A stretch of DNA of 64,000 nucleotides, taken from assembly GCA_964387845.1 (NCBI GenBank), contig CAYLXA010000006.1, forward strand, positions 128,001 to 192,000, in the 5' to 3' direction. Shown here piece after piece: positions 1-64,000 of the stretch (its first letter is position 1; every line of letters starts with the position of its first letter). The stretch comes from an uncultured bacterium. Lineage in GTDB: Bacteria; Omnitrophota; Omnitrophia; Omnitrophales; Abzuiibacteriaceae. The notes under the pieces were generated by a model. The model made no database searches, was not told the origin of the DNA, and worked only from the letters and a program-made list of their open reading frames with translations. The translations under genes and the position numbers were made by a program.

Positions 1-240
1 GGACTTGCGCACCGACACGGAATCGGTGTTTTGAATTCCCCCGGAACGATTGATTCGGATTACCGCGGCGAAATTCAGGTAATCCTGATTAATTTAGGCG
101 ACCAGCCTCATATCATCGAACGAGGTGCCCGGATCGCCCAAATGGTCCTTTCGCCTACCTATCAAGCGGAAATCAAGGTTGTCCCCGAACTGGACGTTAC
201 TATAAGAAACCACGGCGGTTTCGGCCATACCGGCTTTTAA
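1..240 (+). CDS. dut: dUTP diphosphatase (dUTPase), 3' portion; gene starts upstream of window
   Basis: Translation contains the dUTPase motifs [11 protein letters not shown] and C-terminal GGFGHTG. The reading frame is open from position 1. Confidence 0.75.
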
Positions 241-251
241 GGGGAAAATTC

Positions 252-2543
252 ATGAAGAAGGAAAGAATTAACGAAATAGTAGGGCTTTTTTATCTGTTGG
301 CGAGTCTTTTTACTTTGATCAGCCTGCTATTTTATGATTTTCAGGACCATTCGTTCTACACGTCGGTTCCGAATCATCCGATCCAAAACCCGGCCGGCAT
401 CGTCGGCGCTTATTTGGCGCATTATTTGGTCCTGACTTTCGGTTTCGGATCTTTCAGCGTTCCGATTCTTTTACTGTTTTGGTCATCCTGTTATTTTCTC
501 CAGAAAGTCCCTCAAAAAAAATTCCTGGAAATCATCGGCATCCTCATCGCGATTTTCTCGGTTGCGAGCATTTTGTCGCTGATCGCACAGTCTACCTGGC
601 AAGTCCGCTCAGGCGGCCTGTTGGGTTATTATTTTTCGAGCATTCTGGAACGCTATTTTGGTTTTTGGGGCGGGCTTTTAATGGCAACGTCATGTTTGCT
701 TCTGGCTACACTTTTATTCACCGACTTTCTTTTGTACCCCATTTTTCAAAAAATATGGAACTCGGTGGCCAATTGGTTCCTGGCAAAATCCGTCAAGGAT
801 GCATTCTTAAAACCCAAGAAGCCGACGGTGCTTGTAAAACCAAAGTCCAAACCCAAGGAAGAGCCGAAAGTGCCCGCCAAGAAGCCCGGTAAATTTTTGG
901 AGCTCATGCCGATTAAAATCAAGCAGTTCAGGCCCGGAGCGCCGGAACCTGCGGAAAAGAAGCCGGTCAAATTTAATTTAATGGCGAAGGAAAAGATTGA
1001 AGAAGACGCGCTGAAGAAAGCAAAAGCGGAAATTAAAAAACCGGAGAAGATTGACATTCCCACGGAAGGTACCATTCAAATTTCGAATGCGCCCGCGAAA
1101 CGGAGCGGCCAGTATGTTTTCCCGTCTATCGACCTGCTTCATGTGCCTAAAAATGCCGGAATGGCGGTTGAGGAAGATTTCAAACGCAATTCCGAGATTC
1201 TTGAAGAAACGTTCCGCGATTTCGGAATCGAAGTCAAAGTTGTTGAAGTGGAGCAGGGGCCCGTGATTACGCGCTACGAAATTATGCCGGCGCCGGGCAT
1301 GAAGGTCGCGCGCATTCTGGCTTACTCGGATGATTTGGCGCTGGCAATGAAGGCGCCCAGTATCCGGTTTATTGCGCCGATTCCGGGCAAATCCGCCATC
1401 GGCGTTGAAGTGCCGAATTCTGTTTCTTGTTCTGTGTTTCTGCGCGAGATGATTGAGACCAAAGAATTCAAGCAAGGAAAAGCCAAATTACCGCTCACGC
1501 TCGGTAAGGACACGAGCGGAAAACCGATGATCGCCGATTTAACTGAAATGCCGCACATTTTGATTGCGGGCACAACAGGAAGTGGAAAAACGGTTTGCGT
1601 CAATTCCATCATTGCCGGGCTTTTGTATTCCAAGTCGCCGGATGATTTGAAATTCGTGATGATCGATCCAAAAATGGTTGAAATGACGGTTTACAAAGAT
1701 CTTCCGCACATGCTGACGCCGGTCGTGACGGACGTGAAAAAAGCGGCGGTGACGCTCAATTGGGTGGTCAGCGAAATGGAGCGCCGTTATAAATTTTTCG
1801 CGCACGCCGGCGCCCGCAACATTCAAGCGTTTAATGCCCGCGAAGATAAACAGCCGGCTGAAACCGAAGCCGGCACGCTGCCCGAGCGGCTCCCTTACAT
1901 CGTAGTCGTGATTGACGAGCTTGCTGACCTCATGATGGTTGCTCAGGACAAGGTAGAAGGCGCCATCACGCGGCTTGCGCAGCTTTCGCGCGCAGTCGGC
2001 ATTCATTTGATTTTAGCCACACAACGGCCTTCTGTTGATGTTATTACGGGCGTGATCAAAGCCAATTTTCCGGCGCGTATTTCGTTTAAAGTGGCATCTA
2101 AAATTGATTCGCGAACGGTTTTAGATACGAGCGGCGCTGATAAATTGATCGGAAAAGGCGACATGCTTTTCCTTGAGCCCGGACGCGAAAAACCCGTGCG
2201 CGGCCAGGCGGCTTATGTTGCCGATGCAGAAATTAATGCAGTCGTTAAAGCCATCAAGCAGAATGGTTCTCCAAGTTATCATCCCGAAATCCAGCAAATT
2301 CAGGAAGGCAAAACGTCGCAGGTGTCATCCGAAAAAGATGAAATTTATGACGAAGCGGTTCGTGTGGTATTAGAAACGCGCCAAGCCTCTGTCTCTGTCT
2401 TGCAGCGGCGTTTGAGGCTCGGTTACGGCCGCGCGGCGCGCATTGTCGATATGATGGAGCAGGAGGGCATTGTCGGGCCTCCGCAAGGCAGCAAGCCGCG
2501 TGAAATTTTAGTCGAGAAATACGAAGACGTCGCCAAATCCTAA
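252..2543 (+). CDS. ftsK: DNA translocase FtsK
   Basis: N-terminal multi-TM region and a Pro/Lys-rich linker. Motor domain has Walker A GTTGSGKT and Walker B VVVIDELAD. C-terminal gamma winged-helix (VLETRQASVSVLQRRLRLGYGRAARIVDMMEQEGIV). Confidence 0.9.
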   Translation: MKKERINEIVGLFYLLASLFTLISLLFYDFQDHSFYTSVPNHPIQNPAGIVGAYLAHYLVLTFGFGSFSVPILLLFWSSCYFLQKVPQKKFLEIIGILIAIFSVASILSLIAQSTWQVRSGGLLGYYFSSILERYFGFWGGLLMATSCLLLATLLFTDFLLYPIFQKIWNSVANWFLAKSVKDAFLKPKKPTVLVKPKSKPKEEPKVPAKKPGKFLELMPIKIKQFRPGAPEPAEKKPVKFNLMAKEKIEEDALKKAKAEIKKPEKIDIPTEGTIQISNAPAKRSGQYVFPSIDLLHVPKNAGMAVEEDFKRNSEILEETFRDFGIEVKVVEVEQGPVITRYEIMPAPGMKVARILAYSDDLALAMKAPSIRFIAPIPGKSAIGVEVPNSVSCSVFLREMIETKEFKQGKAKLPLTLGKDTSGKPMIADLTEMPHILIAGTTGSGKTVCVNSIIAGLLYSKSPDDLKFVMIDPKMVEMTVYKDLPHMLTPVVTDVKKAAVTLNWVVSEMERRYKFFAHAGARNIQAFNAREDKQPAETEAGTLPERLPYIVVVIDELADLMMVAQDKVEGAITRLAQLSRAVGIHLILATQRPSVDVITGVIKANFPARISFKVASKIDSRTVLDTSGADKLIGKGDMLFLEPGREKPVRGQAAYVADAEINAVVKAIKQNGSPSYHPEIQQIQEGKTSQVSSEKDEIYDEAVRVVLETRQASVSVLQRRLRLGYGRAARIVDMMEQEGIVGPPQGSKPREILVEKYEDVAKS

Positions 2544-2553
2544 TTTTCTTCCG

Positions 2554-3276
2554 ATGTCTGCCCAGTTTTTGATCATCCGCCACGTCCCGCACGAAAGCGC
2601 CGGCACGATTGAATCTTTCCTTGTGCAGCACAAAATCAGCTTTGAATATTTAAATGCTTACGACGGCGCGAAAGTTCCGCATGATTTGAACCCGTATCAG
2701 GCGCTGATCGTGATGGGTGGGCCGATGAATGTGGATGAGACGCGCGAATTTCCGTTCTTAGCGGATGAAGTAACACTTATTCAAAACACAATCAAAAACA
2801 AAAAACCGGTAATCGGCGTGTGTTTAGGCGCTCAACTCATGGCGAAGGCGCTCGGCGCCAAAGTCTATAAAGGCCACAAAAAAGAAATCGGCTGGTTTCC
2901 GATCGAATGGTCAAAAGACGCTGCGTTAGATCCGGTATTCAATAATATTAGCAAAACTGCCAAAACCGTTTTTCACTGGCACGGCGACACGTTTGATCTG
3001 CCGAACGGCGCTGTGCGGCTTGCCTCATCAAAAGAATACCCCAACCAGCTTTTTAAGTATGGAAATTCTGCGTATGCGTTCCAATTTCACGTTGAAGTGA
3101 CGGCAGATATGGCGCGTGATTGGATGAAAGAGAATCAAAGTGATTTTTGGGGCACGGAGAGTTATCTGGATCCCAAGTCCGTGACGGCCGATGCTGATAG
3201 CAAGGCCAAAGTTTTGGCCGATCTAGCGTTTCCGATTTATGAAAAACTCTTCCGTCAGTTTGGTCTGATCCTATGA
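2554..3276 (+). CDS. class I glutamine amidotransferase-like protein (GATase1 family)
   Basis: GATase1 fold signature IGVCLGAQLMAKALGAKV with the conserved Cys, and HWHGDTF His region. About 240 aa. Confidence 0.65.
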   Translation: MSAQFLIIRHVPHESAGTIESFLVQHKISFEYLNAYDGAKVPHDLNPYQALIVMGGPMNVDETREFPFLADEVTLIQNTIKNKKPVIGVCLGAQLMAKALGAKVYKGHKKEIGWFPIEWSKDAALDPVFNNISKTAKTVFHWHGDTFDLPNGAVRLASSKEYPNQLFKYGNSAYAFQFHVEVTADMARDWMKENQSDFWGTESYLDPKSVTADADSKAKVLADLAFPIYEKLFRQFGLIL

Positions 3277-3962
3277 AGTACAAAGCCGTTTTTTTTGATG
3301 CCGGCGGCACGCTTTTCGAGCCCAATCCCTCTGTCGGTGATATTTACGCGCGGATTGCCTCTGATTTTGGCATGAAAACGGACGTTCAAAAAATTGAAGC
3401 TGCGTTCCGCGCGGAATTTTCAAAGCGGGACCGGGCAGCGAATATGCATGCGCACGATACGGAAAAGAACGAAAAGCTCTGGTGGAAGGAGCTGGTGAAA
3501 GCAGTTTTTGAGAAAACCGTCCAAGTGCAAAACTTTGACTCGTTCTTCGAAGCATTGTATGATTATTTCGCGACGGCTGCGGCCTGGCGCCTTTTTCCGG
3601 AATCGGTGAGTGTTGTTGACGAATTAAGGAAGAAAAACCTTATTTTGGGCATCGTTTCCAATTGGGATTCACGGCTTCATTCAATCTGCAAACAAATGGG
3701 CTTGGACAAGCGCTTTGATTTTATTCTGGCCTCAGCGGTTGTGGGTTCTGCGAAACCTAATTCCGGAATTTTTCAGGAAGCATTGAAGCAGGCAAATGTT
3801 GCCGCCAGCGAAGCGTTGCATGTGGGCGATAGTATCGAGAATGATATTGAAGGCGCGCACCGGTCAAAAATTGATGCGCTTTTGATCGACCGAAGCGGCC
3901 GCGAAACGGAAAACATCAAAACAATTCGGTCGCTCAGTGAAATTGTGCCGCATTTAACATAA
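3273..3962 (+). CDS. HAD-superfamily hydrolase (subfamily IA-like)
   Basis: N-terminal DxG motif (VFFDAGGTLFE), SNWD motif II and C-terminal GDSIENDIEGA motif. Start overlaps the upstream stop (ATGA). Confidence 0.7.
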   Translation: MKYKAVFFDAGGTLFEPNPSVGDIYARIASDFGMKTDVQKIEAAFRAEFSKRDRAANMHAHDTEKNEKLWWKELVKAVFEKTVQVQNFDSFFEALYDYFATAAAWRLFPESVSVVDELRKKNLILGIVSNWDSRLHSICKQMGLDKRFDFILASAVVGSAKPNSGIFQEALKQANVAASEALHVGDSIENDIEGAHRSKIDALLIDRSGRETENIKTIRSLSEIVPHLT

Positions 3963-3971
3963 AGAGGAATC

Positions 3972-4205
3972 ATGATTCAGCCGCAAGAAGTGCACGCCAT
4001 GCTGCAAGCCGCGTTTCCGGATGCTGAAGTCAATGTCGACGACATGACCGGCAGCTTGGATCATTTTCAAATTTTTATTATTTCAAAACAATTTCAGAAT
4101 AAATCACGCATCGAACAGCACCGGATGGTTCAGGTGCCATTGCAAGCGGCCTTGAATGACGGCCGGATTCACGCGGTTCAAATCAAAACGGCAGTGATGC
4201 CTTAA
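3972..4205 (+). CDS. bolA: BolA-family protein
   Basis: 77 aa with the BolA-like helix-turn (HFQIFIISKQFQNKSRIEQHRMVQ ... IHAVQIKT). Lies directly upstream of a monothiol glutaredoxin, the conserved pairing. Confidence 0.65.
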   Translation: MIQPQEVHAMLQAAFPDAEVNVDDMTGSLDHFQIFIISKQFQNKSRIEQHRMVQVPLQAALNDGRIHAVQIKTAVMP

Positions 4206-4219
4206 CAAAGGAGCGGGTA

Positions 4220-4546
4220 ATGTCGGACGATTTTCACAAACGGGTTAGCGAACAAGTAAAGAACAGCAAAATTCTCGTTTACATGAAGGGTAACAAGCAG
4301 CAGCCTATGTGCGGATTTTCGGCGCGCGTGGTTCAAATTCTCAATGATATTGGAAAGCCGTACGAAACTGTTGATGTGCTGTCAAACCTCGAAATCAGGA
4401 GCCGGATGGAAGAATTTTCAAAATGGCCTACGTTTCCGCAGGTTTTTATCGGCGGCGAATTTATCGGCGGCTGCGATATTGTGAGCGAAATGAGCGAAAG
4501 CGGGGAATTGGAACCTCTGATTAAGAAAGCGTTTGGAGAAGCATGA
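4220..4546 (+). CDS. grxD: monothiol glutaredoxin (Grx4 family)
   Basis: CGFS active-site motif (PMCGFSARV), and a glutathione-binding region WPTFPQVFIGGEFIGGCDI. Confidence 0.85.
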   Translation: MSDDFHKRVSEQVKNSKILVYMKGNKQQPMCGFSARVVQILNDIGKPYETVDVLSNLEIRSRMEEFSKWPTFPQVFIGGEFIGGCDIVSEMSESGELEPLIKKAFGEA

Positions 4547-5892
4547 ATTTAACCGAAGATCTCGAGCAGGCTATTGCGGGAAAGGACAAGCTCAAAGTTG
4601 AGAACTTGTTTTCTTCCTTGGCCCCGCTGGATGCGGCACAGGCGGTTGCTCAGCTGTCCAAGAAAAATCAAAGGCAGCTTTTTGCATTGCTGAATGCCAA
4701 GCAAGCGGCCGGCGTTGTGGAAGCGATGCCGAGCGTAGAACGCTCCACGATTATTAGAGGCATCTCGCAGGAAAAAGCTTCCGGCATTATGGATGCGATG
4801 GAGTCTGATGAGTGTGCCGATCTTCTGCTGGAGCTGCCGAAAGACAAGCGCGAGCAGCTGATTCAGGGCATGACGCCGACCGGCGCCCAAGAAGTCCGCG
4901 AACTTATCTCATATCCCGAAAATTCTGCCGGTAGTTTGATGGCGAAGGAATACATTGCCTTCGATAAATCCGCAAAAGTTTCGGAAGTTCTCAAATTTTT
5001 GCGGAATCACTCAGCCACATTTGATCAATACAGTGTCTCATACGTTTATGTGCTTAATCAAGACAAGCAACTGATCGGCGTTCTTCGGCTTCGGGATTTG
5101 ATTTTAAAAAGTTTGGACGCTTCAATCGAAGAGATTATGATCCGCAACCCGATCTCTATTTCGGTTAATGCGCCTGTCGATGAAGTGAAGGAATTGTTTG
5201 AGCAGCATCATTTCTTAGCACTACCGGTAGTTTCGGCCAATCAAAGGATGGCTGGCATCATCACAGCCGATGACGTCAGAAAAACCACGGAAAAATCCAA
5301 CATCGAAACCTTGCTTCGTTTTACTGGTATCGGCGGCGGGGAAGAGCTGCGCACAATGCCGCTTTTTGTCAGGATCCGTAATAGGCTGTCATGGCTCAGT
5401 CTGAATATCGGTCTCAATGTGATTTCGGCAAGCGTGATTGCTCTTTTCCAAGACACACTCCAGGAAGTAATTGTGATGGCGGTATTCTTGCCGATTATTT
5501 CCGATATGAGCGGATGTTCAGGCAGTCAGGCGATGGCAGTGAGTATTCGCGAGCTGACACTAGGCCGCATTTCATTCAAAGATTACCGCTCGATACTTGG
5601 CAAGGAAATTGTTATGGGTTTGATCAGCGGGCTTATTCTTGGGCTTGAGATCGGCCTTATCGCATTTTTGTGGAAAAAAATGGCCATACTAGGTGTTGTG
5701 GTAGCGCTGGCGCTTTGGGCCAATACCTTGATAGCGGTTGCGTTTGGCGGTATTCTTCCTGTCTTTCTACGAAAATTTAGATGGGATCCGGCAATCGCTT
5801 CCAGCCCAATTTTAACGACTGTCACGGATGCAAGCGGATTTTTTATTGCACTGAGCCTGACCAGTCTATTCCTCCCGTACTTTTCGCAGTAA
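4543..5892 (+). CDS. mgtE: magnesium transporter MgtE
   Basis: MgtE N-domain, tandem CBS-like region and a C-terminal five-TM MgtE channel domain with the conserved PIISDMSG-type segment. ATGA overlap with grxD. Confidence 0.85.
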   Translation: MNLTEDLEQAIAGKDKLKVENLFSSLAPLDAAQAVAQLSKKNQRQLFALLNAKQAAGVVEAMPSVERSTIIRGISQEKASGIMDAMESDECADLLLELPKDKREQLIQGMTPTGAQEVRELISYPENSAGSLMAKEYIAFDKSAKVSEVLKFLRNHSATFDQYSVSYVYVLNQDKQLIGVLRLRDLILKSLDASIEEIMIRNPISISVNAPVDEVKELFEQHHFLALPVVSANQRMAGIITADDVRKTTEKSNIETLLRFTGIGGGEELRTMPLFVRIRNRLSWLSLNIGLNVISASVIALFQDTLQEVIVMAVFLPIISDMSGCSGSQAMAVSIRELTLGRISFKDYRSILGKEIVMGLISGLILGLEIGLIAFLWKKMAILGVVVALALWANTLIAVAFGGILPVFLRKFRWDPAIASSPILTTVTDASGFFIALSLTSLFLPYFSQ

Positions 5893-6055
5893 ATTCTATT
5901 TTTTTGTTGGAAAGCACGCGCTGAGTTTGTTATACTTCTCACTCAGGCGGCACAAGTTTTTATCACAATACATAATTGATCAGCGCACACCTCGTTGTCC
6001 AGCCGTTCTGAATGAACATTTTTATTTCATCCGTTAGCCTTTTTTAATCAATTCT

Positions 6056-7687
6056 ATGGAAGCAGAACCAGTTTTGGGCGGCGCTTTCTTTGGCCGCCGC
6101 GACGTGCTTGAGCGTTTAACCAAACGCTTGCGGGCCTTCGAATCCGGTTACCGGCACAACGTCGGCTTGATCGGTCCGGCCTGGGTCGGAAAGTCCTCCA
6201 TTTTGGCTCAGTTTTTAAAGATTGAGCGTTCCAAAAATACCATTCCCATCTTTATTCGAATTGAAGAAACCGATTCCTTCCAGGCTTTTTCAAGGAAGTG
6301 GTTGGGTAGTATTTTGTATGCTTACCAGCGCTATCTGGAACTTGCCCCGCCCAAAGATTATCAAACCCTGATTAAGCAAATGAAGCGCCGCTTGCCCCAT
6401 GTTTTAAAGAGAATGCGCACGGCGCGCCGGCTGGCAGATTCCGGCCAGTTTGACTCAAGCTACCGGGAGCATTTGGCACTTTTAGCGACATTGGCACAGG
6501 AGTCAGGCAAAAAAATCCTGCTGGTGATGGATGAATTTGACAGAATCGCCAATCTGCCGCTTTCGGACCCGTTTTCTCAGCTTGGCAAGGAAGTGATGGT
6601 CCAGAAAGATGCCATGTTCATTGTGTCCAGCTCCAAGCCGGATGAAGCGCGTTACATTTTTCAGGAAAAATTGTCGCTTCTTTTTTCAAATTTTGAACCG
6701 ATTGAACTCGGAAATCTGAATTTCGACGAAGGCGAAAGTTGGATCGCGGAACGTCTTGGCGCCGCGTTTCAAGACCGCTTTCTCCGGCGCGTACTGCTTG
6801 GAATTACCAACGCGCATCCGTACTATTTAGACATTCTCATCAAACGGCTGGAAAGCTTGCTTGCTACGCGAGAGCAAAAGCAAGTCACAAAAGTTTTGCT
6901 GGCGCAAGCGTTTGAAGAAGAGCTTTTCTCTCACCAGGGCACTTTGTATCAGCATTTTCTAATGCAGGTTTTTCAGTTGACGCGCAACCGCTTTAACGTA
7001 GTTTATGCCGACGTGCTTTTATCGATTGCGCTTGGCAAGAAAAAGATATCCCAAGTCGCCAAATTTCTCGAGAAGCCGGCCGATGAAGTTAAAAAGATTT
7101 TGCAGCGGCTTTTGCATGACCGTTTTGTGGAGAAGAAAGGTGTCTTTTTTGCGGTGCCCGATTCGCTTTACCGTTTCTGGCTTCAGGAAGTTTATTATTT
7201 AAAGCGTGCTTCTTTTGATTTGGATCTAACCGATACCCGTCAGGCATTCCGAAAATCTATCGAACGGACATTTGAATTTTTTGCCAAAGAAGATAGCAAG
7301 GATGTATCGCGGCGCATTGAGGAGCTTTTCCGCCAGTTTGGAAACGAAATTGTAGAGCTTGGGCGGAAGAAAATCAAATGCCCGCGCTTTTCTGATGTCC
7401 AATTCAAGCCGACCAACGGACGTGTGTTTCCGGTGGTTGCCAAAAATCAGAATACCAAATGGATGTTCCAGATTGTCCGGGAGCGCGCCCGCGAGGAAGA
7501 CGTGCGGCTATTTCTGGATGACATGAATAAACTAAAAAGTACCGTCCAAAAAAAGGTGATGATTACGCTTCGGGGCGTTGAATTAAATGCAAAGTTATTG
7601 GCGCAAGAGTCGAAAATTCAGTTGTGGGATTTGCGCGAATTGAACGCGCTTTTAGATTTATATAATCAGCCCAAGTTAATTTTGTAA
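6056..7687 (+). CDS. orphan AAA-type ATPase (Arch_ATPase-like N-domain, DUF234-like C-terminal domain)
   Basis: Walker A GLIGPAWVGKSS and Walker B LLVMDEFD. The family-typical FFGRRDVLERL N-terminus is present, and the C-terminal ~120 aa resembles the DUF234 nuclease-like fold. Confidence 0.55.
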   Translation: MEAEPVLGGAFFGRRDVLERLTKRLRAFESGYRHNVGLIGPAWVGKSSILAQFLKIERSKNTIPIFIRIEETDSFQAFSRKWLGSILYAYQRYLELAPPKDYQTLIKQMKRRLPHVLKRMRTARRLADSGQFDSSYREHLALLATLAQESGKKILLVMDEFDRIANLPLSDPFSQLGKEVMVQKDAMFIVSSSKPDEARYIFQEKLSLLFSNFEPIELGNLNFDEGESWIAERLGAAFQDRFLRRVLLGITNAHPYYLDILIKRLESLLATREQKQVTKVLLAQAFEEELFSHQGTLYQHFLMQVFQLTRNRFNVVYADVLLSIALGKKKISQVAKFLEKPADEVKKILQRLLHDRFVEKKGVFFAVPDSLYRFWLQEVYYLKRASFDLDLTDTRQAFRKSIERTFEFFAKEDSKDVSRRIEELFRQFGNEIVELGRKKIKCPRFSDVQFKPTNGRVFPVVAKNQNTKWMFQIVRERAREEDVRLFLDDMNKLKSTVQKKVMITLRGVELNAKLLAQESKIQLWDLRELNALLDLYNQPKLIL

Positions 7688-7688
7688 T

Positions 7689-8195
7689 ATGAGAAAAACA
7701 TCTCGGAAAACAGTTCGGAAATCAAGCCAGCAGCTTCTATGGGCGCCTTGGCGAGCGCCTTACATTCAGCATATTGCCCAACCCAAAGGCTGTGTTTTTT
7801 GCAGGGCGATCAGGAGTTCAAAAGATGCTGAAAATCTCGTAGTGAAGCGCAGCCGTCATTCGTTTGCAATTCTGAATTTGTATCCTTACAACAATGGCCA
7901 TCTGCTCATCGTGCCGAAACGCCATGTACCGGAATTCAGCCGGCTTACGGATCGTGAAATCCTGGATTTGATGGCCCTTCAAAATAGTATGCTGAAACGC
8001 ATCAAACAAAAACTGAAACCGGACGGATTTAATGTCGGCGCCAATCTCGGCAGAGTCGCGGGCGCCGGAATTCCGGGTCATTTGCATCTGCACATCGTTC
8101 CGCGCTGGCGCGGCGACACCAACTTCATGCCGGTTATCGGAAAGACCAAAGTCATCTCTCAATCGCTTGCGGCATTGCGCGATCTGCTACAATAG
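7689..8195 (+). CDS. HIT-family (histidine triad) nucleotide hydrolase
   Basis: Histidine triad HLHLHIVPR and upstream NNGHLLIVPKRH. Confidence 0.8.
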   Translation: MRKTSRKTVRKSSQQLLWAPWRAPYIQHIAQPKGCVFCRAIRSSKDAENLVVKRSRHSFAILNLYPYNNGHLLIVPKRHVPEFSRLTDREILDLMALQNSMLKRIKQKLKPDGFNVGANLGRVAGAGIPGHLHLHIVPRWRGDTNFMPVIGKTKVISQSLAALRDLLQ

Positions 8196-8198
8196 GGC

Positions 8199-9314
8199 AT
8201 GATTTTAACCCGCAAGGAATATGAAGACCGCGAATCCCAGTTTTTAGCTCCTTACGCCGTCAAAAGCGCCGAAAGCCGCGGCCGCGATTATTCCGAAAAA
8301 GAGCATGAATACCGCACTTGTTTTCAGCGTGACCGGGACCGTATCGTGCATTCGACCGCATTCCGGCGTCTTCAGTACAAAACCCAAGTCTTTGTAAATT
8401 CCGAAGGCGATCATTATAGAACTCGCCTGACTCATACCATCGAAACTGCGCAAATCGCACGCACCATCGGCCGGACGCTTGGCCTGAACGAAGATTTGAT
8501 TGAAGCAATTGCGCTCGCGCATGATTTGGGCCATGGGCCTTTCGGTCATGCCGGTGAGTGGGCGCTTGAGTCCCTGATGAAAAATCATGGCGGCTTTGAA
8601 CACAATCTGCAGGGAATCCGAATTGTCGAAGAGCTTGAAGAAGTATATTCAAACTTTCCTGGCCTTAATTTAACATCCGAAGTACGGGAGGGCATGAAGA
8701 AGCATCAGCAGAACATATCGTTATCATTTGAAGCGCGTGTGGTCGATTTGTCGGACGAGATTGCCTATGACAGTCATGATTTGGATGACGGAATCCGTTC
8801 AGGCTATCTTTCCGGATCGGATCTTGAGAAGCTCGCGATTTGGAAAAAAATTAGCCAATATTTGGGTACCAAATCTAACCTGAAGCAGGACCCGTCGTGG
8901 CGGCGCGCCGCGATCCGGCTTCTCATCAACCATCAGGTGAAGGATTTGCTTGAGACGACTAACCGAAATCTTAAAAAACTTAAGTCTGCTAAAAAATTAT
9001 CATCCGACATAATTATCCGCCTAGTTCATTTTTCTTTGCCGGTACGGAAATGGAAGAAGGAACTTAAAAGTTTTCTGCATGAAAATCTTTATAATCATTA
9101 CCGCGTTGTTCGCATGACCGATAAGGGGCAGCGGATTATCCGGAAATTGTTTCGGGCATATCTCGATAAGCCTAAGCAATTATCGCCCGGTATCCAACGG
9201 CGGATCGGAAAAGATTCTATCGAGCGGGTGATCTGTGATTACGTTGCCGGAATGACAGATCGGTTTGCACTGGATGAATATAAGCGGTTATTTGACCCGG
9301 ATGAACGGGTTTAA
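8199..9314 (+). CDS. dgt: dGTPase-like HD-domain phosphohydrolase (short dGTP triphosphohydrolase family)
   Basis: HD motif region RLTHTIETAQIARTI ... HDLGHGPFGH, and typical dGTPase-like N-terminus (SRGRDY, FQRDRDRIVHS..FRRLQYKTQVF). Confidence 0.8.
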   Translation: MILTRKEYEDRESQFLAPYAVKSAESRGRDYSEKEHEYRTCFQRDRDRIVHSTAFRRLQYKTQVFVNSEGDHYRTRLTHTIETAQIARTIGRTLGLNEDLIEAIALAHDLGHGPFGHAGEWALESLMKNHGGFEHNLQGIRIVEELEEVYSNFPGLNLTSEVREGMKKHQQNISLSFEARVVDLSDEIAYDSHDLDDGIRSGYLSGSDLEKLAIWKKISQYLGTKSNLKQDPSWRRAAIRLLINHQVKDLLETTNRNLKKLKSAKKLSSDIIIRLVHFSLPVRKWKKELKSFLHENLYNHYRVVRMTDKGQRIIRKLFRAYLDKPKQLSPGIQRRIGKDSIERVICDYVAGMTDRFALDEYKRLFDPDERV

Positions 9315-9326
9315 CGATGTAAGTAT

Positions 9327-10994
9327 TTGTTCAGAAACGACTTATATCGGCCGATTGACAAGATACACCTCAGTGCTACAATCAATGCTGTCAAAAGGAA
9401 TCTTGGGCGAATGAGTCGTTCTAATGAACATAAGAGTGTTATTGAAAGATTTCTCCTAACAAACCCCGGCTGGATAGAGGGGTATCGCGTTTTCAATCGT
9501 CTCTTCGGACATCCTCTCGGCTGGCTCTATATTATCCACGAAGGCAAAAGCAGGCTTATCCGGCTTAATCAAAAAGGTAACTGTTCTTTTTTTGCCTCAT
9601 CAGCAAGCAATCAATCCGGTTGCGTCGGTTTTTTGCTTAAATATTGTGAACAACTCAAGGATGATGCCGACAAAAAAGCTTTCAAGCCTTTCAACTATAA
9701 ATGCGCCTACGGCCGCAAGGGATTGGTATTCAATCTTGAGTATTTAAATCAACTCAAGGGTTATTTGATCCTGTGCGCAACGTCGAAGAGCGAGAAAGAA
9801 ACACGCGATTTAATGCCCCTTTTCAATCAATTCCTGAAAAGCCAGATTGAGCTTGCCTACAAGGCATTCGAGCTCCAAAATTTTTACGAAACCGTTCATC
9901 CGCGTGCACTCGCGCTTTCGACCATGCATTCGGTTCATCGAGTCATTAGTTCCTCGCTTCACTTGAATGAACTTCTTCCAAAAATTGGCAGGCTGTGTGC
10001 GCAAATTTTGAAAGCCCAAGGGTGCACGATTTTCTTATTAGATGAAGAAAGAAAATATTTGGTCCCGCACTTTCATCTGCAAAATAAAAAAGATATCGGA
10101 AAGCGTTCGCGTCTCCAAGTTGGTAAGGGCGTCGAAGGGAAGGTGGCAGAAACCGCTGAATTTCATGTTTCGCGAAATTCAATTTCAGTTCCTTTTATCG
10201 AAGAAGATGTGATCGGCGTTATCACGCTTCGCGACAAGGTGGGTGGGGAAGCATTTGGAAAAATGGATATGGAAATTTTGAAGACTTTGTCCGAGCAGGC
10301 TGTTGTGGCGATTAAGAATGCAAAACTTTTCGAAGAAACCGAGCATTTGACCCACAGCAGTATTCAGGCGATCAATGAACTGCTTGAAATGAGCTATGAA
10401 GGAAGTAATATGCAGCTTCCTTTATTCGGGGAACTTGTTTTCGAAATGGGTAAGGATTTGCGCCTTTCCAGCATGGAGTTAACGCATCTTCACCGTGCCA
10501 CTTTTTTGATCGATGCTGGCCATCTGGGTACGCCGGCTCATATATTAAAAAAGAAAACCCAGCTCACGAAGCGCGAGTTCGACGCGATTAAAGAGCATCC
10601 GCATGCCGGTGCCGCGGTTTTGAAGAAAATGGGTGCGTTGAAGCCCGTTATTCCGATTATTTTGCACCACCATGAGCGCTACGACGGCAAAGGCTATCCA
10701 CAGGGATTGAAAGGCGATGAAATTCCGCTCAGCGCCAGGATTATGGCGGTGGCAGATGCTTTTTTTGCGATCACTGCCGAGCGGCCTTACCGCCCGGCCC
10801 GAACTCATGCAGAGGCGATTAGCGAAATTAAAAAGAATTCAGGCACGCAATTTGACCCTGCCGTGGTTGCGAGCTTCGTAAAAGTGGTTGAAAATCCCGA
10901 ATTTATGAAGAAAATAACAAGGTGGGAGCAGGCGCGCGATAAAACTGAGCGCCATGGACCGAATTCAAAACAAGAAACAGCTTTTGTTAATTAA
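9327..10994 (+). CDS. GAF-domain HD-GYP phosphodiesterase (putative c-di-GMP phosphodiesterase)
   Basis: Central GAF-like region (GKGVEGKVAETAEF...VITLRDK). C-terminal HD-GYP domain (HHHERYDGKGYPQGLKGDEIPLSARIMAVADAFFAI). The true start may be the internal Met near 9411. Confidence 0.7.
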   Translation: MFRNDLYRPIDKIHLSATINAVKRNLGRMSRSNEHKSVIERFLLTNPGWIEGYRVFNRLFGHPLGWLYIIHEGKSRLIRLNQKGNCSFFASSASNQSGCVGFLLKYCEQLKDDADKKAFKPFNYKCAYGRKGLVFNLEYLNQLKGYLILCATSKSEKETRDLMPLFNQFLKSQIELAYKAFELQNFYETVHPRALALSTMHSVHRVISSSLHLNELLPKIGRLCAQILKAQGCTIFLLDEERKYLVPHFHLQNKKDIGKRSRLQVGKGVEGKVAETAEFHVSRNSISVPFIEEDVIGVITLRDKVGGEAFGKMDMEILKTLSEQAVVAIKNAKLFEETEHLTHSSIQAINELLEMSYEGSNMQLPLFGELVFEMGKDLRLSSMELTHLHRATFLIDAGHLGTPAHILKKKTQLTKREFDAIKEHPHAGAAVLKKMGALKPVIPIILHHHERYDGKGYPQGLKGDEIPLSARIMAVADAFFAITAERPYRPARTHAEAISEIKKNSGTQFDPAVVASFVKVVENPEFMKKITRWEQARDKTERHGPNSKQETAFVN

Positions 10995-11018
10995 TGTCAG
11001 ACAACCAGGGAAAATGAA

Positions 11019-11246
11019 GTGAATGACCTTTCAGCCGTTAATCCAGCCGGTCCGACGCCAAAAATCAGCTTGAAAATCGAAAAACCGCGTGACCAAAGTA
11101 TTCACGGTTTTTTTAACACGCTTCTAATCATTTCGTTTTTATTGATTGCTGCGACTTTGTGGGTGCTCGCGCTTGAATATTTGGACATGCCGGCACCGAT
11201 GTGGCTTCTTGATTTGATTGATGAATTGAAGCTCATTTTCGCTTGA
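11019..11246 (+). CDS. hypothetical small single-TM membrane protein
   Basis: 75-aa ORF with one hydrophobic helix (LLIISFLLIAATLWVLAL). It sits where ftsL would be in a canonical dcw cluster. No recognisable motif. Confidence 0.3.
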   Translation: MNDLSAVNPAGPTPKISLKIEKPRDQSIHGFFNTLLIISFLLIAATLWVLALEYLDMPAPMWLLDLIDELKLIFA

Positions 11247-11255
11247 TAATTAGAT

Positions 11256-11720
11256 ATGACACGACGCGTTGCCCTCAAGCCTGCCGCCATCCTTCTGATT
11301 CTAGGTATTTTTTTGGCTTTCCCGTGGCTGAGCGGCTACACGTTTCTTCAATATATGAAAATGAAGCACAGTGTTACGATTCACGGTTTTTGGTATCCTT
11401 CTTATTTCCCGATCGGAAAGTTTTATGTGCGTCAATTAAATGCGGATTGGAAAGATGATTTTCGAATCCAGTCCGGGACGCTTGAAGTCCAATATAATCC
11501 GTTTCTGTTTTCAATTTCGCGCGGTGGTGTTTCGTTGAAAGGGCGCGATCTGGAGGTTTCGGTGAAGAAATTGAACTCAAATCTCAAAGTGAAAGGGCCG
11601 TTTGTCGTAAACCGGTTTGATGCCAAGCTGGAATTGCGGCCTCGCGCAGAGCCCTTCATCCACTCGCTTGAAATTGACTCGCCGGTGATTCAATTCAAAA
11701 TCAACGGGCAATCGGCATGA
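11256..11720 (+). CDS. hypothetical membrane-anchored protein
   Basis: 154-aa ORF with an N-terminal signal/anchor helix. ATGA overlap with the downstream ORF. No family recognised. Confidence 0.4.
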   Translation: MTRRVALKPAAILLILGIFLAFPWLSGYTFLQYMKMKHSVTIHGFWYPSYFPIGKFYVRQLNADWKDDFRIQSGTLEVQYNPFLFSISRGGVSLKGRDLEVSVKKLNSNLKVKGPFVVNRFDAKLELRPRAEPFIHSLEIDSPVIQFKINGQSA

Positions 11721-12439
11721 ACCTCTATTCCGGAAAAAATTTCTCAGCACCTTCTGTGCTGATTTCGCTGTGTGTGCACGCCGGTATTTTACTCATCGGC
11801 CATGCGGCAGTAGCGTATTCGTGGGTGATTCCGATTCAGACGGAACAGAGCATCCTGCTTGAGTTAAATTCGTCGGCATCCCATCCAAAATCGTCCGCAC
11901 AGAAAGCGGCGCTGCCCAAGACCGAAGAGAAGCCGCAGAATCCTGCGCCGGAAAAGGAAAAATTAGCGGATGCGGCGCCAAAAAATTCAGGTTGGGACAA
12001 CCGCGAATTTCAAGACCGGCAAGCCAGGATGGATCAAAAAATTGAACTAATCCGTGAACAAATTAGAAAAATCAAAGAAGGCCAATCCACAGGCGCCGAA
12101 TTGAAAGGCTTCGAGCTGATTTCGGCAGGCCTTGATAGCGAATCGTGGCGGTCTTATTTGGCAAAGCTTCGGCGGCAAGTTCTTGAAAAATGGTATCCGA
12201 TGATTCTTTCACGAGAAAGCCAATTAAAAACCAGCGAAGCGCGGCTTGATTTCTATATCGGGACGGATGGGCGAGTGGTGGCTTATGAAATTGCAGATTT
12301 AAAAGGCGTGCCTGTTTTTGGTGAAATTTGTTTGGAAGCTTTCCGGCGTGCTATTGGGACCGAAGCAAGCCTTGCGAGACAAGCGGTGAAGCCCGTCGGC
12401 AATTTCCTAAAGGTGTCGCTCTTTTTTTATTACCAATAG
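11717..12439 (+). CDS. TonB-family C-terminal-domain protein
   Basis: N-terminal TM helix and a Pro/Lys-rich linker (PKTEEKPQNPAPEKEK). The C-terminus is TonB_C-like (WYPMILSRESQLKTSEARLDFYIGTDGRVVAYEIADLKGVPVFGEICLEAFRRA). Confidence 0.45.
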   Translation: MNLYSGKNFSAPSVLISLCVHAGILLIGHAAVAYSWVIPIQTEQSILLELNSSASHPKSSAQKAALPKTEEKPQNPAPEKEKLADAAPKNSGWDNREFQDRQARMDQKIELIREQIRKIKEGQSTGAELKGFELISAGLDSESWRSYLAKLRRQVLEKWYPMILSRESQLKTSEARLDFYIGTDGRVVAYEIADLKGVPVFGEICLEAFRRAIGTEASLARQAVKPVGNFLKVSLFFYYQ

Positions 12440-12545
12440 AACCAGGCTCTGCCCAAGTCAAGTATTGAAGCTTTTTTTCCGAAATATGAAGCACTGCTCT
12501 TGGGTTATTTTAAAGAGTAAATTTTTCGGGTCTGGGTGATGATTT

Positions 12546-14036
12546 ATGAAATTGTTGGGTGAGTTTTTGCAGGATATCCGGTATCAATGGAATGGCCGGG
12601 GATCTTTATTTGTTCCGGTTCATCGCGTGGTATCGGATTCGCGCATTGTTCAGAAGGGTGATATTTTCGTTGCGTTGAAAGGGCCGCTTGCGGACGGCCA
12701 TGATTTTATACCGCATGCGGCAAGCCGTGGCGCAGCGGCCATTATTGCGGAAACCAAGCTGAATCCGTCAACCAATCTCCAAGACACCGCTTTTCTCCAA
12801 GTCGAAGACAGCCATTTTGCATTCAGCCGTTTACTGACAAGATTGCACGGCCTGGAGGCACGGCCCATTCAATTAATCGGCGTTACAGGCACCAACGGCA
12901 AGACAACGATTACTTACTTGATCCGATTTTTGCTGAACCAGCTTTCGGCTTGCGGCCTAATCGGAACCGTGCGCTACGAGTGGGCGAATAAATCCATCGA
13001 GTCTAAAAACACAACACCGGGCCTCGGGCAGCTCATTCCGCTTCTTTCCGACATGGTCCAAGACGGCATGAAATATTGTGTGGCTGAAATTTCAAGCCAC
13101 GGGCTTGATCAAAACCGCCTTGCCGGGCTTGATTTCACGGCTGCTGTTTTTACGAACCTGACGCAAGACCACCTGGATTATCACCGCACGCTTGAAAATT
13201 ATTATTTGGCAAAACGCAAACTTTTTGTATCTAAGCCGGCGCCGAAATTTTCGGCGGTTAATTTAGACGATGAGTACGGCCGGAGACTGTTGTCGGAGTT
13301 GGGCAAACGTGCCGTTAGTTTTGGTTTTGACGCGGGCGCTACTTACCGTGCTCAAAATGAAAAAGTAACGCTCGAAGGTTCCGAGTTTGATCTCATTTAC
13401 CGGGGGGGAACCCACCGCGTTAAAACCAATTTACCGCTCCGGCATAATATTTATAATGTCTTAGCGGCGCTCAGCATTCTTTCAGAACTTGATTTTGCTC
13501 TGGAGCAATTAATCCCGCTGCTTCCCAAGTTTCCGGGCGTGCCTGGGCGCATGGAGCGTGCAGATGCGAAGGGCGGCGCGCTTGTGTTTGTGGATTACGC
13601 GCACACGCCGGACGCTGTTTTTAATGTGCTGTCATCGGCGCGGCCGCTTGTAGGCGGAAAAATCATCACCGTCTTGGGCTGCGGCGGCAATCGCGATAAA
13701 GGCAAGCGCCCTTTGATGGGCCGTATCGCCGGTGAAGGATCTGACATTGCAATCGTGACGAGTGATAATCCAAGAAATGAAGAGCCGCAATCGATTCTGG
13801 ACGCCATTCGGCCGGGGATAGCGGAAGGCAGGCAAGCCGAATTTATTTTAGACCGCAAAAAAGCGATTGAGCGCGCCATTGAATTGGCGGGCCCCAAAGA
13901 TGTGGTGCTCATTCTCGGAAAAGGACATGAAAAGTATCAAATCGTCGGCGATCAAACGCTTCCGTTTGATGACGTTGAGGTTGCGCAAGAATGTTTAAGA
14001 AAAAAGGCGGGTAAATCACATGCTGTCCATTCCTGA
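12546..14036 (+). CDS. murE: UDP-N-acetylmuramoyl-L-alanyl-D-glutamate--2,6-diaminopimelate ligase
   Basis: Mur ligase with P-loop GVTGTNGKTT, DNPR motif (VTSDNPRNEEP) and meso-DAP-type organisation. Position in the dcw cluster. Confidence 0.9.
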   Translation: MKLLGEFLQDIRYQWNGRGSLFVPVHRVVSDSRIVQKGDIFVALKGPLADGHDFIPHAASRGAAAIIAETKLNPSTNLQDTAFLQVEDSHFAFSRLLTRLHGLEARPIQLIGVTGTNGKTTITYLIRFLLNQLSACGLIGTVRYEWANKSIESKNTTPGLGQLIPLLSDMVQDGMKYCVAEISSHGLDQNRLAGLDFTAAVFTNLTQDHLDYHRTLENYYLAKRKLFVSKPAPKFSAVNLDDEYGRRLLSELGKRAVSFGFDAGATYRAQNEKVTLEGSEFDLIYRGGTHRVKTNLPLRHNIYNVLAALSILSELDFALEQLIPLLPKFPGVPGRMERADAKGGALVFVDYAHTPDAVFNVLSSARPLVGGKIITVLGCGGNRDKGKRPLMGRIAGEGSDIAIVTSDNPRNEEPQSILDAIRPGIAEGRQAEFILDRKKAIERAIELAGPKDVVLILGKGHEKYQIVGDQTLPFDDVEVAQECLRKKAGKSHAVHS

Positions 14037-15432
14037 AATCGCCGGCGCGTGCCGCGGAAAAATCATTGGTCTGCAAACCAGTGTCCTGTCGGGCATTTCT
14101 ACGGATACAAGGAATATTAAGCCGGGTTCGGTTTTTTATGCGTTGCGCGGAAAGAATTTTAACGGCCATCAATTTTTACAAGACGCTTTCCGGAAGGGTG
14201 CCGCTGTCGCCGTCGTTGATGACCAATTTGCCAGAGCGTCATCCGAAGCCTTGTCGCAGCTCGGCGCTTCCAACACGCTTATTGTTGTTCCGGATGTTTA
14301 TCGAGCGCTTTTAGATTCTGCGTGTGCTTACCGCCAAAAATTCAAGATTCCCGTCGTAGGTATCACCGGAAGCGCCGGAAAAACGACGACAAAGGAATGT
14401 GTTCGCGCCATTTTAGGCTTGCGTTACCAAACACTTTCCAACATTGGTAATTTCAATAATCACATTGGCCTCCCGCTCAGTATTTTCGAAATGAATCAAG
14501 CAACGCAGGCCGCTGTCTTCGAGCTTGGCGCCAATAAATCCGGCGATATTCGCGAACTTTGTGAAACAGCCCGGCCAACCGTTGGTGTTTTGACCTGTGT
14601 TCAGCCCGTTCATTTGGAGGGATTCGGCTCTCTCGACAATATTTACAAAACCAAGCTTGAGCTTGCCGGATGGATCGCATCTCAAAAAGGTGTCATGATT
14701 ATTTATGGTGACGACCCCGAGCTTTTGAAAAGAGCGAAAAAAATTTCTTCTAAACTAAAAACATTCGGCCGGGGGAAAGGTTGTGATTACCGCGTTTCAA
14801 ACGAGCGGCAAGACGGTGAGCGGATTCGTTTTACAATCAATGAAAAATTCGACTTTTCCGTGAAAGCCATGGGCCTTTTCAACGTGCTGAATTTTGCAGC
14901 CGGCATCGCGGCGGCGGCCGAATTGAAATTAGATTTGAATGATCTTGCCCGGGATTGGCACGACTTTCAGCCGGCAGCCAATCGGTTTGAAATCGAACGT
15001 ATGGAAAATCCCAAGGTTGTGTTTGTCAAAGATTTTTATAATTCCAACCCGGTTTCATTTCAGATTGCTTTGCAAGCATTTGAAGCGCTTCCATCCGAAG
15101 GCAGGAAGATCATTGTGGCGGGTGATATGCTCGAGCTTGGTCCGGATGCAGCGAAATATCATGGGGAGTTGGGAGAGCAAGCCGGCAAAAGCCGCGCGAA
15201 CGCTTTCATTTATATCGGAAAATACGCAGAGCCCGCCGCAGCCGCAGCGCGGAAGCTCAACCATCAGATTCAGATTGCGACATTTTCCGACAATCAACAT
15301 GCAGCCGATTATTTATCCGGATTTTTACGTGACCGCGACTGTGTGTTTATGAAAGCTTCGCGCGGCATGAAGTTTGAAGAAATTTTGAATGCACTTAAAA
15401 ATGTTCCGGATTTATCGTTAACACATCCGTAA
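14020..15432 (+). CDS. murF: UDP-N-acetylmuramoyl-tripeptide--D-alanyl-D-alanine ligase
   Basis: Mur ligase P-loop GITGSAGKTTTKE. Overlaps the murE stop. Canonical dcw order. Confidence 0.9.
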   Translation: MLSIPEIAGACRGKIIGLQTSVLSGISTDTRNIKPGSVFYALRGKNFNGHQFLQDAFRKGAAVAVVDDQFARASSEALSQLGASNTLIVVPDVYRALLDSACAYRQKFKIPVVGITGSAGKTTTKECVRAILGLRYQTLSNIGNFNNHIGLPLSIFEMNQATQAAVFELGANKSGDIRELCETARPTVGVLTCVQPVHLEGFGSLDNIYKTKLELAGWIASQKGVMIIYGDDPELLKRAKKISSKLKTFGRGKGCDYRVSNERQDGERIRFTINEKFDFSVKAMGLFNVLNFAAGIAAAAELKLDLNDLARDWHDFQPAANRFEIERMENPKVVFVKDFYNSNPVSFQIALQAFEALPSEGRKIIVAGDMLELGPDAAKYHGELGEQAGKSRANAFIYIGKYAEPAAAAARKLNHQIQIATFSDNQHAADYLSGFLRDRDCVFMKASRGMKFEEILNALKNVPDLSLTHP

Positions 15433-15445
15433 GGAAAGGGGAAAC

Positions 15446-16534
15446 GTGTTTTATTATTTTCTTTATCCGCTGAGTGATCATTCAATTTTGTTTAACGTTT
15501 TTAAATACATCACATTCCGCTCGGTCGGGGCGAGCGTGACCGCCTTTTTGTTCTGCATTTTTATGGCACCGGCCGTTATTGATTGGCTGAGCCGTTTGTG
15601 CGTGGTCAATTCCACAAAGCGCGAACATGCGCAATCGATTCATAAATTCTATGAGCATAAAGGCAAAGTGCCGACAATGGGCGGCGTTCTGATCGTCGGC
15701 AGCATTCTTCTTTCGTGCCTTTTGTGGGGCAATTTCGGAAACGCGTTTTTTAATTTATCGCTGATTGTCTTGATTTTGTTTGCCGCTGTCGGTTTTTTGG
15801 ATGATTACATTAAATTGAAATCTAAAAGCTCAAGAGGCCTAAGCGCGCGCGTCAAATTGGCGGGACAATTGGGCGCTGGTTTACTGCTCGCAGTTTATCT
15901 TTTTTGGGATCCTGCAGTGGATACTAAATTATTTATTCCGTTTTTCAAGACTGCCACCGTGATGCTGGGCTGGCTTTATATTCCGTTTGTGGTGCTCGTG
16001 CTGGTCGGTACATCCAACGCCCTTAATTTAACCGATGGGCTTGACGGGCTTGCGATCGGCTGCTTCACCATCGCAGCTGGTGTTTTTGGGCTTATTTGCT
16101 ATATCGTGGGCCGTATCGACTATGCCACTTATTTAGAAGTCCGCTATATTGCCCAAGCAGCGGAACTGTCCATATTTTGCGCGGCCCTTGTCGGCGCGGC
16201 CCTTGGTTTTCTTTGGTATAATTCCTATCCTGCGAGTATCATGATGGGCGACACAGGCTCTCTTGCACTTGGCGGCGCGTTGGGCACGATTGCCATTTTA
16301 GTCAAAAAGGAAGCTATTTTAATCGTCGTCGGCGGCGTTTTTGTGTGGGAAGCGCTTTCTGTTATTTTGCAGGTGTTTTGCTATAAAAATTTTAAAAAGC
16401 GGATATTTTTAATGTCGCCCTTTCATCATCACCTACAACTGAAAGGCTGGCCCGAATCCAAAGTGACGATCCGGCTGTGGATTGTCGCGTTTATTTTGGC
16501 GCTTCTCGGACTCAGCATGCTGAAATTGAGATGA
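15446..16534 (+). CDS. mraY: phospho-N-acetylmuramoyl-pentapeptide transferase
   Basis: 10-TM protein with MraY motifs (PTMGG, NLTDGLDGLA, MGDTGSLALGG). Confidence 0.9.
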   Translation: MFYYFLYPLSDHSILFNVFKYITFRSVGASVTAFLFCIFMAPAVIDWLSRLCVVNSTKREHAQSIHKFYEHKGKVPTMGGVLIVGSILLSCLLWGNFGNAFFNLSLIVLILFAAVGFLDDYIKLKSKSSRGLSARVKLAGQLGAGLLLAVYLFWDPAVDTKLFIPFFKTATVMLGWLYIPFVVLVLVGTSNALNLTDGLDGLAIGCFTIAAGVFGLICYIVGRIDYATYLEVRYIAQAAELSIFCAALVGAALGFLWYNSYPASIMMGDTGSLALGGALGTIAILVKKEAILIVVGGVFVWEALSVILQVFCYKNFKKRIFLMSPFHHHLQLKGWPESKVTIRLWIVAFILALLGLSMLKLR

Positions 16535-17829
16535 GCTCAACTCAAGAAGCGAAAACCGGTTCTGAAACGGCCAACACCGCTGTGAAGTTGGTCGGCGAGT
16601 CTGTTTCTGTCCTTGGGCTTGGAAAAAGCGGATTTGAAAGCGCGAAGTTTCTTGCCAAGCGCGGCGTTCAAGTGTTTGCCAGCGAATCCAAATTCTCGCC
16701 GGAATTACTCAAGCGCAAAGAAGAGCTCGAACAGCTTGGTGTCCGCGTTGAAATCGGAAAACATTCCATCCGATCGATCGCGCGGGCCGATCGTGTCATT
16801 ATTTCTCCCGGGATCCCGCCGTCTGCGCCGGTCTATGAATCGCTTCGGAAAAAGAAAATCCCGATTTGGAGCGAAATCGAACTGGCATATCAATTTTGCC
16901 CGGCACCCATTATTGCCGTGACCGGGACGAACGGAAAAACGACCGTCACATCATTAATTGCGCGAATTTTATGCGCCAATCAGTTTCATGCGATTTCCTG
17001 CGGCAACATTGGCAACCCGCTGATCGGTGAAATCGAAAATTTAACGGATCAATCCATTGCTGTCACTGAGGTTAGTTCGTTTCAACTCCAAAACATTGAT
17101 CAATTTCGTCCCTATATCGGTATCGTGCTTAATCTCACCGTTAATCACCTAGACTGGCACGCCAATTTTGCAGAATACGCGGCAGCCAAATGGAACTTGT
17201 TTAAAAATCAAAGGCCGCACGATTATGCGTTTTTAAATGCCGACGATATTGAAAGCATGCACCGCGCGGATTTGATTCAATCGCAAAAAGTTTATTTCAA
17301 CGGCGGCGAGCACGAAAACCCGAATTTTGCGGCGTGCCTTGCAGTGGCGAATTTGTACCGGCTGGATGATCACAAAACGCGAAAAATCATCGATGAATTT
17401 CCCGGCATTGAGCATAGGCTCGAAAAAGTGCCGTCCCGGGATGGTTTTCGGTACTTTAATGATTCGAAATCAACGACAATCGCATCGCTCGGTTGGGCGC
17501 TTGACCGGATGAAAGACAAAGCCGTATTAATCATGGGCGGTAAGCATAAAGGCGGTGATTTTTCGGTCTTACGCGATAAAATAAAATCAAAAGTTCGTTT
17601 TTTGGTTTTAATCGGAGAGGCCGCGCCGGTTTTGGAGAAAGCCTTTGGAAGAATTGTTAAAACCATGACGGCGCCCAATTTGGAACAAGCGGTCCGGCAG
17701 GCGCGTGCGGCGGCTTGCGCAAGTGACGCCATTTTATTTTCGCCGGCGTGTGCAAGTTTTGATATGTTCGAAAATTACGAAGACCGGGGCCGGAAGTTTA
17801 AAGCCATTGTTCAAAGCTTTCAGAAATAA
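16531..17829 (+). CDS. murD: UDP-N-acetylmuramoylalanine--D-glutamate ligase
   Basis: Mur ligase P-loop GTNGKTT. The likely start MSSTQE overlaps the mraY stop (ATGA). The ORF-track start at 16477 lies inside mraY. Confidence 0.85.
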   Translation: MSSTQEAKTGSETANTAVKLVGESVSVLGLGKSGFESAKFLAKRGVQVFASESKFSPELLKRKEELEQLGVRVEIGKHSIRSIARADRVIISPGIPPSAPVYESLRKKKIPIWSEIELAYQFCPAPIIAVTGTNGKTTVTSLIARILCANQFHAISCGNIGNPLIGEIENLTDQSIAVTEVSSFQLQNIDQFRPYIGIVLNLTVNHLDWHANFAEYAAAKWNLFKNQRPHDYAFLNADDIESMHRADLIQSQKVYFNGGEHENPNFAACLAVANLYRLDDHKTRKIIDEFPGIEHRLEKVPSRDGFRYFNDSKSTTIASLGWALDRMKDKAVLIMGGKHKGGDFSVLRDKIKSKVRFLVLIGEAAPVLEKAFGRIVKTMTAPNLEQAVRQARAAACASDAILFSPACASFDMFENYEDRGRKFKAIVQSFQK

Positions 17830-17869
17830 AACCGGCCAACATTAATCTTCATGATTATTTGAGATCCTC

Positions 17870-18979
17870 ATGTCACAAGAATCCAGAAGCATTTTTATTG
17901 TGATGCTTCTTTTAATTGCCGTCGGCGTGATCATGATCTACAGCGCTAGCGCGGTGTTTGCGGACCAATTGTTCGGAAGTTCCACTTATTTCCTGCGCCG
18001 TCAGCTTTTTTATTTAATTTTGGGCCTTCTGGCGTTCGGTGTTAGTTACTATGCAAACCCCGAATTTTTAAGAAGTCACGCAAAGGGGCTCATGATTTTC
18101 GCTTTTTTCATACTGCTCCTCGTTTTTATTCCCGGGCTCGGCCATTCGGCGGGCGGTGCGCGGCGCTGGATCGGTTTCTCGTTTTTTACATTCCAACCTG
18201 TTGAATATGCGAAACTGGCGGTTTGTTTGTATCTATCGGACTACCTCACCCGAAAAATGAAATTGATGGTAACGGGGGACCATATGGTTTTAGTTCCGCC
18301 TATCGCAATACTGCTTTTTATGCTCTCACTTTTAATCGCGCAGCCTGATCTTGGTTCAACTATTTTTGTTTTAATGATCGCAGGCATTTTGTTCATTTTG
18401 GCCGGCATCCGGCTGAGATATATTGCCATGGCAGTGGTTCCGGTCGTTTTTGCCATCGTTATTTTGATCATCAAGGCGCCGTACCGGATGAACCGCATCG
18501 CGGCTTTCTTGGATCCCTGGAAGGACCCGCGCGGCACGGGATTTCAAATTATTCAATCGTTTCTTGCGTTTTCATCCGGGGGCGTGAAGGGTGTAGGGCT
18601 CGGCCAAAGCACCCAAAAATTATTTTATTTGCCGCAAAGCTACACCGATTTTATCTTTTCAATTATTGCCGAAGAGCTTGGTCTTATCGGCGCGTTGTTT
18701 GTGGTTTCGCTCTACGGTTGTTTTTTTGTGATGGGCGTCCGGATTGCCAACAAAACACACGACCCGTTTTACCGCCTCTTTGCTTATTCACTGGTGCTGA
18801 TTATTACACTGCAGGCTTTGATCAATATTCTGGTGACAACCGGGCTTGTGCCGACCAAAGGGCTTCCGCTTCCGTTCGTCAGTTACGGCGGTACTTCACT
18901 TATTTTTAATATGATCGCAGTCGGTCTTCTGCTGGCGATTGACCGTCATATTGTTTATAGATCTCCCGCTTATCGTTAA
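17870..18979 (+). CDS. ftsW: cell division/peptidoglycan polymerase FtsW (SEDS family)
   Basis: 10-TM SEDS protein with motifs GSTIFVL, FIFSIIAEELG and PFVSYGG. Sits between murD and murG. Confidence 0.85.
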   Translation: MSQESRSIFIVMLLLIAVGVIMIYSASAVFADQLFGSSTYFLRRQLFYLILGLLAFGVSYYANPEFLRSHAKGLMIFAFFILLLVFIPGLGHSAGGARRWIGFSFFTFQPVEYAKLAVCLYLSDYLTRKMKLMVTGDHMVLVPPIAILLFMLSLLIAQPDLGSTIFVLMIAGILFILAGIRLRYIAMAVVPVVFAIVILIIKAPYRMNRIAAFLDPWKDPRGTGFQIIQSFLAFSSGGVKGVGLGQSTQKLFYLPQSYTDFIFSIIAEELGLIGALFVVSLYGCFFVMGVRIANKTHDPFYRLFAYSLVLIITLQALINILVTTGLVPTKGLPLPFVSYGGTSLIFNMIAVGLLLAIDRHIVYRSPAYR

Positions 18980-18983
18980 CGCT

Positions 18984-20072
18984 ATGAGAGAGGCGCCAAA
19001 ACATTCGATAGTGATTACAACCGGAATGACGGGAGGGCATTTTTTCCCGGCTTTGAGTTTTGCGGAAAGTTTTGCAGCCGCACATCCTGATTTTGAAGTT
19101 CATTTTCTGCTTCCGCGCGAGAATAAACGATTTGATCTGGCACGCGTGAATCCTAAAATTTCCTTTCACCCGATTCCAGTCGAGCCTTTTCCGCGCGCTT
19201 TTAGTTTAAAGCTCATGTCTTTTTTGATACACTATCTGCGTTCTTTGAGAGCTACTTTTCAATTTTTTTCCCGCAGAAAACCGGCGGTAATTGTAAGTTT
19301 CGGGAGTTACGGCTCATTTCCAGGTGTTTTATGTGCTTGGGTTCTTGGAATTCCCGTAGTCTTGCATGAACAAAACCGGATTGCGGGCTGGGCAAATCGT
19401 TTGGCGTCTTTTTTAGCAACGTATGTGGCGGTATCGTTTTCTGATACGAGCGGGATCGTGTTGAAAGGCAAAATCAAAAAAGTCGGATATCCGCTTAGAA
19501 AAGAAATTTTGGAAGCGGCTCATAGAAAACAGAGCGAGGCAGCAAACAGCCGGCCGGCGAATATTCTCGTTTTGGGAGGTTCACAGGGTGCCTCAGCCAT
19601 CAATGAGGCTGTTTTAGAGCTCTTCGATAAATTATCTGTTGAGGAAAAACAAAAATTAGCCGTAATACATATCACCGGCGAGGCGCAGCATTCCGAGGTT
19701 TTGAAGCGCTATCAAGCGAACGGCGTGAAACATCAAGTGTTCGCGTTTTCGGATGAAATGCATCGCTGGTACGAGCAGGCGGATCTTGTGATTGCGCGTG
19801 CCGGCGCAGGAACGGTCTTTGAGTTGATCGAATTTAATTTGCCGTCGGTTTTGATTCCGTATCCGTTTGCACATTCGCATCAATTCAAAAATGCGCAATA
19901 TTTGGAAGAAAAACGGATGGCTATGATTATCGAACAAACGGAATTAACAGCGACGCGGCTTCACAGTGCAATTTTTGAAATGTTGAAGCGTTTTGATCAA
20001 AAGGACAAGTCGCCGCGCGTGATGCAAAATCCGAATCAAAATTTTATTCAGTTGGTTGATCAATTGATTTAA
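18984..20072 (+). CDS. murG: UDP-N-acetylglucosamine--N-acetylmuramyl-(pentapeptide) pyrophosphoryl-undecaprenol N-acetylglucosamine transferase
   Basis: GT28 N-terminus ITTGMTGGHFFPAL and C-terminal ADLVIARAGAGTVFE. Start placed at the internal Met after the ftsW stop. The track ORF starts at 18939. Confidence 0.85.
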   Translation: MREAPKHSIVITTGMTGGHFFPALSFAESFAAAHPDFEVHFLLPRENKRFDLARVNPKISFHPIPVEPFPRAFSLKLMSFLIHYLRSLRATFQFFSRRKPAVIVSFGSYGSFPGVLCAWVLGIPVVLHEQNRIAGWANRLASFLATYVAVSFSDTSGIVLKGKIKKVGYPLRKEILEAAHRKQSEAANSRPANILVLGGSQGASAINEAVLELFDKLSVEEKQKLAVIHITGEAQHSEVLKRYQANGVKHQVFAFSDEMHRWYEQADLVIARAGAGTVFELIEFNLPSVLIPYPFAHSHQFKNAQYLEEKRMAMIIEQTELTATRLHSAIFEMLKRFDQKDKSPRVMQNPNQNFIQLVDQLI

Positions 20073-20097
20073 GAGCAGTCAACCATGAGGGCGTCCT

Positions 20098-21510
20098 ATG
20101 ACACAGTTACAGCAGGCGGTTAAGGACATTCAAAGTCTTTTACAGCCCGGAAAACGGGCTCATTTAATCGGTGTGGGCGGCGTCGGCATGAGTGCGCTTG
20201 CCAAGGTTTTGAAGCATATGGGCCTTGCCGTCAGCGGATCCGATATGAAAGCAGGCCGCGTCGCTTCCGAGCTCACTTCCGGCGGCATTCAGATTTTCAA
20301 CGGGCATGATAGCCACAACGTTTCCAATTGCGATTTCATTATTTATTCTTCCGCCATCCGTGTTGACAATCCCGAAAGGCGCCAGGCGCTGATTAGCGGT
20401 ATTCCGTCTTTTCATCGCGCAGAAGTTTTGTCGAATATCATGAACCGGGGTATTTCAATCGGCGTTACAGGCACGCACGGTAAAACAACCACATCGGCCC
20501 TCATTAGCTTTTTGCTTCAAGCTGCAGGTTTACGCCCGACTTGTTTGGTGGGTGGTAATATTTTAAATTTCGGATCCAACACGCTGCTTGGCGATCCCAA
20601 TCTTTTTGTCGCAGAAGTGGACGAGAGCGATAAAAGCCATTTGAATTTTAAGCCTGATTTTGCGGTTTTGACCAATCTCGAAGAAGACCACATGGATGTC
20701 TATCAGGATTTTGCGAATCTGCAGCTCGCATTTTCCCAGTTTGTCGAAAACATTCAGCACTCGGGACATGTGATCTTTTCGGCGCACGATTCAAACCTAA
20801 AGGAGATTACGCGCATTACAACCCGCAAAACGGATTACGGATTGTCGCGCAATTACGGTTTTGGAGCAGAAGAAGTTGTGTTGGAGGGCTTTCAGTCGCG
20901 CTTCCGGCTTTACGAAAAAGGTGAATTTATTTCAACGGTTTCGCTAACCGTGCCGGGCATGCACAACGTGCTGAATGCGCTTGGCGCAATCGCGACGCTC
21001 AGAACCTTTGGAATTCCGTTCAGAAGTTTCGAAGCAGCGCTCCCCAAATTTCGCGGTGCCGGACGTCGGCTCGAGGTGAAGCTTGAGCATCGCGGCTGGA
21101 CCGTTATTGATGATTACGCGCATCATCCCACGGAAGTGATTGCGTCATTGAAAGCAATTCGGACATTGGGCAAACCGACGACGGTGGTGTTTCAGCCGCA
21201 CCGGTATTCGCGCATGCAGTATCTCGGAGAGTCGTTTTCTAAAGCATTTCATCATGCAGATTGCCTCATTTTAACGGATATTTACAGTGCAAATGAAGAG
21301 AATGCAAAAGGAATTGATGTGAGCGACTTGTATGAAATGGTAAAAAGTGCCGGGCATCCGAATGTTCGCATGGTAGCCCGCGATCAATTAATCGATCATT
21401 TGCTCCAGGACTCCGCAGGCGAAGGCGTGGTTGCCTTTCTCGGAGCCGGAGATATCGGAGAGGTGGCCTGTGAATTTGCCGAACGGCTTCGTGGTTCCGA
21501 TCCAGAATAA
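20098..21510 (+). CDS. murC: UDP-N-acetylmuramate--L-alanine ligase
   Basis: HLIGVGGVGMSALA N-terminal Rossmann fold and a Mur ligase P-loop GTHGKTTT. Confidence 0.9.
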   Translation: MTQLQQAVKDIQSLLQPGKRAHLIGVGGVGMSALAKVLKHMGLAVSGSDMKAGRVASELTSGGIQIFNGHDSHNVSNCDFIIYSSAIRVDNPERRQALISGIPSFHRAEVLSNIMNRGISIGVTGTHGKTTTSALISFLLQAAGLRPTCLVGGNILNFGSNTLLGDPNLFVAEVDESDKSHLNFKPDFAVLTNLEEDHMDVYQDFANLQLAFSQFVENIQHSGHVIFSAHDSNLKEITRITTRKTDYGLSRNYGFGAEEVVLEGFQSRFRLYEKGEFISTVSLTVPGMHNVLNALGAIATLRTFGIPFRSFEAALPKFRGAGRRLEVKLEHRGWTVIDDYAHHPTEVIASLKAIRTLGKPTTVVFQPHRYSRMQYLGESFSKAFHHADCLILTDIYSANEENAKGIDVSDLYEMVKSAGHPNVRMVARDQLIDHLLQDSAGEGVVAFLGAGDIGEVACEFAERLRGSDPE

Positions 21511-22405
21511 CGTTCCGCTTTGCCGGTTTTCAACTTTGCAAATCGGCGGCCCGGCTGCCTATTTTGCAGAGCCGGATACGCGCGAAGCACTATTACCGCT
21601 TCTGGAATTTCAAAAACAGGAAAATCTCCCGCTTCTTGTAATCGGCCGCGGTTCCAATATTTTATTTTCCGACGAAGGATTCCCAGGGCTTGTTATTTCG
21701 CTTCGGAAATTTGAACTCGAACGCATTCAATTCAATCCCAAAGGCCTAGTAAAAGTTTCCGCCGGTATGAGCCTTTTTCGATTGTCCGCATTATGCCAGG
21801 AGCAGGGAGTGAGCGGGCTTGAATTCATTTGCCACATTCCCGGCACTGTCGGCGGTGCTTGCGCCATGAATGCCGGTTTCGGCCGCGCCGGGGTTCATTA
21901 TCAGGAAATCAAAGACGTTCTAAATTCGGTCACGGTTTTGGATGCGGCAACAAGCAAATTGCGTGTGATTCAACGCAGTGAAATTGATTTTCAATACCGC
22001 AAAAGCAGTCTCGAGCGGGAAATTGTTTTAGATGCCACGTTCCAATTAAAGCCATCCACACGCGAGGCGGTGCGAGATGAAGTAAAAGCCAACTTTGCTT
22101 ATCGGAATTCCGTGCAGGATCTGCGCTATCCGAGCGCCGGATCCGTTTTTAAGAATCCGAAAAAACCCACGGAATCAGCCGGGAAGCTGATCGACCGCGC
22201 AGGGCTTCGCGGAACGCGGATCGGCGGCGCCATGATTTCGGAAAAACACGGCAATTTTATTTTAAACGTCGGAAATGCAAAGTCAGCCGACGTTTTGCAG
22301 CTTATTGATTTGGCAAAATCTCGGGTTCTTGAGCAGTTTGGTATTGAGTTAGAGCCCGAAGTAAAACTGATGGTGCCCGGCTTGTCGTCTGCGTGCGCCG
22401 TTTAA
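21431..22405 (+). CDS. murB: UDP-N-acetylenolpyruvoylglucosamine reductase
   Basis: FAD-binding MurB N-terminus (CRFSTLQIGGPAAYF, IGRGSNILF) and a C-terminal MurB domain. Start uncertain: the ATG at 21431 overlaps murC by 80 nt, and a downstream GTG near 21470 is possible. Confidence 0.8.
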   Translation: MPFSEPEISERWPVNLPNGFVVPIQNNVPLCRFSTLQIGGPAAYFAEPDTREALLPLLEFQKQENLPLLVIGRGSNILFSDEGFPGLVISLRKFELERIQFNPKGLVKVSAGMSLFRLSALCQEQGVSGLEFICHIPGTVGGACAMNAGFGRAGVHYQEIKDVLNSVTVLDAATSKLRVIQRSEIDFQYRKSSLEREIVLDATFQLKPSTREAVRDEVKANFAYRNSVQDLRYPSAGSVFKNPKKPTESAGKLIDRAGLRGTRIGGAMISEKHGNFILNVGNAKSADVLQLIDLAKSRVLEQFGIELEPEVKLMVPGLSSACAV

Positions 22406-22435
22406 TGCAAACTCCACAACATTGACAGGGAATTC

Positions 22436-23365
22436 GTGAAATCGTTTAATCAAATCTGCGTACTTTTGGGAGGTAACTCGCACGAACGTGAAATTTCAAT
22501 CCGTTCTGGATCTGCAGTGGCCGAAGCGCTTGTCCGCTCCGGGTTCGAAGTCTCGCAGCTTGATGCTAAAAACGGCTGGCGTGAAAAACTCAAAAATAAA
22601 AAACCTGACGCAGTATTTGTGGCGCTTCACGGTACCGGCGGAGAAGACGGCGAGGCGCAAAAAGTTTTAGAGGGCCTCGGAATCCCTTATGTCGGTTCCA
22701 GCCCTGATGCAAGTTTGGATGCTTTTGATAAACTCCGCTCCAAAAGAATATTCGAGAAAGAATCCATTCCGACCCCGGCCTGGGCCCTCATCACCGGAAA
22801 AAATTGGAAAAAGAAAATTGAAGAGCTGAAAATCCCGATTTTTATCAAGCCGATTGCCGATGGTTCCAGCATCGGCGTTGAATTAATCGAATCTGAAATT
22901 GAACTAGAGCCGACGATCGAAAAGAGCCTTAAACAGTACGAATCCATCATTGTTGAAACTGCAATCCAGGGAAGGGAGTTTACGGTCGGTATTTTAGGAG
23001 ACCAGGCGTTGCCCGTATTGGAAGTGAGGCCGAAGCGCCGTTTTTATGATTACACAGCCAAATATACGAAAGGGCAGACGGATTATCTCGTCCCGGCACC
23101 GATTGATGAGAATTTTGCCGTCAAGCTTCAAGCGCTTGCGTTAAAAACGCACTTAGCTTTGGGGCTTCGCGATTTTTCAAGAGTTGACATGATTGTTGAT
23201 CTGGCCGGAAATCCGTATATTTTAGAGGCCAATTCAATTCCGGGTTTTACTGAAACAAGTCTTTTGCCAAAAGCGGCCCAAGCAGTCGGAATTAGTTTTG
23301 ATAAGTTGTGCGTGAAATTAGTAGAGCTTGCGTATCAGCGAGTTGCGGGGAAGGTTTATGCGTAA
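22436..23365 (+). CDS. ddl: D-alanine--D-alanine ligase
   Basis: ATP-grasp protein with Ddl motifs (ICVLLGGNSHEREISIRSG, VALHGTGGEDG, PGFTETSLLPKAA). GTG start. Confidence 0.85.
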   Translation: MKSFNQICVLLGGNSHEREISIRSGSAVAEALVRSGFEVSQLDAKNGWREKLKNKKPDAVFVALHGTGGEDGEAQKVLEGLGIPYVGSSPDASLDAFDKLRSKRIFEKESIPTPAWALITGKNWKKKIEELKIPIFIKPIADGSSIGVELIESEIELEPTIEKSLKQYESIIVETAIQGREFTVGILGDQALPVLEVRPKRRFYDYTAKYTKGQTDYLVPAPIDENFAVKLQALALKTHLALGLRDFSRVDMIVDLAGNPYILEANSIPGFTETSLLPKAAQAVGISFDKLCVKLVELAYQRVAGKVYA

Positions 23366-24167
23366 GCGTTCAAACCGCGGAAAATCAAAAAATATTTTCG
23401 TCCGTCTTTTTGAAAAAATATTTCTTTTGTTTTTCTTGCTATGGAAAAGCATCCCAATCCTAATTATTGCCGCAATTTTTTACTTCTCATTTTTCGGTGT
23501 CAAAGATTTGTTAAGTGCGGATTCTCATTTTCAAATCGCCAGTCTTAAAATTTTTCCGCGCGGCATATTGACTGATCAGGAATATCAGGCGCTCGAGCGG
23601 CGTTCAACCGGTGTTAATTTACTCAAAGCCGACCTCCGGACGCTCAGGGCAATGATTGAAACAAATCCCAAAGTTAAGCAGGCGGATGTGGTCCGAAAAC
23701 TTCCAAATGAACTGGAAATTACGCTGACGCCTCGAAAAGTGGCCATGCAGTTTCGGACGTCGCCCCGCGGCCCGTTCTACACGCTCGGCGAAGATGCGGT
23801 CGTGATGTCGTCGGCAGATTCCCGGGATTTATCGCTCATTGAATTCTCGAATTTTGACTATGCCGCGAAACGCCTTTCGCCTCTTGACCGTTATTCCGAT
23901 CCTTCTTGGCACAAGCTCCAGTCGATTTTGGACTCTTTGAAAAAGCATGACGCAACAAAGCGGGAAAAGGTTGACCGCGTATCAGTTGATAAAACCGGAA
24001 ATTTTACGGTGTCGTTTGTAGGCGGTCTTGAGCTTGTACTGCGTGATACGAGCGATATGACAAACCAAAAAATGATAGCGCTCGGGAACTTGTTGGCGTC
24101 ACCGGAACGGGACTTGATTGCTTATATTGATTTGCGCCACCTTGACATTATTTTGAAGTACAAATAA
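23358..24167 (+). CDS. ftsQ: cell division protein FtsQ/DivIB (POTRA domain)
   Basis: Short cytoplasmic tail, one TM helix and a POTRA-like segment. Lies between ddl and ftsA. Start chosen at the Met overlapping the ddl stop. The track ORF begins at 23328. Confidence 0.65.
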   Translation: MRKRSNRGKSKNIFVRLFEKIFLLFFLLWKSIPILIIAAIFYFSFFGVKDLLSADSHFQIASLKIFPRGILTDQEYQALERRSTGVNLLKADLRTLRAMIETNPKVKQADVVRKLPNELEITLTPRKVAMQFRTSPRGPFYTLGEDAVVMSSADSRDLSLIEFSNFDYAAKRLSPLDRYSDPSWHKLQSILDSLKKHDATKREKVDRVSVDKTGNFTVSFVGGLELVLRDTSDMTNQKMIALGNLLASPERDLIAYIDLRHLDIILKYK

Positions 24168-24185
24168 AACAACGCACCGTTTAGC

Positions 24186-25424
24186 ATGAACCAAAAGCCG
24201 CTTATCCGCTACATTCTGCACATCGGTACCGTCAAAATATCGTTCCTGAAAATACTCTTTAAACCGACCGGCCAGCGCGAAATTTTAAAAACCGTAACCT
24301 GCAGTTCGGACGGTTTTGACAAAGGAGTCGTGACAGACCTGTCCAAGGCTGCCGAAAGCATTCACCAGGGGCTTAAAGTGATTACGAGCGGTTCTAACGA
24401 GTCGCTGATTCCATGCCGGGTCGTCGTGTCAAACGGCCATCTTAAAAACTATACCTATTCGAGTTCGCTTTATTTTTACGGCAATTCGCATGAGCTCAGC
24501 ATGAAGGATGTCCGCGATGTGATTGCCCAAACCCGCAGTGTAGCCACAATCCCGCTGAACGAAATGATTATCCAGGCTATTCCGCAGGAATTTTTGGTAG
24601 ACAATATGGCTGGTATTTCAAATCCGATCGGCCTCGAAGCGACGCGGCTTGGCGTTACGTTACGGCTTTTTACGACCGAATATAGTATTTATCAAAATTT
24701 ATTAAAAGCAACCGAGCGCGCCGATGTAGACGCGCGGGATATCGTACCGACCTCTCTGACATCCGCTCACGCCGTCCTCACACAGGAAGAAAAGCAGGAG
24801 GGTGTAATCTTGATTGATGTGGGCGGTCACGCAACACATGTGGTTGCGTTTCAAAACGGCATTTTGCAGGAATCAAAATCATTTCAGGATGGATCTGAGG
24901 TGATTACGGATGCTCTTGCGCGAAAATACAATCTCAAACTGGATGAAGCGCGCCGCGTTAAAGAAACCTATGCTTCTTTGTCAAAGAAGCCTGAATTTGC
25001 CGACGAGCTTATCCCGATTTGCGACAAGGAAGGGCATAAAAGCTCACATGTTTCAAAATCGGAATTGCAAACCGAAATTGAAAGTTCTCTTTCAATTTTT
25101 ACGCACAAACTGCTGGACCCGGCGCGTCACATGATTAAAAAGCACGCACCAATTACGCAAGTTGTCATGACAGGCGGCGGCGCGAAGCTGGACGGTCTTT
25201 TAGAGTTTGTTCAGCAGGAGCTTGGCTCGAGCGTGCGGCTCGGTGTTGCGAAGAATATTTTTGGAGATCAAAAAGTCATTAATGATCCCGCTTTCGCGGG
25301 CGCCATCGGCGCTTCGGACTATTCTAGTTTTATCATGGATCCCATCACGGTTCTCAACCAATCCGGAAACGCGGTTTATAAAATCCTCAACACGGCCAAA
25401 CGCTGGGTTTCCGAATACTTCTGA
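24186..25424 (+). CDS. ftsA: cell division protein FtsA (actin-like ATPase)
   Basis: Actin/HSP70-fold motifs (ILIDVGGHATHV, VVMTGGGAKLDGL). Follows ftsQ. Confidence 0.8.
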   Translation: MNQKPLIRYILHIGTVKISFLKILFKPTGQREILKTVTCSSDGFDKGVVTDLSKAAESIHQGLKVITSGSNESLIPCRVVVSNGHLKNYTYSSSLYFYGNSHELSMKDVRDVIAQTRSVATIPLNEMIIQAIPQEFLVDNMAGISNPIGLEATRLGVTLRLFTTEYSIYQNLLKATERADVDARDIVPTSLTSAHAVLTQEEKQEGVILIDVGGHATHVVAFQNGILQESKSFQDGSEVITDALARKYNLKLDEARRVKETYASLSKKPEFADELIPICDKEGHKSSHVSKSELQTEIESSLSIFTHKLLDPARHMIKKHAPITQVVMTGGGAKLDGLLEFVQQELGSSVRLGVAKNIFGDQKVINDPAFAGAIGASDYSSFIMDPITVLNQSGNAVYKILNTAKRWVSEYF

Positions 25425-25490
25425 AGTTTGTTTTCCTCTTTATATTTAGCTGACCGACTGCTATAATTCACACCTTATTAACCGCTTATC

Positions 25491-26615
25491 ATGACTGCTA
25501 CTATTATGACTCAAGACATACGCAAACTTCCGCTGCACAACACGCACGTTCAGCTGGGCGGTAAAATGGGCGCTTTCGGCGAATGGGAAGTGCCGCTTTA
25601 CTATTCAAGCATTCTCGAAGAGCATGCAGCCGTCCGTGAAAAATGCGGGATTTTTGATATTTCTCACATGGGCGAAGTTTGGTTTAGAGGTTCGAATGCG
25701 CGCAAAGCGCTCAATTCTTTGCTTCCGGGGAAAATTGAAAAGCTGGTGCCCGGCAAAGCCGTTTACAGCCCGATGCTGAATGAGCGAGGCGGCATTGTGG
25801 ATGATTTGATTGTTTCGCAGATTGACGCGGATTCTTATCTCGTGGTTGTCAACGCCGCCAACGTGGAAAAGGATTACAATTGGTTTCTGGCGCACAATCC
25901 GTTGAAAGCTGAAATTGTTAACGAAAGCGATGCGTTCGGTTTGTTAGCGGTTCAGGGCCCCGAAAGCGCAAAAGTCGTGTCGCAAGTTTTTTCAGACGAT
26001 ATTCTCAAGCTTCCGTATTACCACATCCAAAAATCGGACATTCCCTGGAAGGGAAGTTATATTTCCCGGACCGGTTACACGGGAGAAATCGGCTTTGAAA
26101 TTTTTCTGGCCCAAAAAAATTTAAAACCCGCGTATAATACATTTCTTGAAATTGGAAAATCGTTCGGAATCAAACCCATTGGATTTGGCGCGCGCGATAC
26201 TTTGAGGCTTGAGTCCTGCATGCTGCTGTACGGGCAAGACATGAATGATGACACCTCGCCGCTCGAAGCCGGGCTTGAATGGACTTTGGATCTCGAGAAA
26301 GATTTTGTCGGAAAAGATCCGCTCGTCAAATTAAAAACGCAGGGAATCGCGAAGAAGCTTGTCGGATTTGAAATGATTGACCGCGGACTTGCGCGCCATG
26401 ACTATTCTGTTTTTAAAAACGGAAAAATAATCGGAAAAGTAACGAGCGGAACGTTTGCACCGACTTTGAAGAAAAATATCGGTCTAGCCTATGTCGATAC
26501 GCCGGAATCTGCGGTCGGCAATGAAATTCAAATTCAGATCCGAGACCAACAGGCGAAAGCCAGAATTGTGAAAACGCCTTTTTACAAAAAAAATACCACG
26601 AAGGAGATTGTATGA
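25491..26615 (+). CDS. gcvT: glycine cleavage system aminomethyltransferase T
   Basis: GcvT family throughout (LHNTHVQLGGKM, FDISHMG, RLESCMLLYGQD). Confidence 0.9.
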   Translation: MTATIMTQDIRKLPLHNTHVQLGGKMGAFGEWEVPLYYSSILEEHAAVREKCGIFDISHMGEVWFRGSNARKALNSLLPGKIEKLVPGKAVYSPMLNERGGIVDDLIVSQIDADSYLVVVNAANVEKDYNWFLAHNPLKAEIVNESDAFGLLAVQGPESAKVVSQVFSDDILKLPYYHIQKSDIPWKGSYISRTGYTGEIGFEIFLAQKNLKPAYNTFLEIGKSFGIKPIGFGARDTLRLESCMLLYGQDMNDDTSPLEAGLEWTLDLEKDFVGKDPLVKLKTQGIAKKLVGFEMIDRGLARHDYSVFKNGKIIGKVTSGTFAPTLKKNIGLAYVDTPESAVGNEIQIQIRDQQAKARIVKTPFYKKNTTKEIV

Positions 26616-27001
26616 ATTTCCCGAAAGAACTGCACTATACCAAAACACACGAATGGGCTAAGAAAAACGCGGATTCGGTGACGGTCGGCATCAGCGATTA
26701 CGCGCAGCATGAAATCTCGGACATTGTGTTTGTTGAGCTTCCGAAAGTCGGCCAAAAAGTGGCGCAGGGGAAGGCGATTTCTGTGGTAGAATCCGTGAAA
26801 GCCGCGTTCGATATTTATGCCCCGGTGTCGGGCACGGTGAAATCGATTAACACAACGCTGGAATCGGACCCGTCGATTGTTAATCGCGACTGTTATGGTA
26901 ACGGCTGGTTTTTTGAAATCACGCCGGATAACGCGGGTGAATTAAGTTCGCTTTTATCTGCCGAACAATATGAGAGTTTTTTAAAGGAAGCTGCGCACTA
27001 A
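26612..27001 (+). CDS. gcvH: glycine cleavage system H protein (lipoyl carrier)
   Basis: Lipoyl-lysine motif ESVKAAFDIYAPVSG. ATGA overlap with gcvT. Confidence 0.9.
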   Translation: MNFPKELHYTKTHEWAKKNADSVTVGISDYAQHEISDIVFVELPKVGQKVAQGKAISVVESVKAAFDIYAPVSGTVKSINTTLESDPSIVNRDCYGNGWFFEITPDNAGELSSLLSAEQYESFLKEAAH

Positions 27002-27004
27002 TTT

Positions 27005-28348
27005 ATGCATTATTTTCCGCTCACGAATGAAGAACGCCAGGAAATGCTCGACACGATCGGTGTCGAGAATTTTGGCCAGATTTTAACGCCGATCCCTGCC
27101 AAACTTAAAAATCCCGCGCTGGATATTCCGCCGCATTTGAGTGAAATCGAAATTAACCGTTTGCTCGGTGATTTGGCGGCGAAGAACCTGCACTGCAAAA
27201 ATCGTTCATCATTCTTAGGTGCGGGTGCCTATGATCATTTTTCACCTTCGATTGTTAACGAGATCATTTCCAGAAACGAATTCTACACGGCTTACACGCC
27301 GTATCAGGCAGAGGCATCGCAGGGGACTTTGCAGGCGATCTTTGAATACCAGAGTTTAATTTGCGAGCTGACCGGCATGGATGTGTCCAATGGCTCGCAT
27401 TATGACGGCGCCACAGCGCTTGCGGAAGCCGCGCTCCTCAGTTTAACTAAAACACAGCGCGCCAAAATTTTAATCGCGCGATCGGTTCATCCGGATTATC
27501 GGAGAGTCGTGCAAACCTATGTCGAAAGACCGGGACATCAAATCGAGGAAATTCCGTTTCTGGCGGACGGTAATCTCGATAAGGAATTCTTGAAGAAGAA
27601 ACTAACGAATGAAGTTGCGTCCGTGATTATCGCAAGCCCGAACTTTCTGGGATTGGTCGAAGATTTGGAAGGGCTTTCGGATCAAATTCATCAAAACGGG
27701 TCACTTTTTATTTTGGTTTCGAATCCGTTGTCGCACGGTTTTTATAAAACACCGGCGGAACTCGGCGCTGACATCAGCTGCGGTGAAGGGCAGCCGCTTG
27801 GGATTCCGATGAGTTACGGAGGTCCCTGGCTCGGGTTTTTTGCTACAAAGCGCGAGTTGGTCCGTCAAATTCCGGGTCGTCTTGTGGGTCTTACAAAAGA
27901 TTCGGATGGAAAACGCGCATTTTGCCTCACCCTTCAGGCCCGCGAGCAACACATCCGCCGTGAAAAAGCCGCTTCCAATATTTGTACCAACCAAGCGCTT
28001 TGCGCGCTTGCGGCTTGCGTTTATATGGCTGCAATGGGCAAAGCCGGTATCCGACAGGTCGCGGAGCTCAATATTGAAAATGCGGTGTATTTACGCCGGG
28101 AAATCGCGAAATTAAGGGGGTTTAAAATTCTGACCGCCGGCCCCATTTTCAATGAGTTCAGCGTGATTTGCCCCAAGCCCGTTTCGGATATTAATCGCGA
28201 GCTTTTAAATCAAGGCATTATCGGCGGCTACAATGCTTCTAAGAAATACGATGAACTCGAAAACACGATGGTTATTTGTGCGACAGAAACTAAAACCAAA
28301 GAAGAGCTGGACCGGTTTGTGAAAGTGCTCGGGCAGGTTGCGTCATGA
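27005..28348 (+). CDS. gcvPA: glycine dehydrogenase (decarboxylating) subunit 1
   Basis: GcvP N-terminal-half family (YTPYQAEASQGTLQAIFEYQ). Confidence 0.9.
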   Translation: MHYFPLTNEERQEMLDTIGVENFGQILTPIPAKLKNPALDIPPHLSEIEINRLLGDLAAKNLHCKNRSSFLGAGAYDHFSPSIVNEIISRNEFYTAYTPYQAEASQGTLQAIFEYQSLICELTGMDVSNGSHYDGATALAEAALLSLTKTQRAKILIARSVHPDYRRVVQTYVERPGHQIEEIPFLADGNLDKEFLKKKLTNEVASVIIASPNFLGLVEDLEGLSDQIHQNGSLFILVSNPLSHGFYKTPAELGADISCGEGQPLGIPMSYGGPWLGFFATKRELVRQIPGRLVGLTKDSDGKRAFCLTLQAREQHIRREKAASNICTNQALCALAACVYMAAMGKAGIRQVAELNIENAVYLRREIAKLRGFKILTAGPIFNEFSVICPKPVSDINRELLNQGIIGGYNASKKYDELENTMVICATETKTKEELDRFVKVLGQVAS

Positions 28349-29868
28349 TGAAAACCAATGCTTCGATTGGGCTTCAATCAACGGATGACCGTTTGATTTT
28401 CGAAAAAAGCAAATCCGGAAAGCTCGGCGCATCGCTTCCGGCCCGCAAATTCACTTCCATCGATCTTACCAAAGAAGTGCCGGCAAAATATCAACGTGCT
28501 CAAGCTGCGAAGATGCCCGAAGTCAGCGAGCCTGAAATCGTGCGCCACTACGTGAATTTATCGAAGAAGAATTTCAGTATCGACACGCATTTTTATCCGC
28601 TCGGTAGCTGCACGATGAAATATAACCCCAAAATTAACGAAAAAGTTGCCCGTTGGGACGGTTTCGCGGCCGTGCATCCGTATCAGCCGGAGCACGAAGT
28701 CCAAGGATTCTTGCAGATTTTTCACGAGCTTTCAAAATATCTCTGTGAAGTTGTGGGAATGGACGCGTTTACTTTGCAGCCCGCCGCCGGCGCGCAAGGT
28801 GAAATGTGCGGCCTGATGCTTGTGCGCGCGTATCATCAATCACTCGGCAATCATAAAAAAACAAAAGTCATTGTGCCGGATTCCAGCCATGGCACGAATC
28901 CCGCGACCGCAGCGCTGGCGGGTTTCACAGTGGTTCAAACGCCGTCTAATTCGCGCGGCAGAACCGATTTAAAAGCCTTAAAAGAGCTTGTGAATGAGGA
29001 AACAGCGTGTTTGATGCTCACAAACCCTAACACGCTCGGCCTTTTTGAGGATGAAATCCTGGAAATCGGTGAGATTGTCCACAAACACGGTGCGCTTCTT
29101 TATTATGACGGTGCTAATCTCAATCCTTTGCTCGGCATCGCCCGGCCCGGCGACATGGGTTTTGATATTGTTCATATCAATTTACATAAAACATTCTCAA
29201 CACCGCATGGCGGCGGCGGCCCCGGCGCAGGCCCGGTCGGTGTTAAAAAGAAGCTCGCCGAATTTTTACCGAGCCCGGTTTTATCGAAAGGCAGTGAAGG
29301 CTTTTTTTGGGATTACAACCGTCCAAAATCGATCGGCAAGCTGAAATCTTTCTATGGAAATGTCGGCATGCTGCTGCGTGCCTATGTCTATATCCGGACG
29401 CTCGGATTAGAAGGTTTGAAGCAGGTGAGCAAAGATGCGATTTTAAATGCCAATTATTTACGCAAGAAACTCGAAGGGGTTTTACAAATTCCTTTTCCGG
29501 AATTCTGCATGCATGAGTTTGTTGCAACGGTCCGGAATTACAAATCAAAGAACCTCCATGCCAGCGACGTTGGCAAAAGACTGCTCGATTACGGCATTCA
29601 TGCGCCGACCGTTCATTTTCCGCTTGTGGTGGAAGATGCGCTGATGATTGAACCGACGGAAACTGAATCAAAAGAGGCGCTTGATAAGCTGGTGGAAGCG
29701 TTGAAAGCGATTGTCAAAGAAATCGAGCAGGATCCGCAGATTGTGTTGACCGCGCCGCACACGATGCCCGTCAAACGCCCGGATGAAGTGCAGGCGGCGA
29801 GAAAGCCGATTTTAAGTTGGCGCGATTTTCAAGGCGAGCAAGCAGCCAATACGCCTAAAGCGGCGTAA
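28345..29868 (+). CDS. gcvPB: glycine dehydrogenase (decarboxylating) subunit 2
   Basis: PLP-lysine region HINLHKTFSTPHGGGGPG. ATGA overlap with gcvPA. Confidence 0.9.
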   Translation: MMKTNASIGLQSTDDRLIFEKSKSGKLGASLPARKFTSIDLTKEVPAKYQRAQAAKMPEVSEPEIVRHYVNLSKKNFSIDTHFYPLGSCTMKYNPKINEKVARWDGFAAVHPYQPEHEVQGFLQIFHELSKYLCEVVGMDAFTLQPAAGAQGEMCGLMLVRAYHQSLGNHKKTKVIVPDSSHGTNPATAALAGFTVVQTPSNSRGRTDLKALKELVNEETACLMLTNPNTLGLFEDEILEIGEIVHKHGALLYYDGANLNPLLGIARPGDMGFDIVHINLHKTFSTPHGGGGPGAGPVGVKKKLAEFLPSPVLSKGSEGFFWDYNRPKSIGKLKSFYGNVGMLLRAYVYIRTLGLEGLKQVSKDAILNANYLRKKLEGVLQIPFPEFCMHEFVATVRNYKSKNLHASDVGKRLLDYGIHAPTVHFPLVVEDALMIEPTETESKEALDKLVEALKAIVKEIEQDPQIVLTAPHTMPVKRPDEVQAARKPILSWRDFQGEQAANTPKAA

Positions 29869-29878
29869 GAATCTTTCA

Positions 29879-30631
29879 ATGATGACTCTACGCGTAATTT
29901 CAAGCCCAAGCCTTGATTGTTTCTCTCAAATGGCAATCGACGAGGCGCTTTTTTTGATTGCCCAAGATTCCGAGTCAGCCCAACCGATCATTCGTTTCTA
30001 TCAGTTTTCAAATCCATGCTGCACAATCGGATTCTCGCAAAGACGCCTGCCGCTTTTAGAATCCATCGAAAACCAAAATCTGCCATGGGTGAGGCGCCCG
30101 ACGGGCGGCGGCGTGGTTTGGCATACGAACGACATCATTTTTTCGATGGTCCTTCCGGAATCGATTCATCCGGATTTTCATTGCGCTCCGGAAACTTACC
30201 GGCTCATCCACGAAGCCGTTGTTTCGGCCCTCACAGCATTTTCAATCAATCCAGAGTATTTTTCAGAAAATGAAAAGCAAAAAACGCCCGATGAGTTGAT
30301 TTGCTTTGATCATCCGGTGAAGAACGATGTTTTGCTGAATGGCGATAAAATTGCGGGCGGTGCCGAGCGCCGGTCAAATCACTACGTGCTGCATCAAGAA
30401 TCGCTTCAGTTGCACGGAATCGCTGTTCAGGATTTCAAAACGCAATTAATCCGGGAATTTGAGATAAAATTCGGATGGATGAGTGAAGCTTCAGAAATCA
30501 CGGATTCTGAAATCGCGCTGTCTGAAAAGTTAAAACGTTTCAAATATCAAACATCAGAATGGAATTGGAAAGGGAAAACCGGTTTTCAAAAGGATCATGA
30601 GCAAAAGACTTTCGCCGCCGCAGCTGACTAA
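29879..30631 (+). CDS. lplA: lipoate--protein ligase (short LplA-like BPL/LPL catalytic domain)
   Basis: RRPTGGGVVWHTND and KIAGGAERRSNHYVLHQESL resemble the LplA catalytic core. Sits immediately downstream of the lipoyl-dependent gcv operon. Confidence 0.65.
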   Translation: MMTLRVISSPSLDCFSQMAIDEALFLIAQDSESAQPIIRFYQFSNPCCTIGFSQRRLPLLESIENQNLPWVRRPTGGGVVWHTNDIIFSMVLPESIHPDFHCAPETYRLIHEAVVSALTAFSINPEYFSENEKQKTPDELICFDHPVKNDVLLNGDKIAGGAERRSNHYVLHQESLQLHGIAVQDFKTQLIREFEIKFGWMSEASEITDSEIALSEKLKRFKYQTSEWNWKGKTGFQKDHEQKTFAAAAD

Positions 30632-30641
30632 CAAGCTTGAT

Positions 30642-31022
30642 ATGATCGAAAATAACGAAATTATCCAGAAGCTTAAAAAATTAAGCGATTTGTATCCCGA
30701 ATACAAAATCGAAGGCTACAGTTTTCTCTTAACCGCGCTCAATTTCACTGTGTCAAAACTCTCGAAGCCTCGGCATGTCTCGGGGCAGGAATTATTAGAA
30801 GGAATCCGCTTGTTTGCGCTGGATCAGTTCGGCCCTCTCGCGAAAACGGTGCTGAATCATTGGGGTATTTATAAAACCATCGATTTCGGCAATATGGTTT
30901 TTGCTTTAATCGAAGTTGATTTAATGCGCAAAAATGACGATGACTCTATTGAGGACTTCCGGGACGGATTTGAGTTTGAAACCGCATTTCAAGCGAAGTT
31001 AAGCTTTAGCGATGATTCATGA
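30642..31022 (+). CDS. hypothetical conserved protein of unknown function
   Basis: About 126 aa with no motif I can assign. Start taken at the first Met after the lplA stop. The track ORF begins at 30597. Its stop overlaps the uvrD start (ATGA). Confidence 0.4.
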   Translation: MIENNEIIQKLKKLSDLYPEYKIEGYSFLLTALNFTVSKLSKPRHVSGQELLEGIRLFALDQFGPLAKTVLNHWGIYKTIDFGNMVFALIEVDLMRKNDDDSIEDFRDGFEFETAFQAKLSFSDDS

Positions 31023-33106
31023 TATCAGCCGATGAGCTTCTAAAAGACCTAAACGATGTGCAGCGCGACGCGGTCGCGGCAGACCCTTCACAGCCGCTTT
31101 TGATTGTAGCGGGCGCCGGAAGCGGCAAGACACGGATTTTAACCCGCCGAATCGCATATTTCATCGCTAACAACATCCCTTCATTTCATATTCTCGGCAT
31201 TACATTTACCAACAAGGCCGCCGAAGAAATGCGCAAGCGTGTCGGCCAAATGGTTCATCATCAGGTCTGGATTTCCACGTTTCATTCAACGTGTTTGCAA
31301 ATTCTTCGAATGGACGGCGAGAAAATCGGACTCAAAAAAAGTTTCGCAATTTATGATGATACGGATCAGATTATTTTGATTAAGGAGTGCATGAAAGATT
31401 TGGGAATCAGCGACAAGCATATCAATCCCAAAGGTGCACGCGAAATGATTCAGCGCGCCAAAGACCAGCTCAGAACGCCGGAAGAAGTTGCGGAAGGTGC
31501 GCAGGATTATTTTGAAGAAACGGTCGCTAAGATTTATTCGCTTTATCAAGAAAAGCTTTCGGGCCTCAATGGCTGCGACTTTGGCGATTTGATTATGAAA
31601 ACCGTTCAGCTTTTCAACGCCCATCCGGGCGTTCTTGCGAGCTGGCAGGACCGGTTTCGTTATATTTTAATCGACGAGTATCAAGATACGAATCACGCGC
31701 AATATTCATTTGTGAATCAGTTGGCGGATAAATACAAGCAAATCACAGTAGTAGGCGATCCGGACCAATCGATTTACGCCTGGCGCGGCGCCAACATTGA
31801 GAACATTCTCCATTTTGAAGAAGATTATCCGAAGTGCTCGATATTGAAACTCGAGCAGAACTACAGGTCTACTCAAAACATTTTGGACGCGGCCAATAAC
31901 TTGATTCAAAAAAACGCCAGCCGAAAGCCCAAAAATTTGTGGACCGAGAATGATGAAGGCGAAAAGATTTCGCTTTATGAGGCGACGGATGAGTTGGATG
32001 AGGCACGTCATATCGTAGACCAAATCCGCGATCACCAAAGGCAGGGCAAGCGGCTTTCCGATATGGTCATTTTCTACCGGGTTCATGCTCAGTCGCGCGT
32101 GATTGAAGACGCTTTGAGAAGACAGAAGTTGATGTACAAAATCATCGGCGGTATCCGGTTTTATGACCGCCGCGAAATAAAAGATTTAATCGCGTATTTG
32201 CGCGTGATCGCGTTTCCGGACGATGCGGTGGGCCTTAAGCGCATCATGAATGTCCCGAGCCGCGGAATTGGGAAAAAGGCGCTTGCAGAAATTGAGAATT
32301 TTCAAATCATCCAGAATATTTCATTATTTCAAACTCTGGAACGAATTCGCGAAATTGAAGCAATCGGCAACAAAACCGGTCTCCAGATTAAAAAGTTTTG
32401 CGGCCTTATCAGTGAAATGCGAGGGAAGAAGCATGAGCTCTTAATCAGCGAAGTTTTGCAGCGCGTGTTGGATGAAACGGGCTACCTGAAAGAGCTCGAA
32501 GAAGAGCGGACGATCGAGTCTAAGCAGCGCCTCGAAAATATCCAGGAGTTCTTCTCAGCAGTTCGGGAATTTGAAGAAACCTGGGAGCCCAATCTTGATC
32601 AGTTGCCAAAGCCGGACAAAGAAGTTTCGCGCGAAGGTTTGCTGGACGCATTTTTAGAAAGTATTGCGCTCCGCTCAGATGCGGACGATGTCGAGACGGA
32701 AGTGGAATGGCTGACGCTGATGACGATCCACTGCGCCAAAGGGCTTGAATTTCCAGTGGTATTTATGGTCGGTATGGAAGAGGAGATTTTCCCGCACGTC
32801 AATTCTTTCGGCGAAGATGTGCGCGAACTCGAAGAAGAACGCCGGCTTTGTTATGTCGGCATGACACGCGCGAAAGAAAAGCTCTATATGACTTTTGCCA
32901 ATAGCCGCAGGCTTTACGGTTTTCGCGAGCACAATTTGCCTTCCAGGTTTCTGAATGAAATTCCGTCCGAACTTTGCGATATGCCGGATCGTTTCAGCGA
33001 ACGTGTTGAGCTCGATCAGGTTACGGAAGATGATTTGGAAGGGGATGTCGATTTCGATATCGATTCCGATGATGATAACACCAAACGCCGGATTTTGTTT
33101 GGATGA
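31019..33106 (+). CDS. uvrD: ATP-dependent DNA helicase UvrD/PcrA (SF1)
   Basis: Helicase motifs I (AGAGSGKTRIL), II (ILIDEYQDTN), Q-motif region, and an acidic C-terminal tail. Confidence 0.9.
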   Translation: MISADELLKDLNDVQRDAVAADPSQPLLIVAGAGSGKTRILTRRIAYFIANNIPSFHILGITFTNKAAEEMRKRVGQMVHHQVWISTFHSTCLQILRMDGEKIGLKKSFAIYDDTDQIILIKECMKDLGISDKHINPKGAREMIQRAKDQLRTPEEVAEGAQDYFEETVAKIYSLYQEKLSGLNGCDFGDLIMKTVQLFNAHPGVLASWQDRFRYILIDEYQDTNHAQYSFVNQLADKYKQITVVGDPDQSIYAWRGANIENILHFEEDYPKCSILKLEQNYRSTQNILDAANNLIQKNASRKPKNLWTENDEGEKISLYEATDELDEARHIVDQIRDHQRQGKRLSDMVIFYRVHAQSRVIEDALRRQKLMYKIIGGIRFYDRREIKDLIAYLRVIAFPDDAVGLKRIMNVPSRGIGKKALAEIENFQIIQNISLFQTLERIREIEAIGNKTGLQIKKFCGLISEMRGKKHELLISEVLQRVLDETGYLKELEEERTIESKQRLENIQEFFSAVREFEETWEPNLDQLPKPDKEVSREGLLDAFLESIALRSDADDVETEVEWLTLMTIHCAKGLEFPVVFMVGMEEEIFPHVNSFGEDVRELEEERRLCYVGMTRAKEKLYMTFANSRRLYGFREHNLPSRFLNEIPSELCDMPDRFSERVELDQVTEDDLEGDVDFDIDSDDDNTKRRILFG

Positions 33107-34206
33107 GCACCACAGATCTTAAGCGCGCGAAGGAATATCAAAAGACGCGCAATTGGCTGACACTGTGGAATTTGGTGCTGACCATCACACTCCTGTCTTT
33201 GATGATTGCCTTGCGGATTCACGAAGCATTTTTCAGTCGGACCTCCGGTTTTCAAAACATTTATGCACAATTGGTTTTATTTTTTCTGCTTTTCTCGATA
33301 TATTTCCTAATTTTCCAACTACCGCTCGGCTTTTATTCCAGCTACGTTTTAGAGCATCAATATCAATTGTCCAACCACACTTTAAAATCCTGGATTTTGG
33401 ATGAGATTAAAAAGGAAGTCTTGTCGTTTGTGTTTTCAGCAGCTCTGGTTGCCGGGCTTTTTGCGATTATTTGGAATTCTCCGGAATTTTGGTGGCTGTG
33501 GGCTTGGGCAGCCTATTTGGTTGTCAGTATTGTAATGGGCAAGCTCTTTCCGGTTTTTATTATCCCGCTTTTTTATAAATACAGCCCGCTTCAGGATACT
33601 GCGTTAAAAACCCGACTGATTCAGTTATCCGACCGATTTGGCATTAAAATAGAGAATATTTCGTCGCTTAATTTGAGTAAAAATACCAAAAAAGCGAATG
33701 CAGCTTTCACGGGTATGGGTAAGACAAAACGCATTATTTTAGGAGATACGTTATTGAATCATTTCACGCATGATGAGATTGAAACTGTGGTGGCTCACGA
33801 AATCGGCCACTACAAACACTTGGACATCTGGAAACAGCTCATTTTTGGGGCTATATTTTCATTGGTGACGTTTTGGATCGGATTTCAGTTAATCAGTTTT
33901 TGGATGCCGGAATTCGGCCATCAAGGCGCAAGGGATTTGCTCGGAATGCCGATGTTATTTTTAATCTTTTATTTGTGCGGTCTCGCAATCGGCCCTGCGT
34001 CTAATGCGTATTCGCGTCATGCTGAGCGTAGAGCCGATCAATTTGCGCTGGAAAATACAAGGAATAAACAGGCCTTCATTTCGGCCATGGAAAAACTGAG
34101 TGAAACCAATTTGGCGGATCCTGATCCGCATCCGATTATCGAATTTTTACTCTATGATCATCCGGCCATTCAAAAACGAATCGATTTTGCAAAACAGTAT
34201 GCCTAA
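33103..34206 (+). CDS. M48-family zinc metalloprotease (Ste24/HtpX-like)
   Basis: N-terminal multi-TM region and the HExxH motif VAHEIGHYKH. ATGA overlap with uvrD. Confidence 0.8.
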   Translation: MSTTDLKRAKEYQKTRNWLTLWNLVLTITLLSLMIALRIHEAFFSRTSGFQNIYAQLVLFFLLFSIYFLIFQLPLGFYSSYVLEHQYQLSNHTLKSWILDEIKKEVLSFVFSAALVAGLFAIIWNSPEFWWLWAWAAYLVVSIVMGKLFPVFIIPLFYKYSPLQDTALKTRLIQLSDRFGIKIENISSLNLSKNTKKANAAFTGMGKTKRIILGDTLLNHFTHDEIETVVAHEIGHYKHLDIWKQLIFGAIFSLVTFWIGFQLISFWMPEFGHQGARDLLGMPMLFLIFYLCGLAIGPASNAYSRHAERRADQFALENTRNKQAFISAMEKLSETNLADPDPHPIIEFLLYDHPAIQKRIDFAKQYA

Positions 34207-35611
34207 GCGTTTTGCCGGTATAGCGGGCAAGGCAGTGCCGTACTTAATTGTTCTGAGCACCGTTCTTTTCCCAGCATCAGGTATCGGTGAAGACCCGGCA
34301 CCCTCCAAAGCGGTAACCGAATTTTCTATTTTCCAGAAAGCGAATGAGCATGTCCAGAACAAAGAATATCAAAAAGCCATCCCTCTGCTTGAAGAATTGC
34401 TGAAAGCCCACCCCAAAGACAATACCATTAAATCGTTTCTTGCCCGTGTTTACATTGCAAACGGCAATCAACTTCAAAGCGAAGGAAAATTAGATCAATC
34501 GCTCGACATGATCGTGAAATCAAAAAAAATAATTGAAGAAGTGAGCGCCGACAAAGCCGCCAAAGCGATACGCGGCGAAGGCCAGAGCGACGAAGAAAGG
34601 GCGTTGTCGAATTTGCGGCAGTATTTTGTTGGGGAAAGCGGTTCGGGCGAAGCAGCTATCACCGATAGCAAGGCGCAGGTTTTGTTGGAGAAAGCAGCGC
34701 AAAGCTACAAAGAGAAGCAATACAAATTAGCGAAAGATTTAATCAAGCAGGCCCTTCAACTCCAGCCCAAAAATGCCCTGGCTTACGAATTGCTGGGTGA
34801 TTGCGAATATTTTTCTCATAACATGACGGCAGCCAAAGGCGCATACGAACAATCTTTTTTAAACGATGCTAACGGTCGCGTTAAAGGCAAGCTTGAAAAA
34901 ATTGAAAAAGAACTTCAACTTGAGTCGCAATTTGCAGAGTACGCGGATGAGCATTTTCTGATCCGCTACAAACGCTCCGAACGGTTTGAGGGCTCCGAGA
35001 TCCGTGAATATTTGCGGGATGCTTATCGCGAAGTTTCTCGCGATTTCGGGCATTATTTGGATTATAAAACAGTGGTGATTTTGTACAGCAAAGGTGAGTA
35101 TGAAACAATCGCGAACATGCCGCACTGGTCCGGCGCACTTTATGACGGCAAAATCCGAATTCCCATCCATGATCCGAAAGTTGATTCGCGAAACCTCAGG
35201 AAATATATCCAGCACGAACTGACGCATGTTTTCATCATTGATTTAAGCGACAATCAATGTCCGACATGGCTGCATGAAGGAGTTGCGCAGTATGAAGAAA
35301 ATAAAATTATTCCGATTGATATGTCTCTGCTGAAAAAAGCGGCCAAAAATGACAGTTTGCTGCCCTGGGAAGATCTGAATCAGGGCATTACGCAGGCAAA
35401 AGATCAGGCTAGCGCCATTTTGTTTTATCATCAGTCATTCAGCATGGCTAAGTACATGATCGAAAAGTACAGGTTTGTGAAAGTCAAAGCGCTATTGAAG
35501 GAAATGGCTCAAGAAACGCCGATTGATGAAGCATTTAAGAAATCCTTAGGAGTAGACCGGGACGGTTTTTATGCCCGCTGGAAGAAGGCCGCCATGGCCG
35601 AACTCGTTTAA
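34199..35611 (+). CDS. TPR-repeat protein with C-terminal HExxH zinc-peptidase-like domain
   Basis: Signal peptide, TPR-like helices (YQKAIPLLEELLKAHP, YKLAKDLIKQALQLQP). C-terminal HELTHVFI ... HEGVAQYEE. Start set at MPKRFAG, which overlaps the M48 stop. The track ORF starts at 34100. Confidence 0.55.
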   Translation: MPKRFAGIAGKAVPYLIVLSTVLFPASGIGEDPAPSKAVTEFSIFQKANEHVQNKEYQKAIPLLEELLKAHPKDNTIKSFLARVYIANGNQLQSEGKLDQSLDMIVKSKKIIEEVSADKAAKAIRGEGQSDEERALSNLRQYFVGESGSGEAAITDSKAQVLLEKAAQSYKEKQYKLAKDLIKQALQLQPKNALAYELLGDCEYFSHNMTAAKGAYEQSFLNDANGRVKGKLEKIEKELQLESQFAEYADEHFLIRYKRSERFEGSEIREYLRDAYREVSRDFGHYLDYKTVVILYSKGEYETIANMPHWSGALYDGKIRIPIHDPKVDSRNLRKYIQHELTHVFIIDLSDNQCPTWLHEGVAQYEENKIIPIDMSLLKKAAKNDSLLPWEDLNQGITQAKDQASAILFYHQSFSMAKYMIEKYRFVKVKALLKEMAQETPIDEAFKKSLGVDRDGFYARWKKAAMAELV

Positions 35612-35648
35612 TCGGGCGCCGCGCCAGATAAAATAGCTTATCCGCGAA

Positions 35649-35677
35649 TTGACTTCGCACGTTCCTTTCTGTAAAAT
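35649..35677 (+). promoter_or_regulatory. putative sigma70-type promoter upstream of the batD-like gene
   Basis: TTGACT, a 17-nt spacer, then TAAAAT, in the 123-nt gap that precedes the long translationally coupled batD...lepB array. Confidence 0.4.
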
Positions 35678-35734
35678 TAGCTACTCTCGTTTCGGCAATT
35701 CAAATCTTTGTAAGTTAAGGTATTTGGAGTACTT

Positions 35735-37669
35735 GTGAAAAAATTCAGCGTCGTCGCGCTAATCGCTTTCTTTGTTCTCTTGGCGGGAATCAATCCGGCA
35801 CTTTTAAATGCTGATCAGGTTACGGTGGCAGCCACTGTCGATAAGAAGACGGTTTCTCAAGATGAAGAGGTTAGTCTCAATATCAAAATCTCCGGTGTTA
35901 GCGGCAATATTCCGGCACCACGTTTACCGAGTTTTCAAGCGTTTGATTCGTTTTATTCAGGCCGGGCTTCTCATTTTACGTTCATCAATGGCAAAAGCGA
36001 ATCATTGGTGTCTTTTAATTATGTCTTAGTCCCTAAATCAACCGGCGCTTTTCAAATTCAGCCAATTGAAGTTGTTGTGGACGGGAAGATATACAAAACA
36101 GAGCCGATTCAAATCGAAGTTCTAACTCATTCAGCCGCGCCGCCAATGCAGGCTCCGCCGGTAGCGCCAATTGCTAATCCTTCGCCCGCTCAGCATCAGC
36201 AGCCCGTTTCTTACTCTGCATCGCCTGCAACGCCTGCTTATCCGTCTGCCCCCGCCGTTTCTTCGGGCGGTGATGAAAATATATTTTTGCGTGTTGTACC
36301 GAGCAAATATGAGGTTTATACCAATGAGCAATTGCTTTTAGTTTATTCGCTGTTGACCCGGTACGATACTCGGTATGAGGGTTTTGAAGAGGAGCCGGAG
36401 ACGAGCGGTTTCTGGATCGAAGATTTTCCGATGGACAAAGACATTGGTAAACAGACCGAAACGGTAAACGGACGTAAATATGTCCGGGCCGACATCAAGA
36501 AGTCAGCGCTTTTTCCGACAGCACCCGGCGAATATGTGATTAAACCCGGCACGATCAAAGCCAGTGTTCAAATTCAGCAGCGGTCAAACAGTTTTCTGGA
36601 CGAATTTTTCAACGACAGTTTCTTCAGCGGTTCCGGCGTGTTTGCCCGCCGGGTGGATAAATTATTGACCGTACCGCCGATCAAAATCACAGTAAAACCG
36701 ATCCCGGAGGCCGGCAAGCCCAAAAGTTTTAACGGTGCGGTTGGTGATTTTCGAATCGCTTCATCAGTCGATAAGCGGGTCATCAATCAAAACGAGCCCG
36801 TAACACTCCGGCTCGTGATCGAAGGGCAGGGTAACATTGAAACGCTTGCACGTCCGCCGATTCCGGAAATGCAGGATGTTAAAATCTATGATTCCGACAC
36901 CAAGAGCGAGTTTTTTAAAGCGCAGGATTTAATTGCCGGCAAAAAAACGTTCGAAATTATTTTCATCCCGCGCTTGGCCGGTTCTTTGGCAATTCCGGCG
37001 GTCGAGTTTAGTTTTTTCAATCCGCGCACGGGCGGCTATCAAACTTTAACGACCGAGCGTTATGAAATCACGGTCAATCAATCGTTTGCTCCGGTTCCCG
37101 AAACGCCCAGAGAATTGCTGGATGTCACTGAAAAAAATAAACAAGAGATCAAAACCGAGGGCCGCGAGATTCGCTATATCCACGAGCGGCTCGCACCATC
37201 CCGGACTTGGCTGAACTCGTATTTAACCGCAGTCGGCGGCTTAGGCGGTCTTTTCACATTAGCGGGCCTGATTTTAATCGGGATGCGGCGCAATGAAGCA
37301 TTTTTGGATTCCAACACCGGGCTTAAGCGCAGCCGGTATGCGCTTCGGAATGCGGCGCAGCAATTAAAAAAGCTCAAAAATTTGATGTCGAAACAAGGCG
37401 GTAAAAGCCAGCAGCGTTTTTTTGACGATGCCGAGCGGTTGATGAATCAGTATTTAGCTGACAAACTGAATTTGTCGCCGCAGGCACTTACGCAAAACCT
37501 GATAGCCGAAAAATTAAGCGAGCGTGGCATTTCGGAAGAAATTATTCAAAAGATCCGCCGCTTCTATGATGATTGCGGCATGATCCGCTTTGCGCCGCCA
37601 GGCAGTTTTTCGGCAAGGTCGCATGAAATTCTAGGGGCAATCGAATCCATTTTGAGAGAAAAGATATGA
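35735..37669 (+). CDS. batD: BatD-like protein (Bacteroides aerotolerance operon family)
   Basis: 644 aa with a signal peptide, a long periplasmic region, and a single TM near the C-terminus (LTAVGGLGGLFTLAGLILIGM) followed by a cytoplasmic tail. GTG start. A BatE-like TPR/SH3 protein follows. Confidence 0.55.
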   Translation: MKKFSVVALIAFFVLLAGINPALLNADQVTVAATVDKKTVSQDEEVSLNIKISGVSGNIPAPRLPSFQAFDSFYSGRASHFTFINGKSESLVSFNYVLVPKSTGAFQIQPIEVVVDGKIYKTEPIQIEVLTHSAAPPMQAPPVAPIANPSPAQHQQPVSYSASPATPAYPSAPAVSSGGDENIFLRVVPSKYEVYTNEQLLLVYSLLTRYDTRYEGFEEEPETSGFWIEDFPMDKDIGKQTETVNGRKYVRADIKKSALFPTAPGEYVIKPGTIKASVQIQQRSNSFLDEFFNDSFFSGSGVFARRVDKLLTVPPIKITVKPIPEAGKPKSFNGAVGDFRIASSVDKRVINQNEPVTLRLVIEGQGNIETLARPPIPEMQDVKIYDSDTKSEFFKAQDLIAGKKTFEIIFIPRLAGSLAIPAVEFSFFNPRTGGYQTLTTERYEITVNQSFAPVPETPRELLDVTEKNKQEIKTEGREIRYIHERLAPSRTWLNSYLTAVGGLGGLFTLAGLILIGMRRNEAFLDSNTGLKRSRYALRNAAQQLKKLKNLMSKQGGKSQQRFFDDAERLMNQYLADKLNLSPQALTQNLIAEKLSERGISEEIIQKIRRFYDDCGMIRFAPPGSFSARSHEILGAIESILREKI

Positions 37670-38418
37670 AAAAAATCTTCATATGCCTTGTATTTTTTAT
37701 GTTACTGGCAGCGGAACGGTCTGCGGCTGAGGTCCACAATTTTGAGCAGTCGTTTGCTCAGGCCAACACAGCTTATCGCGATGGAAATTACAAAGAAGCT
37801 TTATCGGTTTATCAAAATTTAGCGAAGCAGATGCAAGAAGCGGATATTTTTTACAATTTGGGGAACGCGGCGTTCAAAACCAAAGAGCTCGGCCTCGCAA
37901 TCACGAGTTACGAGCGTGCCCGCCGTCTGGATCCGCGAAATCCCGATATTTTAGAAAACCTGAAGCTTGCCAAAAGCCTTGTGGAATACCGCGTGGAAGA
38001 CAAGCGCAGCTGGTATCATCAGAAAACCGTCGAGCTTCTGGAATCTGTCCGGTTTGAGGAACTGTTGGCAGTTTCGCTTTCGGTTTATTTGATTCTAGCC
38101 GTTTTGGTTTTGGTCAGAATTGCATGGAGACAGCAGCCGGTTTTAACGGATTTTTCAGTTTTGATACTTTGGGTATTTTTGATTGTTTCGATTCCGACTG
38201 CTGCCAAATTTTACAAAATGAAATTTCAACAAAAAGCAATTGTGACCAGCGCGCAAGTCAACGCGCGTTTCGCGCCGTCTGACCGGGACAAGGTGGCTTT
38301 TCGCCTGACGGAAGGCATTTCGGCGGATGTGGAGGATCAGGTGGGTGATTGGTACCGCATTGCGCTTGTGAGCGGCGACACCGGCTGGGTTCAGGGAAGT
38401 GAAATTGCAATCATATGA
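37666..38418 (+). CDS. BatE-like TPR + SH3b-domain protein
   Basis: Signal peptide, TPR repeats ([16 protein letters not shown]...), a TM helix, and a C-terminal SH3b-like segment ([22 protein letters not shown]). ATGA overlap on both sides. Confidence 0.55.
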
Positions 38419-39605
38419 AAAAGATAAAAAAATTACCAGATTCCAAAGGCTATTTTGATCAATTTGGCGGCCGGTTTGTGCCCGAGACGCTGGTAGCAGC
38501 GCTTGATCAATTAACATCAGCTTACGGCTGGATTAAGCAAGATGCGAAATTTCAGCGCGAGCTCAAAACATTGCTCCATGATTATGCGGGGAGGCCCACC
38601 GCACTTTATTTTGCGAAGAACCTCACGGAATTTGCACGCGGCGCCAAAATTTTCCTGAAACGGGAAGACCTTTGCCATACAGGTGCGCATAAAATCAATA
38701 ATACGATTGCACAAGGTTTGCTCACGACTAAATTGGGCAAAAAACGGATCGTGGCGGAAACCGGTGCGGGGCAGCACGGTGTCGCTTCGGCGACTGCGGC
38801 ACGTATTTTTGGGCTCGAGTGCGATGTTTATATGGGCGAGGAAGATATCGAGCGTCAGGCCTTGAACGTTTACAAAATGAATTTGTTGGGTGCGCGCGTC
38901 ATTCCGGTGTCGTCGGGCTCCAAAACGCTCAAAGATGCGACGAACGAAGCGATCCGCGATTGGGTCGCAAATGTCGACACCACACATTATTTGTTGGGCT
39001 CTGCAGTCGGCCCGCACCCCTATCCGATGATGGTACGCGATTTTCAATCGGTGATCGGAAAAGAAACCTTACAGCAAACCCGTCAGAAAATTGGGCGCTT
39101 GCCGGATGCGTTGGTGGCCTGCGTTGGCGGCGGCAGCAACTCGATCGGATTTTTTTATCCCTTTCTCAAGACCAAAGTCAAAATGGTTGGTGTCGAAGCG
39201 GCGGGAAAAGGCGTTGGAACGCCTCATCATGCTGCCTCGCTGGGAAAAGGTTCGGTTGGCGTGCTTCACGGCATGAAAAGTTATTTGCTTCAAAATCAAG
39301 ACGGGCAAGTTCAGCTCGCGCATTCAATTTCAGCAGGCCTCGATTATCCGTCGGTCGGCCCCGAGCATGCTTATCTAAAAACAACCAAACGTGTTTCATA
39401 CGAATCCATTACCGACAAAGAAGCGGTGCGGGCATTTCACACGCTGACCCGGCTTGAGGGCATTATGCCGGCGCTGGAATCGGCACATGCCGTGGCGCAT
39501 GCTTTAAAGCTTGCGAAAAAACTCGGAAAAAATAAATCAATCGTCATTTGTCTTTCAGGCCGCGGCGATAAAGACATTCACACCATTCAGAATTCCAAAC
39601 TTTGA
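38415..39605 (+). CDS. trpB: tryptophan synthase beta chain
   Basis: PLP-lysine motif [16 protein letters not shown] and GGGSNSIG. Confidence 0.9.
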
Positions 39606-39611
39606 GATCTA

Positions 39612-40403
39612 ATGAACCGCCTTGAACAGTATTTAAAATCAGCGCGCAGCAGAAAAGAAAAAATTGTCTGTGCATTCTTGACGCTCGGATTTCCGTCAAT
39701 TGCTGCTACCGAGAAATTAATTCAGGAGTTCGAAAAATCCGGCGTCGGAATTTTGGAGCTCGGGTTTCCGTACTCAGATCCGCTCGCGGACGGCCCGACC
39801 ATCCAATATGCATCCGATCAGGCGCTCAAACGTGCCCATATTCAGCTTCAAGACGCTTTCCGGTTGGTTGCGCGCTTGCGCAAAAAGGGCGCACGAATTC
39901 CGATTGTTTTTTTCTCGTACGTAAACCCGATTCTTAATTTCGGTTTTACAAAATTTGCCGCCAAAATCAAGCAATCCGGTTTCGACGGCCTGATTGTTCC
40001 GGATTTACAGCCGGATGAAGCGCATGCCATGGAAAAAATATGCCGCAGGAAGAAAGTGTCGCTCGTCCATTTGATTGCACCGACGACCGAATCAAAGCGA
40101 ATGAAACAAATCGCCGCCCGTTCGCAGAGTTTTATTTATTATGTGTCGCTTCGCGGCGTAACCGGTGCGCGGCAAAAATTAGCGAAAGATTTAAAAACCA
40201 ATATCGCCAAAATCAAGCGTGCGACCAAGAAGCCGGTGTTGGTCGGTTTCGGCGTTTCATCGCCGGCTCACGTGAGGCAGATTTGCAAATTCGCCGATGG
40301 TGTTATCGTCGGCAGTGCGATCATTGATTCGATCCGGAAAAGCGGCGGTAATTTAACAAAAACCGTCAGGTTTGCAAATGCGCTGGTCCGGGCTGCGCGA
40401 TGA
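39612..40403 (+). CDS. trpA: tryptophan synthase alpha chain
   Basis: TrpA motifs (ELGFPYSDPLADGPTIQ, GFGVSSP). Confidence 0.9.
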   Translation: MNRLEQYLKSARSRKEKIVCAFLTLGFPSIAATEKLIQEFEKSGVGILELGFPYSDPLADGPTIQYASDQALKRAHIQLQDAFRLVARLRKKGARIPIVFFSYVNPILNFGFTKFAAKIKQSGFDGLIVPDLQPDEAHAMEKICRRKKVSLVHLIAPTTESKRMKQIAARSQSFIYYVSLRGVTGARQKLAKDLKTNIAKIKRATKKPVLVGFGVSSPAHVRQICKFADGVIVGSAIIDSIRKSGGNLTKTVRFANALVRAAR

Positions 40404-40834
40404 TTTATTTGGGGCTTGATTACGGCGAAAAACGGATCGGCGTTGCATGTTCGGATGAAACCGGATTAATCGCGGAGCCGCTTGGTTTTATCGAAGTGAC
40501 CGGATTTAAAAAGGTCAAGGCCGAGCTTAAGAAATATTTGAGCGAGATGCGCGCAGAACAAATTGTGGTAGGGCTTCCGGTTACGACTAAAAACGAAATC
40601 GGAAAACAGGCAACGGTCGTACTTGAATTTGTTGCCAAACTGAAAAAAGAGCTGCCGTGTGAAATTGTCACATGGGATGAGCGGTTTACGACCAAAGAAG
40701 CGGATCGCGTTTTGCGCGAAACGGAGACTGCCATTCGTGACCGGAAAGCCCGGCGAGATGCGCTGGCAGCGCAATTCATGCTTCAAAATTTTCTCGATTT
40801 TCAAAGGATGAAAAGTACAAATGTATCAAATTAG
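40400..40834 (+). CDS. ruvX: putative pre-16S rRNA nuclease / Holliday junction resolvase-like YqgF
   Basis: N-terminus YLGLDYGEKRIGVACSD and the overall 144-aa RNase H-like YqgF pattern. ATGA overlap with trpA. Confidence 0.8.
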   Translation: MIYLGLDYGEKRIGVACSDETGLIAEPLGFIEVTGFKKVKAELKKYLSEMRAEQIVVGLPVTTKNEIGKQATVVLEFVAKLKKELPCEIVTWDERFTTKEADRVLRETETAIRDRKARRDALAAQFMLQNFLDFQRMKSTNVSN

Positions 40835-42092
40835 CAAACTGGGTAACGGTGCACGGATTCTGACGGTTAACCTCGAGAACCGGAACTCGGTTGGGATGGG
40901 AATTTGGGTCAAAGTCGGTGCGCGTTTTGAGCCGCAACGGATTTCTGGTGTCTCGCACTGCCTTGAACACATGCTGTTCAAAGGGACGAAACACCGCTCG
41001 ACGCAAAAAATTAAAGCCGATGTCGAAGGCGTGGGCGGCATGCTGAATGCTTTTACCGGGGAGGAATCGACGTGTTATTTCGTTAAAATCATGAAGGATC
41101 ACGCCAATCGCGCGTTCGATGTATTGGCTGATATGATGAATCACGCGACGCTGGATGCAAAGGAGCTCGAAAAAGAGCGGACGGTTATTTTGGAAGAAAT
41201 TAAAATGTATTTGGATCTGCCGTCTCATCATGTGCATGAGCTCATGGGCGAACTTTTGTGGCCCGAGCAGTCGCTCGGCCGGCCGATCGCGGGATCTGTT
41301 GATACCGTGTCGCGCTTGACGCAATCGGAGCTCAAGACGTTTCGGGATAAATATTATCACCCGCGCAATCTCCTGATTTCGTTTTCGGGCGAAGTGCCCC
41401 ATGACGAAGTCTGCGCAAGAGTGGGAGAATATTTCGGAAACCGGAAATCAAGAGACAGTTCAAAATTTGAGCCTTCCAAATCAATTCAGAAAAGCCCGCG
41501 GTTCCGTTTCATTAATAAAAAGACCGAGCAAATGCATTTTGTGGTCGGGTTTCACGGCCTCTCGCGCAATGACCCCGACCGGTATAAACTTGCGGTTTTG
41601 AATGTGATTTTAGGAGCCAATATGAGCTCGCGGTTATTTGAAGAGGTCCGCGAAAAGCGCGGGCTTGCGTATGAAATCCGCTCAAGTTTAAGTTTTTATG
41701 AAGACGCAGGCGCTATCACGGTTTCGGCAGGCGTTGAGCCTAAAAAGGCGGTGCTGGCCACGCATGTCATCATGCGAGAGCTGCGGCGCCTGAAGCACGG
41801 TTTGGTTTCAAAGGGCGAGCTTCAGCGTGCGAAAGATTATTTTGTCGGTAATTTTTTCCTCGGCCTTGAAGACACGCTCGATCATATGCTTTGGCTCGGT
41901 GACCGCATGATTTACCGGGACGATCTTCCCAATCAGGAAGAGATTTGCGCTAAAATCCAGTCAGTCACGAGTGACGATGTTCGGAGTCTTGCGAATAAGA
42001 TTTTTAGAACCAAAAATTTAAATTATTCATTGATAGGGTCTTATAACGGCCGCTTTGAAAAACAAATCGAACGGGAGTGTCATTGTGACTAA
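40821..42092 (+). CDS. M16-family zinc peptidase (pitrilysin-like)
   Basis: Inverted zinc motif HxxEH (GVSHCLEHMLFKGT) and downstream EE (ILEEIKM). Confidence 0.8.
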   Translation: MYQISKLGNGARILTVNLENRNSVGMGIWVKVGARFEPQRISGVSHCLEHMLFKGTKHRSTQKIKADVEGVGGMLNAFTGEESTCYFVKIMKDHANRAFDVLADMMNHATLDAKELEKERTVILEEIKMYLDLPSHHVHELMGELLWPEQSLGRPIAGSVDTVSRLTQSELKTFRDKYYHPRNLLISFSGEVPHDEVCARVGEYFGNRKSRDSSKFEPSKSIQKSPRFRFINKKTEQMHFVVGFHGLSRNDPDRYKLAVLNVILGANMSSRLFEEVREKRGLAYEIRSSLSFYEDAGAITVSAGVEPKKAVLATHVIMRELRRLKHGLVSKGELQRAKDYFVGNFFLGLEDTLDHMLWLGDRMIYRDDLPNQEEICAKIQSVTSDDVRSLANKIFRTKNLNYSLIGSYNGRFEKQIERECHCD

Positions 42093-42741
42093 AAAACCGG
42101 ATTATTTGATCGCACCGAGCATTTTGTCAGCCGATTTCAGCAAGCTGGGCTCCGAAATTTCGGAAGTTGAAAAAGCAGGCTGCGATATCATCCATGTCGA
42201 TGTGATGGACGGTCATTTTGTTCCGAATTTGACCATCGGTCCTGTCGTGATTTCCTGGATCCGCAAGATCACGAAATTGCCGCTTGATGTCCATTTGATG
42301 ATTGACGAGCCGATCCGTTACGTCAACGAATTCCGGAAAGCCGGCTCAGATTGGATCACGGTGCACGTCGAAGCGTGCAAGGATGTCAAAAAGACGCTCA
42401 AAGAAATTAAAAATTTAGGCGCCCGATGCGGAATTTCGCTTCGGCCCAAAACACCGCTGAGTGCGATTGAACCGTATCTGGCCGATCTTGATTTGGTGCT
42501 GGTCATGACCGTAGAGCCCGGCTTCGGCGGCCAAAGTTTCATGCCGGACATGATGGATAAAGTCCGGATGCTCAAAAAACAGTTCAAAGGGCATATTTCG
42601 GTAGACGGAGGTATTAGCGCCGAGACCATTCAGGTGACGCGGGATGCCGGCGCTAGCGTGTTTGTCGCAGGCAGCGCGATTTTCGGCGGTTCCGACCGGA
42701 AGCAAAAAGTCGCCGAACTTCGCCGCGCTCTCGAGTCGTGA
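42055..42741 (+). CDS. rpe: ribulose-phosphate 3-epimerase
   Basis: IAPSILSADFSKLG, HVDVMDGHFVPNLT, VMTVEPGFGGQ. The true start may be the GTG at 42085. Confidence 0.9.
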   Translation: MKNKSNGSVIVTKKPDYLIAPSILSADFSKLGSEISEVEKAGCDIIHVDVMDGHFVPNLTIGPVVISWIRKITKLPLDVHLMIDEPIRYVNEFRKAGSDWITVHVEACKDVKKTLKEIKNLGARCGISLRPKTPLSAIEPYLADLDLVLVMTVEPGFGGQSFMPDMMDKVRMLKKQFKGHISVDGGISAETIQVTRDAGASVFVAGSAIFGGSDRKQKVAELRRALES

Positions 42742-42745
42742 TGTA

Positions 42746-44530
42746 ATGGACCCTGCCAAGATCCGCAATTTTTCCATCATTGCACATATTGATCACGGCA
42801 AGTCTACGCTCGCAGACCGCTTCTTGCTGATCACCAAGGCGATTTCAGCGCGTGAATTTCAGGCACAGTTTTTGGATGATATGGATTTGGAGCGCGAGCG
42901 CGGCATCACGATCAAGGCGCGGACGGTGCGGATTAAATACAAAAATCATCTCATTAATCTTATCGATACGCCGGGCCACATTGATTTTACCTACGAAGTT
43001 TCAAAGAGCCTTTCTGCTTGCGAAGGCGTCTTGCTTCTGGTGGATGCATCGCAGGGGATCCAGGCGCAAACCATCACGAATTTATATTTGGCGCTCGAAG
43101 CCAATCTGGTGATTATTCCGGTTATTACGAAAATCGATCTGCCGAATGCGGATTTGGAAAAGACAAAGCATGAAATTGAAAAATTGACATCCATTTCCGA
43201 GAAAGAAATTCTGATTTGCAGCGCAAAATCAGGGGAGGGCGTTGAAGAAATTTTAAATGCGATTATTGAGCGTATTCCGCCGCCGACCGGAAATGCCCAA
43301 GCGCCTGCCAAGGCATTGATTTTTGATTCGAAATATGATTCCTACAAAGGGGTTTTGATTTATATGCGCGTGATGGACGGAAAGTTTGAGCTCAAACAAA
43401 AAAGCCGGATGATGGGAACCGGGTTTGCTTATGATATTGAAGAGCTCGGCGTTTTTAATCCGCACATGGAGGCTGTCGGCGAGCTCGGTGTCGGCGAGGT
43501 GGGTTATATGGGCGGCAGCATCAAGGATGTGACGCATGTGCGCGTTGGGGACACGCTCACGCTTGACAATAATCCTTGCGCAGAACCGCTGCCCGGATAC
43601 AAGCCGGTCCAGCACATGGTTTTTTGCGGCCTTTATCCGATTAATTCCAAGGATTACATACCCCTGCGCGAAGCTTTGGATAAATTAAGGTTGAATGATT
43701 CTTCATTTTCGTATGAACCGGAAACATCGGCGTCGCTCGGCCTCGGTTTTCGCTGCGGCTTTTTGGGGCTTTTGCATATGGATGTTATTCGCGAGAGGCT
43801 TGAGCGCGAGTTTAATCTCAGCTTGCTCATTACCGCACCCAACGTGATGTATCAGATCATGAAAACAAACGGCGAAATTATGACGCTCGACAATCCCACC
43901 AAGATGCCTGCGCCGCAACACATCGAATCGATGGATGAGCCGTTCATTCGTGCGCGGATTCTGCTACCCACAGCTTCGCTTGGCGCTGTCATGAAGTTGT
44001 GTCAGGAGCGGCGTGGTGATTACAAAGGAACGGAATATTTGGATCCGACACGCGCGATGTTGACTTATGAAATTCCGTTCTCCGAAGTTCTCATTGATTT
44101 TTATGACAAAATTAAATCACTGACGAGCGGTTATGGCTCGCTCAACTATGAGCTGATCGGCTATAAACCCTCAGAGCTTGTGAAATTAGATATATTGATC
44201 AACAGCGAACCGGTCGATGCATTATCCACGATCACGGTCCGCGAAAAAGCGTATTTTCGCGGCAAGGCGCTGGTTGAAAAATTAAAAGAAGTGATCCCGC
44301 GTCAATTATTTGAAGTGGTGATTCAAGCCGCGATTGGTTCCAAGATCATTGCACGCGATTCTCTCCGAGCGATGGGAAAAAACGTGACGGCCAAATGTTA
44401 CGGCGGTGATATTACGCGAAAGCGAAAATTGTGGGAACGTCAGAAAGAAGGCAAGAAGCGCATGAAGCGCATCGGGCATGTGGATTTGCCGCAGGAAGCG
44501 TTTATTTCTATTTTAAAAATTGAAGGATAA
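42746..44530 (+). CDS. lepA: elongation factor 4 (LepA)
   Basis: IRNFSIIAHIDHGKSTL G-domain, and the LepA-specific C-terminal domain. Start placed at MDPAKIRNF. The track ORF extends upstream into rpe. Confidence 0.9.
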   Translation: MDPAKIRNFSIIAHIDHGKSTLADRFLLITKAISAREFQAQFLDDMDLERERGITIKARTVRIKYKNHLINLIDTPGHIDFTYEVSKSLSACEGVLLLVDASQGIQAQTITNLYLALEANLVIIPVITKIDLPNADLEKTKHEIEKLTSISEKEILICSAKSGEGVEEILNAIIERIPPPTGNAQAPAKALIFDSKYDSYKGVLIYMRVMDGKFELKQKSRMMGTGFAYDIEELGVFNPHMEAVGELGVGEVGYMGGSIKDVTHVRVGDTLTLDNNPCAEPLPGYKPVQHMVFCGLYPINSKDYIPLREALDKLRLNDSSFSYEPETSASLGLGFRCGFLGLLHMDVIRERLEREFNLSLLITAPNVMYQIMKTNGEIMTLDNPTKMPAPQHIESMDEPFIRARILLPTASLGAVMKLCQERRGDYKGTEYLDPTRAMLTYEIPFSEVLIDFYDKIKSLTSGYGSLNYELIGYKPSELVKLDILINSEPVDALSTITVREKAYFRGKALVEKLKEVIPRQLFEVVIQAAIGSKIIARDSLRAMGKNVTAKCYGGDITRKRKLWERQKEGKKRMKRIGHVDLPQEAFISILKIEG

Positions 44531-44535
44531 AAATA

Positions 44536-45174
44536 ATGCAAATCATCATCGGCTTCGCGGCCATTGCTATTTTGGTTTTGTACCGTAAACAAATTTTGGC
44601 AGATATTGCTTTTTTGAGATCCAAACCGAAAGAATGGCTGCGGCACAAATGGAAGGAGTGGGGCGAGCCGCTCGTGATCGCCGGTATTTTGGCTCTCGCC
44701 ATCCGCACGTATGTTATAGGCCCCTACAAAATTCCAACCGGCTCCATGCGGCCGACGTTAATGGAAGGTGACCGTATTTTTGTCGACAAAATCACTTACC
44801 GGTTCCGAGGGCCCGAGCGCGGCGAAATTGTCGTATTTAAATATCCGCTGGACCTGAAGAAAGATTTTGTGAAGCGTTTGGTTGCCTTTGGCGGTGAAAC
44901 GGTGGAAATCAGGGATGGAAATCTTTATGTTAACGGGAAAAAGCTCGACAGCGAGCCTTTAATTCAGGGCCGGTATTACTACAACCGTTCCGATTGGGAT
45001 TACGGCAAAGAAGGCCAGCTTGTGACCGTGCCGGAGGGGTCTTTATTTGTCCTTGGGGATAACAGTGCGCATTCAAGCGATAGCCGGAACTGGGGTTTTG
45101 TGCCCGAGAAGGATTTGGTCGGGCGAGCGGTGGTCATTTGGTGGCCGCCAAAGCGCGTCGGTTTTACTAAGTAG
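44536..45174 (+). CDS. lepB: signal peptidase I
   Basis: Catalytic Ser (PTGSMRPTL) and Lys (KRLVAFGGE) boxes, and GDNSAHSSDSRNWG. Classic lepA-lepB adjacency. Confidence 0.85.
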   Translation: MQIIIGFAAIAILVLYRKQILADIAFLRSKPKEWLRHKWKEWGEPLVIAGILALAIRTYVIGPYKIPTGSMRPTLMEGDRIFVDKITYRFRGPERGEIVVFKYPLDLKKDFVKRLVAFGGETVEIRDGNLYVNGKKLDSEPLIQGRYYYNRSDWDYGKEGQLVTVPEGSLFVLGDNSAHSSDSRNWGFVPEKDLVGRAVVIWWPPKRVGFTK

Positions 45175-45317
45175 GCTCACCAGTCTTCTTGCCGCAAAAT
45201 TATTACGATTCTCTATTAATATTTCCGGTATGCTGCCGTTAAGTAATACCACAACGCTTTTATTGAAAACCAACGTTTATTTTATAAAGATTTATCACAT
45301 AAAAAGGAGTTCACAGT

Positions 45318-45896
45318 ATGGCCCAAGAAGAATTGTTTAAGGATGATTCGAGCGCATGGCAAACCGCAAACCGCACTTCATTTTTTTCAACCAAGCAATG
45401 GACCATCGGCCTCGATAAAATTATTCTTCTGATGATTGTGACCATGATTTTCTTCGTCCTGTCTTATTCTTTCGGTTATGAGCGCGGCCGCCATTCTATG
45501 GAAGAGAAAATGCGGGAACTGACCAAGCAAATCGAAACACTTCCCGTGGTTCCCGAACCGCAGCAAATAGTTGTTCAAGAGGATGCTCCTGAAAACGCGC
45601 AGGTCTCACCGGCCTTAAGCGCCCCCGAAACTGCTTCTGACGCGCAAGCCATTGATCTCCAAAACGGCAAGTACACCATTCAACTTGCTACTGTTTTACA
45701 AAAGGACCGTGCGGAAGAACAGATCAAATCACTCGAGAAAAAAGGGATTAAAGCATTCATTTTAGTTCGTGGGAAGTACTATGAAATCTGTTCCGGTTCT
45801 TTCGCAACCGCTAGCAGCGCAAAAGGGCCGCTCAATCAGATTCATTCCGAAGGCCGTTTTTCGGATGCTTTCATCCGCCCGCTTCCGCAAGCGTAG
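45318..45896 (+). CDS. SPOR-domain (peptidoglycan-binding) membrane protein
   Basis: N-terminal TM helix and a C-terminal SPOR-like alpha/beta domain (YTIQLATVLQKDRAEEQIKSLEKKGIKAFIL...YYEICSGSFATASSAK). Good RBS AAAAAGGAG. Confidence 0.6.
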   Translation: MAQEELFKDDSSAWQTANRTSFFSTKQWTIGLDKIILLMIVTMIFFVLSYSFGYERGRHSMEEKMRELTKQIETLPVVPEPQQIVVQEDAPENAQVSPALSAPETASDAQAIDLQNGKYTIQLATVLQKDRAEEQIKSLEKKGIKAFILVRGKYYEICSGSFATASSAKGPLNQIHSEGRFSDAFIRPLPQA

Positions 45897-46003
45897 TCCG
45901 GACAGTTTATTTTTAGCTTATTTTAAGCCGAAATATACCTAGCCAACCTCTGAGTTCCTGAGTATAATAACCTCCGTTATTTCATTTTTTTAAGGAGAAA
46001 AGC

Positions 46004-46285
46004 ATGTCGCAGCATACCAGTTTAAAAGTGGCTAGTGTCGGTAAAAAACATCGAAATGTGTTGAAGCGCTATGAGCGGATCAAGCGTCTCAAGGAAACCG
46101 AAAAATGGGGCGGTCGCCAATCTGCCTATGGTCTTCCAAAGATTAAATCGATGAAAATCAAGGTCCGCAAAGCTAAATCTGAGAAGGCGGAAGAAGCAGA
46201 GGGCGCAGCAGGAACTGCTGCAGCGCCGGCAAAAGCAGCCGCACCAGCAGCTCCCGCGGCAAAAGCAAAAGCACCGGCAAAATAA
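46004..46285 (+). CDS. small basic histone-H1-like protein with Ala/Pro/Lys-rich tail
   Basis: 93-aa ORF with strong RBS (TAAGGAGAAAAGC ATG). N-terminal half is rich in K/R. C-terminus is AAGTAAAPAKAAAPAAPAAKAKAPAK. The nested minus-strand ORFs here are mirror artefacts of the GC-rich repeat. Confidence 0.45.
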   Translation: MSQHTSLKVASVGKKHRNVLKRYERIKRLKETEKWGGRQSAYGLPKIKSMKIKVRKAKSEKAEEAEGAAGTAAAPAKAAAPAAPAAKAKAPAK

Positions 46286-46296
46286 CACGTTGACTC

Positions 46297-46764
46297 ATGG
46301 TCAAAATCCGAAAGTTTCAATCCGGGGATGAGCAGGCGGTTAAAGATCTGATTGCTGGAATCATGAATCAGGAATTTCCGCAGAGTTTGTCGGCTTTTCC
46401 GCTGGATGACCTCAACCACATTCAGGATGTTTATGGAAAGCTCGGAGAAGCTTTTTTTGTTGCTGAGAATAGCCATAAAATCATCGGAACGGTTGGAGTT
46501 AAACGCGAAGATGACCGGATTGCGCTTTTAAGGCGCATCTTTGTCGCGCCGGAATATCGAAAGCAGAAAATCGGTATCCAATTAGTAGAGCGCGCAATCG
46601 AGTTCTGTCAGGAAGTCGGTTATCAAGAAGTTGTATTTAAAAGTTCTTCGAAGATGGACGGCGCTATCCGGCTTTGCCAAAAAAAAGGATTCCACCAACG
46701 CGCCAAGCTGGAAATGGGCGGTATGGAATTGTTGAAATTTGTTCTGGCCTTCAATCACAGTTAA
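46297..46764 (+). CDS. GNAT-family N-acetyltransferase
   Basis: Acetyl-CoA binding motif RRIFVAPEYRKQKIGIQLVERAIEF. Confidence 0.7.
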   Translation: MVKIRKFQSGDEQAVKDLIAGIMNQEFPQSLSAFPLDDLNHIQDVYGKLGEAFFVAENSHKIIGTVGVKREDDRIALLRRIFVAPEYRKQKIGIQLVERAIEFCQEVGYQEVVFKSSSKMDGAIRLCQKKGFHQRAKLEMGGMELLKFVLAFNHS

Positions 46765-46820
46765 ATTAAAGCGTATCCGCCGAGCTGCATCCCGCATTCA
46801 TCATTATTGAGACCAAAAAG

Positions 46821-47681
46821 TTGGATATCAGCATGTGGTTTTCGAAGCAAAAAGAAAAAGACGAGCCGCTTAAAGTACTGAAAGAAAGAGAAATTCAGGA
46901 AAAGCTTTACGGCCGCTTCCGTAAGCCGTATCCCGAAACGGTTTCCGGCGATGCCAATTCCGGCATGCCGGAGAATCAGACGGCGACTATCACCGCGCAG
47001 CCAAAACCCGCAATTTCGATAGAGCCGCCAAAACCAAAAGAAGCAAGCCAGTCCAGGCCTTCAATTAATTCTACGTATCAAACCAAAACGTCAGCCGCGT
47101 CTGAAAGTTACCGTCAGGCCGCAATTCCGCGATCGAGCCGCTCACTCCGGATTTTGAATATTCCGGTTATGATCAAGCTTTTAGGTTTCGTCGTTTTGAG
47201 CATCGTGGTTTTCTTTGCTGCTTGGTGGTTTGCTATCCAGTTTCATCGCAGCAAGTCGCCTGTGAACGAACAGCCGGTACGCGAAGGGGTTTCAACGCTC
47301 GTGGCACCCGCGCCGCAAGCGTATTCAGGAAAGCCCTCCTCATCCGAAACGGCGTCACGGGTCGATCAAATTGAAAAAGTCGAGCCCGCATCTGGCAGTC
47401 CAAGTGCGAACGAGCCGGCACTGCCTAGCAACTTTTACTCAATTCAGATCTGTACCTACTATTCGGAATCCGATGCCAACAAATTAATCGAAGAAATGAA
47501 GGCGCTCAATATTCCTGCCTTTCACCGGACGTCGGGAATCCGGGGATCTGATTCCAAGTTGCATATGGTGATGCTGGGTAAAGATGCCACATTCCAAGAA
47601 GCGCAAAAGCGGCTGGAGCAATTTCAAAAAACCGAAATTTCTAAAAAGTTTCTTGATGCATACGTGAGGAGGGTGTCGTAA
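46821..47681 (+). CDS. SPOR-like domain membrane protein
   Basis: Ser/Pro-rich N-terminal region, a TM helix (LLGFVVLSIVVFFAAWWFAI), and a C-terminal SPOR-like domain (FYSIQICTYYSESDANKLIEEMKALNIPAFH). Confidence 0.5.
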   Translation: MDISMWFSKQKEKDEPLKVLKEREIQEKLYGRFRKPYPETVSGDANSGMPENQTATITAQPKPAISIEPPKPKEASQSRPSINSTYQTKTSAASESYRQAAIPRSSRSLRILNIPVMIKLLGFVVLSIVVFFAAWWFAIQFHRSKSPVNEQPVREGVSTLVAPAPQAYSGKPSSSETASRVDQIEKVEPASGSPSANEPALPSNFYSIQICTYYSESDANKLIEEMKALNIPAFHRTSGIRGSDSKLHMVMLGKDATFQEAQKRLEQFQKTEISKKFLDAYVRRVS

Positions 47682-48043
47682 TGTGGGCGGGGCTTGAGAG
47701 CAGAAAGTTTCCTAGAGTAAAGGCGAGTTGTAAAATATTTCTTCAGCACGGATCGGACGTTCAGCCGGTGAAAGCGTCGACTGAAAATTTGGGCGCCGGC
47801 GGTCTGTGTATTTTTTTGGATCGTCCCCTCGATAAAATGTCGAACGTCAAAATAGAACTTGATTTACAAGACGGAAAAAATCCGATCCAATGTTCCGGCC
47901 GAGTGGTTTGGACGGTACGGAAGCGTTCGTTTAAGGCAGGCGAAGAGGGGCATGATATCGGAATAGAGTTTGTCAATTTGCCCGAGACGGATTTGAGCCG
48001 GATCTCCGCTCTAGTAAGCCGCACCGGCACTGCAAAAAAATAA
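47681..48043 (+). CDS. PilZ-domain protein (putative c-di-GMP receptor)
   Basis: PilZ signature RxxxR (RKFPRVK) and DxSxxG-like (NLGAGGLCIF). About 120 aa single domain. Start overlaps the upstream stop. Confidence 0.65.
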   Translation: MWAGLESRKFPRVKASCKIFLQHGSDVQPVKASTENLGAGGLCIFLDRPLDKMSNVKIELDLQDGKNPIQCSGRVVWTVRKRSFKAGEEGHDIGIEFVNLPETDLSRISALVSRTGTAKK

Positions 48044-48045
48044 CT

Positions 48046-48549
48046 ATGGGCAAAGAGTTTTCGTTCGATATTGTCTCCGAGGTTAATTTGCAAGAAGTGG
48101 ACAATGCCGTGAATCAGGCCATGAAAGAAATTCTCACTCGGTTTGATTTTAAGGGCAGTAAAAGTCAGATTGCGTTTAACCGCACGGAAAAAAAAGTCCA
48201 GCTAATTGCGGATGATGAAATGAAGATGCGGAATTTACGCGATGTTCTTTCCACCCGCCTAGCGAAACGGTCGATTTCAATGAAAGCACTCGATTACGGA
48301 ACCGAAGAGAAGGCGTTTGACGGCATGGTCCGCCAGGAGGCAAAACTAGTGGACGGTATTTCTCAGGAGCATGCGAAAGATATTGTCCGCCGGATCAAAG
48401 ATTTTAAGCTCAAAATCCAGCCGAGCATTCAGGGCGAGAGCGTTCGAGTGACCGGGAAAAGCAAAGACGATCTACAATTTATCATGCAGCAATTGAAAGC
48501 AAGCGACCTTACCATTCCGCTCCAATTCGCAAATTTTCGCGAGCATTAA
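48046..48549 (+). CDS. yajQ: YajQ-family (UPF0234) nucleotide-binding protein
   Basis: Full-length match to the YajQ pattern (FDIVSEVNLQEVDNAVNQA...RFDFKGS...IQLIADDE...). Confidence 0.85.
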   Translation: MGKEFSFDIVSEVNLQEVDNAVNQAMKEILTRFDFKGSKSQIAFNRTEKKVQLIADDEMKMRNLRDVLSTRLAKRSISMKALDYGTEEKAFDGMVRQEAKLVDGISQEHAKDIVRRIKDFKLKIQPSIQGESVRVTGKSKDDLQFIMQQLKASDLTIPLQFANFREH

Positions 48550-48701
48550 TCTCTTCTAAAAATCCCTGTTTTGAAGATTTTTTAACCCATCGAGATTTAA
48601 CTATCTCTTTGTAACTCTATTAAATACAAGAGCTTATACTGCGATAAAGTTAAAATAACTTTTATAAAACCGTTTATTAATAAAAAATGACCGCTTACCC
48701 C

Positions 48702-48729
48702 TTGCTTTCAGTAAAACACGTGTTATACT
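48702..48729 (+). promoter_or_regulatory. putative promoter with overlapping 10-nt palindrome in AT-rich spacer
   Basis: TTGCTT, a 16-nt spacer, then TATACT. The perfect palindrome AACACGTGTT (48715-48724) overlaps the spacer and -10 junction. Lies in the 324-nt AT-rich gap before the second PilZ gene. Confidence 0.3.
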
Positions 48730-48873
48730 TCTAATAACAGATAAAAATAAGCGTAACATATTGAAAATTAAGAAGTTACAAGAATAAACAATCTGTATAG
48801 CAAACGCGTAGAGCAGCCGAAATATAAAGGCCCGCATTGTTAAATTAAAATTGAAAAGGAAAATTGAAAAACC

Positions 48874-49314
48874 ATGAATTCGAATATTGAAGCAGTTGAT
48901 CAACACGGGAGGCGAGACATGTCAAAGGAGCGGCGAAGGTTTAAGCGTTTCGATGCTTATATGAGCGTTAAATGTGCGGTGCCGAGCAACGAAAATGCAA
49001 AAAATTATACGGTCGGTCTCACCAGAGATTTATCTCGTGATGGAATATGTTTGAGTACCAGCCAGCCTCTACCGAGCGGTTCGACCTTGAATATTGAAAT
49101 CGATATTCCGGATGATCCGCGGCCCATCTGCACTACGGGCAAAGTGATGTGGACTAAGAATGGAAATGCTGACGAGGGTAGTAATCACGGAATACGGTTC
49201 GTCAATATTGATCCTATCGATAAGTTTCGAGTTTTGGATTACGCTTACAACCATTGGCTTGAAACCAAAGTCAATGATTATGCGGACCCGGAGCAAGTAT
49301 CTGAATTAGGCTGA
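48874..49314 (+). CDS. PilZ-domain protein (putative c-di-GMP receptor)
   Basis: RxxxR (RRFKRFD) and DxSxxG (DLSRDGICL) PilZ signatures. About 146 aa. Confidence 0.65.
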   Translation: MNSNIEAVDQHGRRDMSKERRRFKRFDAYMSVKCAVPSNENAKNYTVGLTRDLSRDGICLSTSQPLPSGSTLNIEIDIPDDPRPICTTGKVMWTKNGNADEGSNHGIRFVNIDPIDKFRVLDYAYNHWLETKVNDYADPEQVSELG

Positions 49315-49332
49315 GCAACAATCTAGTTTTGC

Positions 49333-49369
49333 AAAAGAGCGTCTTATCCAAAGACGCTCTTTTGTTTTC
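49333..49369 (+). terminator. rho-independent terminator
   Basis: Perfect GC-containing hairpin AAAGAGCGTCTT / ATCCAA / AGACGCTCTTT followed by TTGTTTTCT, immediately after the second PilZ gene. Confidence 0.7.
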
Positions 49370-49470
49370 TGCATACCCCATCCTCACCCCTAAAATCCCT
49401 CTATTTCTCATCAGATCGGCCGATAAATTAGGAAAACAATTTATCTAAATGAATTAACCTTACAATAGCC

Positions 49471-51546
49471 ATGGCACCCTTTTTTAGATTTGGCAAAGCC
49501 GCTCAGCCCAAGAAAGAATATGACATTACTCTTTTCCCGATTTTCACGGGATTGAGCCAAGCTGAGATTAAGATGGTCGAGGAGAAAATCCGCCTCGTAG
49601 AGCTCAAGAAAGGCGAGTGCGCGTATCAGAAAGGCGAGGCGGCAAGCGCCTTTTACGTGATCTTAACCGGACGTTTTCAAATTCTTCGTGAAAACGGCGA
49701 GGTGATCAATCACTTACACCATGGTGATTATTTCGGCGAAACTTCAATCATCACGGATCATCCGCACAGCGCAACGGTTCAGGCGAAAAATGATTCGATT
49801 GTGCTCAAGATCGAAAAGAATGATTTTTTGTGGCTCTTAAAACGTATTCCGGCACTATCACTTCAAATCAGCCGCACGTTGGGGCACCGGTTAACTTCCA
49901 ATATGGCCGGCGAAGAACTGGAAGGCCAATCCAAAATCCTCTCAATTTATCATGCGCAGCCGCGGATCGGTAATTCAACGTTCGCCGTCCGTTTGGCTGC
50001 ATCGCTTGCATTTGAGATGAAGAAAAAAGTGATCGTGGTTGATTTGAGCCAGATTCATGCCGAAGGGCGGTCGGTTTCTCGAACCCGGCCGCATGCGCGT
50101 TCTTATTCTCTTGCGTCTCATGGTTTGCCAAGCGCGCAGTCGCTCGACCCGTTCATTCTTAAAAAAGACGGGCCTTTTGATTTTTTGAACGTCTCAAACC
50201 ATGTGGAACTCGAAAAGGCCGAACGCCAGTTGGCACATTTATTGTCTTACTTGCTGTCACGCTATCACTACATCCTGATTGATTTACCAGCCGAATCATC
50301 CGGGCTCGGGCCTAAGGCTATTCAACAATCCGACTTGTTATATTTTTTAGTGGATTCGGGCGAAAAGGAAACACAAAAGACTCAAAACATCATTTATCAT
50401 TTCAAAGAGACATTCAGCCTCAACGATAACGACATCCGCTTGGTTCTGGTAGAAAGTAAGGATGCCAAAAGAATTTTTTCTTCCAATGTCGCGACTAAGC
50501 AATTTTATTCATATCCTGTTTTTGCGACACTGCCGCATGTTTCGGGAATGCCGTCGCCGAGCGAGACTAATTTAAAAGAGCCGCTTCCCGGCGATGCGGG
50601 AAAAGCTTATTCAAAGGTTATTCGGTTTTTAGCCCGTGAGGTAACCGGGACTTCGGTGGGGCTTGTGCTTGGAAGCGGCGCTGCGTTTGGTTTTGCACAC
50701 ATCGGTGTTTTGAAAGCGCTGGAGGAAGCAGGCATTGAAATTGATATTTTAGGCGGATGCAGCATGGGCTCGTTGATCGGCGGTATGTGGGCGCTCGGCA
50801 TCACAACGGATGAGCTGGTCAAAATTGCGACTGACCTGAACCCGAAGAATGTTTTTTTTAAATTAATCGGGCTTCAGGACCTATCCATCGCCCACCGCGG
50901 GTTCTTTAAAGGCGACCAGGTGACGGAATTTTTGCGGGAACACATCGGAAATGCGTCTTTTAGGGATGTGAAAGTTCCGATAAAAGTAATGGCAGCGGAC
51001 TTGGCAAACGGTAATCCGGTGGTTTTAGATGAAGGGTCGCTCTTGGCGGCAATTCGCGCCAGTATTTCGATTCCCGGAATTTTCCGTCCGTTTCAGATCG
51101 GGAACCGGTATTTAATGGACGGCGGCGTGGTGGATCCGCTTCCGGTCCAGATGCTCCGGCGGTACGGCGCTAAAAAAGTAATTGCCGTGAATGTGCTGCA
51201 ATCGCCGGATGACCATGCGAACCGGCTTGAAATCCTCCAGAGAAAAGATGAAAAGACAAATGAAATTATTCAAAATAAAAGCATCTTCGTCCGACATTTA
51301 TATGAATACCGAAAAGACTTTATGGATAAACAAACGGCCAATATCTTCAACGTGGTCATGAAGGCCATTCAATTTATGGAGTTTGAAATGGCGGAAAATT
51401 CCGAACTGCACGCCGATGTGGTTCTGCGGCCGATCGTGACGGATGCGCACTGGGCCGAGTTTTATCACGCGGAAAAATTTATCCGCAGGGGCGAAGACGA
51501 AACCTTGAAGGCGATGGATGAAATTAAGCGGATGATGAGCGAGTAA
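49471..51546 (+). CDS. cNMP-binding domain / degenerate MinD-ParA-like domain / patatin-like phospholipase fusion protein
   Basis: N-terminal CAP-family cNMP-binding domain (GDYFGETSII). The middle ~200 aa resembles a deviant P-loop ATPase with a degenerate Walker A (PRIGNSTFAVRLAASLA versus KGGVGKTT...) and a hhhhD Walker B (YILIDLP). C-terminal patatin domain has GSGAAFGFAHIGV (GxGxxG), GCSMGS (GxSxG) and a DGG region. Confidence 0.75.
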   Translation: MAPFFRFGKAAQPKKEYDITLFPIFTGLSQAEIKMVEEKIRLVELKKGECAYQKGEAASAFYVILTGRFQILRENGEVINHLHHGDYFGETSIITDHPHSATVQAKNDSIVLKIEKNDFLWLLKRIPALSLQISRTLGHRLTSNMAGEELEGQSKILSIYHAQPRIGNSTFAVRLAASLAFEMKKKVIVVDLSQIHAEGRSVSRTRPHARSYSLASHGLPSAQSLDPFILKKDGPFDFLNVSNHVELEKAERQLAHLLSYLLSRYHYILIDLPAESSGLGPKAIQQSDLLYFLVDSGEKETQKTQNIIYHFKETFSLNDNDIRLVLVESKDAKRIFSSNVATKQFYSYPVFATLPHVSGMPSPSETNLKEPLPGDAGKAYSKVIRFLAREVTGTSVGLVLGSGAAFGFAHIGVLKALEEAGIEIDILGGCSMGSLIGGMWALGITTDELVKIATDLNPKNVFFKLIGLQDLSIAHRGFFKGDQVTEFLREHIGNASFRDVKVPIKVMAADLANGNPVVLDEGSLLAAIRASISIPGIFRPFQIGNRYLMDGGVVDPLPVQMLRRYGAKKVIAVNVLQSPDDHANRLEILQRKDEKTNEIIQNKSIFVRHLYEYRKDFMDKQTANIFNVVMKAIQFMEFEMAENSELHADVVLRPIVTDAHWAEFYHAEKFIRRGEDETLKAMDEIKRMMSE

Positions 51547-51561
51547 GCCGGCGCTCGGTGT

Positions 51562-51591
51562 TTGACGGCTTATAACCCGCTATGCTAAACT
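51562..51591 (+). promoter_or_regulatory. putative promoter of the beta-oxidation operon
   Basis: TTGACG, an 18-nt spacer, then TAAACT. A nearby TTAAC-N6-TTAAC direct repeat (51595-51610) is a candidate operator. Confidence 0.3.
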
Positions 51592-51634
51592 CTCGTTAAC
51601 TTGACATTAACCGCACGAAACGAAAGCAGGCTTT

Positions 51635-52825
51635 ATGAAATCAGTAGTGATCGTTGACGGTGTCAGGACACCCCAAGGCATTCTTGGCGGGTCGCTTAAA
51701 AGTTTTACCAATCAAAAACTTGGTCAAGTGGTCGTCAAGGCGCTGCTCGAGCGTAACAAGCTTGATCCCAAACTGGTCCAGGAAGTTATTTTCGGCTGTG
51801 TCGGCCAGGCGAGCGATGCGGCGAACGTGTCGCGGGTTATCAGCTTGATGTCCGGAATTCCCCATACCGTTCCGGCTTTTACCGTGGCGCGTAATTGCGC
51901 CTCAGGCCTTCAGGCGGTTGTTTCGGCTTATCAGATGATTGTCTGCAATGAAGCCGATATCATTATCGCAGGGGGTGCGGAATCCATGTCGTGCGCGCCT
52001 TACGTGAACCGCGATCTCCGATTCGGTAAAAAATTACGCCACTCAACGATGATTGATTCGCTCTGGGAAGGTTTGACGGACCCGGTCTGCAAACAAATTA
52101 TGGGCGAAACCGCCGAAAATCTTGTCGAGGAATTTAAAATTACCCGGCAGGAACAGGACCAGTTCGCGGTTCAATCACACCAAAAAGCTTTCCGGGCAAA
52201 CCGCGAAGGAAAATTCAAAGACGAAATTGTCAAAGTCAGCGTCCCCAAGTTTGCGGCGGGCAAAGAAATGCCGCCCGAGATTTTTTCGGAAGATGAGGGG
52301 ATTAATGTCGGGCTCACCGAACAAATTTTGTCACAATATCCCACGGTTTTCAAAGAAGGCGGCAGCGTAACGCCGGGCAATTCGTGCCCGATTTCAGACG
52401 GAGCGGCAGCGCTTTTGATCATGAGTGAAGACAAAGCAAAAGAAATGAATCTCAAGCCCCTGGGCTACATAAAGTCTTACGCGTTTGCGGGCGTCGAGCC
52501 TCAGCGGATGGGCATCGGCCCTTCGTGTGCGGCACCGATTGCGCTTAAGCGTGCTAACTTAACACTCAAAGACATTCAATTAATGGAACTGAACGAAGCG
52601 TTCGCGGCTCAATTCATCGCTTGTGAGCGGCTGATGAAATTTGACCGCAACATCGTAAACGTCAACGGCGGTGCCATTGCGCTCGGCCATCCGGTTGGCG
52701 CCACAGGTGCGCGTCTTTTGGTAACGCTTCTCAATGAAATGAAACGCAAAAATTCAACCCTCGGGCTTGCAATGATGTGCGTGGGCGGCGGCCAGGGCGG
52801 TGCGATGATCGTGGAGAGAAAATAA
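51635..52825 (+). CDS. fadA: acetyl-CoA C-acyltransferase (thiolase)
   Basis: Thiolase active-site regions (NCASGLQAV, NVNGGAIALGHPVGATGARL, MCVGGGQG). Confidence 0.9.
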   Translation: MKSVVIVDGVRTPQGILGGSLKSFTNQKLGQVVVKALLERNKLDPKLVQEVIFGCVGQASDAANVSRVISLMSGIPHTVPAFTVARNCASGLQAVVSAYQMIVCNEADIIIAGGAESMSCAPYVNRDLRFGKKLRHSTMIDSLWEGLTDPVCKQIMGETAENLVEEFKITRQEQDQFAVQSHQKAFRANREGKFKDEIVKVSVPKFAAGKEMPPEIFSEDEGINVGLTEQILSQYPTVFKEGGSVTPGNSCPISDGAAALLIMSEDKAKEMNLKPLGYIKSYAFAGVEPQRMGIGPSCAAPIALKRANLTLKDIQLMELNEAFAAQFIACERLMKFDRNIVNVNGGAIALGHPVGATGARLLVTLLNEMKRKNSTLGLAMMCVGGGQGGAMIVERK

Positions 52826-52826
52826 T

Positions 52827-54044
52827 ATGTATATCTACAAAGCAGGCGTTGTCGGTGCGGGAACGATGGGCGCAGGGATTGCTCAGGTCATTACGTATTC
52901 GGGCTTGCCGGTCGTGCTAAAAGACGTTAACCAGCAGCTGGTCGATCAAGGCATCAAAAAAATTAAGGCAGTCTATGAAGCCAGGGTTTCAAAAGGAAAG
53001 ATGTCATCGGATGAGATGGCCAAAAAAATGAGCCTTGTGACCGGTGCTGTTGATTGGGAATCATTCAAAGATGTCGACATCGTGATTGAAGCAGCGCCCG
53101 AAAAAATGGAGCTCAAGAAAAAAATATTCCAAGAGTTGGATTCAATACTGCCGCAAACGGCGATTTTGGCGACCAATACCTCAGCGCTTTCGATTTCGGA
53201 ACTTGGCGCAGCGACCAAGCGGCCCGGGAAAGTCATTGGTTTTCACTTTTTTTATCCGGCTCATGTCATGAAATTGATCGAAGTAATACCTGGTTTAGCA
53301 ACAAGCGAGGAAACCATTAACGATTCAATCAGCTTTTCGGAATCAATCCGTAAGATTCCCGTGAAAGTCAATGAATGCGCAGGGTTTTTGGTGAACCGCG
53401 TGTTAATGCCTTATTTAAATGAAGCCGCGTTTTGCCTTCAGGAGGGCGCTGCCACGATTCAAGAAATCGACCAGGCGATCGTAAAATTCGGGCTTCCGAT
53501 GGGTCCGTTTACACTCGTGGACAATCTCGGGATGGATGTGTGTTTTGATGTTGTCCAGGTCCTAATGGGTTCCTACGGCAGCCGGATGAAGCCTGCCGAA
53601 ATTTGGGACTCGTTTCATCAAGCGAAAATGTTCGGGCGTAAGACCGGTGCGGGTTTTTACAGCTACGGAGAAAAGTCCGACGCCGATATCGATAAAATCG
53701 TGAAAGATGCTCAAGCTAAGTCGCCGAAAAAGAAAACCAAATTTTCCGTGGAGCGTTTGATTTATCCGATGATCAACGAGTCGGTGCTTTGCTTGGAAGA
53801 AAATGTTTCGAAAGCGGCGGATATCGATATGGCGATGGTTGCCGGAATCGGGTTCCCGCAGGATAAAGCCGGCATCCTGCATTATGCCGACGAAGTCGGG
53901 TTGGATAACGTGCTTAAAACGCTGGAAGAACTGACCAAAGAGCACGGCGAGCGTTTTTGGCCCGCGCCGCGTCTGCGCCGGATGGTCGCCGCGAATTTTC
54001 TCGGCAAAAAAACAGGGCGCGGATTTTTCGAATACTCATCCTAA
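52827..54044 (+). CDS. 3-hydroxyacyl-CoA dehydrogenase, NAD-binding
   Basis: Rossmann motif GVVGAGTMGAGIA, and the 3HCDH C-terminal domain. Start overlaps the thiolase stop. Confidence 0.85.
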   Translation: MYIYKAGVVGAGTMGAGIAQVITYSGLPVVLKDVNQQLVDQGIKKIKAVYEARVSKGKMSSDEMAKKMSLVTGAVDWESFKDVDIVIEAAPEKMELKKKIFQELDSILPQTAILATNTSALSISELGAATKRPGKVIGFHFFYPAHVMKLIEVIPGLATSEETINDSISFSESIRKIPVKVNECAGFLVNRVLMPYLNEAAFCLQEGAATIQEIDQAIVKFGLPMGPFTLVDNLGMDVCFDVVQVLMGSYGSRMKPAEIWDSFHQAKMFGRKTGAGFYSYGEKSDADIDKIVKDAQAKSPKKKTKFSVERLIYPMINESVLCLEENVSKAADIDMAMVAGIGFPQDKAGILHYADEVGLDNVLKTLEELTKEHGERFWPAPRLRRMVAANFLGKKTGRGFFEYSS

Positions 54045-54060
54045 CGCGAAAGGAATACGC

Positions 54061-54846
54061 ATGGCTGACAACCAATTTGTAAAGACCAAAATGGACGAAG
54101 GTGTCCTGATCCTCACAATCGATAATCCGCCTGTCAATGTTTTAAACAAACAAACGCTTGCCGAGCTGGACAAGACAATCGCAGACGCGCAAAGCGATTC
54201 AAAAGTGAAGGTGATTGTCATCACCGGTGCAGGCTCCATGGCATTTATTGCCGGCGCGGACATCAAAATCATTGCCAGCGTCCAATCTAAGCAGGAAGCC
54301 GTGTCGCTCGCACTTCAAGGCCAGGCGGTTTTGGATAAAATCGAAGCTTCAAAAAAACCTGTGATTGCGGCAATCAACGCTGTTTGTTTGGGCGGCGGCA
54401 ACGAATTGGCAATGGCTTGCCATATTCGCATTGCATCGGACCGCGCGAAATTCGGACAGCCGGAGGTAAGCCTTGGTATTGTGCCGGGGTTCGGCGGGTC
54501 GCAGCGCCTTGCGCGTTATTCCGGCGTTTCGAAAGCGCTGGAGCTTTGCTTGACGGGTGATTTGATTACTGCACAAGAAGCGCTCCGGATTAATTTGATC
54601 AACCGTGTTGTTCCGGATGGCGAAGTTCTCAAGCAAGCGGTCGGTATGGCGAAACGGATTGCATCAAAAGGGCAAGTGGCTGTCCGATTAATTACGGAAG
54701 CTGTGGTAGAGGGTATTAAAAAACCGCTCTCCGAAGGGCTTAAATTGGAGGCAGAGCAGTTTGGTAAAGTCAGTGAAACGAGTGATATGAAAGAGGGTGT
54801 CCGTGCTTTCTTGGAAAAAAGACAGCCTAAATTTGAAGATAAGTAA
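54061..54846 (+). CDS. enoyl-CoA hydratase (crotonase family)
   Basis: Crotonase oxyanion region AAINAVCLGGGNELAMACH and the catalytic Glu region (FGQPEVSLGI). Confidence 0.85.
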   Translation: MADNQFVKTKMDEGVLILTIDNPPVNVLNKQTLAELDKTIADAQSDSKVKVIVITGAGSMAFIAGADIKIIASVQSKQEAVSLALQGQAVLDKIEASKKPVIAAINAVCLGGGNELAMACHIRIASDRAKFGQPEVSLGIVPGFGGSQRLARYSGVSKALELCLTGDLITAQEALRINLINRVVPDGEVLKQAVGMAKRIASKGQVAVRLITEAVVEGIKKPLSEGLKLEAEQFGKVSETSDMKEGVRAFLEKRQPKFEDK

Positions 54847-54891
54847 CCCTTGAAACTGCCCGATATCAGTGATACTTTTTAAACTCAACCT

Positions 54892-55425
54892 ATGAAGTTA
54901 TTCCGCATAAAATCTATCGGTTTATCAGTCCTTGTTTTAGCTGTTTTGGCGAGCTACGGCTTCACTTTTGATTTTCAACAATGGGGCAAGAATCAGCAGG
55001 AGAATACCGCTCAAAACGGTGAACCAGCGGGTTCCGGACAAAAAGTAGTTGCGGCTAATGTTAAAAGGCCCGTAACGCCTTCGTTGGCGCAGCCGGTGGC
55101 GGATACCGAAATTGTCGAAATCCAAAATCAGATTCAACAAATTACCGAACATACCAAAGTCGTTGAGCAGCAAAGCGCTGCAGACCGTGCCGCACTTCAA
55201 AAAGTTTTGCAGCAAGTTCAAATCCAGAAAAAGCTTGTTGATACATTGAAGGTGCCGAAACAACCGGTTCCGGGCGATGCGTTGAATACCGACGAAATTA
55301 TCCGGCAGGCAAAATTGCGTCTTATTGCCGAAGATGTCCGCCGGACGCAGGAAGTGCTGCGGACGTCTAAAGTTGTTACTCCCGTTCCAAAACCTGTCCA
55401 AACAGTTAAAACCAGTGATCGGTAA
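54892..55425 (+). CDS. hypothetical secreted Gln-rich protein
   Basis: Signal peptide (LSVLVLAVLASYG) followed by a low-complexity Q/V/K-rich sequence. Embedded between the hydratase and the acyl-CoA ligase. No family recognised. Confidence 0.4.
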   Translation: MKLFRIKSIGLSVLVLAVLASYGFTFDFQQWGKNQQENTAQNGEPAGSGQKVVAANVKRPVTPSLAQPVADTEIVEIQNQIQQITEHTKVVEQQSAADRAALQKVLQQVQIQKKLVDTLKVPKQPVPGDALNTDEIIRQAKLRLIAEDVRRTQEVLRTSKVVTPVPKPVQTVKTSDR

Positions 55426-55446
55426 AATTTTCTAGAGCAATCGAGC

Positions 55447-57291
55447 ATGTCGAACGATTTGCCTTATCAAAATTTACCCGAAATGTTTTTTGATCAGGCC
55501 GATCGCCTTCAAAACAAAACCGCTCTTCTTTCAAAAAAAGAAGGCCTCTACACGCCTATTTCGTGGCTTCAATTTAAAACGCAAGTACTCAAAGCGGTGC
55601 GCAGCTTCCAAAAGCTCGGTATCGGGTCGGGTGATTGTGTGGCGCTTCTGTCAGAAAACCGGCCTGAGTGGGCAATTACGGATCTCGCCGTACAGTCATT
55701 TGGTGCTTGCCTGGTTCCGGTGTATGCGACGAGTTCCATTAAAGAAGTCGGTTACGTCGTGCGGCATTCTGAAGCGAAAGTGATCGTGGTATCGACGGCG
55801 GAACAATTCTGTAAAGTTCAAAGTTTTCTGATCGAATCGTCATCAGTACGCCATATCATCGTCATGGATGGACCAGCCGCATCAGATCCACGCGTACTGA
55901 ATTGGGAGAGCTTTTTGGGAAGCAGTCAGGTGAGTGATTCTGAAGAAAAAGCCATTCGCCAAAACGTTGAAAAAATTCAGCCTGATCATTTGGCAACCGT
56001 CATTTACACATCCGGCACCACGGGGCCACCGAAAGGCGTCATGCTCAGCCACCGGAATTTTTTGATCAACTGTTGGGATGCAAAGCATGCAATTGATCTG
56101 CGTCCGGATGACGTCTCGCTTTCGTTTTTACCGCTCAGCCATGTATTCGAACGCACCGCAGGGTATTATTTTCCGATTATGGTCGGTTCTACTATCGCTT
56201 ACGCCGAAAGTATGAATACGGTTCCTGAAAACTTGCTCGAAGTAAAACCGACAGTTGCCAGCAGCGTGCCGCGCCTTTATGAAAAAATTCACGAAAAGAT
56301 AATGGATAAAATCCGGAACGCGCCGCCGCTTCGAAAAAAACTGGCCAACTGGGCAATCAAAGTCGGTTACCGGACCGCGCCATACCGGCTTGTGCATAAA
56401 AGTTTACCGGCACTGCTTGCGATTCAATATAAAATTGCCAAACTTCTTATCTTTAATAAATTACAAAAACAACTGGGCGGCCGGATGCGGTTTTTTATTT
56501 CAGGCGGCGCACCTCTTTCAAAACAAATTGCGGAGTTCTTTTATGCAGCCGGTGTTGTGATTTTGGAGGGATATGGCCTCACCGAAACATCGCCTGTGAT
56601 TGCTGTCAATCGGCTTGACCGTCTGAAATTCGGAACGGTCGGAATCCCGTTTGATCATGTTGAGGTCAGGATCGCAGATGATGGTGAAATCGCGGCACGC
56701 GGCCCTTCGATTATGAAGGGTTATTACAAAGATGATACCGCAACAAACGAAGTAATTCGGGACGGCTGGTTTTATACGGGCGATATCGGCCAAATTGATT
56801 CTGAAGGTTTTCTATCGATTACCGACCGGAAAAAAGATCTCATCGTTACATCCGGCGGCAAGAATATTGCTCCGCAAAATATTGAAAATTCACTGACGCG
56901 CCATCCGCTGATTCAGCAGGCAGTGATATTGGGAGACCGTTATAATTTTCTAACTGCCCTCATCGTGCCCAAGTTTGAAAATCTCGCAAAGCAACTCGGA
57001 AAGGATGAGGTGTCGAAGAGAGCATTGATTGCTGTGCCGGAGGCATATAGACTCATCGCAGAAGCAATCCGGGAGCAGACGCTTGAATTACCGAATTATG
57101 AAAAGGTGAAAACTTTTAGGATGTTGGACGAGGAATTTTCGCAGGAGAAAGGCGAGCTTACGCCGACACTGAAAGTGAAAAGGAAGATCGTGGCGGACCG
57201 GTACCGGCAGCTGATCGAAGAAATGTGTGCTGAAGTCGAAGAAAGAAAAAAACACGACCCTTCGTTATCAAAGGAAGTGATGGGCGGTTAA
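55447..57291 (+). CDS. fadD: long-chain-fatty-acid--CoA ligase (AMP-binding enzyme)
   Basis: AMP-binding motif YTSGTTGPPKG, and the downstream GYGLTETS and TGDIG motifs. Confidence 0.85.
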   Translation: MSNDLPYQNLPEMFFDQADRLQNKTALLSKKEGLYTPISWLQFKTQVLKAVRSFQKLGIGSGDCVALLSENRPEWAITDLAVQSFGACLVPVYATSSIKEVGYVVRHSEAKVIVVSTAEQFCKVQSFLIESSSVRHIIVMDGPAASDPRVLNWESFLGSSQVSDSEEKAIRQNVEKIQPDHLATVIYTSGTTGPPKGVMLSHRNFLINCWDAKHAIDLRPDDVSLSFLPLSHVFERTAGYYFPIMVGSTIAYAESMNTVPENLLEVKPTVASSVPRLYEKIHEKIMDKIRNAPPLRKKLANWAIKVGYRTAPYRLVHKSLPALLAIQYKIAKLLIFNKLQKQLGGRMRFFISGGAPLSKQIAEFFYAAGVVILEGYGLTETSPVIAVNRLDRLKFGTVGIPFDHVEVRIADDGEIAARGPSIMKGYYKDDTATNEVIRDGWFYTGDIGQIDSEGFLSITDRKKDLIVTSGGKNIAPQNIENSLTRHPLIQQAVILGDRYNFLTALIVPKFENLAKQLGKDEVSKRALIAVPEAYRLIAEAIREQTLELPNYEKVKTFRMLDEEFSQEKGELTPTLKVKRKIVADRYRQLIEEMCAEVEERKKHDPSLSKEVMGG

Positions 57292-58142
57292 TGAGGCAGG
57301 AAACCGGTTTTTTCGATTCGTTCGACCAAACCAAACTGTTTTACCGTTGCTGGATTTCGGAAAAACCAAATCCAAAACCATGCCTAATTCTTCATGGGTA
57401 CGGCGAACATTCCCGGCGCTATGACGAGCTCGTGAGCTTTTTGCAGGATGTCCCGTATTCATTTTTTTCATTTGATTTACGCGGGCAAGGGCGTTCAGGC
57501 GGTGTTCGGGTTCATGCCGATCAATTTGAAGATTTTGTAAAGGATGCCGAAACATATCTCAATTTTCTGCAGCGAGATAAGATCTCTGTAAATCAGAAAG
57601 CGGCATTGCTCGGCCACAGTTTGGGCGGTTTGATCGCAATCCGGCTTGCATTGCAAATTCCGAGCCGGTTTGACAAGGCAATTTTATCATCACCGTTTTT
57701 GGGTGCGCACGGCCTGGCAGCGCTCGACTTGACGTTCTGGCTTGCGGCGTTTCTCAATCAAGCAATGCCGAAATTGCAGCTTCCGGGGCCCGCAAGACCG
57801 CGGTATCTTTTTCATGACGCCGAGAAAATGAAGCAATATCTAGCCGATACGCTGATCGAGCGCAGAATCACGGCTCGCCTCGGCTATGAATTGTTGCGCG
57901 AGTCCCGTGCGGCAGGTGAGCGGGCGGTGCATTTGCAAATGCCGCTTCTTGTTTTGGCAAGCGGGGATGACCGGATTGTATCGCTTGAGAAAACCAAAAG
58001 CTGGTTTGAGCAAGTTTCGGCGCCCGAGAAAGAGATGAAAGTCTATCCGGATTTTTATCACGAAATTTTTCATGAAACCGGCAGGAAAGAGCCGATGACG
58101 AAAGTGAAAGAATTTCTCGAAAAAAATAATGGAGGTATGTGA
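57291..58142 (+). CDS. alpha/beta hydrolase (lysophospholipase/monoacylglycerol lipase-like)
   Basis: HGYGEH oxyanion region, nucleophile elbow GHSLGG, and a C-terminal His (DFYHEIFHE). Start overlaps the ligase stop. Confidence 0.75.
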   Translation: MRQETGFFDSFDQTKLFYRCWISEKPNPKPCLILHGYGEHSRRYDELVSFLQDVPYSFFSFDLRGQGRSGGVRVHADQFEDFVKDAETYLNFLQRDKISVNQKAALLGHSLGGLIAIRLALQIPSRFDKAILSSPFLGAHGLAALDLTFWLAAFLNQAMPKLQLPGPARPRYLFHDAEKMKQYLADTLIERRITARLGYELLRESRAAGERAVHLQMPLLVLASGDDRIVSLEKTKSWFEQVSAPEKEMKVYPDFYHEIFHETGRKEPMTKVKEFLEKNNGGM

Positions 58143-58282
58143 TGAAACCAATATTGAAGTTAGCAGTAGTAGTTTTGCTTTTGGGTATGTTGGCTGGATG
58201 CGGCGAAACATTCCGCGGTATCGGAAAAGACACATCCAGGATTTGGTACGGCACCAAAACAATTTTTGTTAGTCAAGAATAA
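58142..58282 (+). CDS. entericidin-like micro-lipoprotein (not in the supplied ORF track)
   Basis: 46-aa ORF (MKPILKLAVVVLLLGMLAGCGETFRGIGKDTSRIWYGTKTIFVSQE). It has a signal peptide and lipobox LAGC followed by the entericidin EcnA/B-like C..T.RG.G.D core. Its ATG overlaps the upstream TGA. Confidence 0.5.
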   Translation: MKPILKLAVVVLLLGMLAGCGETFRGIGKDTSRIWYGTKTIFVSQE

Positions 58283-58949
58283 CGAGGCCCCATTGTTACA
58301 CCGATTAATTTCATGCGTGGTAATCATATCGGTCTTGATTTCAGGCTGCGTGCAATACAAGCGCCCGCCGATGATGATCAAAGTGCCGAGCTACTACGAC
58401 AATCAAATCTCGCTCAAAGATTTGACGCTGGTTGCTGATCCTTACATTGAACGCGCGAAGATCGAGCATTTATTTAACACCAATTTGCTTGAAAAAGGTT
58501 TTCTTGCGATCCAGCTGATTGCTTTCAATGACGGAGACGGCGTTTTTGACATGTCGCGTTCTGCAGTCGTTTTAGTGCGTGACGATGGGATTGTTTTCCC
58601 GCCGGTTCCGCCCAAACAGGTAAGCAAGAAGGTCTTGCGTCGCACATCGCTCCGGATGTTGGGGTGGGGATTCGCCGGACTTATCGTTTTGAGCATTCCG
58701 CTGTCGCTGGCTGCGGGCGTTGATTCTCGGCGCGCCAATCAGGGAATCCGTCGCACCCTTAAAGAGAATGTGCTGAGCTCTCACGAAATCGGCGCCCGTG
58801 AAGTTGTAAGTGGTTTTTACTTTTTCAAGATTGGAAAGTCGCATGGCCATAGCCAGGGCTCGCTTGCGCATCAGTACCGGTTCAAAATTGATCGATTGTT
58901 AGAGGTTGACTCCGGAGTAGAATACGAGTTTAATATCGGGATAAATTAA
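58266..58949 (+). CDS. hypothetical lipoprotein
   Basis: The N-terminus contains a lipobox-like LISGC after a hydrophobic stretch. No other recognisable motif. Start uncertain; the ATG overlaps the micro-lipoprotein ORF by 17 nt. Confidence 0.4.
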   Translation: MLVKNNEAPLLHRLISCVVIISVLISGCVQYKRPPMMIKVPSYYDNQISLKDLTLVADPYIERAKIEHLFNTNLLEKGFLAIQLIAFNDGDGVFDMSRSAVVLVRDDGIVFPPVPPKQVSKKVLRRTSLRMLGWGFAGLIVLSIPLSLAAGVDSRRANQGIRRTLKENVLSSHEIGAREVVSGFYFFKIGKSHGHSQGSLAHQYRFKIDRLLEVDSGVEYEFNIGIN

Positions 58950-58967
58950 GTTTTATTTTGCGAATAG

Positions 58968-59040
58968 GGGCCAGTAGCTCAGCTGGGAGAGCGCTACATT
59001 CGCATTGTAGAGGTCACGAGTTCAATCCTCGTCTGGTCCA
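58968..59040 (+). tRNA. tRNA-Ala (anticodon CGC)
   Basis: Hand-folded cloverleaf with acceptor GGGCCAG/CTGGTCC carrying the G3:U70 Ala identity pair, D-arm GCTC-AGCTGGGA-GAGC, anticodon stem CTACA/TGTAG with loop TTCGCAT, T-arm ACGAG-TTCAATC-CTCGT and discriminator A73. CCA is not encoded. Confidence 0.8.
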
Positions 59041-59048
59041 AATTTCTG

Positions 59049-59331
59049 AAGCCGGTAGCTCAGCCCTCACGCTACCATGAATATTCACGTATTATTTTAA
59101 TGAAGCGTGAGGGTAGTCCTGATTTCTAATGAATAAATGATTGTCATTTATTGATGAAAATCAGGGCAGCTGGGAGAGCGCTACATTCGTATTGTAGAGG
59201 TCAGGACTCATTTTCATTGAGGGATCCAGACGGTCAATAGGAAATGAGTTCAGCTCCTGAGCCTGATCAAGAATTCCTTAGTCGATTTTTACAGTAGCTC
59301 AGGGGCGGGGGTTCGGTCCCCCTTCGGTCCA
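59049..59331 (+). pseudogene. disrupted tRNA-derived mosaic locus (partial duplicate of tRNA-Ala with a Thr-like CGT anticodon)
   Basis: 59056-59063 (TAGCTCAG) plus 59170-59203 (CTGGGAGAGCGCTACATTCGTATTGTAGAGGTCA) reproduce positions 8-49 of the upstream tRNA-Ala, with one anticodon substitution C36>T. The two exon-like pieces are separated by a 106-nt insertion made of two perfect hairpins. A third GTAGCTCAG fragment and a T-arm-like GGGGG-TTCGGTC-CCCCT plus a TCGGTCCA end follow. No 3' strand complementary to the 5' acceptor is present. Confidence 0.45.
59064..59169. repeat. hairpin-rich 106-nt insertion within the tRNA-like D-loop (candidate miniature inverted-repeat element or structured RNA)
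   Basis: A 9-bp perfect stem CCCTCACGC...GCGTGAGGG enclosing a 32-nt AT-rich loop. An adjacent 8-bp stem CCTGATTT...AAATCAGG encloses a nested 9-bp stem AATAAATGA/TCATTTATT. The boundaries carry a CAG direct repeat. Confidence 0.4.
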
Positions 59332-59461
59332 AAGTTAGTTTTACACCTAAAATTAGCCTCGAATTAATCTCACCTAACGTCTTAAGCTATCAGATAAAAG
59401 AGCCGAAACATTATCCTACAAGCTTGGAGTGTCTTTAAGCGGTTAAACGTAGGATAAAATT

Positions 59462-60334
59462 ATGAGCTACTACCGCATTTTAGGTTTTGATAAAGAGCCT
59501 TTTTCCACAAGCCCGGACCCTAACTTTTTTTATCTTACCCGCGAGCACGAAACGGCGCTGACCAATGTTTTAATCGAGCTCAGATTGCGCCGAGGTTTGT
59601 CGGTTGTTTTGGGGGATGTTGGAACCGGCAAAACAAGTCTTTCCCGGAAATTAGTTCAGTGCTTGCGTGAGCGGAGCGACTTTATATTTCATATTGTTTT
59701 AGATCCCTGCTTCGAGAATGAGCATCTTTTCTTAACCTCCTTAATTCGCAATTTGGGAATCGTTGTCGATCAGCCGCATGAACAAGACCGAACTCTGCTT
59801 CGGCACACGGTTTTAGACTTAAAAGAGGCTTTAGAAAAGTACCTTTATCAGAAGTGCGTTATCGAAAATAAAACAGTGGTTTTGATTGTCGACGAGGCGC
59901 AGAAGCTGAGCGAATCCTCGATGGAAATGCTGCGTGTTATACTTAATTACGAAACCAACGAAAACAAATTGTTGCAGCTCGTCCTTTTGGGCCAAATGGA
60001 GCTTCATGCAAAAATCGTGAATATCCCGAATTTTTGCGACCGGATTAGTTTTAAATATTCGCTCAACCCGCTGGATTTCAAGGAAACGAAAGACATGATC
60101 CGCTACCGGATCAAGCAAGCAGGCTACAACGCGCCGTCCCATCTTTTTTTAGATGATGCAATTCAGCTGATTCACAAAGTGTCGCGCGGATATCCGAGAA
60201 AAATCACGATGCTGTGCCATCGCTCGCTCAAGAAGCTTGTGATGCAAAGTAAATGGTCGGTCGACGAAAATTTGGTGCGCGAAATCGTGAATGAAGATAT
60301 TCATTCCGGCTGGCTTGCGCCGACGCTGCATTAA
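59462..60334 (+). CDS. ExeA/GspA/MshM-like AAA ATPase (secretin-associated)
   Basis: Walker A VVLGDVGTGKTS and Walker B VLIVDEAQKL. About 290 aa, of the ExeA-like type found beside T2SS/MSHA secretins. Confidence 0.8.
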   Translation: MSYYRILGFDKEPFSTSPDPNFFYLTREHETALTNVLIELRLRRGLSVVLGDVGTGKTSLSRKLVQCLRERSDFIFHIVLDPCFENEHLFLTSLIRNLGIVVDQPHEQDRTLLRHTVLDLKEALEKYLYQKCVIENKTVVLIVDEAQKLSESSMEMLRVILNYETNENKLLQLVLLGQMELHAKIVNIPNFCDRISFKYSLNPLDFKETKDMIRYRIKQAGYNAPSHLFLDDAIQLIHKVSRGYPRKITMLCHRSLKKLVMQSKWSVDENLVREIVNEDIHSGWLAPTLH

Positions 60335-60351
60335 GGATTTTAAAATCCGAT

Positions 60352-61071
60352 ATGGGAGACGAAACACCGGAACAGCAGCTTTTAAAGCTGATTGAGCAGC
60401 CGCAAGCGAGCGGTGCTCAGCCGGCGGGGGATTCTAAAGATCCCAAAGCGGATACAGCGGCAGCGGCAAAAGCAAAGAAAGGTCTCAATTTTAAGAGCCT
60501 GCTGACACCAAGCGGATGGAAAGGCGTTTTGTCCTATGCAAAGGAACAAGGCGCAACGCTGGCAAAGCAAAAGCCGGAAGTTTACAGTCTCCGAAGTTTT
60601 AACCGTTTTTTTCGGATCGCGCTCGGCGCCGGCGGAATAGTAATGTTTTGTTACATTGCTTATGCGGCTTACGTCATGAATAGTGAGTTTCACGAGCTGT
60701 CTGATTCGACACAAAAGGAAATGGCTGATCTGCCCATGTCGGGCGGGCGAATGTTGGATCCGAATTTTTTTGAGGATATTGCGAAACGGAATATTTTTGC
60801 ACCGATGGAAAAAAAGCTGGAGCCCGAGCTTGCGCTTGAGTCTGGAGTTAGCAAAGCGGCTCTCGTTGAAATGGCAAAAGATATCAAGCTAACGGGGATT
60901 TCCGTAAATCCAACGGATGAGAGCCGCACATTTTGCATGATCGAAGACCTTAAGAAAAACACGACAAGTTTTTTAAAAGTTGGCGACGGAATCGCCGGAT
61001 TTACGATTAGCAAAATCGGTCCTGACAGCGTTGAGCTCAAATACCAAAAGGAAGCGATCGAGCTGAGATAA
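60352..61071 (+). CDS. putative PilP/GspC-like secretin-interacting inner-membrane protein
   Basis: Cytoplasmic N-terminus, a single TM (ALGAGGIVMFCYIAYAAYVM), and a C-terminal small beta-domain (RTFCMIEDLKKNTTSFLKVGDGIAGFTISKIGPDSVELKY) like the PilP/GspC HR domain. Position immediately upstream of a secretin. Confidence 0.45.
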   Translation: MGDETPEQQLLKLIEQPQASGAQPAGDSKDPKADTAAAAKAKKGLNFKSLLTPSGWKGVLSYAKEQGATLAKQKPEVYSLRSFNRFFRIALGAGGIVMFCYIAYAAYVMNSEFHELSDSTQKEMADLPMSGGRMLDPNFFEDIAKRNIFAPMEKKLEPELALESGVSKAALVEMAKDIKLTGISVNPTDESRTFCMIEDLKKNTTSFLKVGDGIAGFTISKIGPDSVELKYQKEAIELR

Positions 61072-62726
61072 TGAAAAGAACAATTTCACAAAAAAAGCAC
61101 TTACTCATCATTGTATTAACGGTTATCGTTTCGGCAATGCCCGTGAGCTCATTCAGCGCAACGTTACCGGCTCCGGAAACAGCACAAGTCGCAGCGCAGC
61201 CGTCAGAGAAAGCCGAGCCATTACAGATTGCCTCAGCCGCATCGACAACCGGGCTTGATAAAACTATTTTTCTAGATCTTCGCGATATCAACGTTATCGA
61301 TATTCTTAAGTTTTTAGCTTTGGAAGGGGATTTGAATATTGTGACGAGCAAAAACGTCCAGGGCCGATCAACGCTGCTTTTGCGTGACGTAAAAATCCGC
61401 GATGCGCTCGACATTATTGTTTTATCAAACCAGCTTGCCTACGACATGAGGAACAGCATTATTTACGTTATGACCGAGCAGGAGTATTTGCAGCTTTACG
61501 GAAAAAATTTTAGCGATCAGAAAAAAATCAAAACTCGGGTTTTGACGTACGCCAAGCCCAGTCACGCGCTTGCGGCGCTGCAATCAATTCAAAGCGCTTT
61601 GGGAAAAGTGATCATTGACGAGGAAACCGGCTCGGTGATCATGATCGATACTACCGAAAAATTATCCGAAATGGATGCTCTGTTGGATAAGCTGGAAACC
61701 AAAGTTGAGACCAAATCCATCACACTTCAATATGCGATGGCGAAAGATATCGAAACGCAGCTGAAGCCGAAATTAGATGTCAAATCCGTTGGTTCGGTTA
61801 TTGCGGATGAACGGTCCAATCAAGTGACCATCACAGCGTATCCGGGCCGGATGGAAGAAATTGTGGAGCTTGTGCAGTCGTTGGACGCTAAAACCAAAGC
61901 GGTTTTGGTGGATGTTCGCATTCTGCAGTTAACCATTAATCCGAAGTACGATGCCGGAATCGAGTGGGAAAGAGTATTTACGAACAGTAAGAACGAACTT
62001 TTCAAAAGCCTCGATTTCAACCATGCATTTCCGATCGCTTCAACAGTTTCATCCAGCGCGGCTCTGGGCTCGGTCGGCCAATACACGATCGGAAACTTAA
62101 CGACGGATGAATTTACGGCCGAATTAAGATTTCTAAAGCAAATCGAGCGCACCAACGTTGTTGCCAGTCCGCGGATGATGATTCTGGATCGCCAAGAAGC
62201 GAAGATTAATATCGGTGACCGGATTCCGTATGTTATTACCACAACAACCGGAACGGGAACGAACGTGTCGGTTAGTGAGGACATTCAATTTATTGACGTT
62301 GGCCTTAATCTTGTTGTGACGCCGGTTATTAATGACGAGGGGTATGTGACGATGAAAATTCGTCCGGAAATTTCAAGCCGCACGGGAACGCTTACAACAC
62401 CCACAGATAACGCAATCCCGATTGTTAATACAACGTTTATCGAAACCAATATCGTTGTAAAGGATGGAGTCACCATTATCTTGGGCGGCCTCAGGCGGGA
62501 TGAATTAACCGAATCAAACAAAGGCGTCCCGTATTTGATGGATGTGCCCTTCATCGGCAACGCGTTTAAAAGCAGGGCTGAAACAACGCGAAAAACGGAG
62601 ATTGTTATTTTCATCACGCCCAAAATTGTCAGCGGAACTGAAACAATGGCGTGGCAAAATCCGCCTTTTAAACCGGCAAAGTTAGAGATGATTCCACAGG
62701 CGCAGAAAAACAAAAAAATATCATGA
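61071..62726 (+). CDS. secretin (GspD/PilQ/MshL family outer-membrane channel)
   Basis: Signal peptide and N0/N1-like domains. C-terminal secretin domain (VVASPRMMILDRQEAKINIGDRIPYV, VVKDGVTIILGGL, PYLMDVPFIGNAFKSRAETTRKTEIVIFITPKIV). Confidence 0.85.
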   Translation: MKRTISQKKHLLIIVLTVIVSAMPVSSFSATLPAPETAQVAAQPSEKAEPLQIASAASTTGLDKTIFLDLRDINVIDILKFLALEGDLNIVTSKNVQGRSTLLLRDVKIRDALDIIVLSNQLAYDMRNSIIYVMTEQEYLQLYGKNFSDQKKIKTRVLTYAKPSHALAALQSIQSALGKVIIDEETGSVIMIDTTEKLSEMDALLDKLETKVETKSITLQYAMAKDIETQLKPKLDVKSVGSVIADERSNQVTITAYPGRMEEIVELVQSLDAKTKAVLVDVRILQLTINPKYDAGIEWERVFTNSKNELFKSLDFNHAFPIASTVSSSAALGSVGQYTIGNLTTDEFTAELRFLKQIERTNVVASPRMMILDRQEAKINIGDRIPYVITTTTGTGTNVSVSEDIQFIDVGLNLVVTPVINDEGYVTMKIRPEISSRTGTLTTPTDNAIPIVNTTFIETNIVVKDGVTIILGGLRRDELTESNKGVPYLMDVPFIGNAFKSRAETTRKTEIVIFITPKIVSGTETMAWQNPPFKPAKLEMIPQAQKNKKIS

Positions 62727-63730
62727 AAGAAAATAATACCAAGTTTTTAATACAAGCACTCACCAGAATGGCTCTGATTTTATTAATCGCTACAGGCGCG
62801 GCCCGTCCCGGCTCGGCATTTTGGCCGTTTGATACCGGTGAAGAAAAACAAAGCGAAGAGTTTAGTGCTCCGACAGCCTCACTTCCGACACCCGAACAGA
62901 AAAGGGAAGAATCGCTCAAGATTGATACGATTCTAAGCACGCTAAACGAGTCCCTGGAAGAAAACAAAAAACTCCGGACCGATGCGGAAAACGCGCAAGA
63001 GCAGCTGAACCGATCCTCAATCGAGAACAACGTACTTCGAAGCCAATTGCGCACATTGCAAGCAGAAGCCGATTCGTACAAAACCGAGCTCACCAAGCAC
63101 GCAGAAGAAACAAAAAAAAACATTCAAAAGCTTGAGCAGGAAGTTGGTCGTCTTCAAATTGAGGCCAAAAAAGCAGAAGAGATGAAGGAATTTGCCGAAG
63201 AAAGCATGGCCTACACCGAAGCGGAAAATCAAAAGGTGAGAAAGCTGCTTGAACAATCTATTCTTGAAAGCGAACGGGACACATACGTGAAGCTGATTTC
63301 GGAGTCGGAGATAAAGGCGAATCGAGCTGCGGAAAAGCTGATGACAGCAAAGCGCCAGAATGAACGCATGAGATCCGAACTGGCTTCGGCTTATTATAAT
63401 TTGGGCAATATGCTGGCCGGGTCGGCGCAATATCGGAGCGCTTTAACGCAATACAAAAAGGCGCTCAAACTTAACCCAAATGATGCGTGGACGCATTACA
63501 ATTCGGCCATTATTTATGATTATTATTTAAACAATAAAGAAAAATCGCTCGCACACTACAAGAAATATTTAAGCTTAGAACCTGCTGAAAAAGAGATCAA
63601 TAAAGTGCGCGAGCGCGTTTTAGAAATGGAATTACTGAATCCTGTCACGCCCGGCCAGCCGCTCAAGTCTGATTTTGACAAATATCAAAAGGATTTGAAC
63701 AAGCCCTACGTCATCAAGGCAAACGGTTAA
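62723..63730 (+). CDS. TPR/coiled-coil protein (MshN-like)
   Basis: Signal peptide, a long coiled-coil region and C-terminal TPR repeats (AYYNLGNMLAGSAQYRSALTQYKKALKLNPNDAWTHYNSAIIY). ATGA overlap with the secretin. Confidence 0.55.
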   Translation: MKENNTKFLIQALTRMALILLIATGAARPGSAFWPFDTGEEKQSEEFSAPTASLPTPEQKREESLKIDTILSTLNESLEENKKLRTDAENAQEQLNRSSIENNVLRSQLRTLQAEADSYKTELTKHAEETKKNIQKLEQEVGRLQIEAKKAEEMKEFAEESMAYTEAENQKVRKLLEQSILESERDTYVKLISESEIKANRAAEKLMTAKRQNERMRSELASAYYNLGNMLAGSAQYRSALTQYKKALKLNPNDAWTHYNSAIIYDYYLNNKEKSLAHYKKYLSLEPAEKEINKVRERVLEMELLNPVTPGQPLKSDFDKYQKDLNKPYVIKANG

Positions 63731-63811
63731 TTTTTTTAACCCACACCCGGCCTTACACCTAAAGCCACATTCTAAAGCATTTTTTTAAGATATTTTTATC
63801 TGATAAAAAAA

Positions 63812-63840
63812 TTGCATTGAATTTCAGGTTATGATACTAT
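63812..63840 (+). promoter_or_regulatory. putative sigma70-type promoter for the downstream truncated gene
   Basis: TTGCAT, a 17-nt spacer, then TACTAT, in the AT-rich 248-nt intergenic region. A GAAA-tetraloop hairpin CCTGCC-GAAA-GGCGGG lies in the 5' UTR (63914-63930). Confidence 0.35.
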
Positions 63841-63978
63841 TTTTTTGTTGTCCCATAACCCTAAATTAAACTGCTGAATTAACATATGGCGATTGGGAAA
63901 TTTCTGACTTGAAAAAGGCAAACCTGCCGAAAGGCGGGGACGCAAAACCGAAGTTCTAAATCTCATCAAGGAGAGACA

Positions 63979-64000
63979 TGAAGGCTGGGTTACCAAGCTG
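63979..64000 (+). CDS. 5' end of an unidentified CDS running off the window
   Basis: Strong RBS AAGGAGAG 6 nt upstream of ATG (MKAGLPS...). Too short to classify. Confidence 0.3.

What the first reader, a model, noticed from the sequence alone, without database searches (positions are those of the whole stretch)
11019..25424. Stripped-down dcw cluster: no mraZ/rsmH/ftsL/ftsI upstream and no ftsZ after ftsA
The window holds murE-murF-mraY-murD-ftsW-murG-murC-murB-ddl-ftsQ-ftsA in canonical order. The space normally occupied by mraZ, rsmH, ftsL and ftsI is instead filled by a 75-aa single-TM protein, a 154-aa membrane-anchored protein and a TonB-C-terminal-domain protein. After ftsA the next gene is gcvT rather than ftsZ. 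Neither edge is a window boundary, so the absences are real for this locus. This raises the question of where, or whether, a division transpeptidase and FtsZ are encoded. It also raises whether the three small proteins are analogues of FtsL/FtsB or envelope-coupling components.
Basis: seen in the sequence. Interest (0 to 1): 0.5.

Follow-up and report, generated by a model that had tools for sequence, protein, structure and literature searches.

The report
FtsZ-less Omnitrophota cell-wall/division operon
This is the usual cell-wall and division gene cluster of an uncultivated Omnitrophota bacterium, a group that seems to divide without the near-universal FtsZ ring. It keeps an altered FtsA, and three lineage-specific membrane proteins, one of them TolA/TonB-like, sit where the usual upstream division genes would be.

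Summary
murE-murF-mraY-murD-ftsW-murG-murC-murB-ddl-ftsQ-ftsA is intact. gcvT follows ftsA, and three small bitopic membrane proteins precede murE. No FtsZ, class-B PBP, FtsL, MraZ or RsmH is encoded anywhere in the 64 kb.

It is neither an artefact nor a one-off rearrangement. The window is Candidatus Omnitrophota. The upstream arrangement recurs in four other lineages and the ftsZ-less ftsA end in four. In contrast, 27 of 27 control dcw loci from other phyla have ftsZ directly after ftsA.

Published surveys found FtsZ in no genuine Omnitrophota genome. The one positive, OLB16, was later called misclassified.

New here:
- None of 45 Omnitrophota-type FtsA sequences keeps the Arg (E. coli R300) of the FtsZ-tail pocket or the phosphate-1 Asp.
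- They keep the membrane helix.
- The 75-aa and 154-aa proteins show no homology to FtsL or FtsI; FtsB was not compared.

Genome-wide absence of ftsZ and ftsI could not be tested directly.

The parts
11019..11246 (+). X: 75-aa bitopic protein. It has a cytoplasmic motif K-[ILV]-[GS]-[LI]-K-I-[EA]-[KR]-P, one TM helix and a short acidic periplasmic tail (EY..P.P.W...).
   Evidence: Conserved in 5 lineages, and uncalled in two of the assemblies. pN/pS is 0.31 against the closest sampled relative (FtsA 83% identical). No Pfam or NCBIfam hit. hhalign against FtsL gives 0.4% probability.
11256..11720 (+). Y: 154-aa protein with an N-terminal TM anchor and a beta-rich periplasmic domain of about 115 aa. 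Invariant features include SG, G..[DE]..V and S..IQF. Fold unknown.
   Evidence: Only 4 word-index homologues, plus syntenic orthologues at 24-28% identity. The AF2 model is poor (pLDDT 46.7). No PDB, Pfam or NCBIfam hit. There is no acidic residue in the TM helix, unlike ExbD/TolR. pN/pS is 0.22.
12546..14036 (+). murE
   Evidence: Three Mur ligase domains.
14020..15432 (+). murF
15446..16534 (+). mraY
   Evidence: Glycos_transf_4.
16531..17829 (+). murD. The start is as called in the public assembly; the ORF extends to 16477.
17870..18979 (+). ftsW (SEDS glycosyltransferase)
   Evidence: PF01098 at 1.4e-111. TIGR02614 above cutoff.
18984..20072 (+). murG
20098..21510 (+). murC
21470..22405 (+). 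murB
22436..23365 (+). ddl
23358..24167 (+). ftsQ
   Evidence: POTRA_1. FtsQ_DivIB_C is a weak hit in orthologues.
24186..25424 (+). ftsA, a remodelled subfamily. The SHS2/1C domain and the C-terminal amphipathic helix are kept. The equivalents of E. coli R300/E303 and the phosphate-1/phosphate-2 motif residues are replaced.
25491..26615 (+). gcvT, the first gene after ftsA. It starts a gcvTH-PA-PB-lplA...M48 block that other lineages lack at this site.
9327..10994 (+). GAF-HD-GYP (c-di-GMP phosphodiesterase-type) gene, always immediately upstream of X.

Best explanation
The window carries the lineage-typical cell-wall and division operon of a Candidatus Omnitrophota bacterium (PVC group). This phylum appears to have lost FtsZ while keeping peptidoglycan synthesis and FtsQ, FtsA, FtsW and FtsK.

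Shown:
- The operon is X-Y-Z-murE-murF-mraY-murD-ftsW-murG-murC-murB-ddl-ftsQ-ftsA.
- The upstream arrangement is conserved in four other lineages and the ftsZ-less ftsA end in four, at FtsA identities down to about 40%.
- No ftsZ, ftsI, ftsL, mraZ or rsmH lies within the 64 kb.
- FtsA keeps its 1C domain and membrane-targeting helix. Clade-wide it has replaced the Arg/Glu pair of the FtsZ-tail pocket and the phosphate-1 Asp and phosphate-2 GGGT residues.

Inferred:
- Division is FtsZ-independent and peptidoglycan-dependent.
- Membrane-bound FtsA acts as a scaffold, not a Z-ring tether, for FtsQ, FtsW and a class-B PBP encoded elsewhere.
- Z couples a proton-motive-force stator (TolQR/ExbBD type, encoded elsewhere) to the wall or outer membrane during envelope growth or constriction, as Tol-Pal does.
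- X and Y are its lineage-specific bitopic inner-membrane partners.
- X's conserved cytoplasmic peptide is a candidate link to FtsA.
For: Identity of the organism:
- FtsA and MurE homologues are named Omnitrophica/Omnitrophota.

Synteny:
- L003/L009 (FtsA 83% identical), L005/L010 (51%), L007/L008/L011 (42%) and L013 (40%) all lack ftsZ after ftsA.

Controls:
- In 80 dcw loci from other phyla, 27 of 27 that extend past ftsA have ftsZ next to it.
- MraZ, RsmH, FtsL and FtsI profiles hit 30, 37, 37 and 46 control loci and none of the Omnitrophota loci.
- X, Y and Z profiles hit only Omnitrophota loci.

Literature:
- PMC8178401 (Fig. 5b legend and Supplementary Data 2; absences checked by TBLASTN) lists no FtsZ in four Omnitrophica genomes, three of which have FtsA.
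- PMC5147048 Table S1 gives the same picture.
- The only FtsZ-positive genome, OLB16, is reported as misclassified in PMC10066038.

FtsA:
- The E. coli R300 position is Arg in 27 of 27 and 44 of 49 non-Omnitrophota FtsAs, and in 0 of 45 Omnitrophota-type FtsAs.
- Asp14 is present in 27 of 27 and 49 of 49 non-Omnitrophota FtsAs and in 0 of 45 Omnitrophota-type ones, which mostly have Tyr or His.
- Residues 294-304 of subdomain 2B form the FtsZ-tail site according to PMC10769210, which cites Pichoff and Lutkenhaus 2007.

Operon and coding status:
- pN/pS is 0.2-0.4 for X, Y and Z.
Against: - Genome-wide absence of ftsZ was not tested for this genome. Only 64 kb plus about 7 kb downstream of a 199-kb contig were seen.
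- PMC12283558 groups Omnitrophota with phyla whose dcw genes are 'highly conserved', although it gives no ftsZ call for that phylum.
- The Omnitrophota FtsA is divergent overall. Only 52% of cells in columns conserved among controls are retained. Loss of R300/E303 is therefore not demonstrably specific to the FtsZ site.
- No TolQR/ExbBD, TolB or Pal gene lies in the window.
- Any division role for X, Y and Z rests on conserved adjacency alone.
- The conserved block also extends upstream to c-di-GMP and nucleotide-hydrolase genes, so X-Y-Z could belong functionally to those.
- The fold of Y is unknown.
Confidence: 0.68

Rival explanations
1. Simple rearrangement. ftsZ, together with ftsI, ftsL, mraZ and rsmH, is encoded elsewhere in the same genome, and division is canonical.
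For: - Only part of the genome was visible.
- For ftsI, rsmH and mraZ this is likely. Ca. Omnitrophus magneticus has ftsI next to murE, and WOR_2 has one class-B PBP next to rodA (Table S1 of PMC5147048).
- mraW is reported as conserved throughout the PVC group (PMC12283558).
Against: For ftsZ specifically:
- Two independent surveys found none in genuine Omnitrophota genomes, one of them with a TBLASTN check.
- FtsA has lost the Arg of the FtsZ-tail pocket in 45 of 45 clade members.
- ftsA and ftsZ are adjacent in 27 of 27 control loci and in none of 5 Omnitrophota lineages.
Confidence: 0.15
2. X-Y-Z has nothing to do with division. It would be an ordinary TonB-type uptake module, or a c-di-GMP-regulated envelope module, that merely sits upstream of murE.
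For: - Z has TonB-like features: a YP motif, a Pro/Lys/Glu-rich spacer and about 240 aa, like E. coli TonB. PDB profile and Foldseek top hits are TonB C-terminal domains.
- The GAF-HD-GYP gene is always directly upstream.
Against: - The position directly 5' of murE, on the same strand with gaps of 21-106 nt, is kept down to 29% Z identity.
- No exbBD and no TonB-dependent receptor lies nearby.
- The family is tiny and lineage-restricted: 29 representative clusters among 1.84 billion.
Confidence: 0.3
3. X and Y are extremely diverged FtsL/FtsB or a truncated FtsI N-terminal module, that is, remnants of the ancestral mraZ-rsmH-ftsL-ftsI block.
For: - They occupy the position of ftsL and ftsI.
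- Both are bitopic N-in/C-out proteins, as FtsL and FtsI are.
Against: - hhalign gives X vs FtsL 0.4%, Y vs the FtsI N-terminus 0.7% and Y vs FtsL 0.3%.
- X has about 22 periplasmic residues and no leucine-zipper coiled coil.
- Y is predicted all-beta.
- Pfam gives no hit even at E = 10.
Confidence: 0.08
4. Assembly or binning artefact: a chimeric contig or a mis-join removed the flanking genes.
For: The sequence comes from a metagenome assembly.
Against: The same junctions are found in independent assemblies from Logan, JGI, ENA and NCBI, across five or more lineages.
Confidence: 0.01

Closest known systems
FtsZ-less, peptidoglycan-dependent division in other PVC bacteria (Chlamydiota; Planctomycetota such as Phycisphaerae and Planctomycetales)
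   Same: - Same superphylum.
- ftsZ is absent while the mur genes, ftsW, ftsQ and ftsK are kept.
- The dcw cluster is fragmented or reduced (PMC5147048, PMC12283558).
   Different: - Those phyla also lack FtsA, and Chlamydia uses MreB/RodZ/FtsK instead. Here FtsA is retained, in a remodelled form.
- ftsI is kept in those groups, next to murE in chlamydiae, but is missing from this locus.
- A TolA/TonB-like cassette precedes murE here.
Canonical dcw cluster (mraZ-rsmH-ftsL-ftsI-murE-...-ftsQ-ftsA-ftsZ)
   Same: The central murE to ftsA block has identical order and orientation.
   Different: The 5' block (mraZ, rsmH, ftsL, ftsI) and the 3' ftsZ are absent. Both were present in the control loci.
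TolA of the Tol-Pal system and TonB of the Ton system
   Same: - N-terminal TM helix with Ser-x3-His.
- Extended linker.
   Different: - It is not next to tolQR/exbBD, tolB or pal.
- Instead it is preceded by two unrelated bitopic proteins and followed by murE.
- The window copy is below Pfam and NCBIfam cutoffs.
- The family is restricted to this clade.
FtsA (TIGR01174), membrane tether of FtsZ
   Same: - Actin-like fold with the SHS2/1C insert.
- C-terminal amphipathic helix.
- About 30% identity to the solved FtsA structures in the 7Q6x PDB series.
   Different: - The equivalents of R300/E303 and D14/G214/T215/D217 are replaced clade-wide.
- No adjacent ftsZ.

Membership tests
Canonical dcw cluster | murE-murF-mraY-murD-ftsW-murG-murC-murB-ddl in conserved order on one strand | tested here: met
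   Pfam and NCBIfam.
Canonical dcw cluster | 5' block mraZ-rsmH-ftsL-ftsI immediately upstream of murE | tested here: not met
   Profiles from control loci give no hit in the window or in any Omnitrophota locus. Pfam is also negative.
Canonical dcw cluster | ftsQ-ftsA-ftsZ at the 3' end | tested here: not met
   ftsQ and ftsA are present. ftsZ is absent in the window and in 4 further lineages, against 27 of 27 controls.
FtsA | Score above the curated family cutoff, with the SHS2 (1C) insert | tested here: met
   TIGR01174 224.8 bits against a cutoff of 175.85. PF02491 and PF14450 are hit.
FtsA | C-terminal amphipathic membrane-targeting helix | tested here: met
   The tail ...VYKILNTAKRWVSEYF aligns with control tails such as ...FKKIFDSMKNWFQEFF. 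This is judged from sequence pattern only.
FtsA | FtsZ C-terminal-peptide pocket in subdomain 2B (E. coli R300/E303 region, residues 294-304) | tested here: not met
   Arg is present in 0 of 45 Omnitrophota-type FtsAs, against 27 of 27 and 44 of 49 FtsAs from other phyla. The role of the site is taken from PMC10769210 and from my own knowledge of Pichoff and Lutkenhaus 2007 and Szwedziak et al. 2012.
FtsA | Canonical ASKHA nucleotide motifs (phosphate-1 D-x-G-T/S; phosphate-2 D-x-G-G-G-T) | tested here: not met
   D14 is replaced by Tyr/His in 41 of 45 and is Asp in none. G214/T215/D217 are replaced. The adenosine TGG motif is kept. Whether nucleotide is still bound is unknown.
TonB/TolA energy transducers (protein Z) | N-terminal TM helix with the Ser-x3-His signature | tested here: met
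   S17 and H21 are at least 90% conserved in 22 family members. The full SHLS spacing (His+7 Leu) is not kept.
TonB/TolA energy transducers (protein Z) | C-terminal TonB/TolA-type alpha/beta domain | tested here: met
   - AF2 pLDDT above 90 for residues 142-240.
- Foldseek probability 1.0 to the TonB C-terminal domain.
- TonB_2 is above cutoff in orthologues.
- The window copy itself is below cutoff.
TonB/TolA energy transducers (protein Z) | Partner stator (ExbB/ExbD or TolQ/TolR) and outer-membrane or periplasmic partner (TonB-box receptor, or TolB/Pal) | tested here: not met
   None is found in the 64-kb window or in the flanks of the relatives. They may be encoded elsewhere, so this is not testable genome-wide.
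FtsL/FtsB (proteins X and Y) | Bitopic protein with a periplasmic leucine-zipper coiled coil, detectable by profile | tested here: not met
   hhalign against FtsL gives at most 0.4%. No Pfam hit, and Pfam includes FtsB/DivIC models. No dedicated FtsB profile was built. The periplasmic tail of X has about 22 residues. Y is predicted all-beta.
FtsI / class-B PBP (protein Y) | PBP dimerisation (pedestal) domain plus transpeptidase domain | tested here: not met
   Y has 154 aa. hhalign against the FtsI N-terminus gives 0.7%. The FtsI profile gives no hit.
ExbD/TolR (protein Y) | Essential Asp in the TM helix and an ExbD-family periplasmic domain | tested here: not met
   No acidic residue in the TM helix in 5 lineages. 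No PF02472 hit.
FtsZ-less PVC division | No FtsZ or tubulin homologue anywhere in the genome | not testable with these tools
The feature is supported indirectly by the literature, by synteny and by the FtsA changes.

The most novel reading that the evidence does not exclude
Omnitrophota would divide with an FtsZ-independent, FtsA-centred machine. In this reading a remodelled FtsA, possibly no longer a conventional ATPase, polymerises on the membrane. It is linked through the conserved cytoplasmic KIGLKIEKP peptide of the 75-aa protein X to Y and to the TolA-like Z. Z then uses proton-motive force to pull the wall and outer membrane inward while FtsW and a PBP build the septum. This would be a third solution to FtsZ-less division, distinct from the chlamydial MreB-based one and from planctomycetal budding.
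Probability: 0.2. Interest if true: 0.85.

Novelty: new variant of a known kind. Interest (0 to 1): 0.58.

Why it matters
How bacteria divide without FtsZ is a long-standing open question, studied so far in Chlamydiae and Planctomycetes, both of which also lack FtsA. Omnitrophota would be a widespread, mostly ultra-small clade that dropped FtsZ but kept FtsA. That allows FtsA's Z-ring-tethering role to be separated from its other roles, such as recruiting and activating the peptidoglycan synthase and forming membrane filaments.

The clade-wide substitutions in FtsA, at the FtsZ-tail pocket and the nucleotide motifs, give testable targets. So does the conserved X-Y-Z (TolA/TonB-like) cassette co-located with murE. 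The work also reconciles conflicting statements in the literature, because the single 'Omnitrophica' genome with FtsZ belongs to a lineage later declared misclassified.

Tried and rejected
I reused them as positive controls and as a source of FtsZ, FtsI, FtsL, RsmH and MraZ profiles.
- Walking along the contig led nowhere. The FtsK exact look-up failed. The 3' extension showed only FGE-sulfatase-like genes.
- The AlphaFold model of Y from a 4-sequence alignment was unusable (pLDDT 46.7), and Foldseek on it gave only noise.
- No PDB, Pfam or NCBIfam match was found for X or Y.
- X and Y as FtsL or FtsI remnants: rejected by hhalign.
- Y as ExbD/TolR: rejected, since it has no TM Asp and no Pfam hit.
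- Literature: searching 'R300E' found nothing, and Szwedziak 2012 is not held. The role of R300/E303 therefore rests on PMC10769210 plus my own knowledge.
- No paper was found on Velamenicoccus fts genes.
- The afdb50 library was unavailable.
- dS between the window and its closest relative is saturated, so only pN/pS is reported.


Full report
**1. The observation**

FtsW and FtsA exceed the curated NCBIfam equivalog cutoffs. The gene after ftsA is gcvT, after a gap of 66 nt. It is followed by gcvH, gcvPA, gcvPB and lplA.

Upstream of murE are three ORFs of 75, 154 and 240 aa with no Pfam hit. They lie directly after a GAF-HD-GYP gene.

I annotated every large ORF in the 64 kb. The same ORFs were searched with MraZ, RsmH, FtsL and FtsI profiles that I built from control loci. 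Nothing in the window matches. The intergenic gaps are too short to hide remnants.

**2. Whose genome, and is the arrangement a one-off?**

The closest FtsA and MurE homologues carry Omnitrophica/Omnitrophota names. Two syntenic relatives are Ca. Danuiimicrobium aquiferis and Ca. Abzuiibacterium crystallinum, both filed under Candidatus Omnitrophota in the PVC group. The exact proteins occur on a 199-kb NCBI contig and in the Logan assembly of SRR15237813.

I fetched the neighbourhoods of FtsA, MurE and Z homologues from independent assemblies:
- L003/L009: FtsA 83% identical.
- L005/L010: 51%.
- L007/L008/L011: 42%.
- L013: 40%.

In every locus that reaches past ftsA, the next gene is not ftsZ. 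It is gcvT in two lineages. In two others it is batD, followed by a TPR/SH3 gene, trpB, trpA, ruvX and so on. That batD block begins at 35735 in the window. The gcv-to-M48 segment is therefore an insertion, or a deletion in the others, at the ftsA 3' junction.

In every locus that reaches upstream of murE, the order is AAA ATPase, (HIT), dGTPase-like HD, GAF-HD-GYP, X, Y, Z, murE. The 75-aa gene was not called in two assemblies but is present and conserved there.

**3. Controls**

A metagenome scan with an MraY alignment returned 80 dcw loci from other phyla, with MraY at most 51% identical. These serve as controls:
- All 27 loci that extend beyond ftsA have ftsZ immediately after it.
- MraZ, RsmH, FtsL and FtsI profiles hit 30, 37, 37 and 46 of the control loci, and none of the Omnitrophota loci.
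- X, Y and Z profiles hit only the Omnitrophota loci.

The probes therefore work, and the arrangement is both unusual and specific to this lineage.

**4. Is FtsZ elsewhere?**

I could not search the whole genome. Three lines of indirect evidence point to real loss.

(a) Literature.
- Pende et al. 2021 (PMC8178401) state that FtsZ is absent from Planctomycetes, Omnitrophica and Chlamydiae, and that only the first and last also lack FtsA.
- Their Supplementary Data 2 lists FtsZ as 'NA' for four Omnitrophica genomes, three of which have FtsA. Absences were checked by TBLASTN.
- Rivas-Marin et al. 2016 (PMC5147048, Table S1) likewise found FtsZ only in 'Omnitrophica bacterium OLB16'.
- Seymour et al. 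2023 (PMC10066038) report that the OLB16/SURF_12 lineage was misclassified as Omnitrophica.
- So no genuine Omnitrophota genome in either survey has FtsZ.
- PMC12283558 says dcw genes are 'highly conserved' in Omnitrophota. That is a clustering statement over many genes in complete reference genomes, and it gives no ftsZ call for the phylum.

(b) Synteny, as described above.

(c) FtsA itself. I aligned it with E. coli FtsA, using residues 13-386 rebuilt from the PDB alignment.

| Position (E. coli numbering) | 27 controls with adjacent ftsZ | 49 homologues from other phyla | 45 Omnitrophota-type cluster representatives (at least 40% identical to the window protein) |
|---|---|---|---|
| R300 | Arg 27/27 | Arg 44/49 | Arg 0/45 (Gly 30, Val 5, Ala 4, Ser 3, Ile 2, Pro 1) |
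| E303 | Glu 27/27 | Glu 45/49 | Glu 7/45 |

Residues 294-304 and 234-245 of subdomain 2B form the FtsZ-tail pocket according to PMC10769210, which cites the Pichoff and Lutkenhaus 2007 screen. That R300 and E303 are the salt-bridge residues is my own recollection of that paper and of Szwedziak et al. 2012, which I could not retrieve.

One caveat applies. The Omnitrophota FtsA is divergent overall, retaining only 228 of 438 cells in columns that are at least 90% conserved in the controls. The loss therefore fits FtsZ absence but is not proof of it.

**5. FtsA is remodelled in other ways too**

- The phosphate-1 acidic residue (E. coli E14; Asp in 27/27 and 49/49 other FtsAs) is Tyr or His in 41 of 45, and never Asp.
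- The phosphate-2 motif 'GGGT.D' becomes 'GG(H/Y/T/C)(A/S/V)T(H/R)'.
- The adenosine 'TGG' motif, the SHS2/1C domain and the C-terminal amphipathic helix are kept.

I infer that this FtsA still sits on the membrane and still offers its 1C surface, but has an altered, possibly non-catalytic, nucleotide site and no canonical FtsZ pocket.

**6. The three small proteins**

All three are N-in/C-out bitopic inner-membrane proteins, judged from the positive-inside rule and the AF2 helices. They are under purifying selection, with pN/pS of 0.31, 0.22 and 0.37 against 0.20 for murE. Synonymous sites are saturated, so these are rough values.

Z (240 aa):
- An exhaustive phmmer search of 1.84 billion representatives finds only 29 clusters, so this is a small clade-restricted family.
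- 9 of 22 members hit Pfam TonB_2 and 8 of 22 hit TonB_C.
- Orthologues pass the TonB_2 cutoff. The window copy does not.
- S17 and H21 in the TM helix are nearly invariant, matching the SxxxH signature of TonB/TolA.
- The AF2 model has pLDDT above 90 for residues 142-240.
- Foldseek: H. pylori TonB C-terminal domain (E 8.5e-4, probability 1.0) and TolA C-terminal domain (probability 0.99).

Y (154 aa):
- It consists of a TM anchor and a beta-rich domain.
- The word-index search finds only four close homologues.
- The AF2 model is unreliable.
- There are no database hits.
- It has no acidic residue in the TM helix, so it is not ExbD/TolR-like.

X (75 aa):
- It has the conserved cytoplasmic motif K-[ILV]-[GS]-[LI]-K-I-[EA]-[KR]-P, a TM helix and an acidic tail of about 22 residues.

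Profile-profile comparison with FtsL and FtsI N-terminal alignments from the control loci gives probabilities below 1%. The idea that X and Y are FtsL/FtsB/FtsI remnants therefore has no support. FtsB itself was not compared.

The Y stop overlaps the Z start (ATGA). The Z-murE gap is 21-106 nt across lineages and has no terminator-like site in the window. Co-transcription with murE is likely but not shown.

**7. Most likely mechanism**

Shown:
- A reduced, conserved operon.
- An FtsA with the changes described above.
- A TolA/TonB-type protein with two partners immediately 5' of the peptidoglycan-synthesis genes.

Inferred:
- Division without a Z ring, in which membrane-bound FtsA scaffolds FtsQ, FtsW and a PBP encoded elsewhere.
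- FtsK (252-2543) and two SPOR-domain proteins (45318-45896 and 46821-47681) take part.
- Z, energised by a stator encoded elsewhere, couples the inner membrane to the wall or outer membrane, as Tol-Pal does in constriction.
- The cytoplasmic peptide of X is a candidate FtsA ligand, by analogy with the FtsN N-terminus binding FtsA 1C and with PilN binding PilM. This last step is speculative.

**8. Comparison and novelty**

The closest known situation is FtsZ-less division in Chlamydiota and Planctomycetota. Those phyla lack FtsA, however, and keep ftsI in or near the cluster.

The absence of FtsZ with FtsA retained in Omnitrophica is already tabulated (PMC8178401). To my knowledge it has not been analysed, and the main Omnitrophota genomics papers do not discuss division.

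As far as my searches show, three things are new:
- The conserved X-Y-Z-murE architecture that replaces mraZ-rsmH-ftsL-ftsI.
- The TolA/TonB nature of Z.
- The clade-wide FtsA substitutions.

I rate it a new variant of a known kind, of moderate to good interest. The main limit is that genome-wide absences and any functional link of X-Y-Z to division remain untested.

Noticed in passing
window 24186-25424 (FtsA); L003, L005, L007, L013, L014; P0001-P0050: The Omnitrophota-type FtsA has non-canonical ASKHA nucleotide motifs. The phosphate-1 Asp/Glu is replaced by Tyr/His in 41 of 45 sequences and is never Asp. Phosphate-2 GGGT.D becomes GG(H/Y/T/C)(A/S/V)T(H/R). It may be a non-hydrolysing or differently liganded FtsA.
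   Followed up: yes
window 25491-35611, compared with L007/L008/L013 at about 11371: The block gcvT-gcvH-gcvPA-gcvPB-lplA-141aa-uvrD-M48 peptidase-TPR/Peptidase_MA lies between ftsA and batD in this lineage and in the relatives whose FtsA is 83% and 51% identical. It is absent in two other lineages, where ftsA is followed directly by batD (window 35735). The ftsA 3' junction is thus an indel hotspot, and no ftsZ is present in either state.
   Followed up: partly
window 9327-10994, 47681-48043, 48874-49314, 49471-51546; L010 2252-3325; L095 3492-4529: c-di-GMP and cyclic-nucleotide signalling genes surround the cluster in all lineages. A GAF-HD-GYP gene is always directly upstream of X. A GGDEF gene lies a few genes further upstream in two lineages. 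Two PilZ proteins and a cNMP-binding patatin lie downstream. This may point to second-messenger control of envelope growth.
   Followed up: no
window 45318-45896 and 46821-47681: Two SPOR-domain proteins (septal peptidoglycan binding) follow lepA-lepB. The first is also conserved at that position in relatives (L007, L013). They are candidate late-division proteins in an FtsZ-less setting.
   Followed up: no
window 6056-9314: An AAA_16/STAND-like ATPase, a HIT hydrolase and a dGTPase-like HD protein (HD plus HD_assoc) are conserved upstream of the HD-GYP gene in all lineages examined. HIT is missing in L095. Their function in this block is unknown.
   Followed up: no
literature (PMC5147048, PMC8178401, PMC10066038): The only 'Omnitrophica' genome reported to have FtsZ (OLB16) belongs to a lineage that Seymour et al. 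2023 call misclassified. That removes the apparent conflict between the surveys.
   Followed up: yes
window 59462-63730; L012: A secretin-type cluster is present, made up of an AAA_22 ATPase, a T2SS-C-like protein, a secretin and a TPR protein. Two FGE-sulfatase-like genes follow it beyond the window end.
   Followed up: no
PMC5147048 Table S1: In Omnitrophica WOR_2 SM23_29 the only class-B PBP detected is the one next to rodA, about 11 genes beyond ftsA. In Ca. Omnitrophus magneticus a ftsI homologue sits directly before murE. The loss of ftsI from the dcw cluster is therefore not uniform across the phylum.
   Followed up: partly

Follow-up and report, generated by a model that had tools for sequence, protein, structure and literature searches.

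An Omnitrophota variant of the CNB-patatin lipases with a pseudo-ParA domain between its two parts, and its probable place in lipid catabolism

NTE/PNPLA6 is a eukaryotic, ER-bound protein with an N-terminal transmembrane anchor, three CNB domains and no known ParA-like domain. According to PMC12710771, it converts phosphatidylcholine to glycerophosphocholine, and mutations in its CNB sites impair function in flies; the role of these domains is given as still open in three sources (PMC12710771, PMC9319352, PMC7103881). Bacteria encode two-domain CNB-patatin proteins (the Rv2565 type, and others in Methylobacterium bullatum and Ensifer), which are cytoplasmic and uncharacterised. Rv2565 of M. 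tuberculosis has been listed among esterases and also among CNB-domain proteins (PMC10865251, PMC4886424). Two further patatins lack both sensor and ParA domains: RssA/YchK of E. coli, a single domain of ~300 aa, and PlpD of P. aeruginosa, the passenger of a secreted type Vd autotransporter. In the papers that our full-text search returned, RssA/YchK and Rv2565 were mentioned only in passing. Among ParA-like proteins, those of the TadZ/CpaE type have a receiver-like domain and function alongside Tad/Cpa pilus genes; they are not known as enzyme fusions. Finally, the nucleotide-activated patatin lipases CapV/CapE of CBASS and the CNB-fused PycTIR of Pycsar illustrate ligand-gated logic, for lipases or other effectors, in bacteria (PMC12480259).

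We analysed a 64-kb window (the whole stretch of DNA under study, from an uncultured Omnitrophota bacterium), in which an ORF with an ATG start at 49471..51546 (forward strand, as are all features described below) encodes a 691-aa protein with three domains in the order CNB, MinD/ParA-fold and patatin. Pfam cNMP_binding matched residues 43-125 (E 2.6e-20) and Patatin matched residues 398-562 (E 9e-33); AAA_31, a MinD/ParA-type family, matched residues 155-293 (E 8.8e-6) with 26.2 bits, slightly short of its cut-off of 27 bits. Together with a fold search, these matches bear out the tri-domain architecture proposed by the first-pass annotation. We found a 100% identical protein, P0001, on another assembly and more than 475 homologues, the best 120 being almost all full length; full-length homologues number in the hundreds and are mostly from Omnitrophota. 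Over hundreds of sequences, the layout persists even where identity falls to 26-28%. In an alignment of 82 family members, to which all residue and motif counts refer, mean column conservation was 0.67 for the CNB domain, 0.39 for the middle domain and 0.70 for the patatin domain. The gene has the GC content of its surroundings.

The chain starts with a conserved peptide, M-x-[FLW]-F-x-F-[GW]-[RK]-K (49471..49530; F5 in 70/82, F7 in 74/82 and K10 in 71/82 members), which has a pLDDT <50 in the predicted structure. We observed no signal peptide, no hydrophobic N-terminal segment and no TM helix in the predicted model, so the protein looks cytoplasmic. The earlier idea of phospholipid scavenging, in the sense of external phospholipid, is not supported. 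The pTM of 0.77 for the three-domain chain softly suggests a defined arrangement between the domains, as in one integrated unit. Like NTE/PNPLA6 (Swiss-cheese) and PNPLA7, the protein places a CNB fold N-terminal to an RssA/YchK-type patatin esterase; however, compared with NTE (by description), it has one CNB domain instead of three, no TM segment and a ~240-aa ParA-fold domain in between. It shares the CNB-then-patatin order with the two-domain bacterial proteins, Rv2565 being likened to it by description. The M. bullatum protein (L082 3986-5731, 581 aa) has a canonical cassette, PRSAT, and a canonical oxyanion loop, GGGGARG; its inter-domain region (~170 aa) showed no significant similarity to the pseudo-ParA profile (E 0.31). 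The 409-aa ORF upstream of the M. bullatum gene was matched by nothing in the window or in the loci of relatives, and by no informative PDB entry.

The N-terminal domain has a CAP/PKA-type cyclic-nucleotide-binding fold (residues ~21-143, 49531..49899), with the beta-barrel of PF00027 present. Its phosphate-binding cassette, GDYFGETSIITDHPHSATVQA (49723..49785), retains the F-G-E and S-A of the PF00027 pattern G-E...R-[ST]-A; the Arg position is occupied by His99, which falls opposite the Arg of EPRTAS in an alignment to PKG CNB-D. This histidine is a family trait (81/82 members). F88 and E90 never vary, G89 occurs in 81/82 members, and S92 and S100 are nearly invariant, a pattern that indicates purifying selection on a putative binding pocket. 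Verrucomicrobial orthologues retain Y-R-[SA]-T in the cassette, an example with the native Arg being the one at 9848-11959 of L029. Because His replaces the phosphate-binding Arg in nearly all members, the identity of the ligand is uncertain: it may be a cyclic nucleotide, and "cyclic-nucleotide-gated", as the first-pass annotation had it, is too firm a term.

The middle domain (residues ~152-393, 49924..50649) has the MinD/ParA-type P-loop NTPase fold and is nearest to the CpaE/TadZ branch. A 33-sequence profile of this domain matched the ParA-family ATPase 3ea0 best (E 3.5e-14), followed by Soj, MinD and other ParA-family proteins, and Foldseek returned 3ea0_A (E 3.8e-9, TM 0.71); the similarity to the ParA family is far above chance. 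CpaE/TadZ-type proteins (PDB 3ea0, 3fkq) are its closest relatives in sequence and structure, the nearest free-standing ones being CpaE/TadZ-like REC+ParA proteins, and the P-loop of 3ea0 is itself atypical in the profile alignment (KGGDGGS). In place of the deviant Walker A motif K-G-G-x-G-K-[ST], the protein has the degenerate stretch HAQPRIGNSTF (49951..49983, with A-Q-P-R-I-G-N-S-T at the motif), in which both the signature and the catalytic lysine are gone. Across the family, we counted GK[ST] in 9/82 members, Gx[ST][ST] without Lys in 9/82, GR[ST] in 3/82 and nothing in 61/82; P0024 and P0039 are among the members that retain GK[ST], and the signature KGG was absent from those of them that were listed. 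A Walker B-like strand, YILIDLP, is present at residues 267-273 (50269..50289), its Asp271 being kept in 41/82 members and replaced by Arg in 24.

Structure prediction recovered the P-loop fold that the first-pass annotation had proposed for this region, so the refuting outcome that it had named did not arise. The Walker A lysine is replaced (PRIGNST, residues 164-170; GK[ST] lost in 73/82 members), and the YILIDLP string that it had quoted is present. Its term "inserted pseudo-ATPase" is better exchanged for a CpaE/TadZ-type ParA domain with a dead Walker A, bearing in mind the minority of members with GK[ST]. The low column conservation and the loss of Walker A in most members suggest a non-catalytic domain, which we infer to be a scaffold or dimerisation module rather than an ATPase. 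The protein follows the same logic as CpaE/TadZ, an N-terminal sensor-like domain and then a ParA-like domain, but its N-domain is a CNB fold instead of a receiver-like one, its C-terminus is a lipase, and its neighbours are metabolic, with PilZ and thiolase genes on its flanks in place of tad/cpa genes.

The patatin core (50650..51204) has the alpha/beta fold of PF01734 and, as judged from its residues, a complete Ser-Asp dyad. Its glycine-rich oxyanion loop is present, with Phe in place of the Arg or Lys usual in patatins (G-G-x-[RK]-G). The nucleophile Ser431 lies in G-C-S-M-G (G429-G433; nt 50761-50763) and the catalytic Asp550 in D-G-G (nt 51118-51120), and both are invariant (82/82). The oxyanion loop, GSGAAFG (residues 401-407), aligns with S-G-G-A-A-R-G of PlpD; the GxSxG motif noted earlier is present, and the literal GxGxxG noted with it is not, since the loop reads G-S-G-A-A-F-G. 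The C-terminal helical extension (51205..51543) is one common to RssA-type patatins: the NCBIfam RssA model NF007623 aligned over residues 395-689 (model positions 5-297 of 301, E 2.4e-45) with 155 bits against an equivalog cut-off of 272 bits, which makes the protein RssA-like and not an equivalog.

Downstream of the lipase gene, we identified a thiolase (acetyl-CoA C-acyltransferase, FadA-like, 51635..52825; Pfam Thiolase_N/C, TIGR01930 457 bits, above cut-off), a 3-hydroxyacyl-CoA dehydrogenase that corresponds to FadB/FadJ in their C-terminal half (52827..54044; Pfam 3HCDH_N and two 3HCDH matches, aligning to FadJ 309-701 and FadB 314-710) and an enoyl-CoA hydratase of the crotonase family (54061..54846; Pfam ECH_1, E 4e-67). 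These are followed by a 177-aa protein with an N-terminal hydrophobic anchor and no family match (54892..55425), weakly similar to the ORF that takes its place in the L004 operon (27% identity, E 3e-8), a FadD-like long-chain fatty-acid-CoA ligase (55447..57291; Pfam AMP-binding, E 7e-83; best NCBIfam match FadD11, below cut-off) and a Hydrolase_4 alpha/beta hydrolase resembling lysophospholipases and monoacylglycerol lipases (57291..58142; PF12146, E 3.7e-63). The last of these matched lysophospholipase L2 weakly, and its position is conserved in many related loci. The first-pass annotation had listed these genes correctly as beta-oxidation enzymes, ligase and hydrolase; "complete" was too strong, as neither an acyl-CoA dehydrogenase nor ETF is encoded in the operon or the rest of the 64-kb window. 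GlpK and GDPD are likewise absent from the window, so the pathway is locally incomplete. A biosynthetic direction (butyrate or PHB) is also conceivable in principle for the thiolase, Hbd-like and crotonase genes.

The lipase gene and the genes downstream are separated by short gaps or overlap, and a terminator-like hairpin lies ahead of it, after the upstream PilZ gene (49331..49368; a 15-bp stem without mismatches and then UUUUGUUUU, -22.1 kcal/mol, z -7.2), suggesting one transcription unit that starts with the lipase gene. The hairpin was spotted by eye. A promoter/terminator scan of 47.5-59.6 kb missed it and found fewer sites than, or no more than, in shuffles, so the scan is uninformative on operon structure. 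An Rfam scan of 45-60 kb returned a tRNA-Ala only; the 156-nt gap upstream of the lipase gene contained neither a riboswitch nor a leader. We also considered the upstream PilZ/YajQ/PilZ genes as co-transcribed partners and set them aside, as the hairpin and, in relatives, the GlpK/GDPD insertions that part PilZ from the lipase argue against this.

The genomic context in relatives is the strongest result of our analysis. Beta-oxidation or acyl-CoA-ligase genes (thiolase, 3HCDH, ECH, ACSL) or Hydrolase_4 lie downstream in 19 of the 22 Omnitrophota loci for which downstream sequence was available. A second layout was seen in ~18 loci, mostly labelled Verrucomicrobiota, where lipase, AMP-binding ligase, thiolase and fused FadB follow in order, with a VLCAD-type ACAD next in 14; the cultivable verrucomicrobia Chthoniobacter and Luteolibacter carry this operon type. 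In L027, L030 and L036, the stop codon of a fused FadB gene lies within the gene for a CNB-less paralogue. Further genes of the cluster are an ACAD (L023), ETF alpha/beta (L018) and an ETF-QO-like gene (L017), and GpsA, a G3P dehydrogenase, is encoded directly downstream of the lipase in L021. GlpK is encoded upstream in five loci (L003, L004, L005, L010, L018), scoring above the equivalog cut-off in all three that were scanned (L004, L010, L018). GDPD is encoded upstream in four (L003, L016, L018, L023), while in L029 it comes after the ACAD; in some relatives, GlpK or GDPD is the immediate upstream neighbour. Fad neighbours were absent from three Omnitrophota loci (L020-L022) and from Leptospira relatives. 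The core synteny LepA-LepB-...-lipase-fad is fixed across divergent genomes, and phylogenetic inertia could account for some of the synteny within Omnitrophota, since the entire block from LepA to the lipase is conserved. Overall, the association recurs in three operon layouts and two phyla, and relatives add GlpK, GDPD, ACAD and ETF; the link to fatty-acid catabolism drawn in the earlier annotation is thus much stronger than a single window could show.

The protein is probably an acyl-ester hydrolase of the RssA/NTE type that acts in the cytoplasm under regulation, and its gene would head a cluster for the catabolism of glycerolipids and fatty acids. The lipase would cut acyl chains off glycerophospholipids or lysophospholipids, possibly also neutral glycerolipids, and the co-encoded Hydrolase_4 esterase would take off the remaining chain. 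The FadD-like ligase would then activate the freed fatty acids for breakdown by the thiolase, hydratase and dehydrogenase, with an acyl-CoA dehydrogenase presumably encoded elsewhere in the genome. A small ligand on the CNB domain may control the enzyme, its signal passing through a rigid pseudo-ParA domain to the catalytic domain. By analogy, the chemistry of NTE, from phospholipid or lysophospholipid to glycerophosphodiester and fatty acids, would fit the GDPD, GlpK and fad neighbours.

The closest competitor is membrane-lipid homeostasis, in which the lipase, like NTE/PNPLA6 or a housekeeping lysophospholipase, trims or recycles phospholipids of the cell's own inner membrane on a signal and the fad genes only recycle by-products. 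A cytoplasmic protein without signal peptide, its RssA/NTE-type patatin features and its core housekeeping neighbourhood are all consistent with such remodelling, as is GpsA, an enzyme of phospholipid synthesis, directly downstream of the lipase in L021. Omnitrophota are uncultured, mainly fermentative (on sugar) or acetogenic and possibly host-dependent in a description that mentions no lipid use (PMC10066038). However, ligase, FadA, FadB, VLCAD and GDPD share an operon in Verrucomicrobiota, and GlpK and GDPD are adjacent to the lipase in Omnitrophota; energy-yielding breakdown fits these better, and we regard remodelling as unlikely. There is overlap between these two readings, and sequence alone hardly tells them apart.

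The substrate might instead be a neutral lipid (triacylglycerol, diacylglycerol or wax ester), the enzyme mobilising storage lipid as an ATGL-like lipase. The oxyanion loop G-S-G-A-A-[FY]-G would suit this: it lacks the Arg/Lys typical of phospholipid-acting patatins such as PlpD, the position being Phe/Tyr in 76/82 members and Leu in 6/82, and ATGL/PNPLA2 is likewise not known to carry a basic residue there. The five loci with an adjacent glycerol kinase, and the monoacylglycerol lipases within the Hydrolase_4 family, point the same way. Yet verrucomicrobial orthologues in the same operon type carry the basic residue (GGAKG), and storage lipids are without support in these organisms. Moreover, the glycerophosphodiesterase genes next to the lipase (four loci in Omnitrophota, one in Verrucomicrobiota) point to head-group products of phospholipids, and we consider neutral lipid as the main substrate a distinctly poorer prospect than remodelling.

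The first-pass annotation raised an antiphage role. In abortive infection of the kind known from CBASS CapV/CapE or Pycsar effectors, a nucleotide messenger made on infection would bind the CNB domain and turn the lipase against the membrane of its own cell; the CNB domain does resemble those of PycTIR (PADLOC E ~1e-15; PDB 8jsk). The PADLOC matches were at the domain level only, though, and the neighbours matched no defence model. No CD-NTase or cyclase adjoins the gene, and no nucleotide cyclase was found among the Pfam-scanned ORFs in 27-64 kb of the window, a negative that weighs on our preferred reading as well. Instead of a variable defence-island or mobile context, the gene has a fixed place in core synteny, a GC content that matches its surroundings and a position within a metabolic operon in two phyla, and among 72,556 plasmids and 50,697 phages no record covered at least 80% of the protein. 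On this context, we rejected a defence system as very improbable; the gene is most likely a regulated entry point into lipid catabolism rather than an antiviral weapon. That the N-terminal and middle domains are vestiges on a constitutive RssA-like esterase is just as hard to credit: the decayed Walker A, the lost cassette Arg and the CNB-less versions in the same operon types (L044; 500-aa paralogues) would agree with it, but the CNB domain is conserved nearly as well as the catalytic one, its cassette residues are (nearly) invariant, and the architecture has held over hundreds of divergent sequences.

Each domain of the protein is individually ordinary, and many bacteria already have annotated fusions of CNB and patatin domains; our full-text literature search returned no paper on a CNB-ParA-patatin protein and none on a lipid operon in Omnitrophota. 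We conclude that it is a variant of the bacterial NTE-like CNB-patatin lipases, with a ParA-fold domain in between. If a decayed ParA/TadZ domain does act as a signal-transmitting scaffold within an enzyme, this would be a new role for the fold, none having turned up in the literature search. A more speculative scheme, to which we attach little weight, is that a non-canonical nucleotide or nucleoside in the His-type cassette drives TadZ-like dimerisation of the pseudo-ParA domain, or its recruitment to the membrane or a pole, and so activates a lipase of the NTE type whose products supply the fad operon that it heads. Such a path from second messenger through lipolysis to beta-oxidation, if true, would be a prokaryotic counterpart, in one polypeptide, of hormone-stimulated lipolysis, and the pseudo-ATPase would be a ligand-controlled assembly switch freed from the need for ATP. 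The role of the CNB domains in NTE is an open, disease-relevant question in PMC12710771; a bacterial relative that is soluble and has a clear metabolic read-out could serve as a simple model and help explain these domains in NTE-type lipases. A conserved and regulated cluster for lipid catabolism would also give Omnitrophota and related Verrucomicrobiota a testable metabolic trait.

The ORF at 49471-51546 (+ strand, ATG start) encodes a 691-aa protein in which Pfam identified a CAP-type cyclic-nucleotide-binding (CNB) domain (cNMP_binding, residues 43-125, E 2.6e-20) and a patatin domain (residues 398-562, E 9e-33). Between them, AAA_31 matched residues 155-293 just below threshold (26.2 bits; cut-off, 27), and BcsQ also matched weakly. 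The first-pass annotation, made from the sequence alone, had proposed a CNB, P-loop-like and patatin order; Pfam and our profile and fold searches of the middle region bore this out, and the strings it quoted lie at residues 164-170 (PRIGNST) and 267-273 (YILIDLP). The feature is real and conserved, and had been read sensibly.

We aligned 82 full-length homologues and cut out the middle domain of 33 sequences. The middle-domain profile best matched the ParA-family ATPase 3ea0 (E 3.5e-14), followed by Soj, other ParA-family proteins, and MinD. An AlphaFold2 model from the 82-sequence alignment (mean pLDDT 82.9, pTM 0.77) had a regular beta-alpha-beta pattern across residues 155-392. Foldseek against the PDB matched this part to 3ea0_A (E 3.8e-9, TM 0.71, 259 columns), the C-terminal part to PlpD, and the N-terminal part to many CNB domains. 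The middle region is a genuine MinD/ParA-fold domain; the P-loop NTPase fold on which the earlier reading depended was found by profile search, model and Foldseek.

The nucleotide-binding motifs of this pseudo-ParA domain have decayed. As had been proposed, the Walker A lysine is replaced: the deviant motif K-G-G-x-G-K-[ST] reads A-Q-P-R-I-G-N-S-T in the window protein, with neither lysine left. GK[ST] was present in 9 of the 82 homologues, Gx[ST][ST] without lysine in 9 (the clade of the window protein), and GR[ST] in 3; nothing was recognisable in 61. The Walker B aspartate was retained in 41/82, and mean column conservation was lowest here (0.39, versus 0.67 for the CNB domain and 0.70 for patatin). 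These sequence patterns fit a structural, not catalytic, role, with progressive motif decay within the family.

Searching the middle-domain profile against 1.84 billion representative proteins gave 9,954 matches at E <= 1e-3. The best ∼70 were mainly 630-750 aa and apparently tri-domain, along with some shorter ones that look partial; among matches of about E 1e-25 and weaker, many were ∼400-aa proteins, to which Pfam assigned Response_reg plus AAA_31/ParA, i.e., the CpaE/TadZ architecture. One such relative carries a fused T2SSE ATPase. Since the nearest non-lipase relatives are of this type, we placed the origin of the middle module in the CpaE/TadZ branch of the MinD/ParA superfamily; in both cases an N-terminal sensor-like domain is paired with a ParA-like domain.

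Residues 395-689 spanned the whole RssA model (E 2.4e-45, under the equivalog cut-off). The catalytic dyad, Ser431 (G-C-S-M-G) and Asp550 (D-G-G), is intact and invariant in the aligned family, and the enzyme should be active. The oxyanion loop reads G-S-G-A-A-[FY]-G, without the Arg or Lys of PlpD, and is GGAKG in two inspected verrucomicrobial tri-domain orthologues.

The CNB fold of the N-terminal domain is clear. Its phosphate-binding cassette reads G-D-Y-F-G-E-T-S-I-I-T-D-H-P-H-S-A-T-V, and a HMMER alignment placed His99 opposite the Arg of E-P-R-T-A-S in PKG CNB-D. In PKA, CAP, and PKG, this arginine contacts the cyclic phosphate. Every aligned family member has F88 and E90, and nearly all have G89 (81/82), H99 (81/82), and S100 (78/82); Leptospiraceae relatives also have the histidine, and two inspected Verrucomicrobiota orthologues (loci L029 and L040) keep Y-R-[SA]-T. 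This near-invariance indicates a pocket that is under selection yet non-canonical, and the domain very probably binds a ligand. The first-pass annotation proposed cyclic-nucleotide gating; with His99 in place of the canonical arginine, the ligand may be cAMP or cGMP but need not be. The family also conserves an N-terminal peptide, F-x-F-[GW]-[RK]-K, which may serve in autoinhibition or membrane binding.

Directly 5′ of the lipase gene lies a PilZ, YajQ (DUF520), PilZ trio (47681-49314, +), followed by a terminator-like hairpin (49331-49368, +) with a perfect 15-bp stem and then UUUUGUUUU (-22.1 kcal/mol, z -7.2), which a consensus terminator scan did not pick up. With this hairpin directly after the PilZ gene, the lipase gene is probably the first of its transcription unit. 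Downstream, with short gaps or overlaps, are a thiolase (51635-52825), a 405-aa 3-hydroxyacyl-CoA dehydrogenase (3HCDH) that corresponds to FadB/FadJ in their C-terminal half (52827-54044), a 261-aa enoyl-CoA hydratase (ECH; 54061-54846), a FadD-like ligase (55447-57291), and a Hydrolase_4 esterase (57291-58142), all on the + strand. Two further + strand products lack a family match: a 177-aa protein with an N-terminal hydrophobic anchor (54892-55425), weakly similar to an ORF at the equivalent position in L004, and a 227-aa protein whose N-terminal region has a lipobox-like I-S-G-C, with a hydrophobic segment further on (58266-58949). Both are candidate envelope proteins for lipid uptake. The block ends at tRNA-Ala (anticodon CGC, 58968-59040, +). 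The split FadB functions (52827-54846) run 3HCDH before ECH, opposite to the fused FadB order; verrucomicrobial relatives and Omnitrophota paralogue loci instead encode ECH and 3HCDH as one fused protein, in that order. No acyl-CoA dehydrogenase (ACAD), ETF, glycerol kinase (GlpK), or glycerophosphodiester phosphodiesterase (GDPD) was found in the 64 kb; without ACAD and ETF, the operon is not the "complete" beta-oxidation set that had been claimed.

The most informative result came from genomic context, for which we compared the window proteins with 80 related loci. In Omnitrophota, 19 of the 22 loci with downstream sequence have some of thiolase, 3HCDH, ECH, ligase, and Hydrolase_4 3′ of the lipase gene. 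Some 18 Verrucomicrobiota-labelled loci have another layout (lipase, AMP-binding ligase, thiolase, fused FadB), with a VLCAD-type ACAD next in 14 and a GDPD after this gene set in L029. A CNB-less Omnitrophota paralogue (∼500 aa, pseudo-ParA plus patatin; L027, L028, L030 at 8214-12654 with its neighbours, L036) overlaps at its start with the stop codon of a FadB-like gene fusing ECH and 3HCDH in L027, L030, and L036; L028 has no FadB-like gene immediately 5′. A REC-HisKA-HATPase hybrid kinase lies 3′ of the paralogue in L030, the one such locus domain-scanned, and ∼380-aa ORFs occupy the equivalent position in the other three. At these loci, the part of the fused sensor may be taken by a two-component system.

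Further members of the cluster are an ACAD (L023), ETF beta/alpha (L018), an ETF-QO-like flavoprotein (L017), and GpsA directly 3′ (L021). Glycerol kinase lies directly upstream in L003, L004, L005, L010, and L018 (above the equivalog cut-off in all three scanned, L004, L010, and L018), and GDPD in L003, L016, L018, and L023. Taken together, these genes would describe glycerophospholipid or glycerolipid breakdown. A LepA-LepB-SPOR-GNAT-SPOR-PilZ-YajQ-PilZ block 5′ of the lipase gene is conserved in Omnitrophota and shows that synteny there is generally sticky; the lipase-fad association nevertheless occurs in three operon layouts and two phyla, so inherited gene order is not its sole explanation. 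In most Omnitrophota loci a single-domain PilZ gene adjoins the lipase gene or is separated only by GlpK/GDPD, and it persists even at loci that have otherwise lost synteny (L019, 9519-9863; L072, 1839-2177). There may be a c-di-GMP link.

A protein search returned >475 homologues. Of the best 120, almost all are full length at 660-700 aa and most carry the label Candidatus Omnitrophica/Omnitrophota; one homologue is 100% identical to the window protein. When genomes were scanned at one per species, 554 stretches encoding such proteins were found. Full-length tri-domain copies occur in Omnitrophota and Verrucomicrobiota (Chthoniobacterales and others), a CNB-less verrucomicrobial version in L044, and 568-576-aa versions with a reduced middle domain in Leptospiraceae. 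Databases name the family only "patatin-like phospholipase family protein" or "NTE family protein".

Like NTE/PNPLA6, the window protein has CNB before RssA-type patatin, and it would share the glycerophosphodiester-producing chemistry of these enzymes. It is no strict member of their family: it carries a single CNB domain where they have three, lacks a membrane anchor, and includes a ParA-fold domain in addition. It groups with bacterial CNB-patatin proteins that are uncharacterised, Rv2565 among them; reviews mention these only briefly (PMC10865251, PMC4886424). Alphaproteobacterial replicons encode ∼580-aa proteins matching the CNB and patatin domains. In the one inspected, a 581-aa Methylobacterium bullatum protein (L082, 3986-5731; replicon NZ_LR743510.1) with canonical cassette PRSAT and loop GGGGARG, the middle region had no significant similarity to the pseudo-ParA profile, and this module sets the window protein apart from it. 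The preceding 409-aa ORF (the two genes together span L082 2760-5731) carries F-G-G-D-G-A. It had no informative PDB match, and neither the window nor the other loci contain a homologue; it might be a cyclase-like protein of the kind reported beside Rv2564/Rv2565 (PMC4886424).

We propose that a ligand at the CNB domain would signal through the rigid pseudo-ParA domain to patatin, possibly by a change in dimerisation of the kind that ParA/TadZ proteins show; for a three-domain chain, a pTM of 0.77 hints at a fixed arrangement. This relay would control the release of fatty acids, which the co-encoded enzymes would consume. In the breakdown route suggested by the combined loci, patatin and Hydrolase_4 would take off acyl chains, GDPD cleave the head-group diester, GlpK phosphorylate glycerol, and the ligase activate the fatty acids for oxidation. 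A role in membrane-lipid homeostasis overlaps with this catabolic reading and is inseparable from it by sequence. A neutral-lipid lipase is suggested by the missing basic oxyanion-loop residue and the GlpK neighbours, but GDPD adjacency favours phospholipid. The antiphage effector raised in the first-pass annotation is argued against by context: PADLOC matches were at domain level only, the neighbours had no defence matches, no adjacent cyclase was found, GC content is unremarkable, and no plasmid or phage record covers >=80% of the protein. The gene also keeps a fixed position on the core chromosome. Vestigial regulatory domains are hard to reconcile with the strongly conserved CNB pocket.

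Across the window (1-64000), the + strand carries nearly all long ORFs, and GC skew stays positive from end to end; housekeeping genes include a split glycine-cleavage P protein, lipoate ligase, UvrD, M48 and M16 peptidases, LepA, and LepB. The stretch is core chromosome and probably lies on the leading strand. Downstream of the lipid block, 59462-63730 (+) is a pilus or secretion gene set (AAA_22 ATPase, T2SSC-like protein, secretin, TPR protein).

We found no publication on the CNB-ParA-patatin architecture or the Omnitrophota lipid-catabolic cluster. The individual domains are familiar, and the combination is a variant with a decayed TadZ-type domain inside an enzyme. Overall, this decayed domain, a non-canonical sensor pocket, and a highly consistent lipid-catabolic context make a clear, testable hypothesis of regulated lipid breakdown that covers two poorly understood phyla, Omnitrophota and Verrucomicrobiota.

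Follow-up and report, generated by a model that had tools for sequence, protein, structure and literature searches.

An interrupted second tRNA-Ala copy in an uncultured Omnitrophota bacterium, probably a displaced pseudogene colonised by short palindromic elements

Directly after an intact tRNA-Ala(CGC) gene, a 64-kb stretch of DNA from an uncultured Omnitrophota bacterium (hereafter, the window, that is, all 64,000 nucleotides analysed) contains a full-length second tRNA-Ala gene that is broken into three pieces (59049–59331). We consider it probable that the resident gene at this locus (here 'type 1') was displaced by a divergent allele ('type 2') upstream of it and was then colonised by miniature palindromes resembling MITE or REP elements, which would have generated 3-bp duplications at (T)CAR motifs. 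The region is accordingly best regarded as a full-length, decaying tRNA-Ala pseudogene and not as a new kind of RNA, a view that we hold with the same good, though not complete, confidence.

The intact gene and its interrupted neighbour

The intact type-2 gene (58968–59040; + strand, as for all features described here) was recognised by both ARAGORN and the Rfam tRNA model (RF00005, 63.9 bits), in agreement with the initial annotation. It has the acceptor stem GGGCCAG/CTGGTCC and the T-arm ACGAG-TTCAATC-CTCGT, does not encode CCA, and is 100% identical (73/73) to its counterpart in a sister species (L099:3440–3512); the tRNA is presumably functional. GTAGCTCAG occurs three times in the window (0.05 occurrences expected). 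Given that an independent Logan assembly of SRR15237813 (L001) has the same sequence as the window from 59016 onward, the mosaic that follows the gene is not an assembly artefact.

Only 8–10 nt separate the intact gene from the second copy, the three pieces of which were assigned by sequence comparison and reconstitution. The first (E1, 59049–59063; nt 1–15 of the displaced type-1 gene, AAGCCGG TA GCTC AG) has AA instead of GG at nt 1–2 and ends in CAG, the left copy of a 3-bp duplication; its counterpart is uninterrupted in three related contigs (L089, L090 and L085; GGGCCGGTAGCTCAG). The second piece (E2, 59170–59204; nt 16–50), which is also supported by blastn, contains the remainder of the D-loop, the 3′ strand of the D-stem, an anticodon arm with CGT (the orthologous position in L099 is still CGC), the variable loop and the first two bases of the T-stem, and ends in CAG. 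The third (E3, 59309–59331; nt 51–73, GGG-TTCGGTC-CCCCT-TCGGTCC-A) completes the T-arm (A58 being replaced by G58) and supplies the 3′ acceptor strand together with the discriminator; its homologue in a relative (L082:1–24) has the canonical TTCGATC loop. The T-arm-like GGGGG/TTCGGTC/CCCCT and TCGGTCCA reported previously are indeed present, at 59307–59331.

Similarity to the intact gene extends over 59051–59064 (13/14 matches to nt 3–16) and 59167–59206 (38/40 matches to nt 13–52; 37 nt at 97% by blastn, E = 5e-13). The earlier description of a second copy with a CGC-to-CGT anticodon therefore holds as far as it goes, but the copy is full length and has a further difference at nt 6 (A>G), which is offset by a compensatory change at nt 67, since the copy stems from a different allele. 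When the two inserts (59064–59169 and 59205–59308) are removed in silico, the pieces form a 73-nt cloverleaf that ARAGORN accepts, with GCCGG (59051–59055) paired to TCGGT (59324–59328), so that a complementary 3′ acceptor strand does exist, contrary to the earlier statement. Compared with the intact type-1 sequence obtained by combining L089, L090 and L082, the rebuilt copy has four differences. Its lesions comprise the inserts themselves (106 and 104 nt), the mismatches A1×C72 and A2×C71, G58, and the anticodon CGT (formerly CGC) on a G3:U70 body. In its native form the copy was detected by neither ARAGORN nor Rfam, which found only the intact tRNA in this region. With full-length homology to a tRNA gene, disabling lesions and faster evolution than the functional copy, 59049–59331 has the properties of a disabled tRNA paralogue.

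Palindromic modules and their bracketing triplets

Each of the two inserts is a doublet of ~50-nt palindromic modules. Insert 1 (59064–59169), in the D-loop, consists of 103 nt plus a 3-nt CAG repeat and is predicted to fold into two hairpins (z = −7.1); the 106-nt insertion of the initial annotation is thus real, but it is a pair of modules and not one element. The first module, hpA (59064–59113; 50 nt; DNA fold z = −5.7), has a perfect 10-bp foot (CCCTCACGCT/AGCGTGAGGG) and homologues at L091:582–634 and L091:727–779 (z = 10.8 and 8.9), on a contig with a comparable mosaic at a tRNA-Val gene. On reading the sequence, a TAG linker (59114–59116), where other doublets have CAG, connects it to hpB (59117–59166; 50 nt, TCCTGATTT.../...AAATCAGGG; fold z = −5.5), which is 82% identical to L091:637–686 (z = 10.6), and the CAG at 59167–59169 is the right copy of the 3-bp duplication.

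Insert 2 (59205–59308), at nt 50/51 (that is, the junction of variable loop and T-stem), likewise has two hairpins (z = −3.6) and corresponds to the further hairpin-rich segment that had been noted 3′ of the first. It begins with hpC (59205–59250; 46 nt, GACTCATTTTC.../...GGAAATGAGTT; fold z = −3.9), the orthologue of which is L099:3660–3706 (z = 10.2), followed by a CAG linker (59251–59253; the same CAG is found at L099:3707–3709) and by hpD (59254–59305; 52 nt), delimited by folding and sequence comparison. The closing CGG (59306–59308) is a degenerate right copy of CAG, as judged from the alignment of GGGGCGGGGGTTC (window) with GGGGCAGGGGTTT (L099), in which the triplet is CAG. The 3′ arm of hpD holds CAGTAGCTCAG (59292–59302), paired with GCTCCTGAGCCTG of the 5′ arm; this is what had been taken for a third D-arm fragment. 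The 11-mer is too long for chance, a point against the pseudogene reading, and the motif is absent from the orthologous hairpin (L099:3710–3759), which has the same feet with compensatory changes and an unrelated loop.

All 12 modules (46–53 nt, far below protein-coding size) fold end to end as hairpins, from first base to last, and their stems differ among copies by compensatory changes. Such maintenance could be due to selection, which would count against the pseudogene reading. In the predicted folds the inserts form self-contained hairpin pairs, with no helix between exon and intron.

The outer triplets form exact pairs in four of the six tRNA inserts (window insert 1, CAG/TAG/CAG; L099 insert 2, CAG/CAG/CAG; L091 insert 1, CAA/TAG/CAA; L091 insert 2, CAG/CAG/CAG) and pairs with one substitution in the other two (window insert 2, CAG/CAG/CGG; L099 insert 1, CGG/CAG). 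A doublet in the 5′ untranslated region (UTR) of exeA in L099 is flanked by ACAG/ACAG. As the triplet is CAA in L091 insert 1 and CAG in window insert 1, it follows the target and not the element, which argues for true duplication. Like MITEs, the modules are small non-coding palindromes with target-site duplications and with filled and empty sites among relatives.

No further copy was found in the rest of the 64-kb window, which was searched with the 50-nt hairpin, the terminal motifs and the 12 modules, nor in ~1 Mb of related loci outside the mosaics and the L099 UTR; homologues of the modules occur at L091 and in that UTR. Mobility of the modules across the genome is therefore a candidate property only, as the four in the window all lie at one locus. 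Neither an IS200/RAYT motif nor a Y1 transposase motif was found in the clade sequences scanned, and a GTAG-type REP head is absent from the modules. Only ~3.3 kb of the window is non-coding, and five of its six non-coding GSTCAG sites are within the tRNA region; we attribute the clustering of modules here to the target motif and to the insertion tolerance of a dead gene. A viral origin was considered and rejected after three insert-pattern scans of IMG/VR returned nothing related (the seven matches of one scan were unrelated hairpins without tRNA context). In the same collection the Val pattern had no match, and a pattern of the type-2 3′ half matched only one sequence, a giant-virus MAG tRNA that contains an intron (L104); the match involves a common T-arm and was treated as chance. 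In the literature searched, neither introns in Omnitrophota tRNAs nor MITEs in the D-loop of bacterial tRNA genes were reported.

The locus in relatives and a second case at tRNA-Val

In L085, a complete contig, one uninterrupted type-1 tRNA-Ala(CGC) follows the orthologous lipoprotein gene. The same single, uninterrupted type-1 gene is indicated for SRR18669184/5 by joined contigs (L089 and L090 with L082), the SRR18669184 state depending on two contigs joined over a 15-nt overlap, of which L089 ends in a non-cognate 3′ strand. Both the D-loop and the variable-loop sites are uninterrupted in L085, L089 and L090. The second copy of the window matches the gene of L085 and SRR18669184/5, and not the window's intact gene, in its acceptor (xxGCCGG/TCGGTCC) and T-stem (AGGGG/CCCCT). 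The earlier suggestion of a MITE- or SINE-like insertion into a duplicated tRNA was thus essentially right, except that the interrupted copy is the ancestral resident and the intact gene the divergent allele, and that the inserts are doublets of ~50-nt modules with 3-bp duplications.

In the sister species (L099, a 439-kb JGI contig), the identical intact type-2 tRNA is followed by an orthologous mosaic (L099:3530–3785) that is more decayed: site 1 holds only one module, which differs from those of the window, the anticodon arm contains an additional insertion of ~31 nt, and there are more substitutions. Three further samples (L100–L102) have the L099 sequence from within the 3′ part of the tRNA through the mosaic. 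Between the window and L099, the intact tRNA has 0/73 differences, whereas the tRNA-derived pieces differ at 8 of 71 aligned positions; the flanking proteins are 55–95% identical (that is, a species-level split). Survival of the mosaic through such a split is a long time for a bacterial pseudogene, which might point to a function of some kind. The exeA 5′ UTR doublet (~L099:3868–3956) is specific to L099, its site being empty in the window and in L082.

The same architecture is found at a tRNA-Val(TAC) gene (L091), with modules homologous to those of the window (z up to 10.8). This mosaic has neither the 5′ acceptor strand nor a downstream operon on the same strand, and no identical counterpart of the protein upstream of it was found in the protein collection. 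At each of the two loci, Ala and Val, a divergent intact allele lies directly upstream and the 5′ acceptor strand of the old copy is clipped, a recurrence that the pseudogene model leaves unaccounted for and that counts against it. ARAGORN did not recognise the spliced constructs of L099 and L091 as tRNAs.

The exeA–secretin operon occupies the same position in the single-tRNA relatives and across Omnitrophota, where other tRNAs (Pro, Gln, Val+Asp or Val) or none precede exeA. None of the 80 GTDB genomes checked for synteny has the mosaic, and the gaps checked in L018, L003 and L035 were ordinary or held a small two-ORF insert. A recombination breakpoint at the tRNA was rejected, given that flank identities in three related species are similar on both sides of it and so carry no signal of horizontal transfer. 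The space after tRNA genes varies in this group: in L085, 3.3 kb of additional genes, an MNT/HepT pair among them, separate tRNA-Ala from exeA, and in L083 tRNA-Val(CAC) is followed by a hairpin-rich insert of ~195 nt that L084 lacks and that is bounded by a 17-bp repeat of the 3′ end of the tRNA.

Proposed history, alternatives and known systems

We infer the following order of events. Before the lineages of the window organism and L099 separated, a divergent functional type-2 tRNA-Ala(CGC) may have become positioned immediately upstream of the resident gene, clipping or altering the first bases of the latter and rendering it redundant. Non-coding palindromic modules (~46–53 nt) would then have inserted at both TCAG motifs of the defunct gene, one located in the D-loop and the other at the variable-loop/T-stem junction, presumably by transposition at the DNA level, with each insertion duplicating three bases (CAG); later modules may have entered the duplicated CAG, giving rise to the pattern CAG–hairpin–CAG–hairpin–CAG. 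Drift of the pseudogene, probably in the absence of function or expression, would have produced GG>AA at nt 1–2, the CGC>CGT anticodon and A58>G, and modules may have been exchanged between lineages after insertion.

The recurrence at two tRNA genes might instead reflect a dedicated 'disrupt and replace' mechanism, in which a structure- or sequence-specific recombinase puts modules into conserved tRNA-gene motifs and the incoming allele, on which the host depends, is delivered or co-selected; we think this improbable. Equally doubtful is that the modules are substrates of a site-specific system for the D-loop TCAR and variable-loop TCAG that is coupled to the arrival of a replacement allele upstream (that is, a selfish cassette acting independently at the Ala and Val loci). 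Such targeting would fit the occupation of the same two positions in two different tRNAs, the upstream alleles and clipped acceptor strands at both loci, the presence of GGTCAC, not GGTCAG, at site 2 of both intact alleles, the confinement of the modules to one place in 64 kb, and the different occupants of site 1 in the window and L099, which imply repeated use of the same site. However, the flanks of the intact alleles have no motif in common between the Ala and Val loci, site 1 (GCTCAG/GTTCAG) persists in the intact alleles, which are thus not immune, and the L099 doublet lies at a non-tRNA site (after ACAG in the exeA 5′ UTR); no recombinase is seen nearby, and the few neutral GSTCAG sites of a ~95%-coding genome suffice to explain the clustering.

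That the mosaic is a functional RNA, either an intron- or expansion-bearing tRNA or a tRNA-derived non-coding RNA or 5′ leader acting on the exeA–secretin operon, we regard as very improbable, even though the cloverleaf restored by insert removal has G3:U70 and an undamaged anticodon arm, the inserts lie at the two size-variable regions of a tRNA, the 295-nt region folds much better than its shuffles (z = −7.0), and stems have been maintained by compensatory change in a mosaic kept since the window and L099 diverged. The rebuilt gene has mismatched acceptor ends, G58 in its T-loop and a Thr anticodon on an Ala-identity body, the versions in L099 (with the anticodon-arm insertion) and L091 (without the 5′ acceptor strand) form no cloverleaf, and no same-strand operon follows the L091 mosaic, all of which agrees with the initial annotation in making a functional intron-containing tRNA unlikely. 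Loops and even entire modules differ between orthologous loci, and insert 2 resembles insert 1 best as the reverse complement (z = 4.7 versus 2.1), which fits DNA elements and not RNA introns. Rfam searches (E ≤ 10 and E ≤ 1) matched the mosaic to no intron, ribozyme or other family; this, together with the faster divergence of the tRNA-derived pieces and the loss of the cloverleaf in L099 and L091, also argues against the structured tRNA-derived RNA suggested earlier. No bulge–helix–bulge splicing endonuclease is known from bacteria.

The remaining suggestion, that the fragments are attL/attR remnants of a lost integrase island at tRNA-Ala, with the hairpins as residual element DNA at the border of a secretin island, likewise seems to us highly unlikely. 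Fragments of tRNA genes in prokaryotes often originate from integrating elements (PMC9897764), and the variable space after tRNA-Ala in L085 and the repeat-flanked insert of L083 would accord with this origin. Against it, the repeated unit is the entire tRNA from nt 3 (nt 3–73) and not a 3′ segment, the repeat and the intact gene represent different alleles, the copies are 8–10 nt apart with no integrase or island at the locus, and the inserts are internal to the tRNA copy and bordered by 3-bp duplications, not by att repeats; in every relative the downstream operon is native. A displaced and colonised pseudogene thus remains our preferred explanation.

If this explanation is correct, the locus is a clean comparative case of the death of a bacterial tRNA gene (that is, replacement by a divergent neighbour, colonisation by palindromes and drift), which has rarely been documented. 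The combination of a CGT anticodon with an alanine-identity body should not be mistaken for a new or mistranslating tRNA. The module family can be of use in repeat annotation of the compact genomes of uncultured Omnitrophota, and mosaics of this kind may help to explain assembly breaks at such tRNAs. Should the combination of an intact allele and a colonised old copy recur systematically, it would represent a mechanism of tRNA-gene turnover worth study.

Several known systems invite comparison. Bacterial group I introns interrupt anticodon loops, and archaeal tRNAs can contain multiple introns. The mosaic resembles intron-containing or split tRNA genes in being interrupted at non-anticodon positions and in regaining a cloverleaf upon insert removal, but it has no group I core or ribozyme, its disabled exons decay differently by lineage and one insert is apparently inverted; the bacterial group I type, which is ~200+ nt long, has a conserved catalytic core and occupies the anticodon loop, was rejected, given inserts of ~100 nt in the D-loop and at nt 50/51 and no Intron_gpI match. 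IS200/IS605 elements have subterminal hairpins and integrate on the 3′ side of a tetra- or pentanucleotide, of which no second copy is made. The derived PATEs are likewise ~100 nt long, with two hairpins beside a short fixed motif, whereas the flanking triplet here is present in two copies that vary with the target (CAA versus CAG), and the hairpins extend to the outermost bases; identity with IS200/IS605 PATEs or REP/RAYT systems was rejected because the right triplet varies with the target and neither a REP head nor a Y1 motif is present. Integron attC arrays are also tandem imperfect hairpins (50–140 nt) split by a constant triplet, with reuse of the same site, yet the mosaics lack RYYYAAC/GTTRRRY cores as well as cassettes and ORFs, and the sequence examined contained neither attI nor an IntI gene.

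Williams-type tRNA att sites provide a further comparison. As with the tRNA fragments of integrating elements (PMC9897764), non-functional sequence lies beside a functional tRNA of the same isoacceptor, and post-tRNA islands vary (L085 and L083). Unlike such fragments, the copy here is full length (nt 1–73), derives from a different allele and is internally interrupted, with no island or integrase in between. The closest likeness is to MITEs, the REP/BIME/REPIN sequences of gamma-proteobacteria, the NIME and Correia elements of Neisseria and the Rickettsia palindromic elements, which are likewise short, non-coding and palindromic, occur as singles or as doublets and mosaics in non-coding DNA with short flanking duplications, are present or absent at orthologous sites, and keep their stems while the loops drift. 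The modules differ from these in being only ~50 nt long, in their 3-bp duplication at (T)CAR, in having no GTAG-type REP signature and no linked RAYT/IS200-type or other transposase, and in occurring almost only in dead tRNA genes at very low copy number in the DNA examined. This Omnitrophota family of ~50-nt palindromic elements with a 3-bp (T)CAR duplication is undescribed, and it and the recurring replacement copy upstream are the only new points of this locus.

A second tRNA-Ala gene in three pieces

The window genome is assigned to Candidatus Omnitrophota, and the close homologues of its flanking genes all come from Omnitrophota MAGs. The features recorded in the initial annotation are all present and not due to chance: ARAGORN and Rfam call one tRNA here, the intact tRNA-Ala(CGC) at 58968-59040 (+), of which nucleotides 3-16 recur at 59051-59064 (13/14 matching) and nucleotides 13-52 at 59167-59206 (38/40 matching, with anticodon CGT; blastn, 97% over 37 nt, E=5e-13), and GTAGCTCAG is present in three copies where 0.05 would be expected. 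Two inserts, each of two adjacent hairpins, lie at 59064-59169 (predicted fold z=-7.1) and 59205-59308 (predicted fold z=-3.6), and a T-arm with a 3'-acceptor-like segment follows at 59307-59331. From 59016 on, every base is the same in the Logan assembly of SRR15237813.

A complementary 3' acceptor strand, which that annotation had reported missing, exists: xxGCCGG (59051-55) pairs with TCGGT (59324-28) through G3.U70, C4-G69, C5-G68, G6-C67 and G7.U66. Joining 59049-63, 59170-204 and 59309-31 in silico, with each insert cut out together with one flanking CAG copy, yields exactly 73 nt, which ARAGORN folds into a cloverleaf, 'tRNA-Thr(cgt)', with A1xC72 and A2xC71 as the only mismatches and TTCGGTC (G58) as T-loop. 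The mosaic is therefore not a set of assorted fragments but one entire second tRNA gene, divided into three.

Probable resident gene and upstream allele

The ENA contig L085 has the upstream synteny (thiolase, 3HCDH, ECH, AMP-binding, hydrolase, lipoprotein) and one tRNA-Ala(CGC), which lies directly against the lipoprotein stop codon (acceptor GGGCCGG/CCGGTCC, T-stem AGGGG/CCCCT). In SRR18669184/5, left contigs L089 and L090 carry the lipoprotein gene and then GGGCCGGTAGCTCAGCTGGGAGAGCGCTACATTCGCATTGTAGAGGTCAGGGGTTCGATCCCCC without an insert, and right contig L082 begins with GGGGTTCGATCCCCCTTCGGTCCA and continues into exeA; an inferred join, with a 15-nt overlap and with the L089 3' acceptor strand reading on as non-cognate CGGCTCC, gives a canonical tRNA-Ala(cgc). 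The acceptor and T-arm of the mosaic match this allele (type 1), and the intact window gene is a separate type 2 (GGGCCAG/CTGGTCC, T-arm ACGAG-TTCAATC-CTCGT). Logan contigs at the locus (L001, L087, L088, L089, L090, L100-L102) all terminate within tRNA-Ala sequence. Short-read assemblies are broken or mis-joined at these tRNA repeats.

The sister species (L099; JGI Ga0268299_1000056, 439 kb), whose ExeA is 95% identical to that of the window and whose other flanking proteins are 55-77% identical, has the same type-2 tRNA followed by an orthologous mosaic (GGTAGCTCGG, one hairpin module, CAG CTGGGAGAGCGCTACA, an extra ~31 nt, TTCGCATTGTAGAGGTCAG, hpC, CAG, hpD', CAG GGGTTTGATCCCCCCTCGGTCCC); three more samples (L100-L102) have the same sequence. 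The intact-plus-mosaic arrangement thus appears to predate the split of the two species, and because L099 keeps the CGC anticodon, CGT would be a late change in the window lineage. A comparison of window and L099 shows changes at 8/71 aligned positions of the tRNA-derived pieces and at 0/73 of the intact gene, and splicing the L099 copy no longer yields a recognisable tRNA. On both flanks the distances among the window, L099 and L082/L089 are about equal, and so no horizontal-transfer breakpoint was seen at the tRNA.

Several smaller observations concern this and other tRNA loci. The 20 nt just 5' of the intact tRNA (58936-58955, TCGGGATAAATTAAGTTTTA) are 75% identical to the mosaic 3' end and flank (59324-59343, TCGGTCCAAAGTTAGTTTTA), which may be a trace of the origin of the upstream copy, or chance. 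L085 has 3.3 kb of extra genes between tRNA-Ala(CGC) and exeA (6766-10000; small membrane ORFs, an NTP_transf_2/HepT toxin-antitoxin pair and a 419-aa ORF), with no tRNA fragment seen beside exeA. In L083 (8899-9110), tRNA-Val(CAC) is followed by a ~195-nt hairpin-rich insert that has on either side a 17-bp direct repeat of the 3' end of that tRNA (GAGTCCTCTTGCGCCCA); L084, a close relative (compared from 1634 onward), lacks the insert, which resembles a classic att-type mini-element but has no integrase. Two small ORFs between tRNA-Val and tRNA-Asp in L018 (4479-5200), where the tRNAs are adjacent in L057, look like a putative toxin-antitoxin pair. An intron-containing tRNA in a giant-virus MAG (L104:5052-5150, -), not called by ARAGORN in bacterial mode, shares the T-arm and 3' end (GAGGTCACGAGTTCAATCCTCGTCTGGTCCA) of the intact window tRNA-Ala; we treat this as chance, the T-arm being a common one.

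Palindromic modules and their sites

With L099 as guide, every module (46-53 nt) is delimited by CAG-type triplets. The window inserts read CAG-hpA-TAG-hpB-CAG and CAG-hpC-CAG-hpD-CGG (the CGG being CAG in L099), and those of L099 read CGG-hp-CAG and CAG-hpC-CAG-hpD'-CAG. First-to-last-base pairing is predicted in 12/12 modules, with compensatory changes in the feet (CTGA/TCAG versus CTCA/TGAG; CCTGAG/CTCAGG versus CCAGAG/CTCTGG) and freely varying loops; window insert 2 is most like insert 1 in reverse complement. What had been described as a third D-arm fragment, an exact 11-mer, belongs to the hpD 3' arm; it is too long for chance, is lineage-specific since hpD' of L099 lacks it, and possibly arose by gene conversion from the neighbouring D-arm. 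A perfect palindrome after tRNA-Asp in L018 (5281-5304, GTTCTCACTTTCATTAATGAAAGTGAGAAC) has 19/20 bases in common with L099 hpC.

A 22-mer taken from insert 1, used in the one metagenome scan, matched L091, another contig of the L099 metagenome, in which an intact tRNA-Val(TAC) lies directly 5' of a second mosaic (TAGCTCAA, hpA-TAG-hpB, CAA CCGG...GGGGTCAG, hpA'-CAG-hpB', CAG GGTTCGAGCCCCTCAGCGTCCA). The interrupted gene, a divergent Val(TAC) without its 5' acceptor strand, is broken at the same two positions as the window tRNA-Ala, by modules homologous to those of the window (hpA, z=10.8; hpB, z=10.6, 82% identity). Site 1 (D-loop) has CAA on both sides, as in that tRNA's D-loop, which a true 3-bp target duplication would predict and which argues against an IS200/IS605-type element-encoded end. 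At a non-tRNA site, the exeA 5' UTR of L099 (3868-3956), a species-specific module doublet flanked by ACAG/ACAG interrupts an otherwise conserved leader (CTTAAGCTATCAGATAAAA.AGCCGAAA); in the window and L082 the site is unoccupied, which makes a filled/empty pair. No more copies were found in the 64-kb window or ~1 Mb of loci, and an IS200/RAYT motif scan of clade sequences revealed no transposase.

The window exeA leader contains a 9-bp inverted repeat (TTATCCTAC/GTAGGATAA; 59411-59457, +), whose 3' arm covers AGGA just 5' of the start codon (59462) and which may be a translation-control hairpin; L082 has similar pairing with altered bases (TAACCTAAG/CTTAGGATA). Further along, a c-di-GMP-I riboswitch (63907-63997, +; Rfam 76.4 bits) lies between the TPR gene in the exeA-secretin cluster and an FGE-sulfatase-like gene, and is kept in L099 (8435-8558, 71.7 bits).

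Origin of the mosaic

The mosaic is probably the resident tRNA-Ala(CGC) gene in decay, displaced by a divergent upstream allele and then colonised by ~50-nt palindromic mini-elements that would duplicate 3 bp at (T)CAR. The initially proposed MITE- or SINE-like insertion into a duplicated tRNA holds in its essentials, with two amendments: the interrupted copy would be the ancestral gene and the intact one the divergent allele, and the inserts are module doublets with 3-bp duplications, not a single 106-nt element. A functional intron-bearing tRNA or tRNA-derived ncRNA, also suggested initially, is very improbable: the window copy has disabling changes, the L099 and L091 copies have each decayed along their own lineage, modules have turned over at orthologous sites, the two inserts are most alike in reverse complement, and no Rfam family matches the mosaic. 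We give just as little credence to an integrase attachment-site scar bordering a secretin island, because the copy is full-length, represents the other allele, is interrupted internally and is separated from the intact gene by 8-10 nt. The locus has neither an integrase nor an island, and in every relative the exeA-secretin operon is native.

Somewhat less remote, yet still unlikely, is a targeted system that disrupts and replaces tRNA genes: at both the Ala and Val loci the clipped old gene has a divergent intact allele directly 5' of it, and both intact alleles have GGTCAC, not GGTCAG, at site 2 (the variable-loop/T-stem junction). However, the flanks of the Ala and Val intact alleles share nothing, and both alleles keep site 1. 

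Coding sequence takes up ~95% of the window and leaves ~3.3 kb non-coding, and 5/6 of the non-coding GSTCAG sites fall in this tRNA region; type-1 tRNA-Ala contains TCAG exactly twice, in the D-loop and at the variable-loop/T-stem junction, and both motifs are filled. Few places in a compact genome both carry the motif and take an insertion without harm, and a dead tRNA is among them, which suffices to explain the clustering and identical positions without tRNA-specific machinery. A tRNA pseudogene with MITE/REP-like repeats is of a known kind, whereas the ~50-nt element family is new and undescribed.
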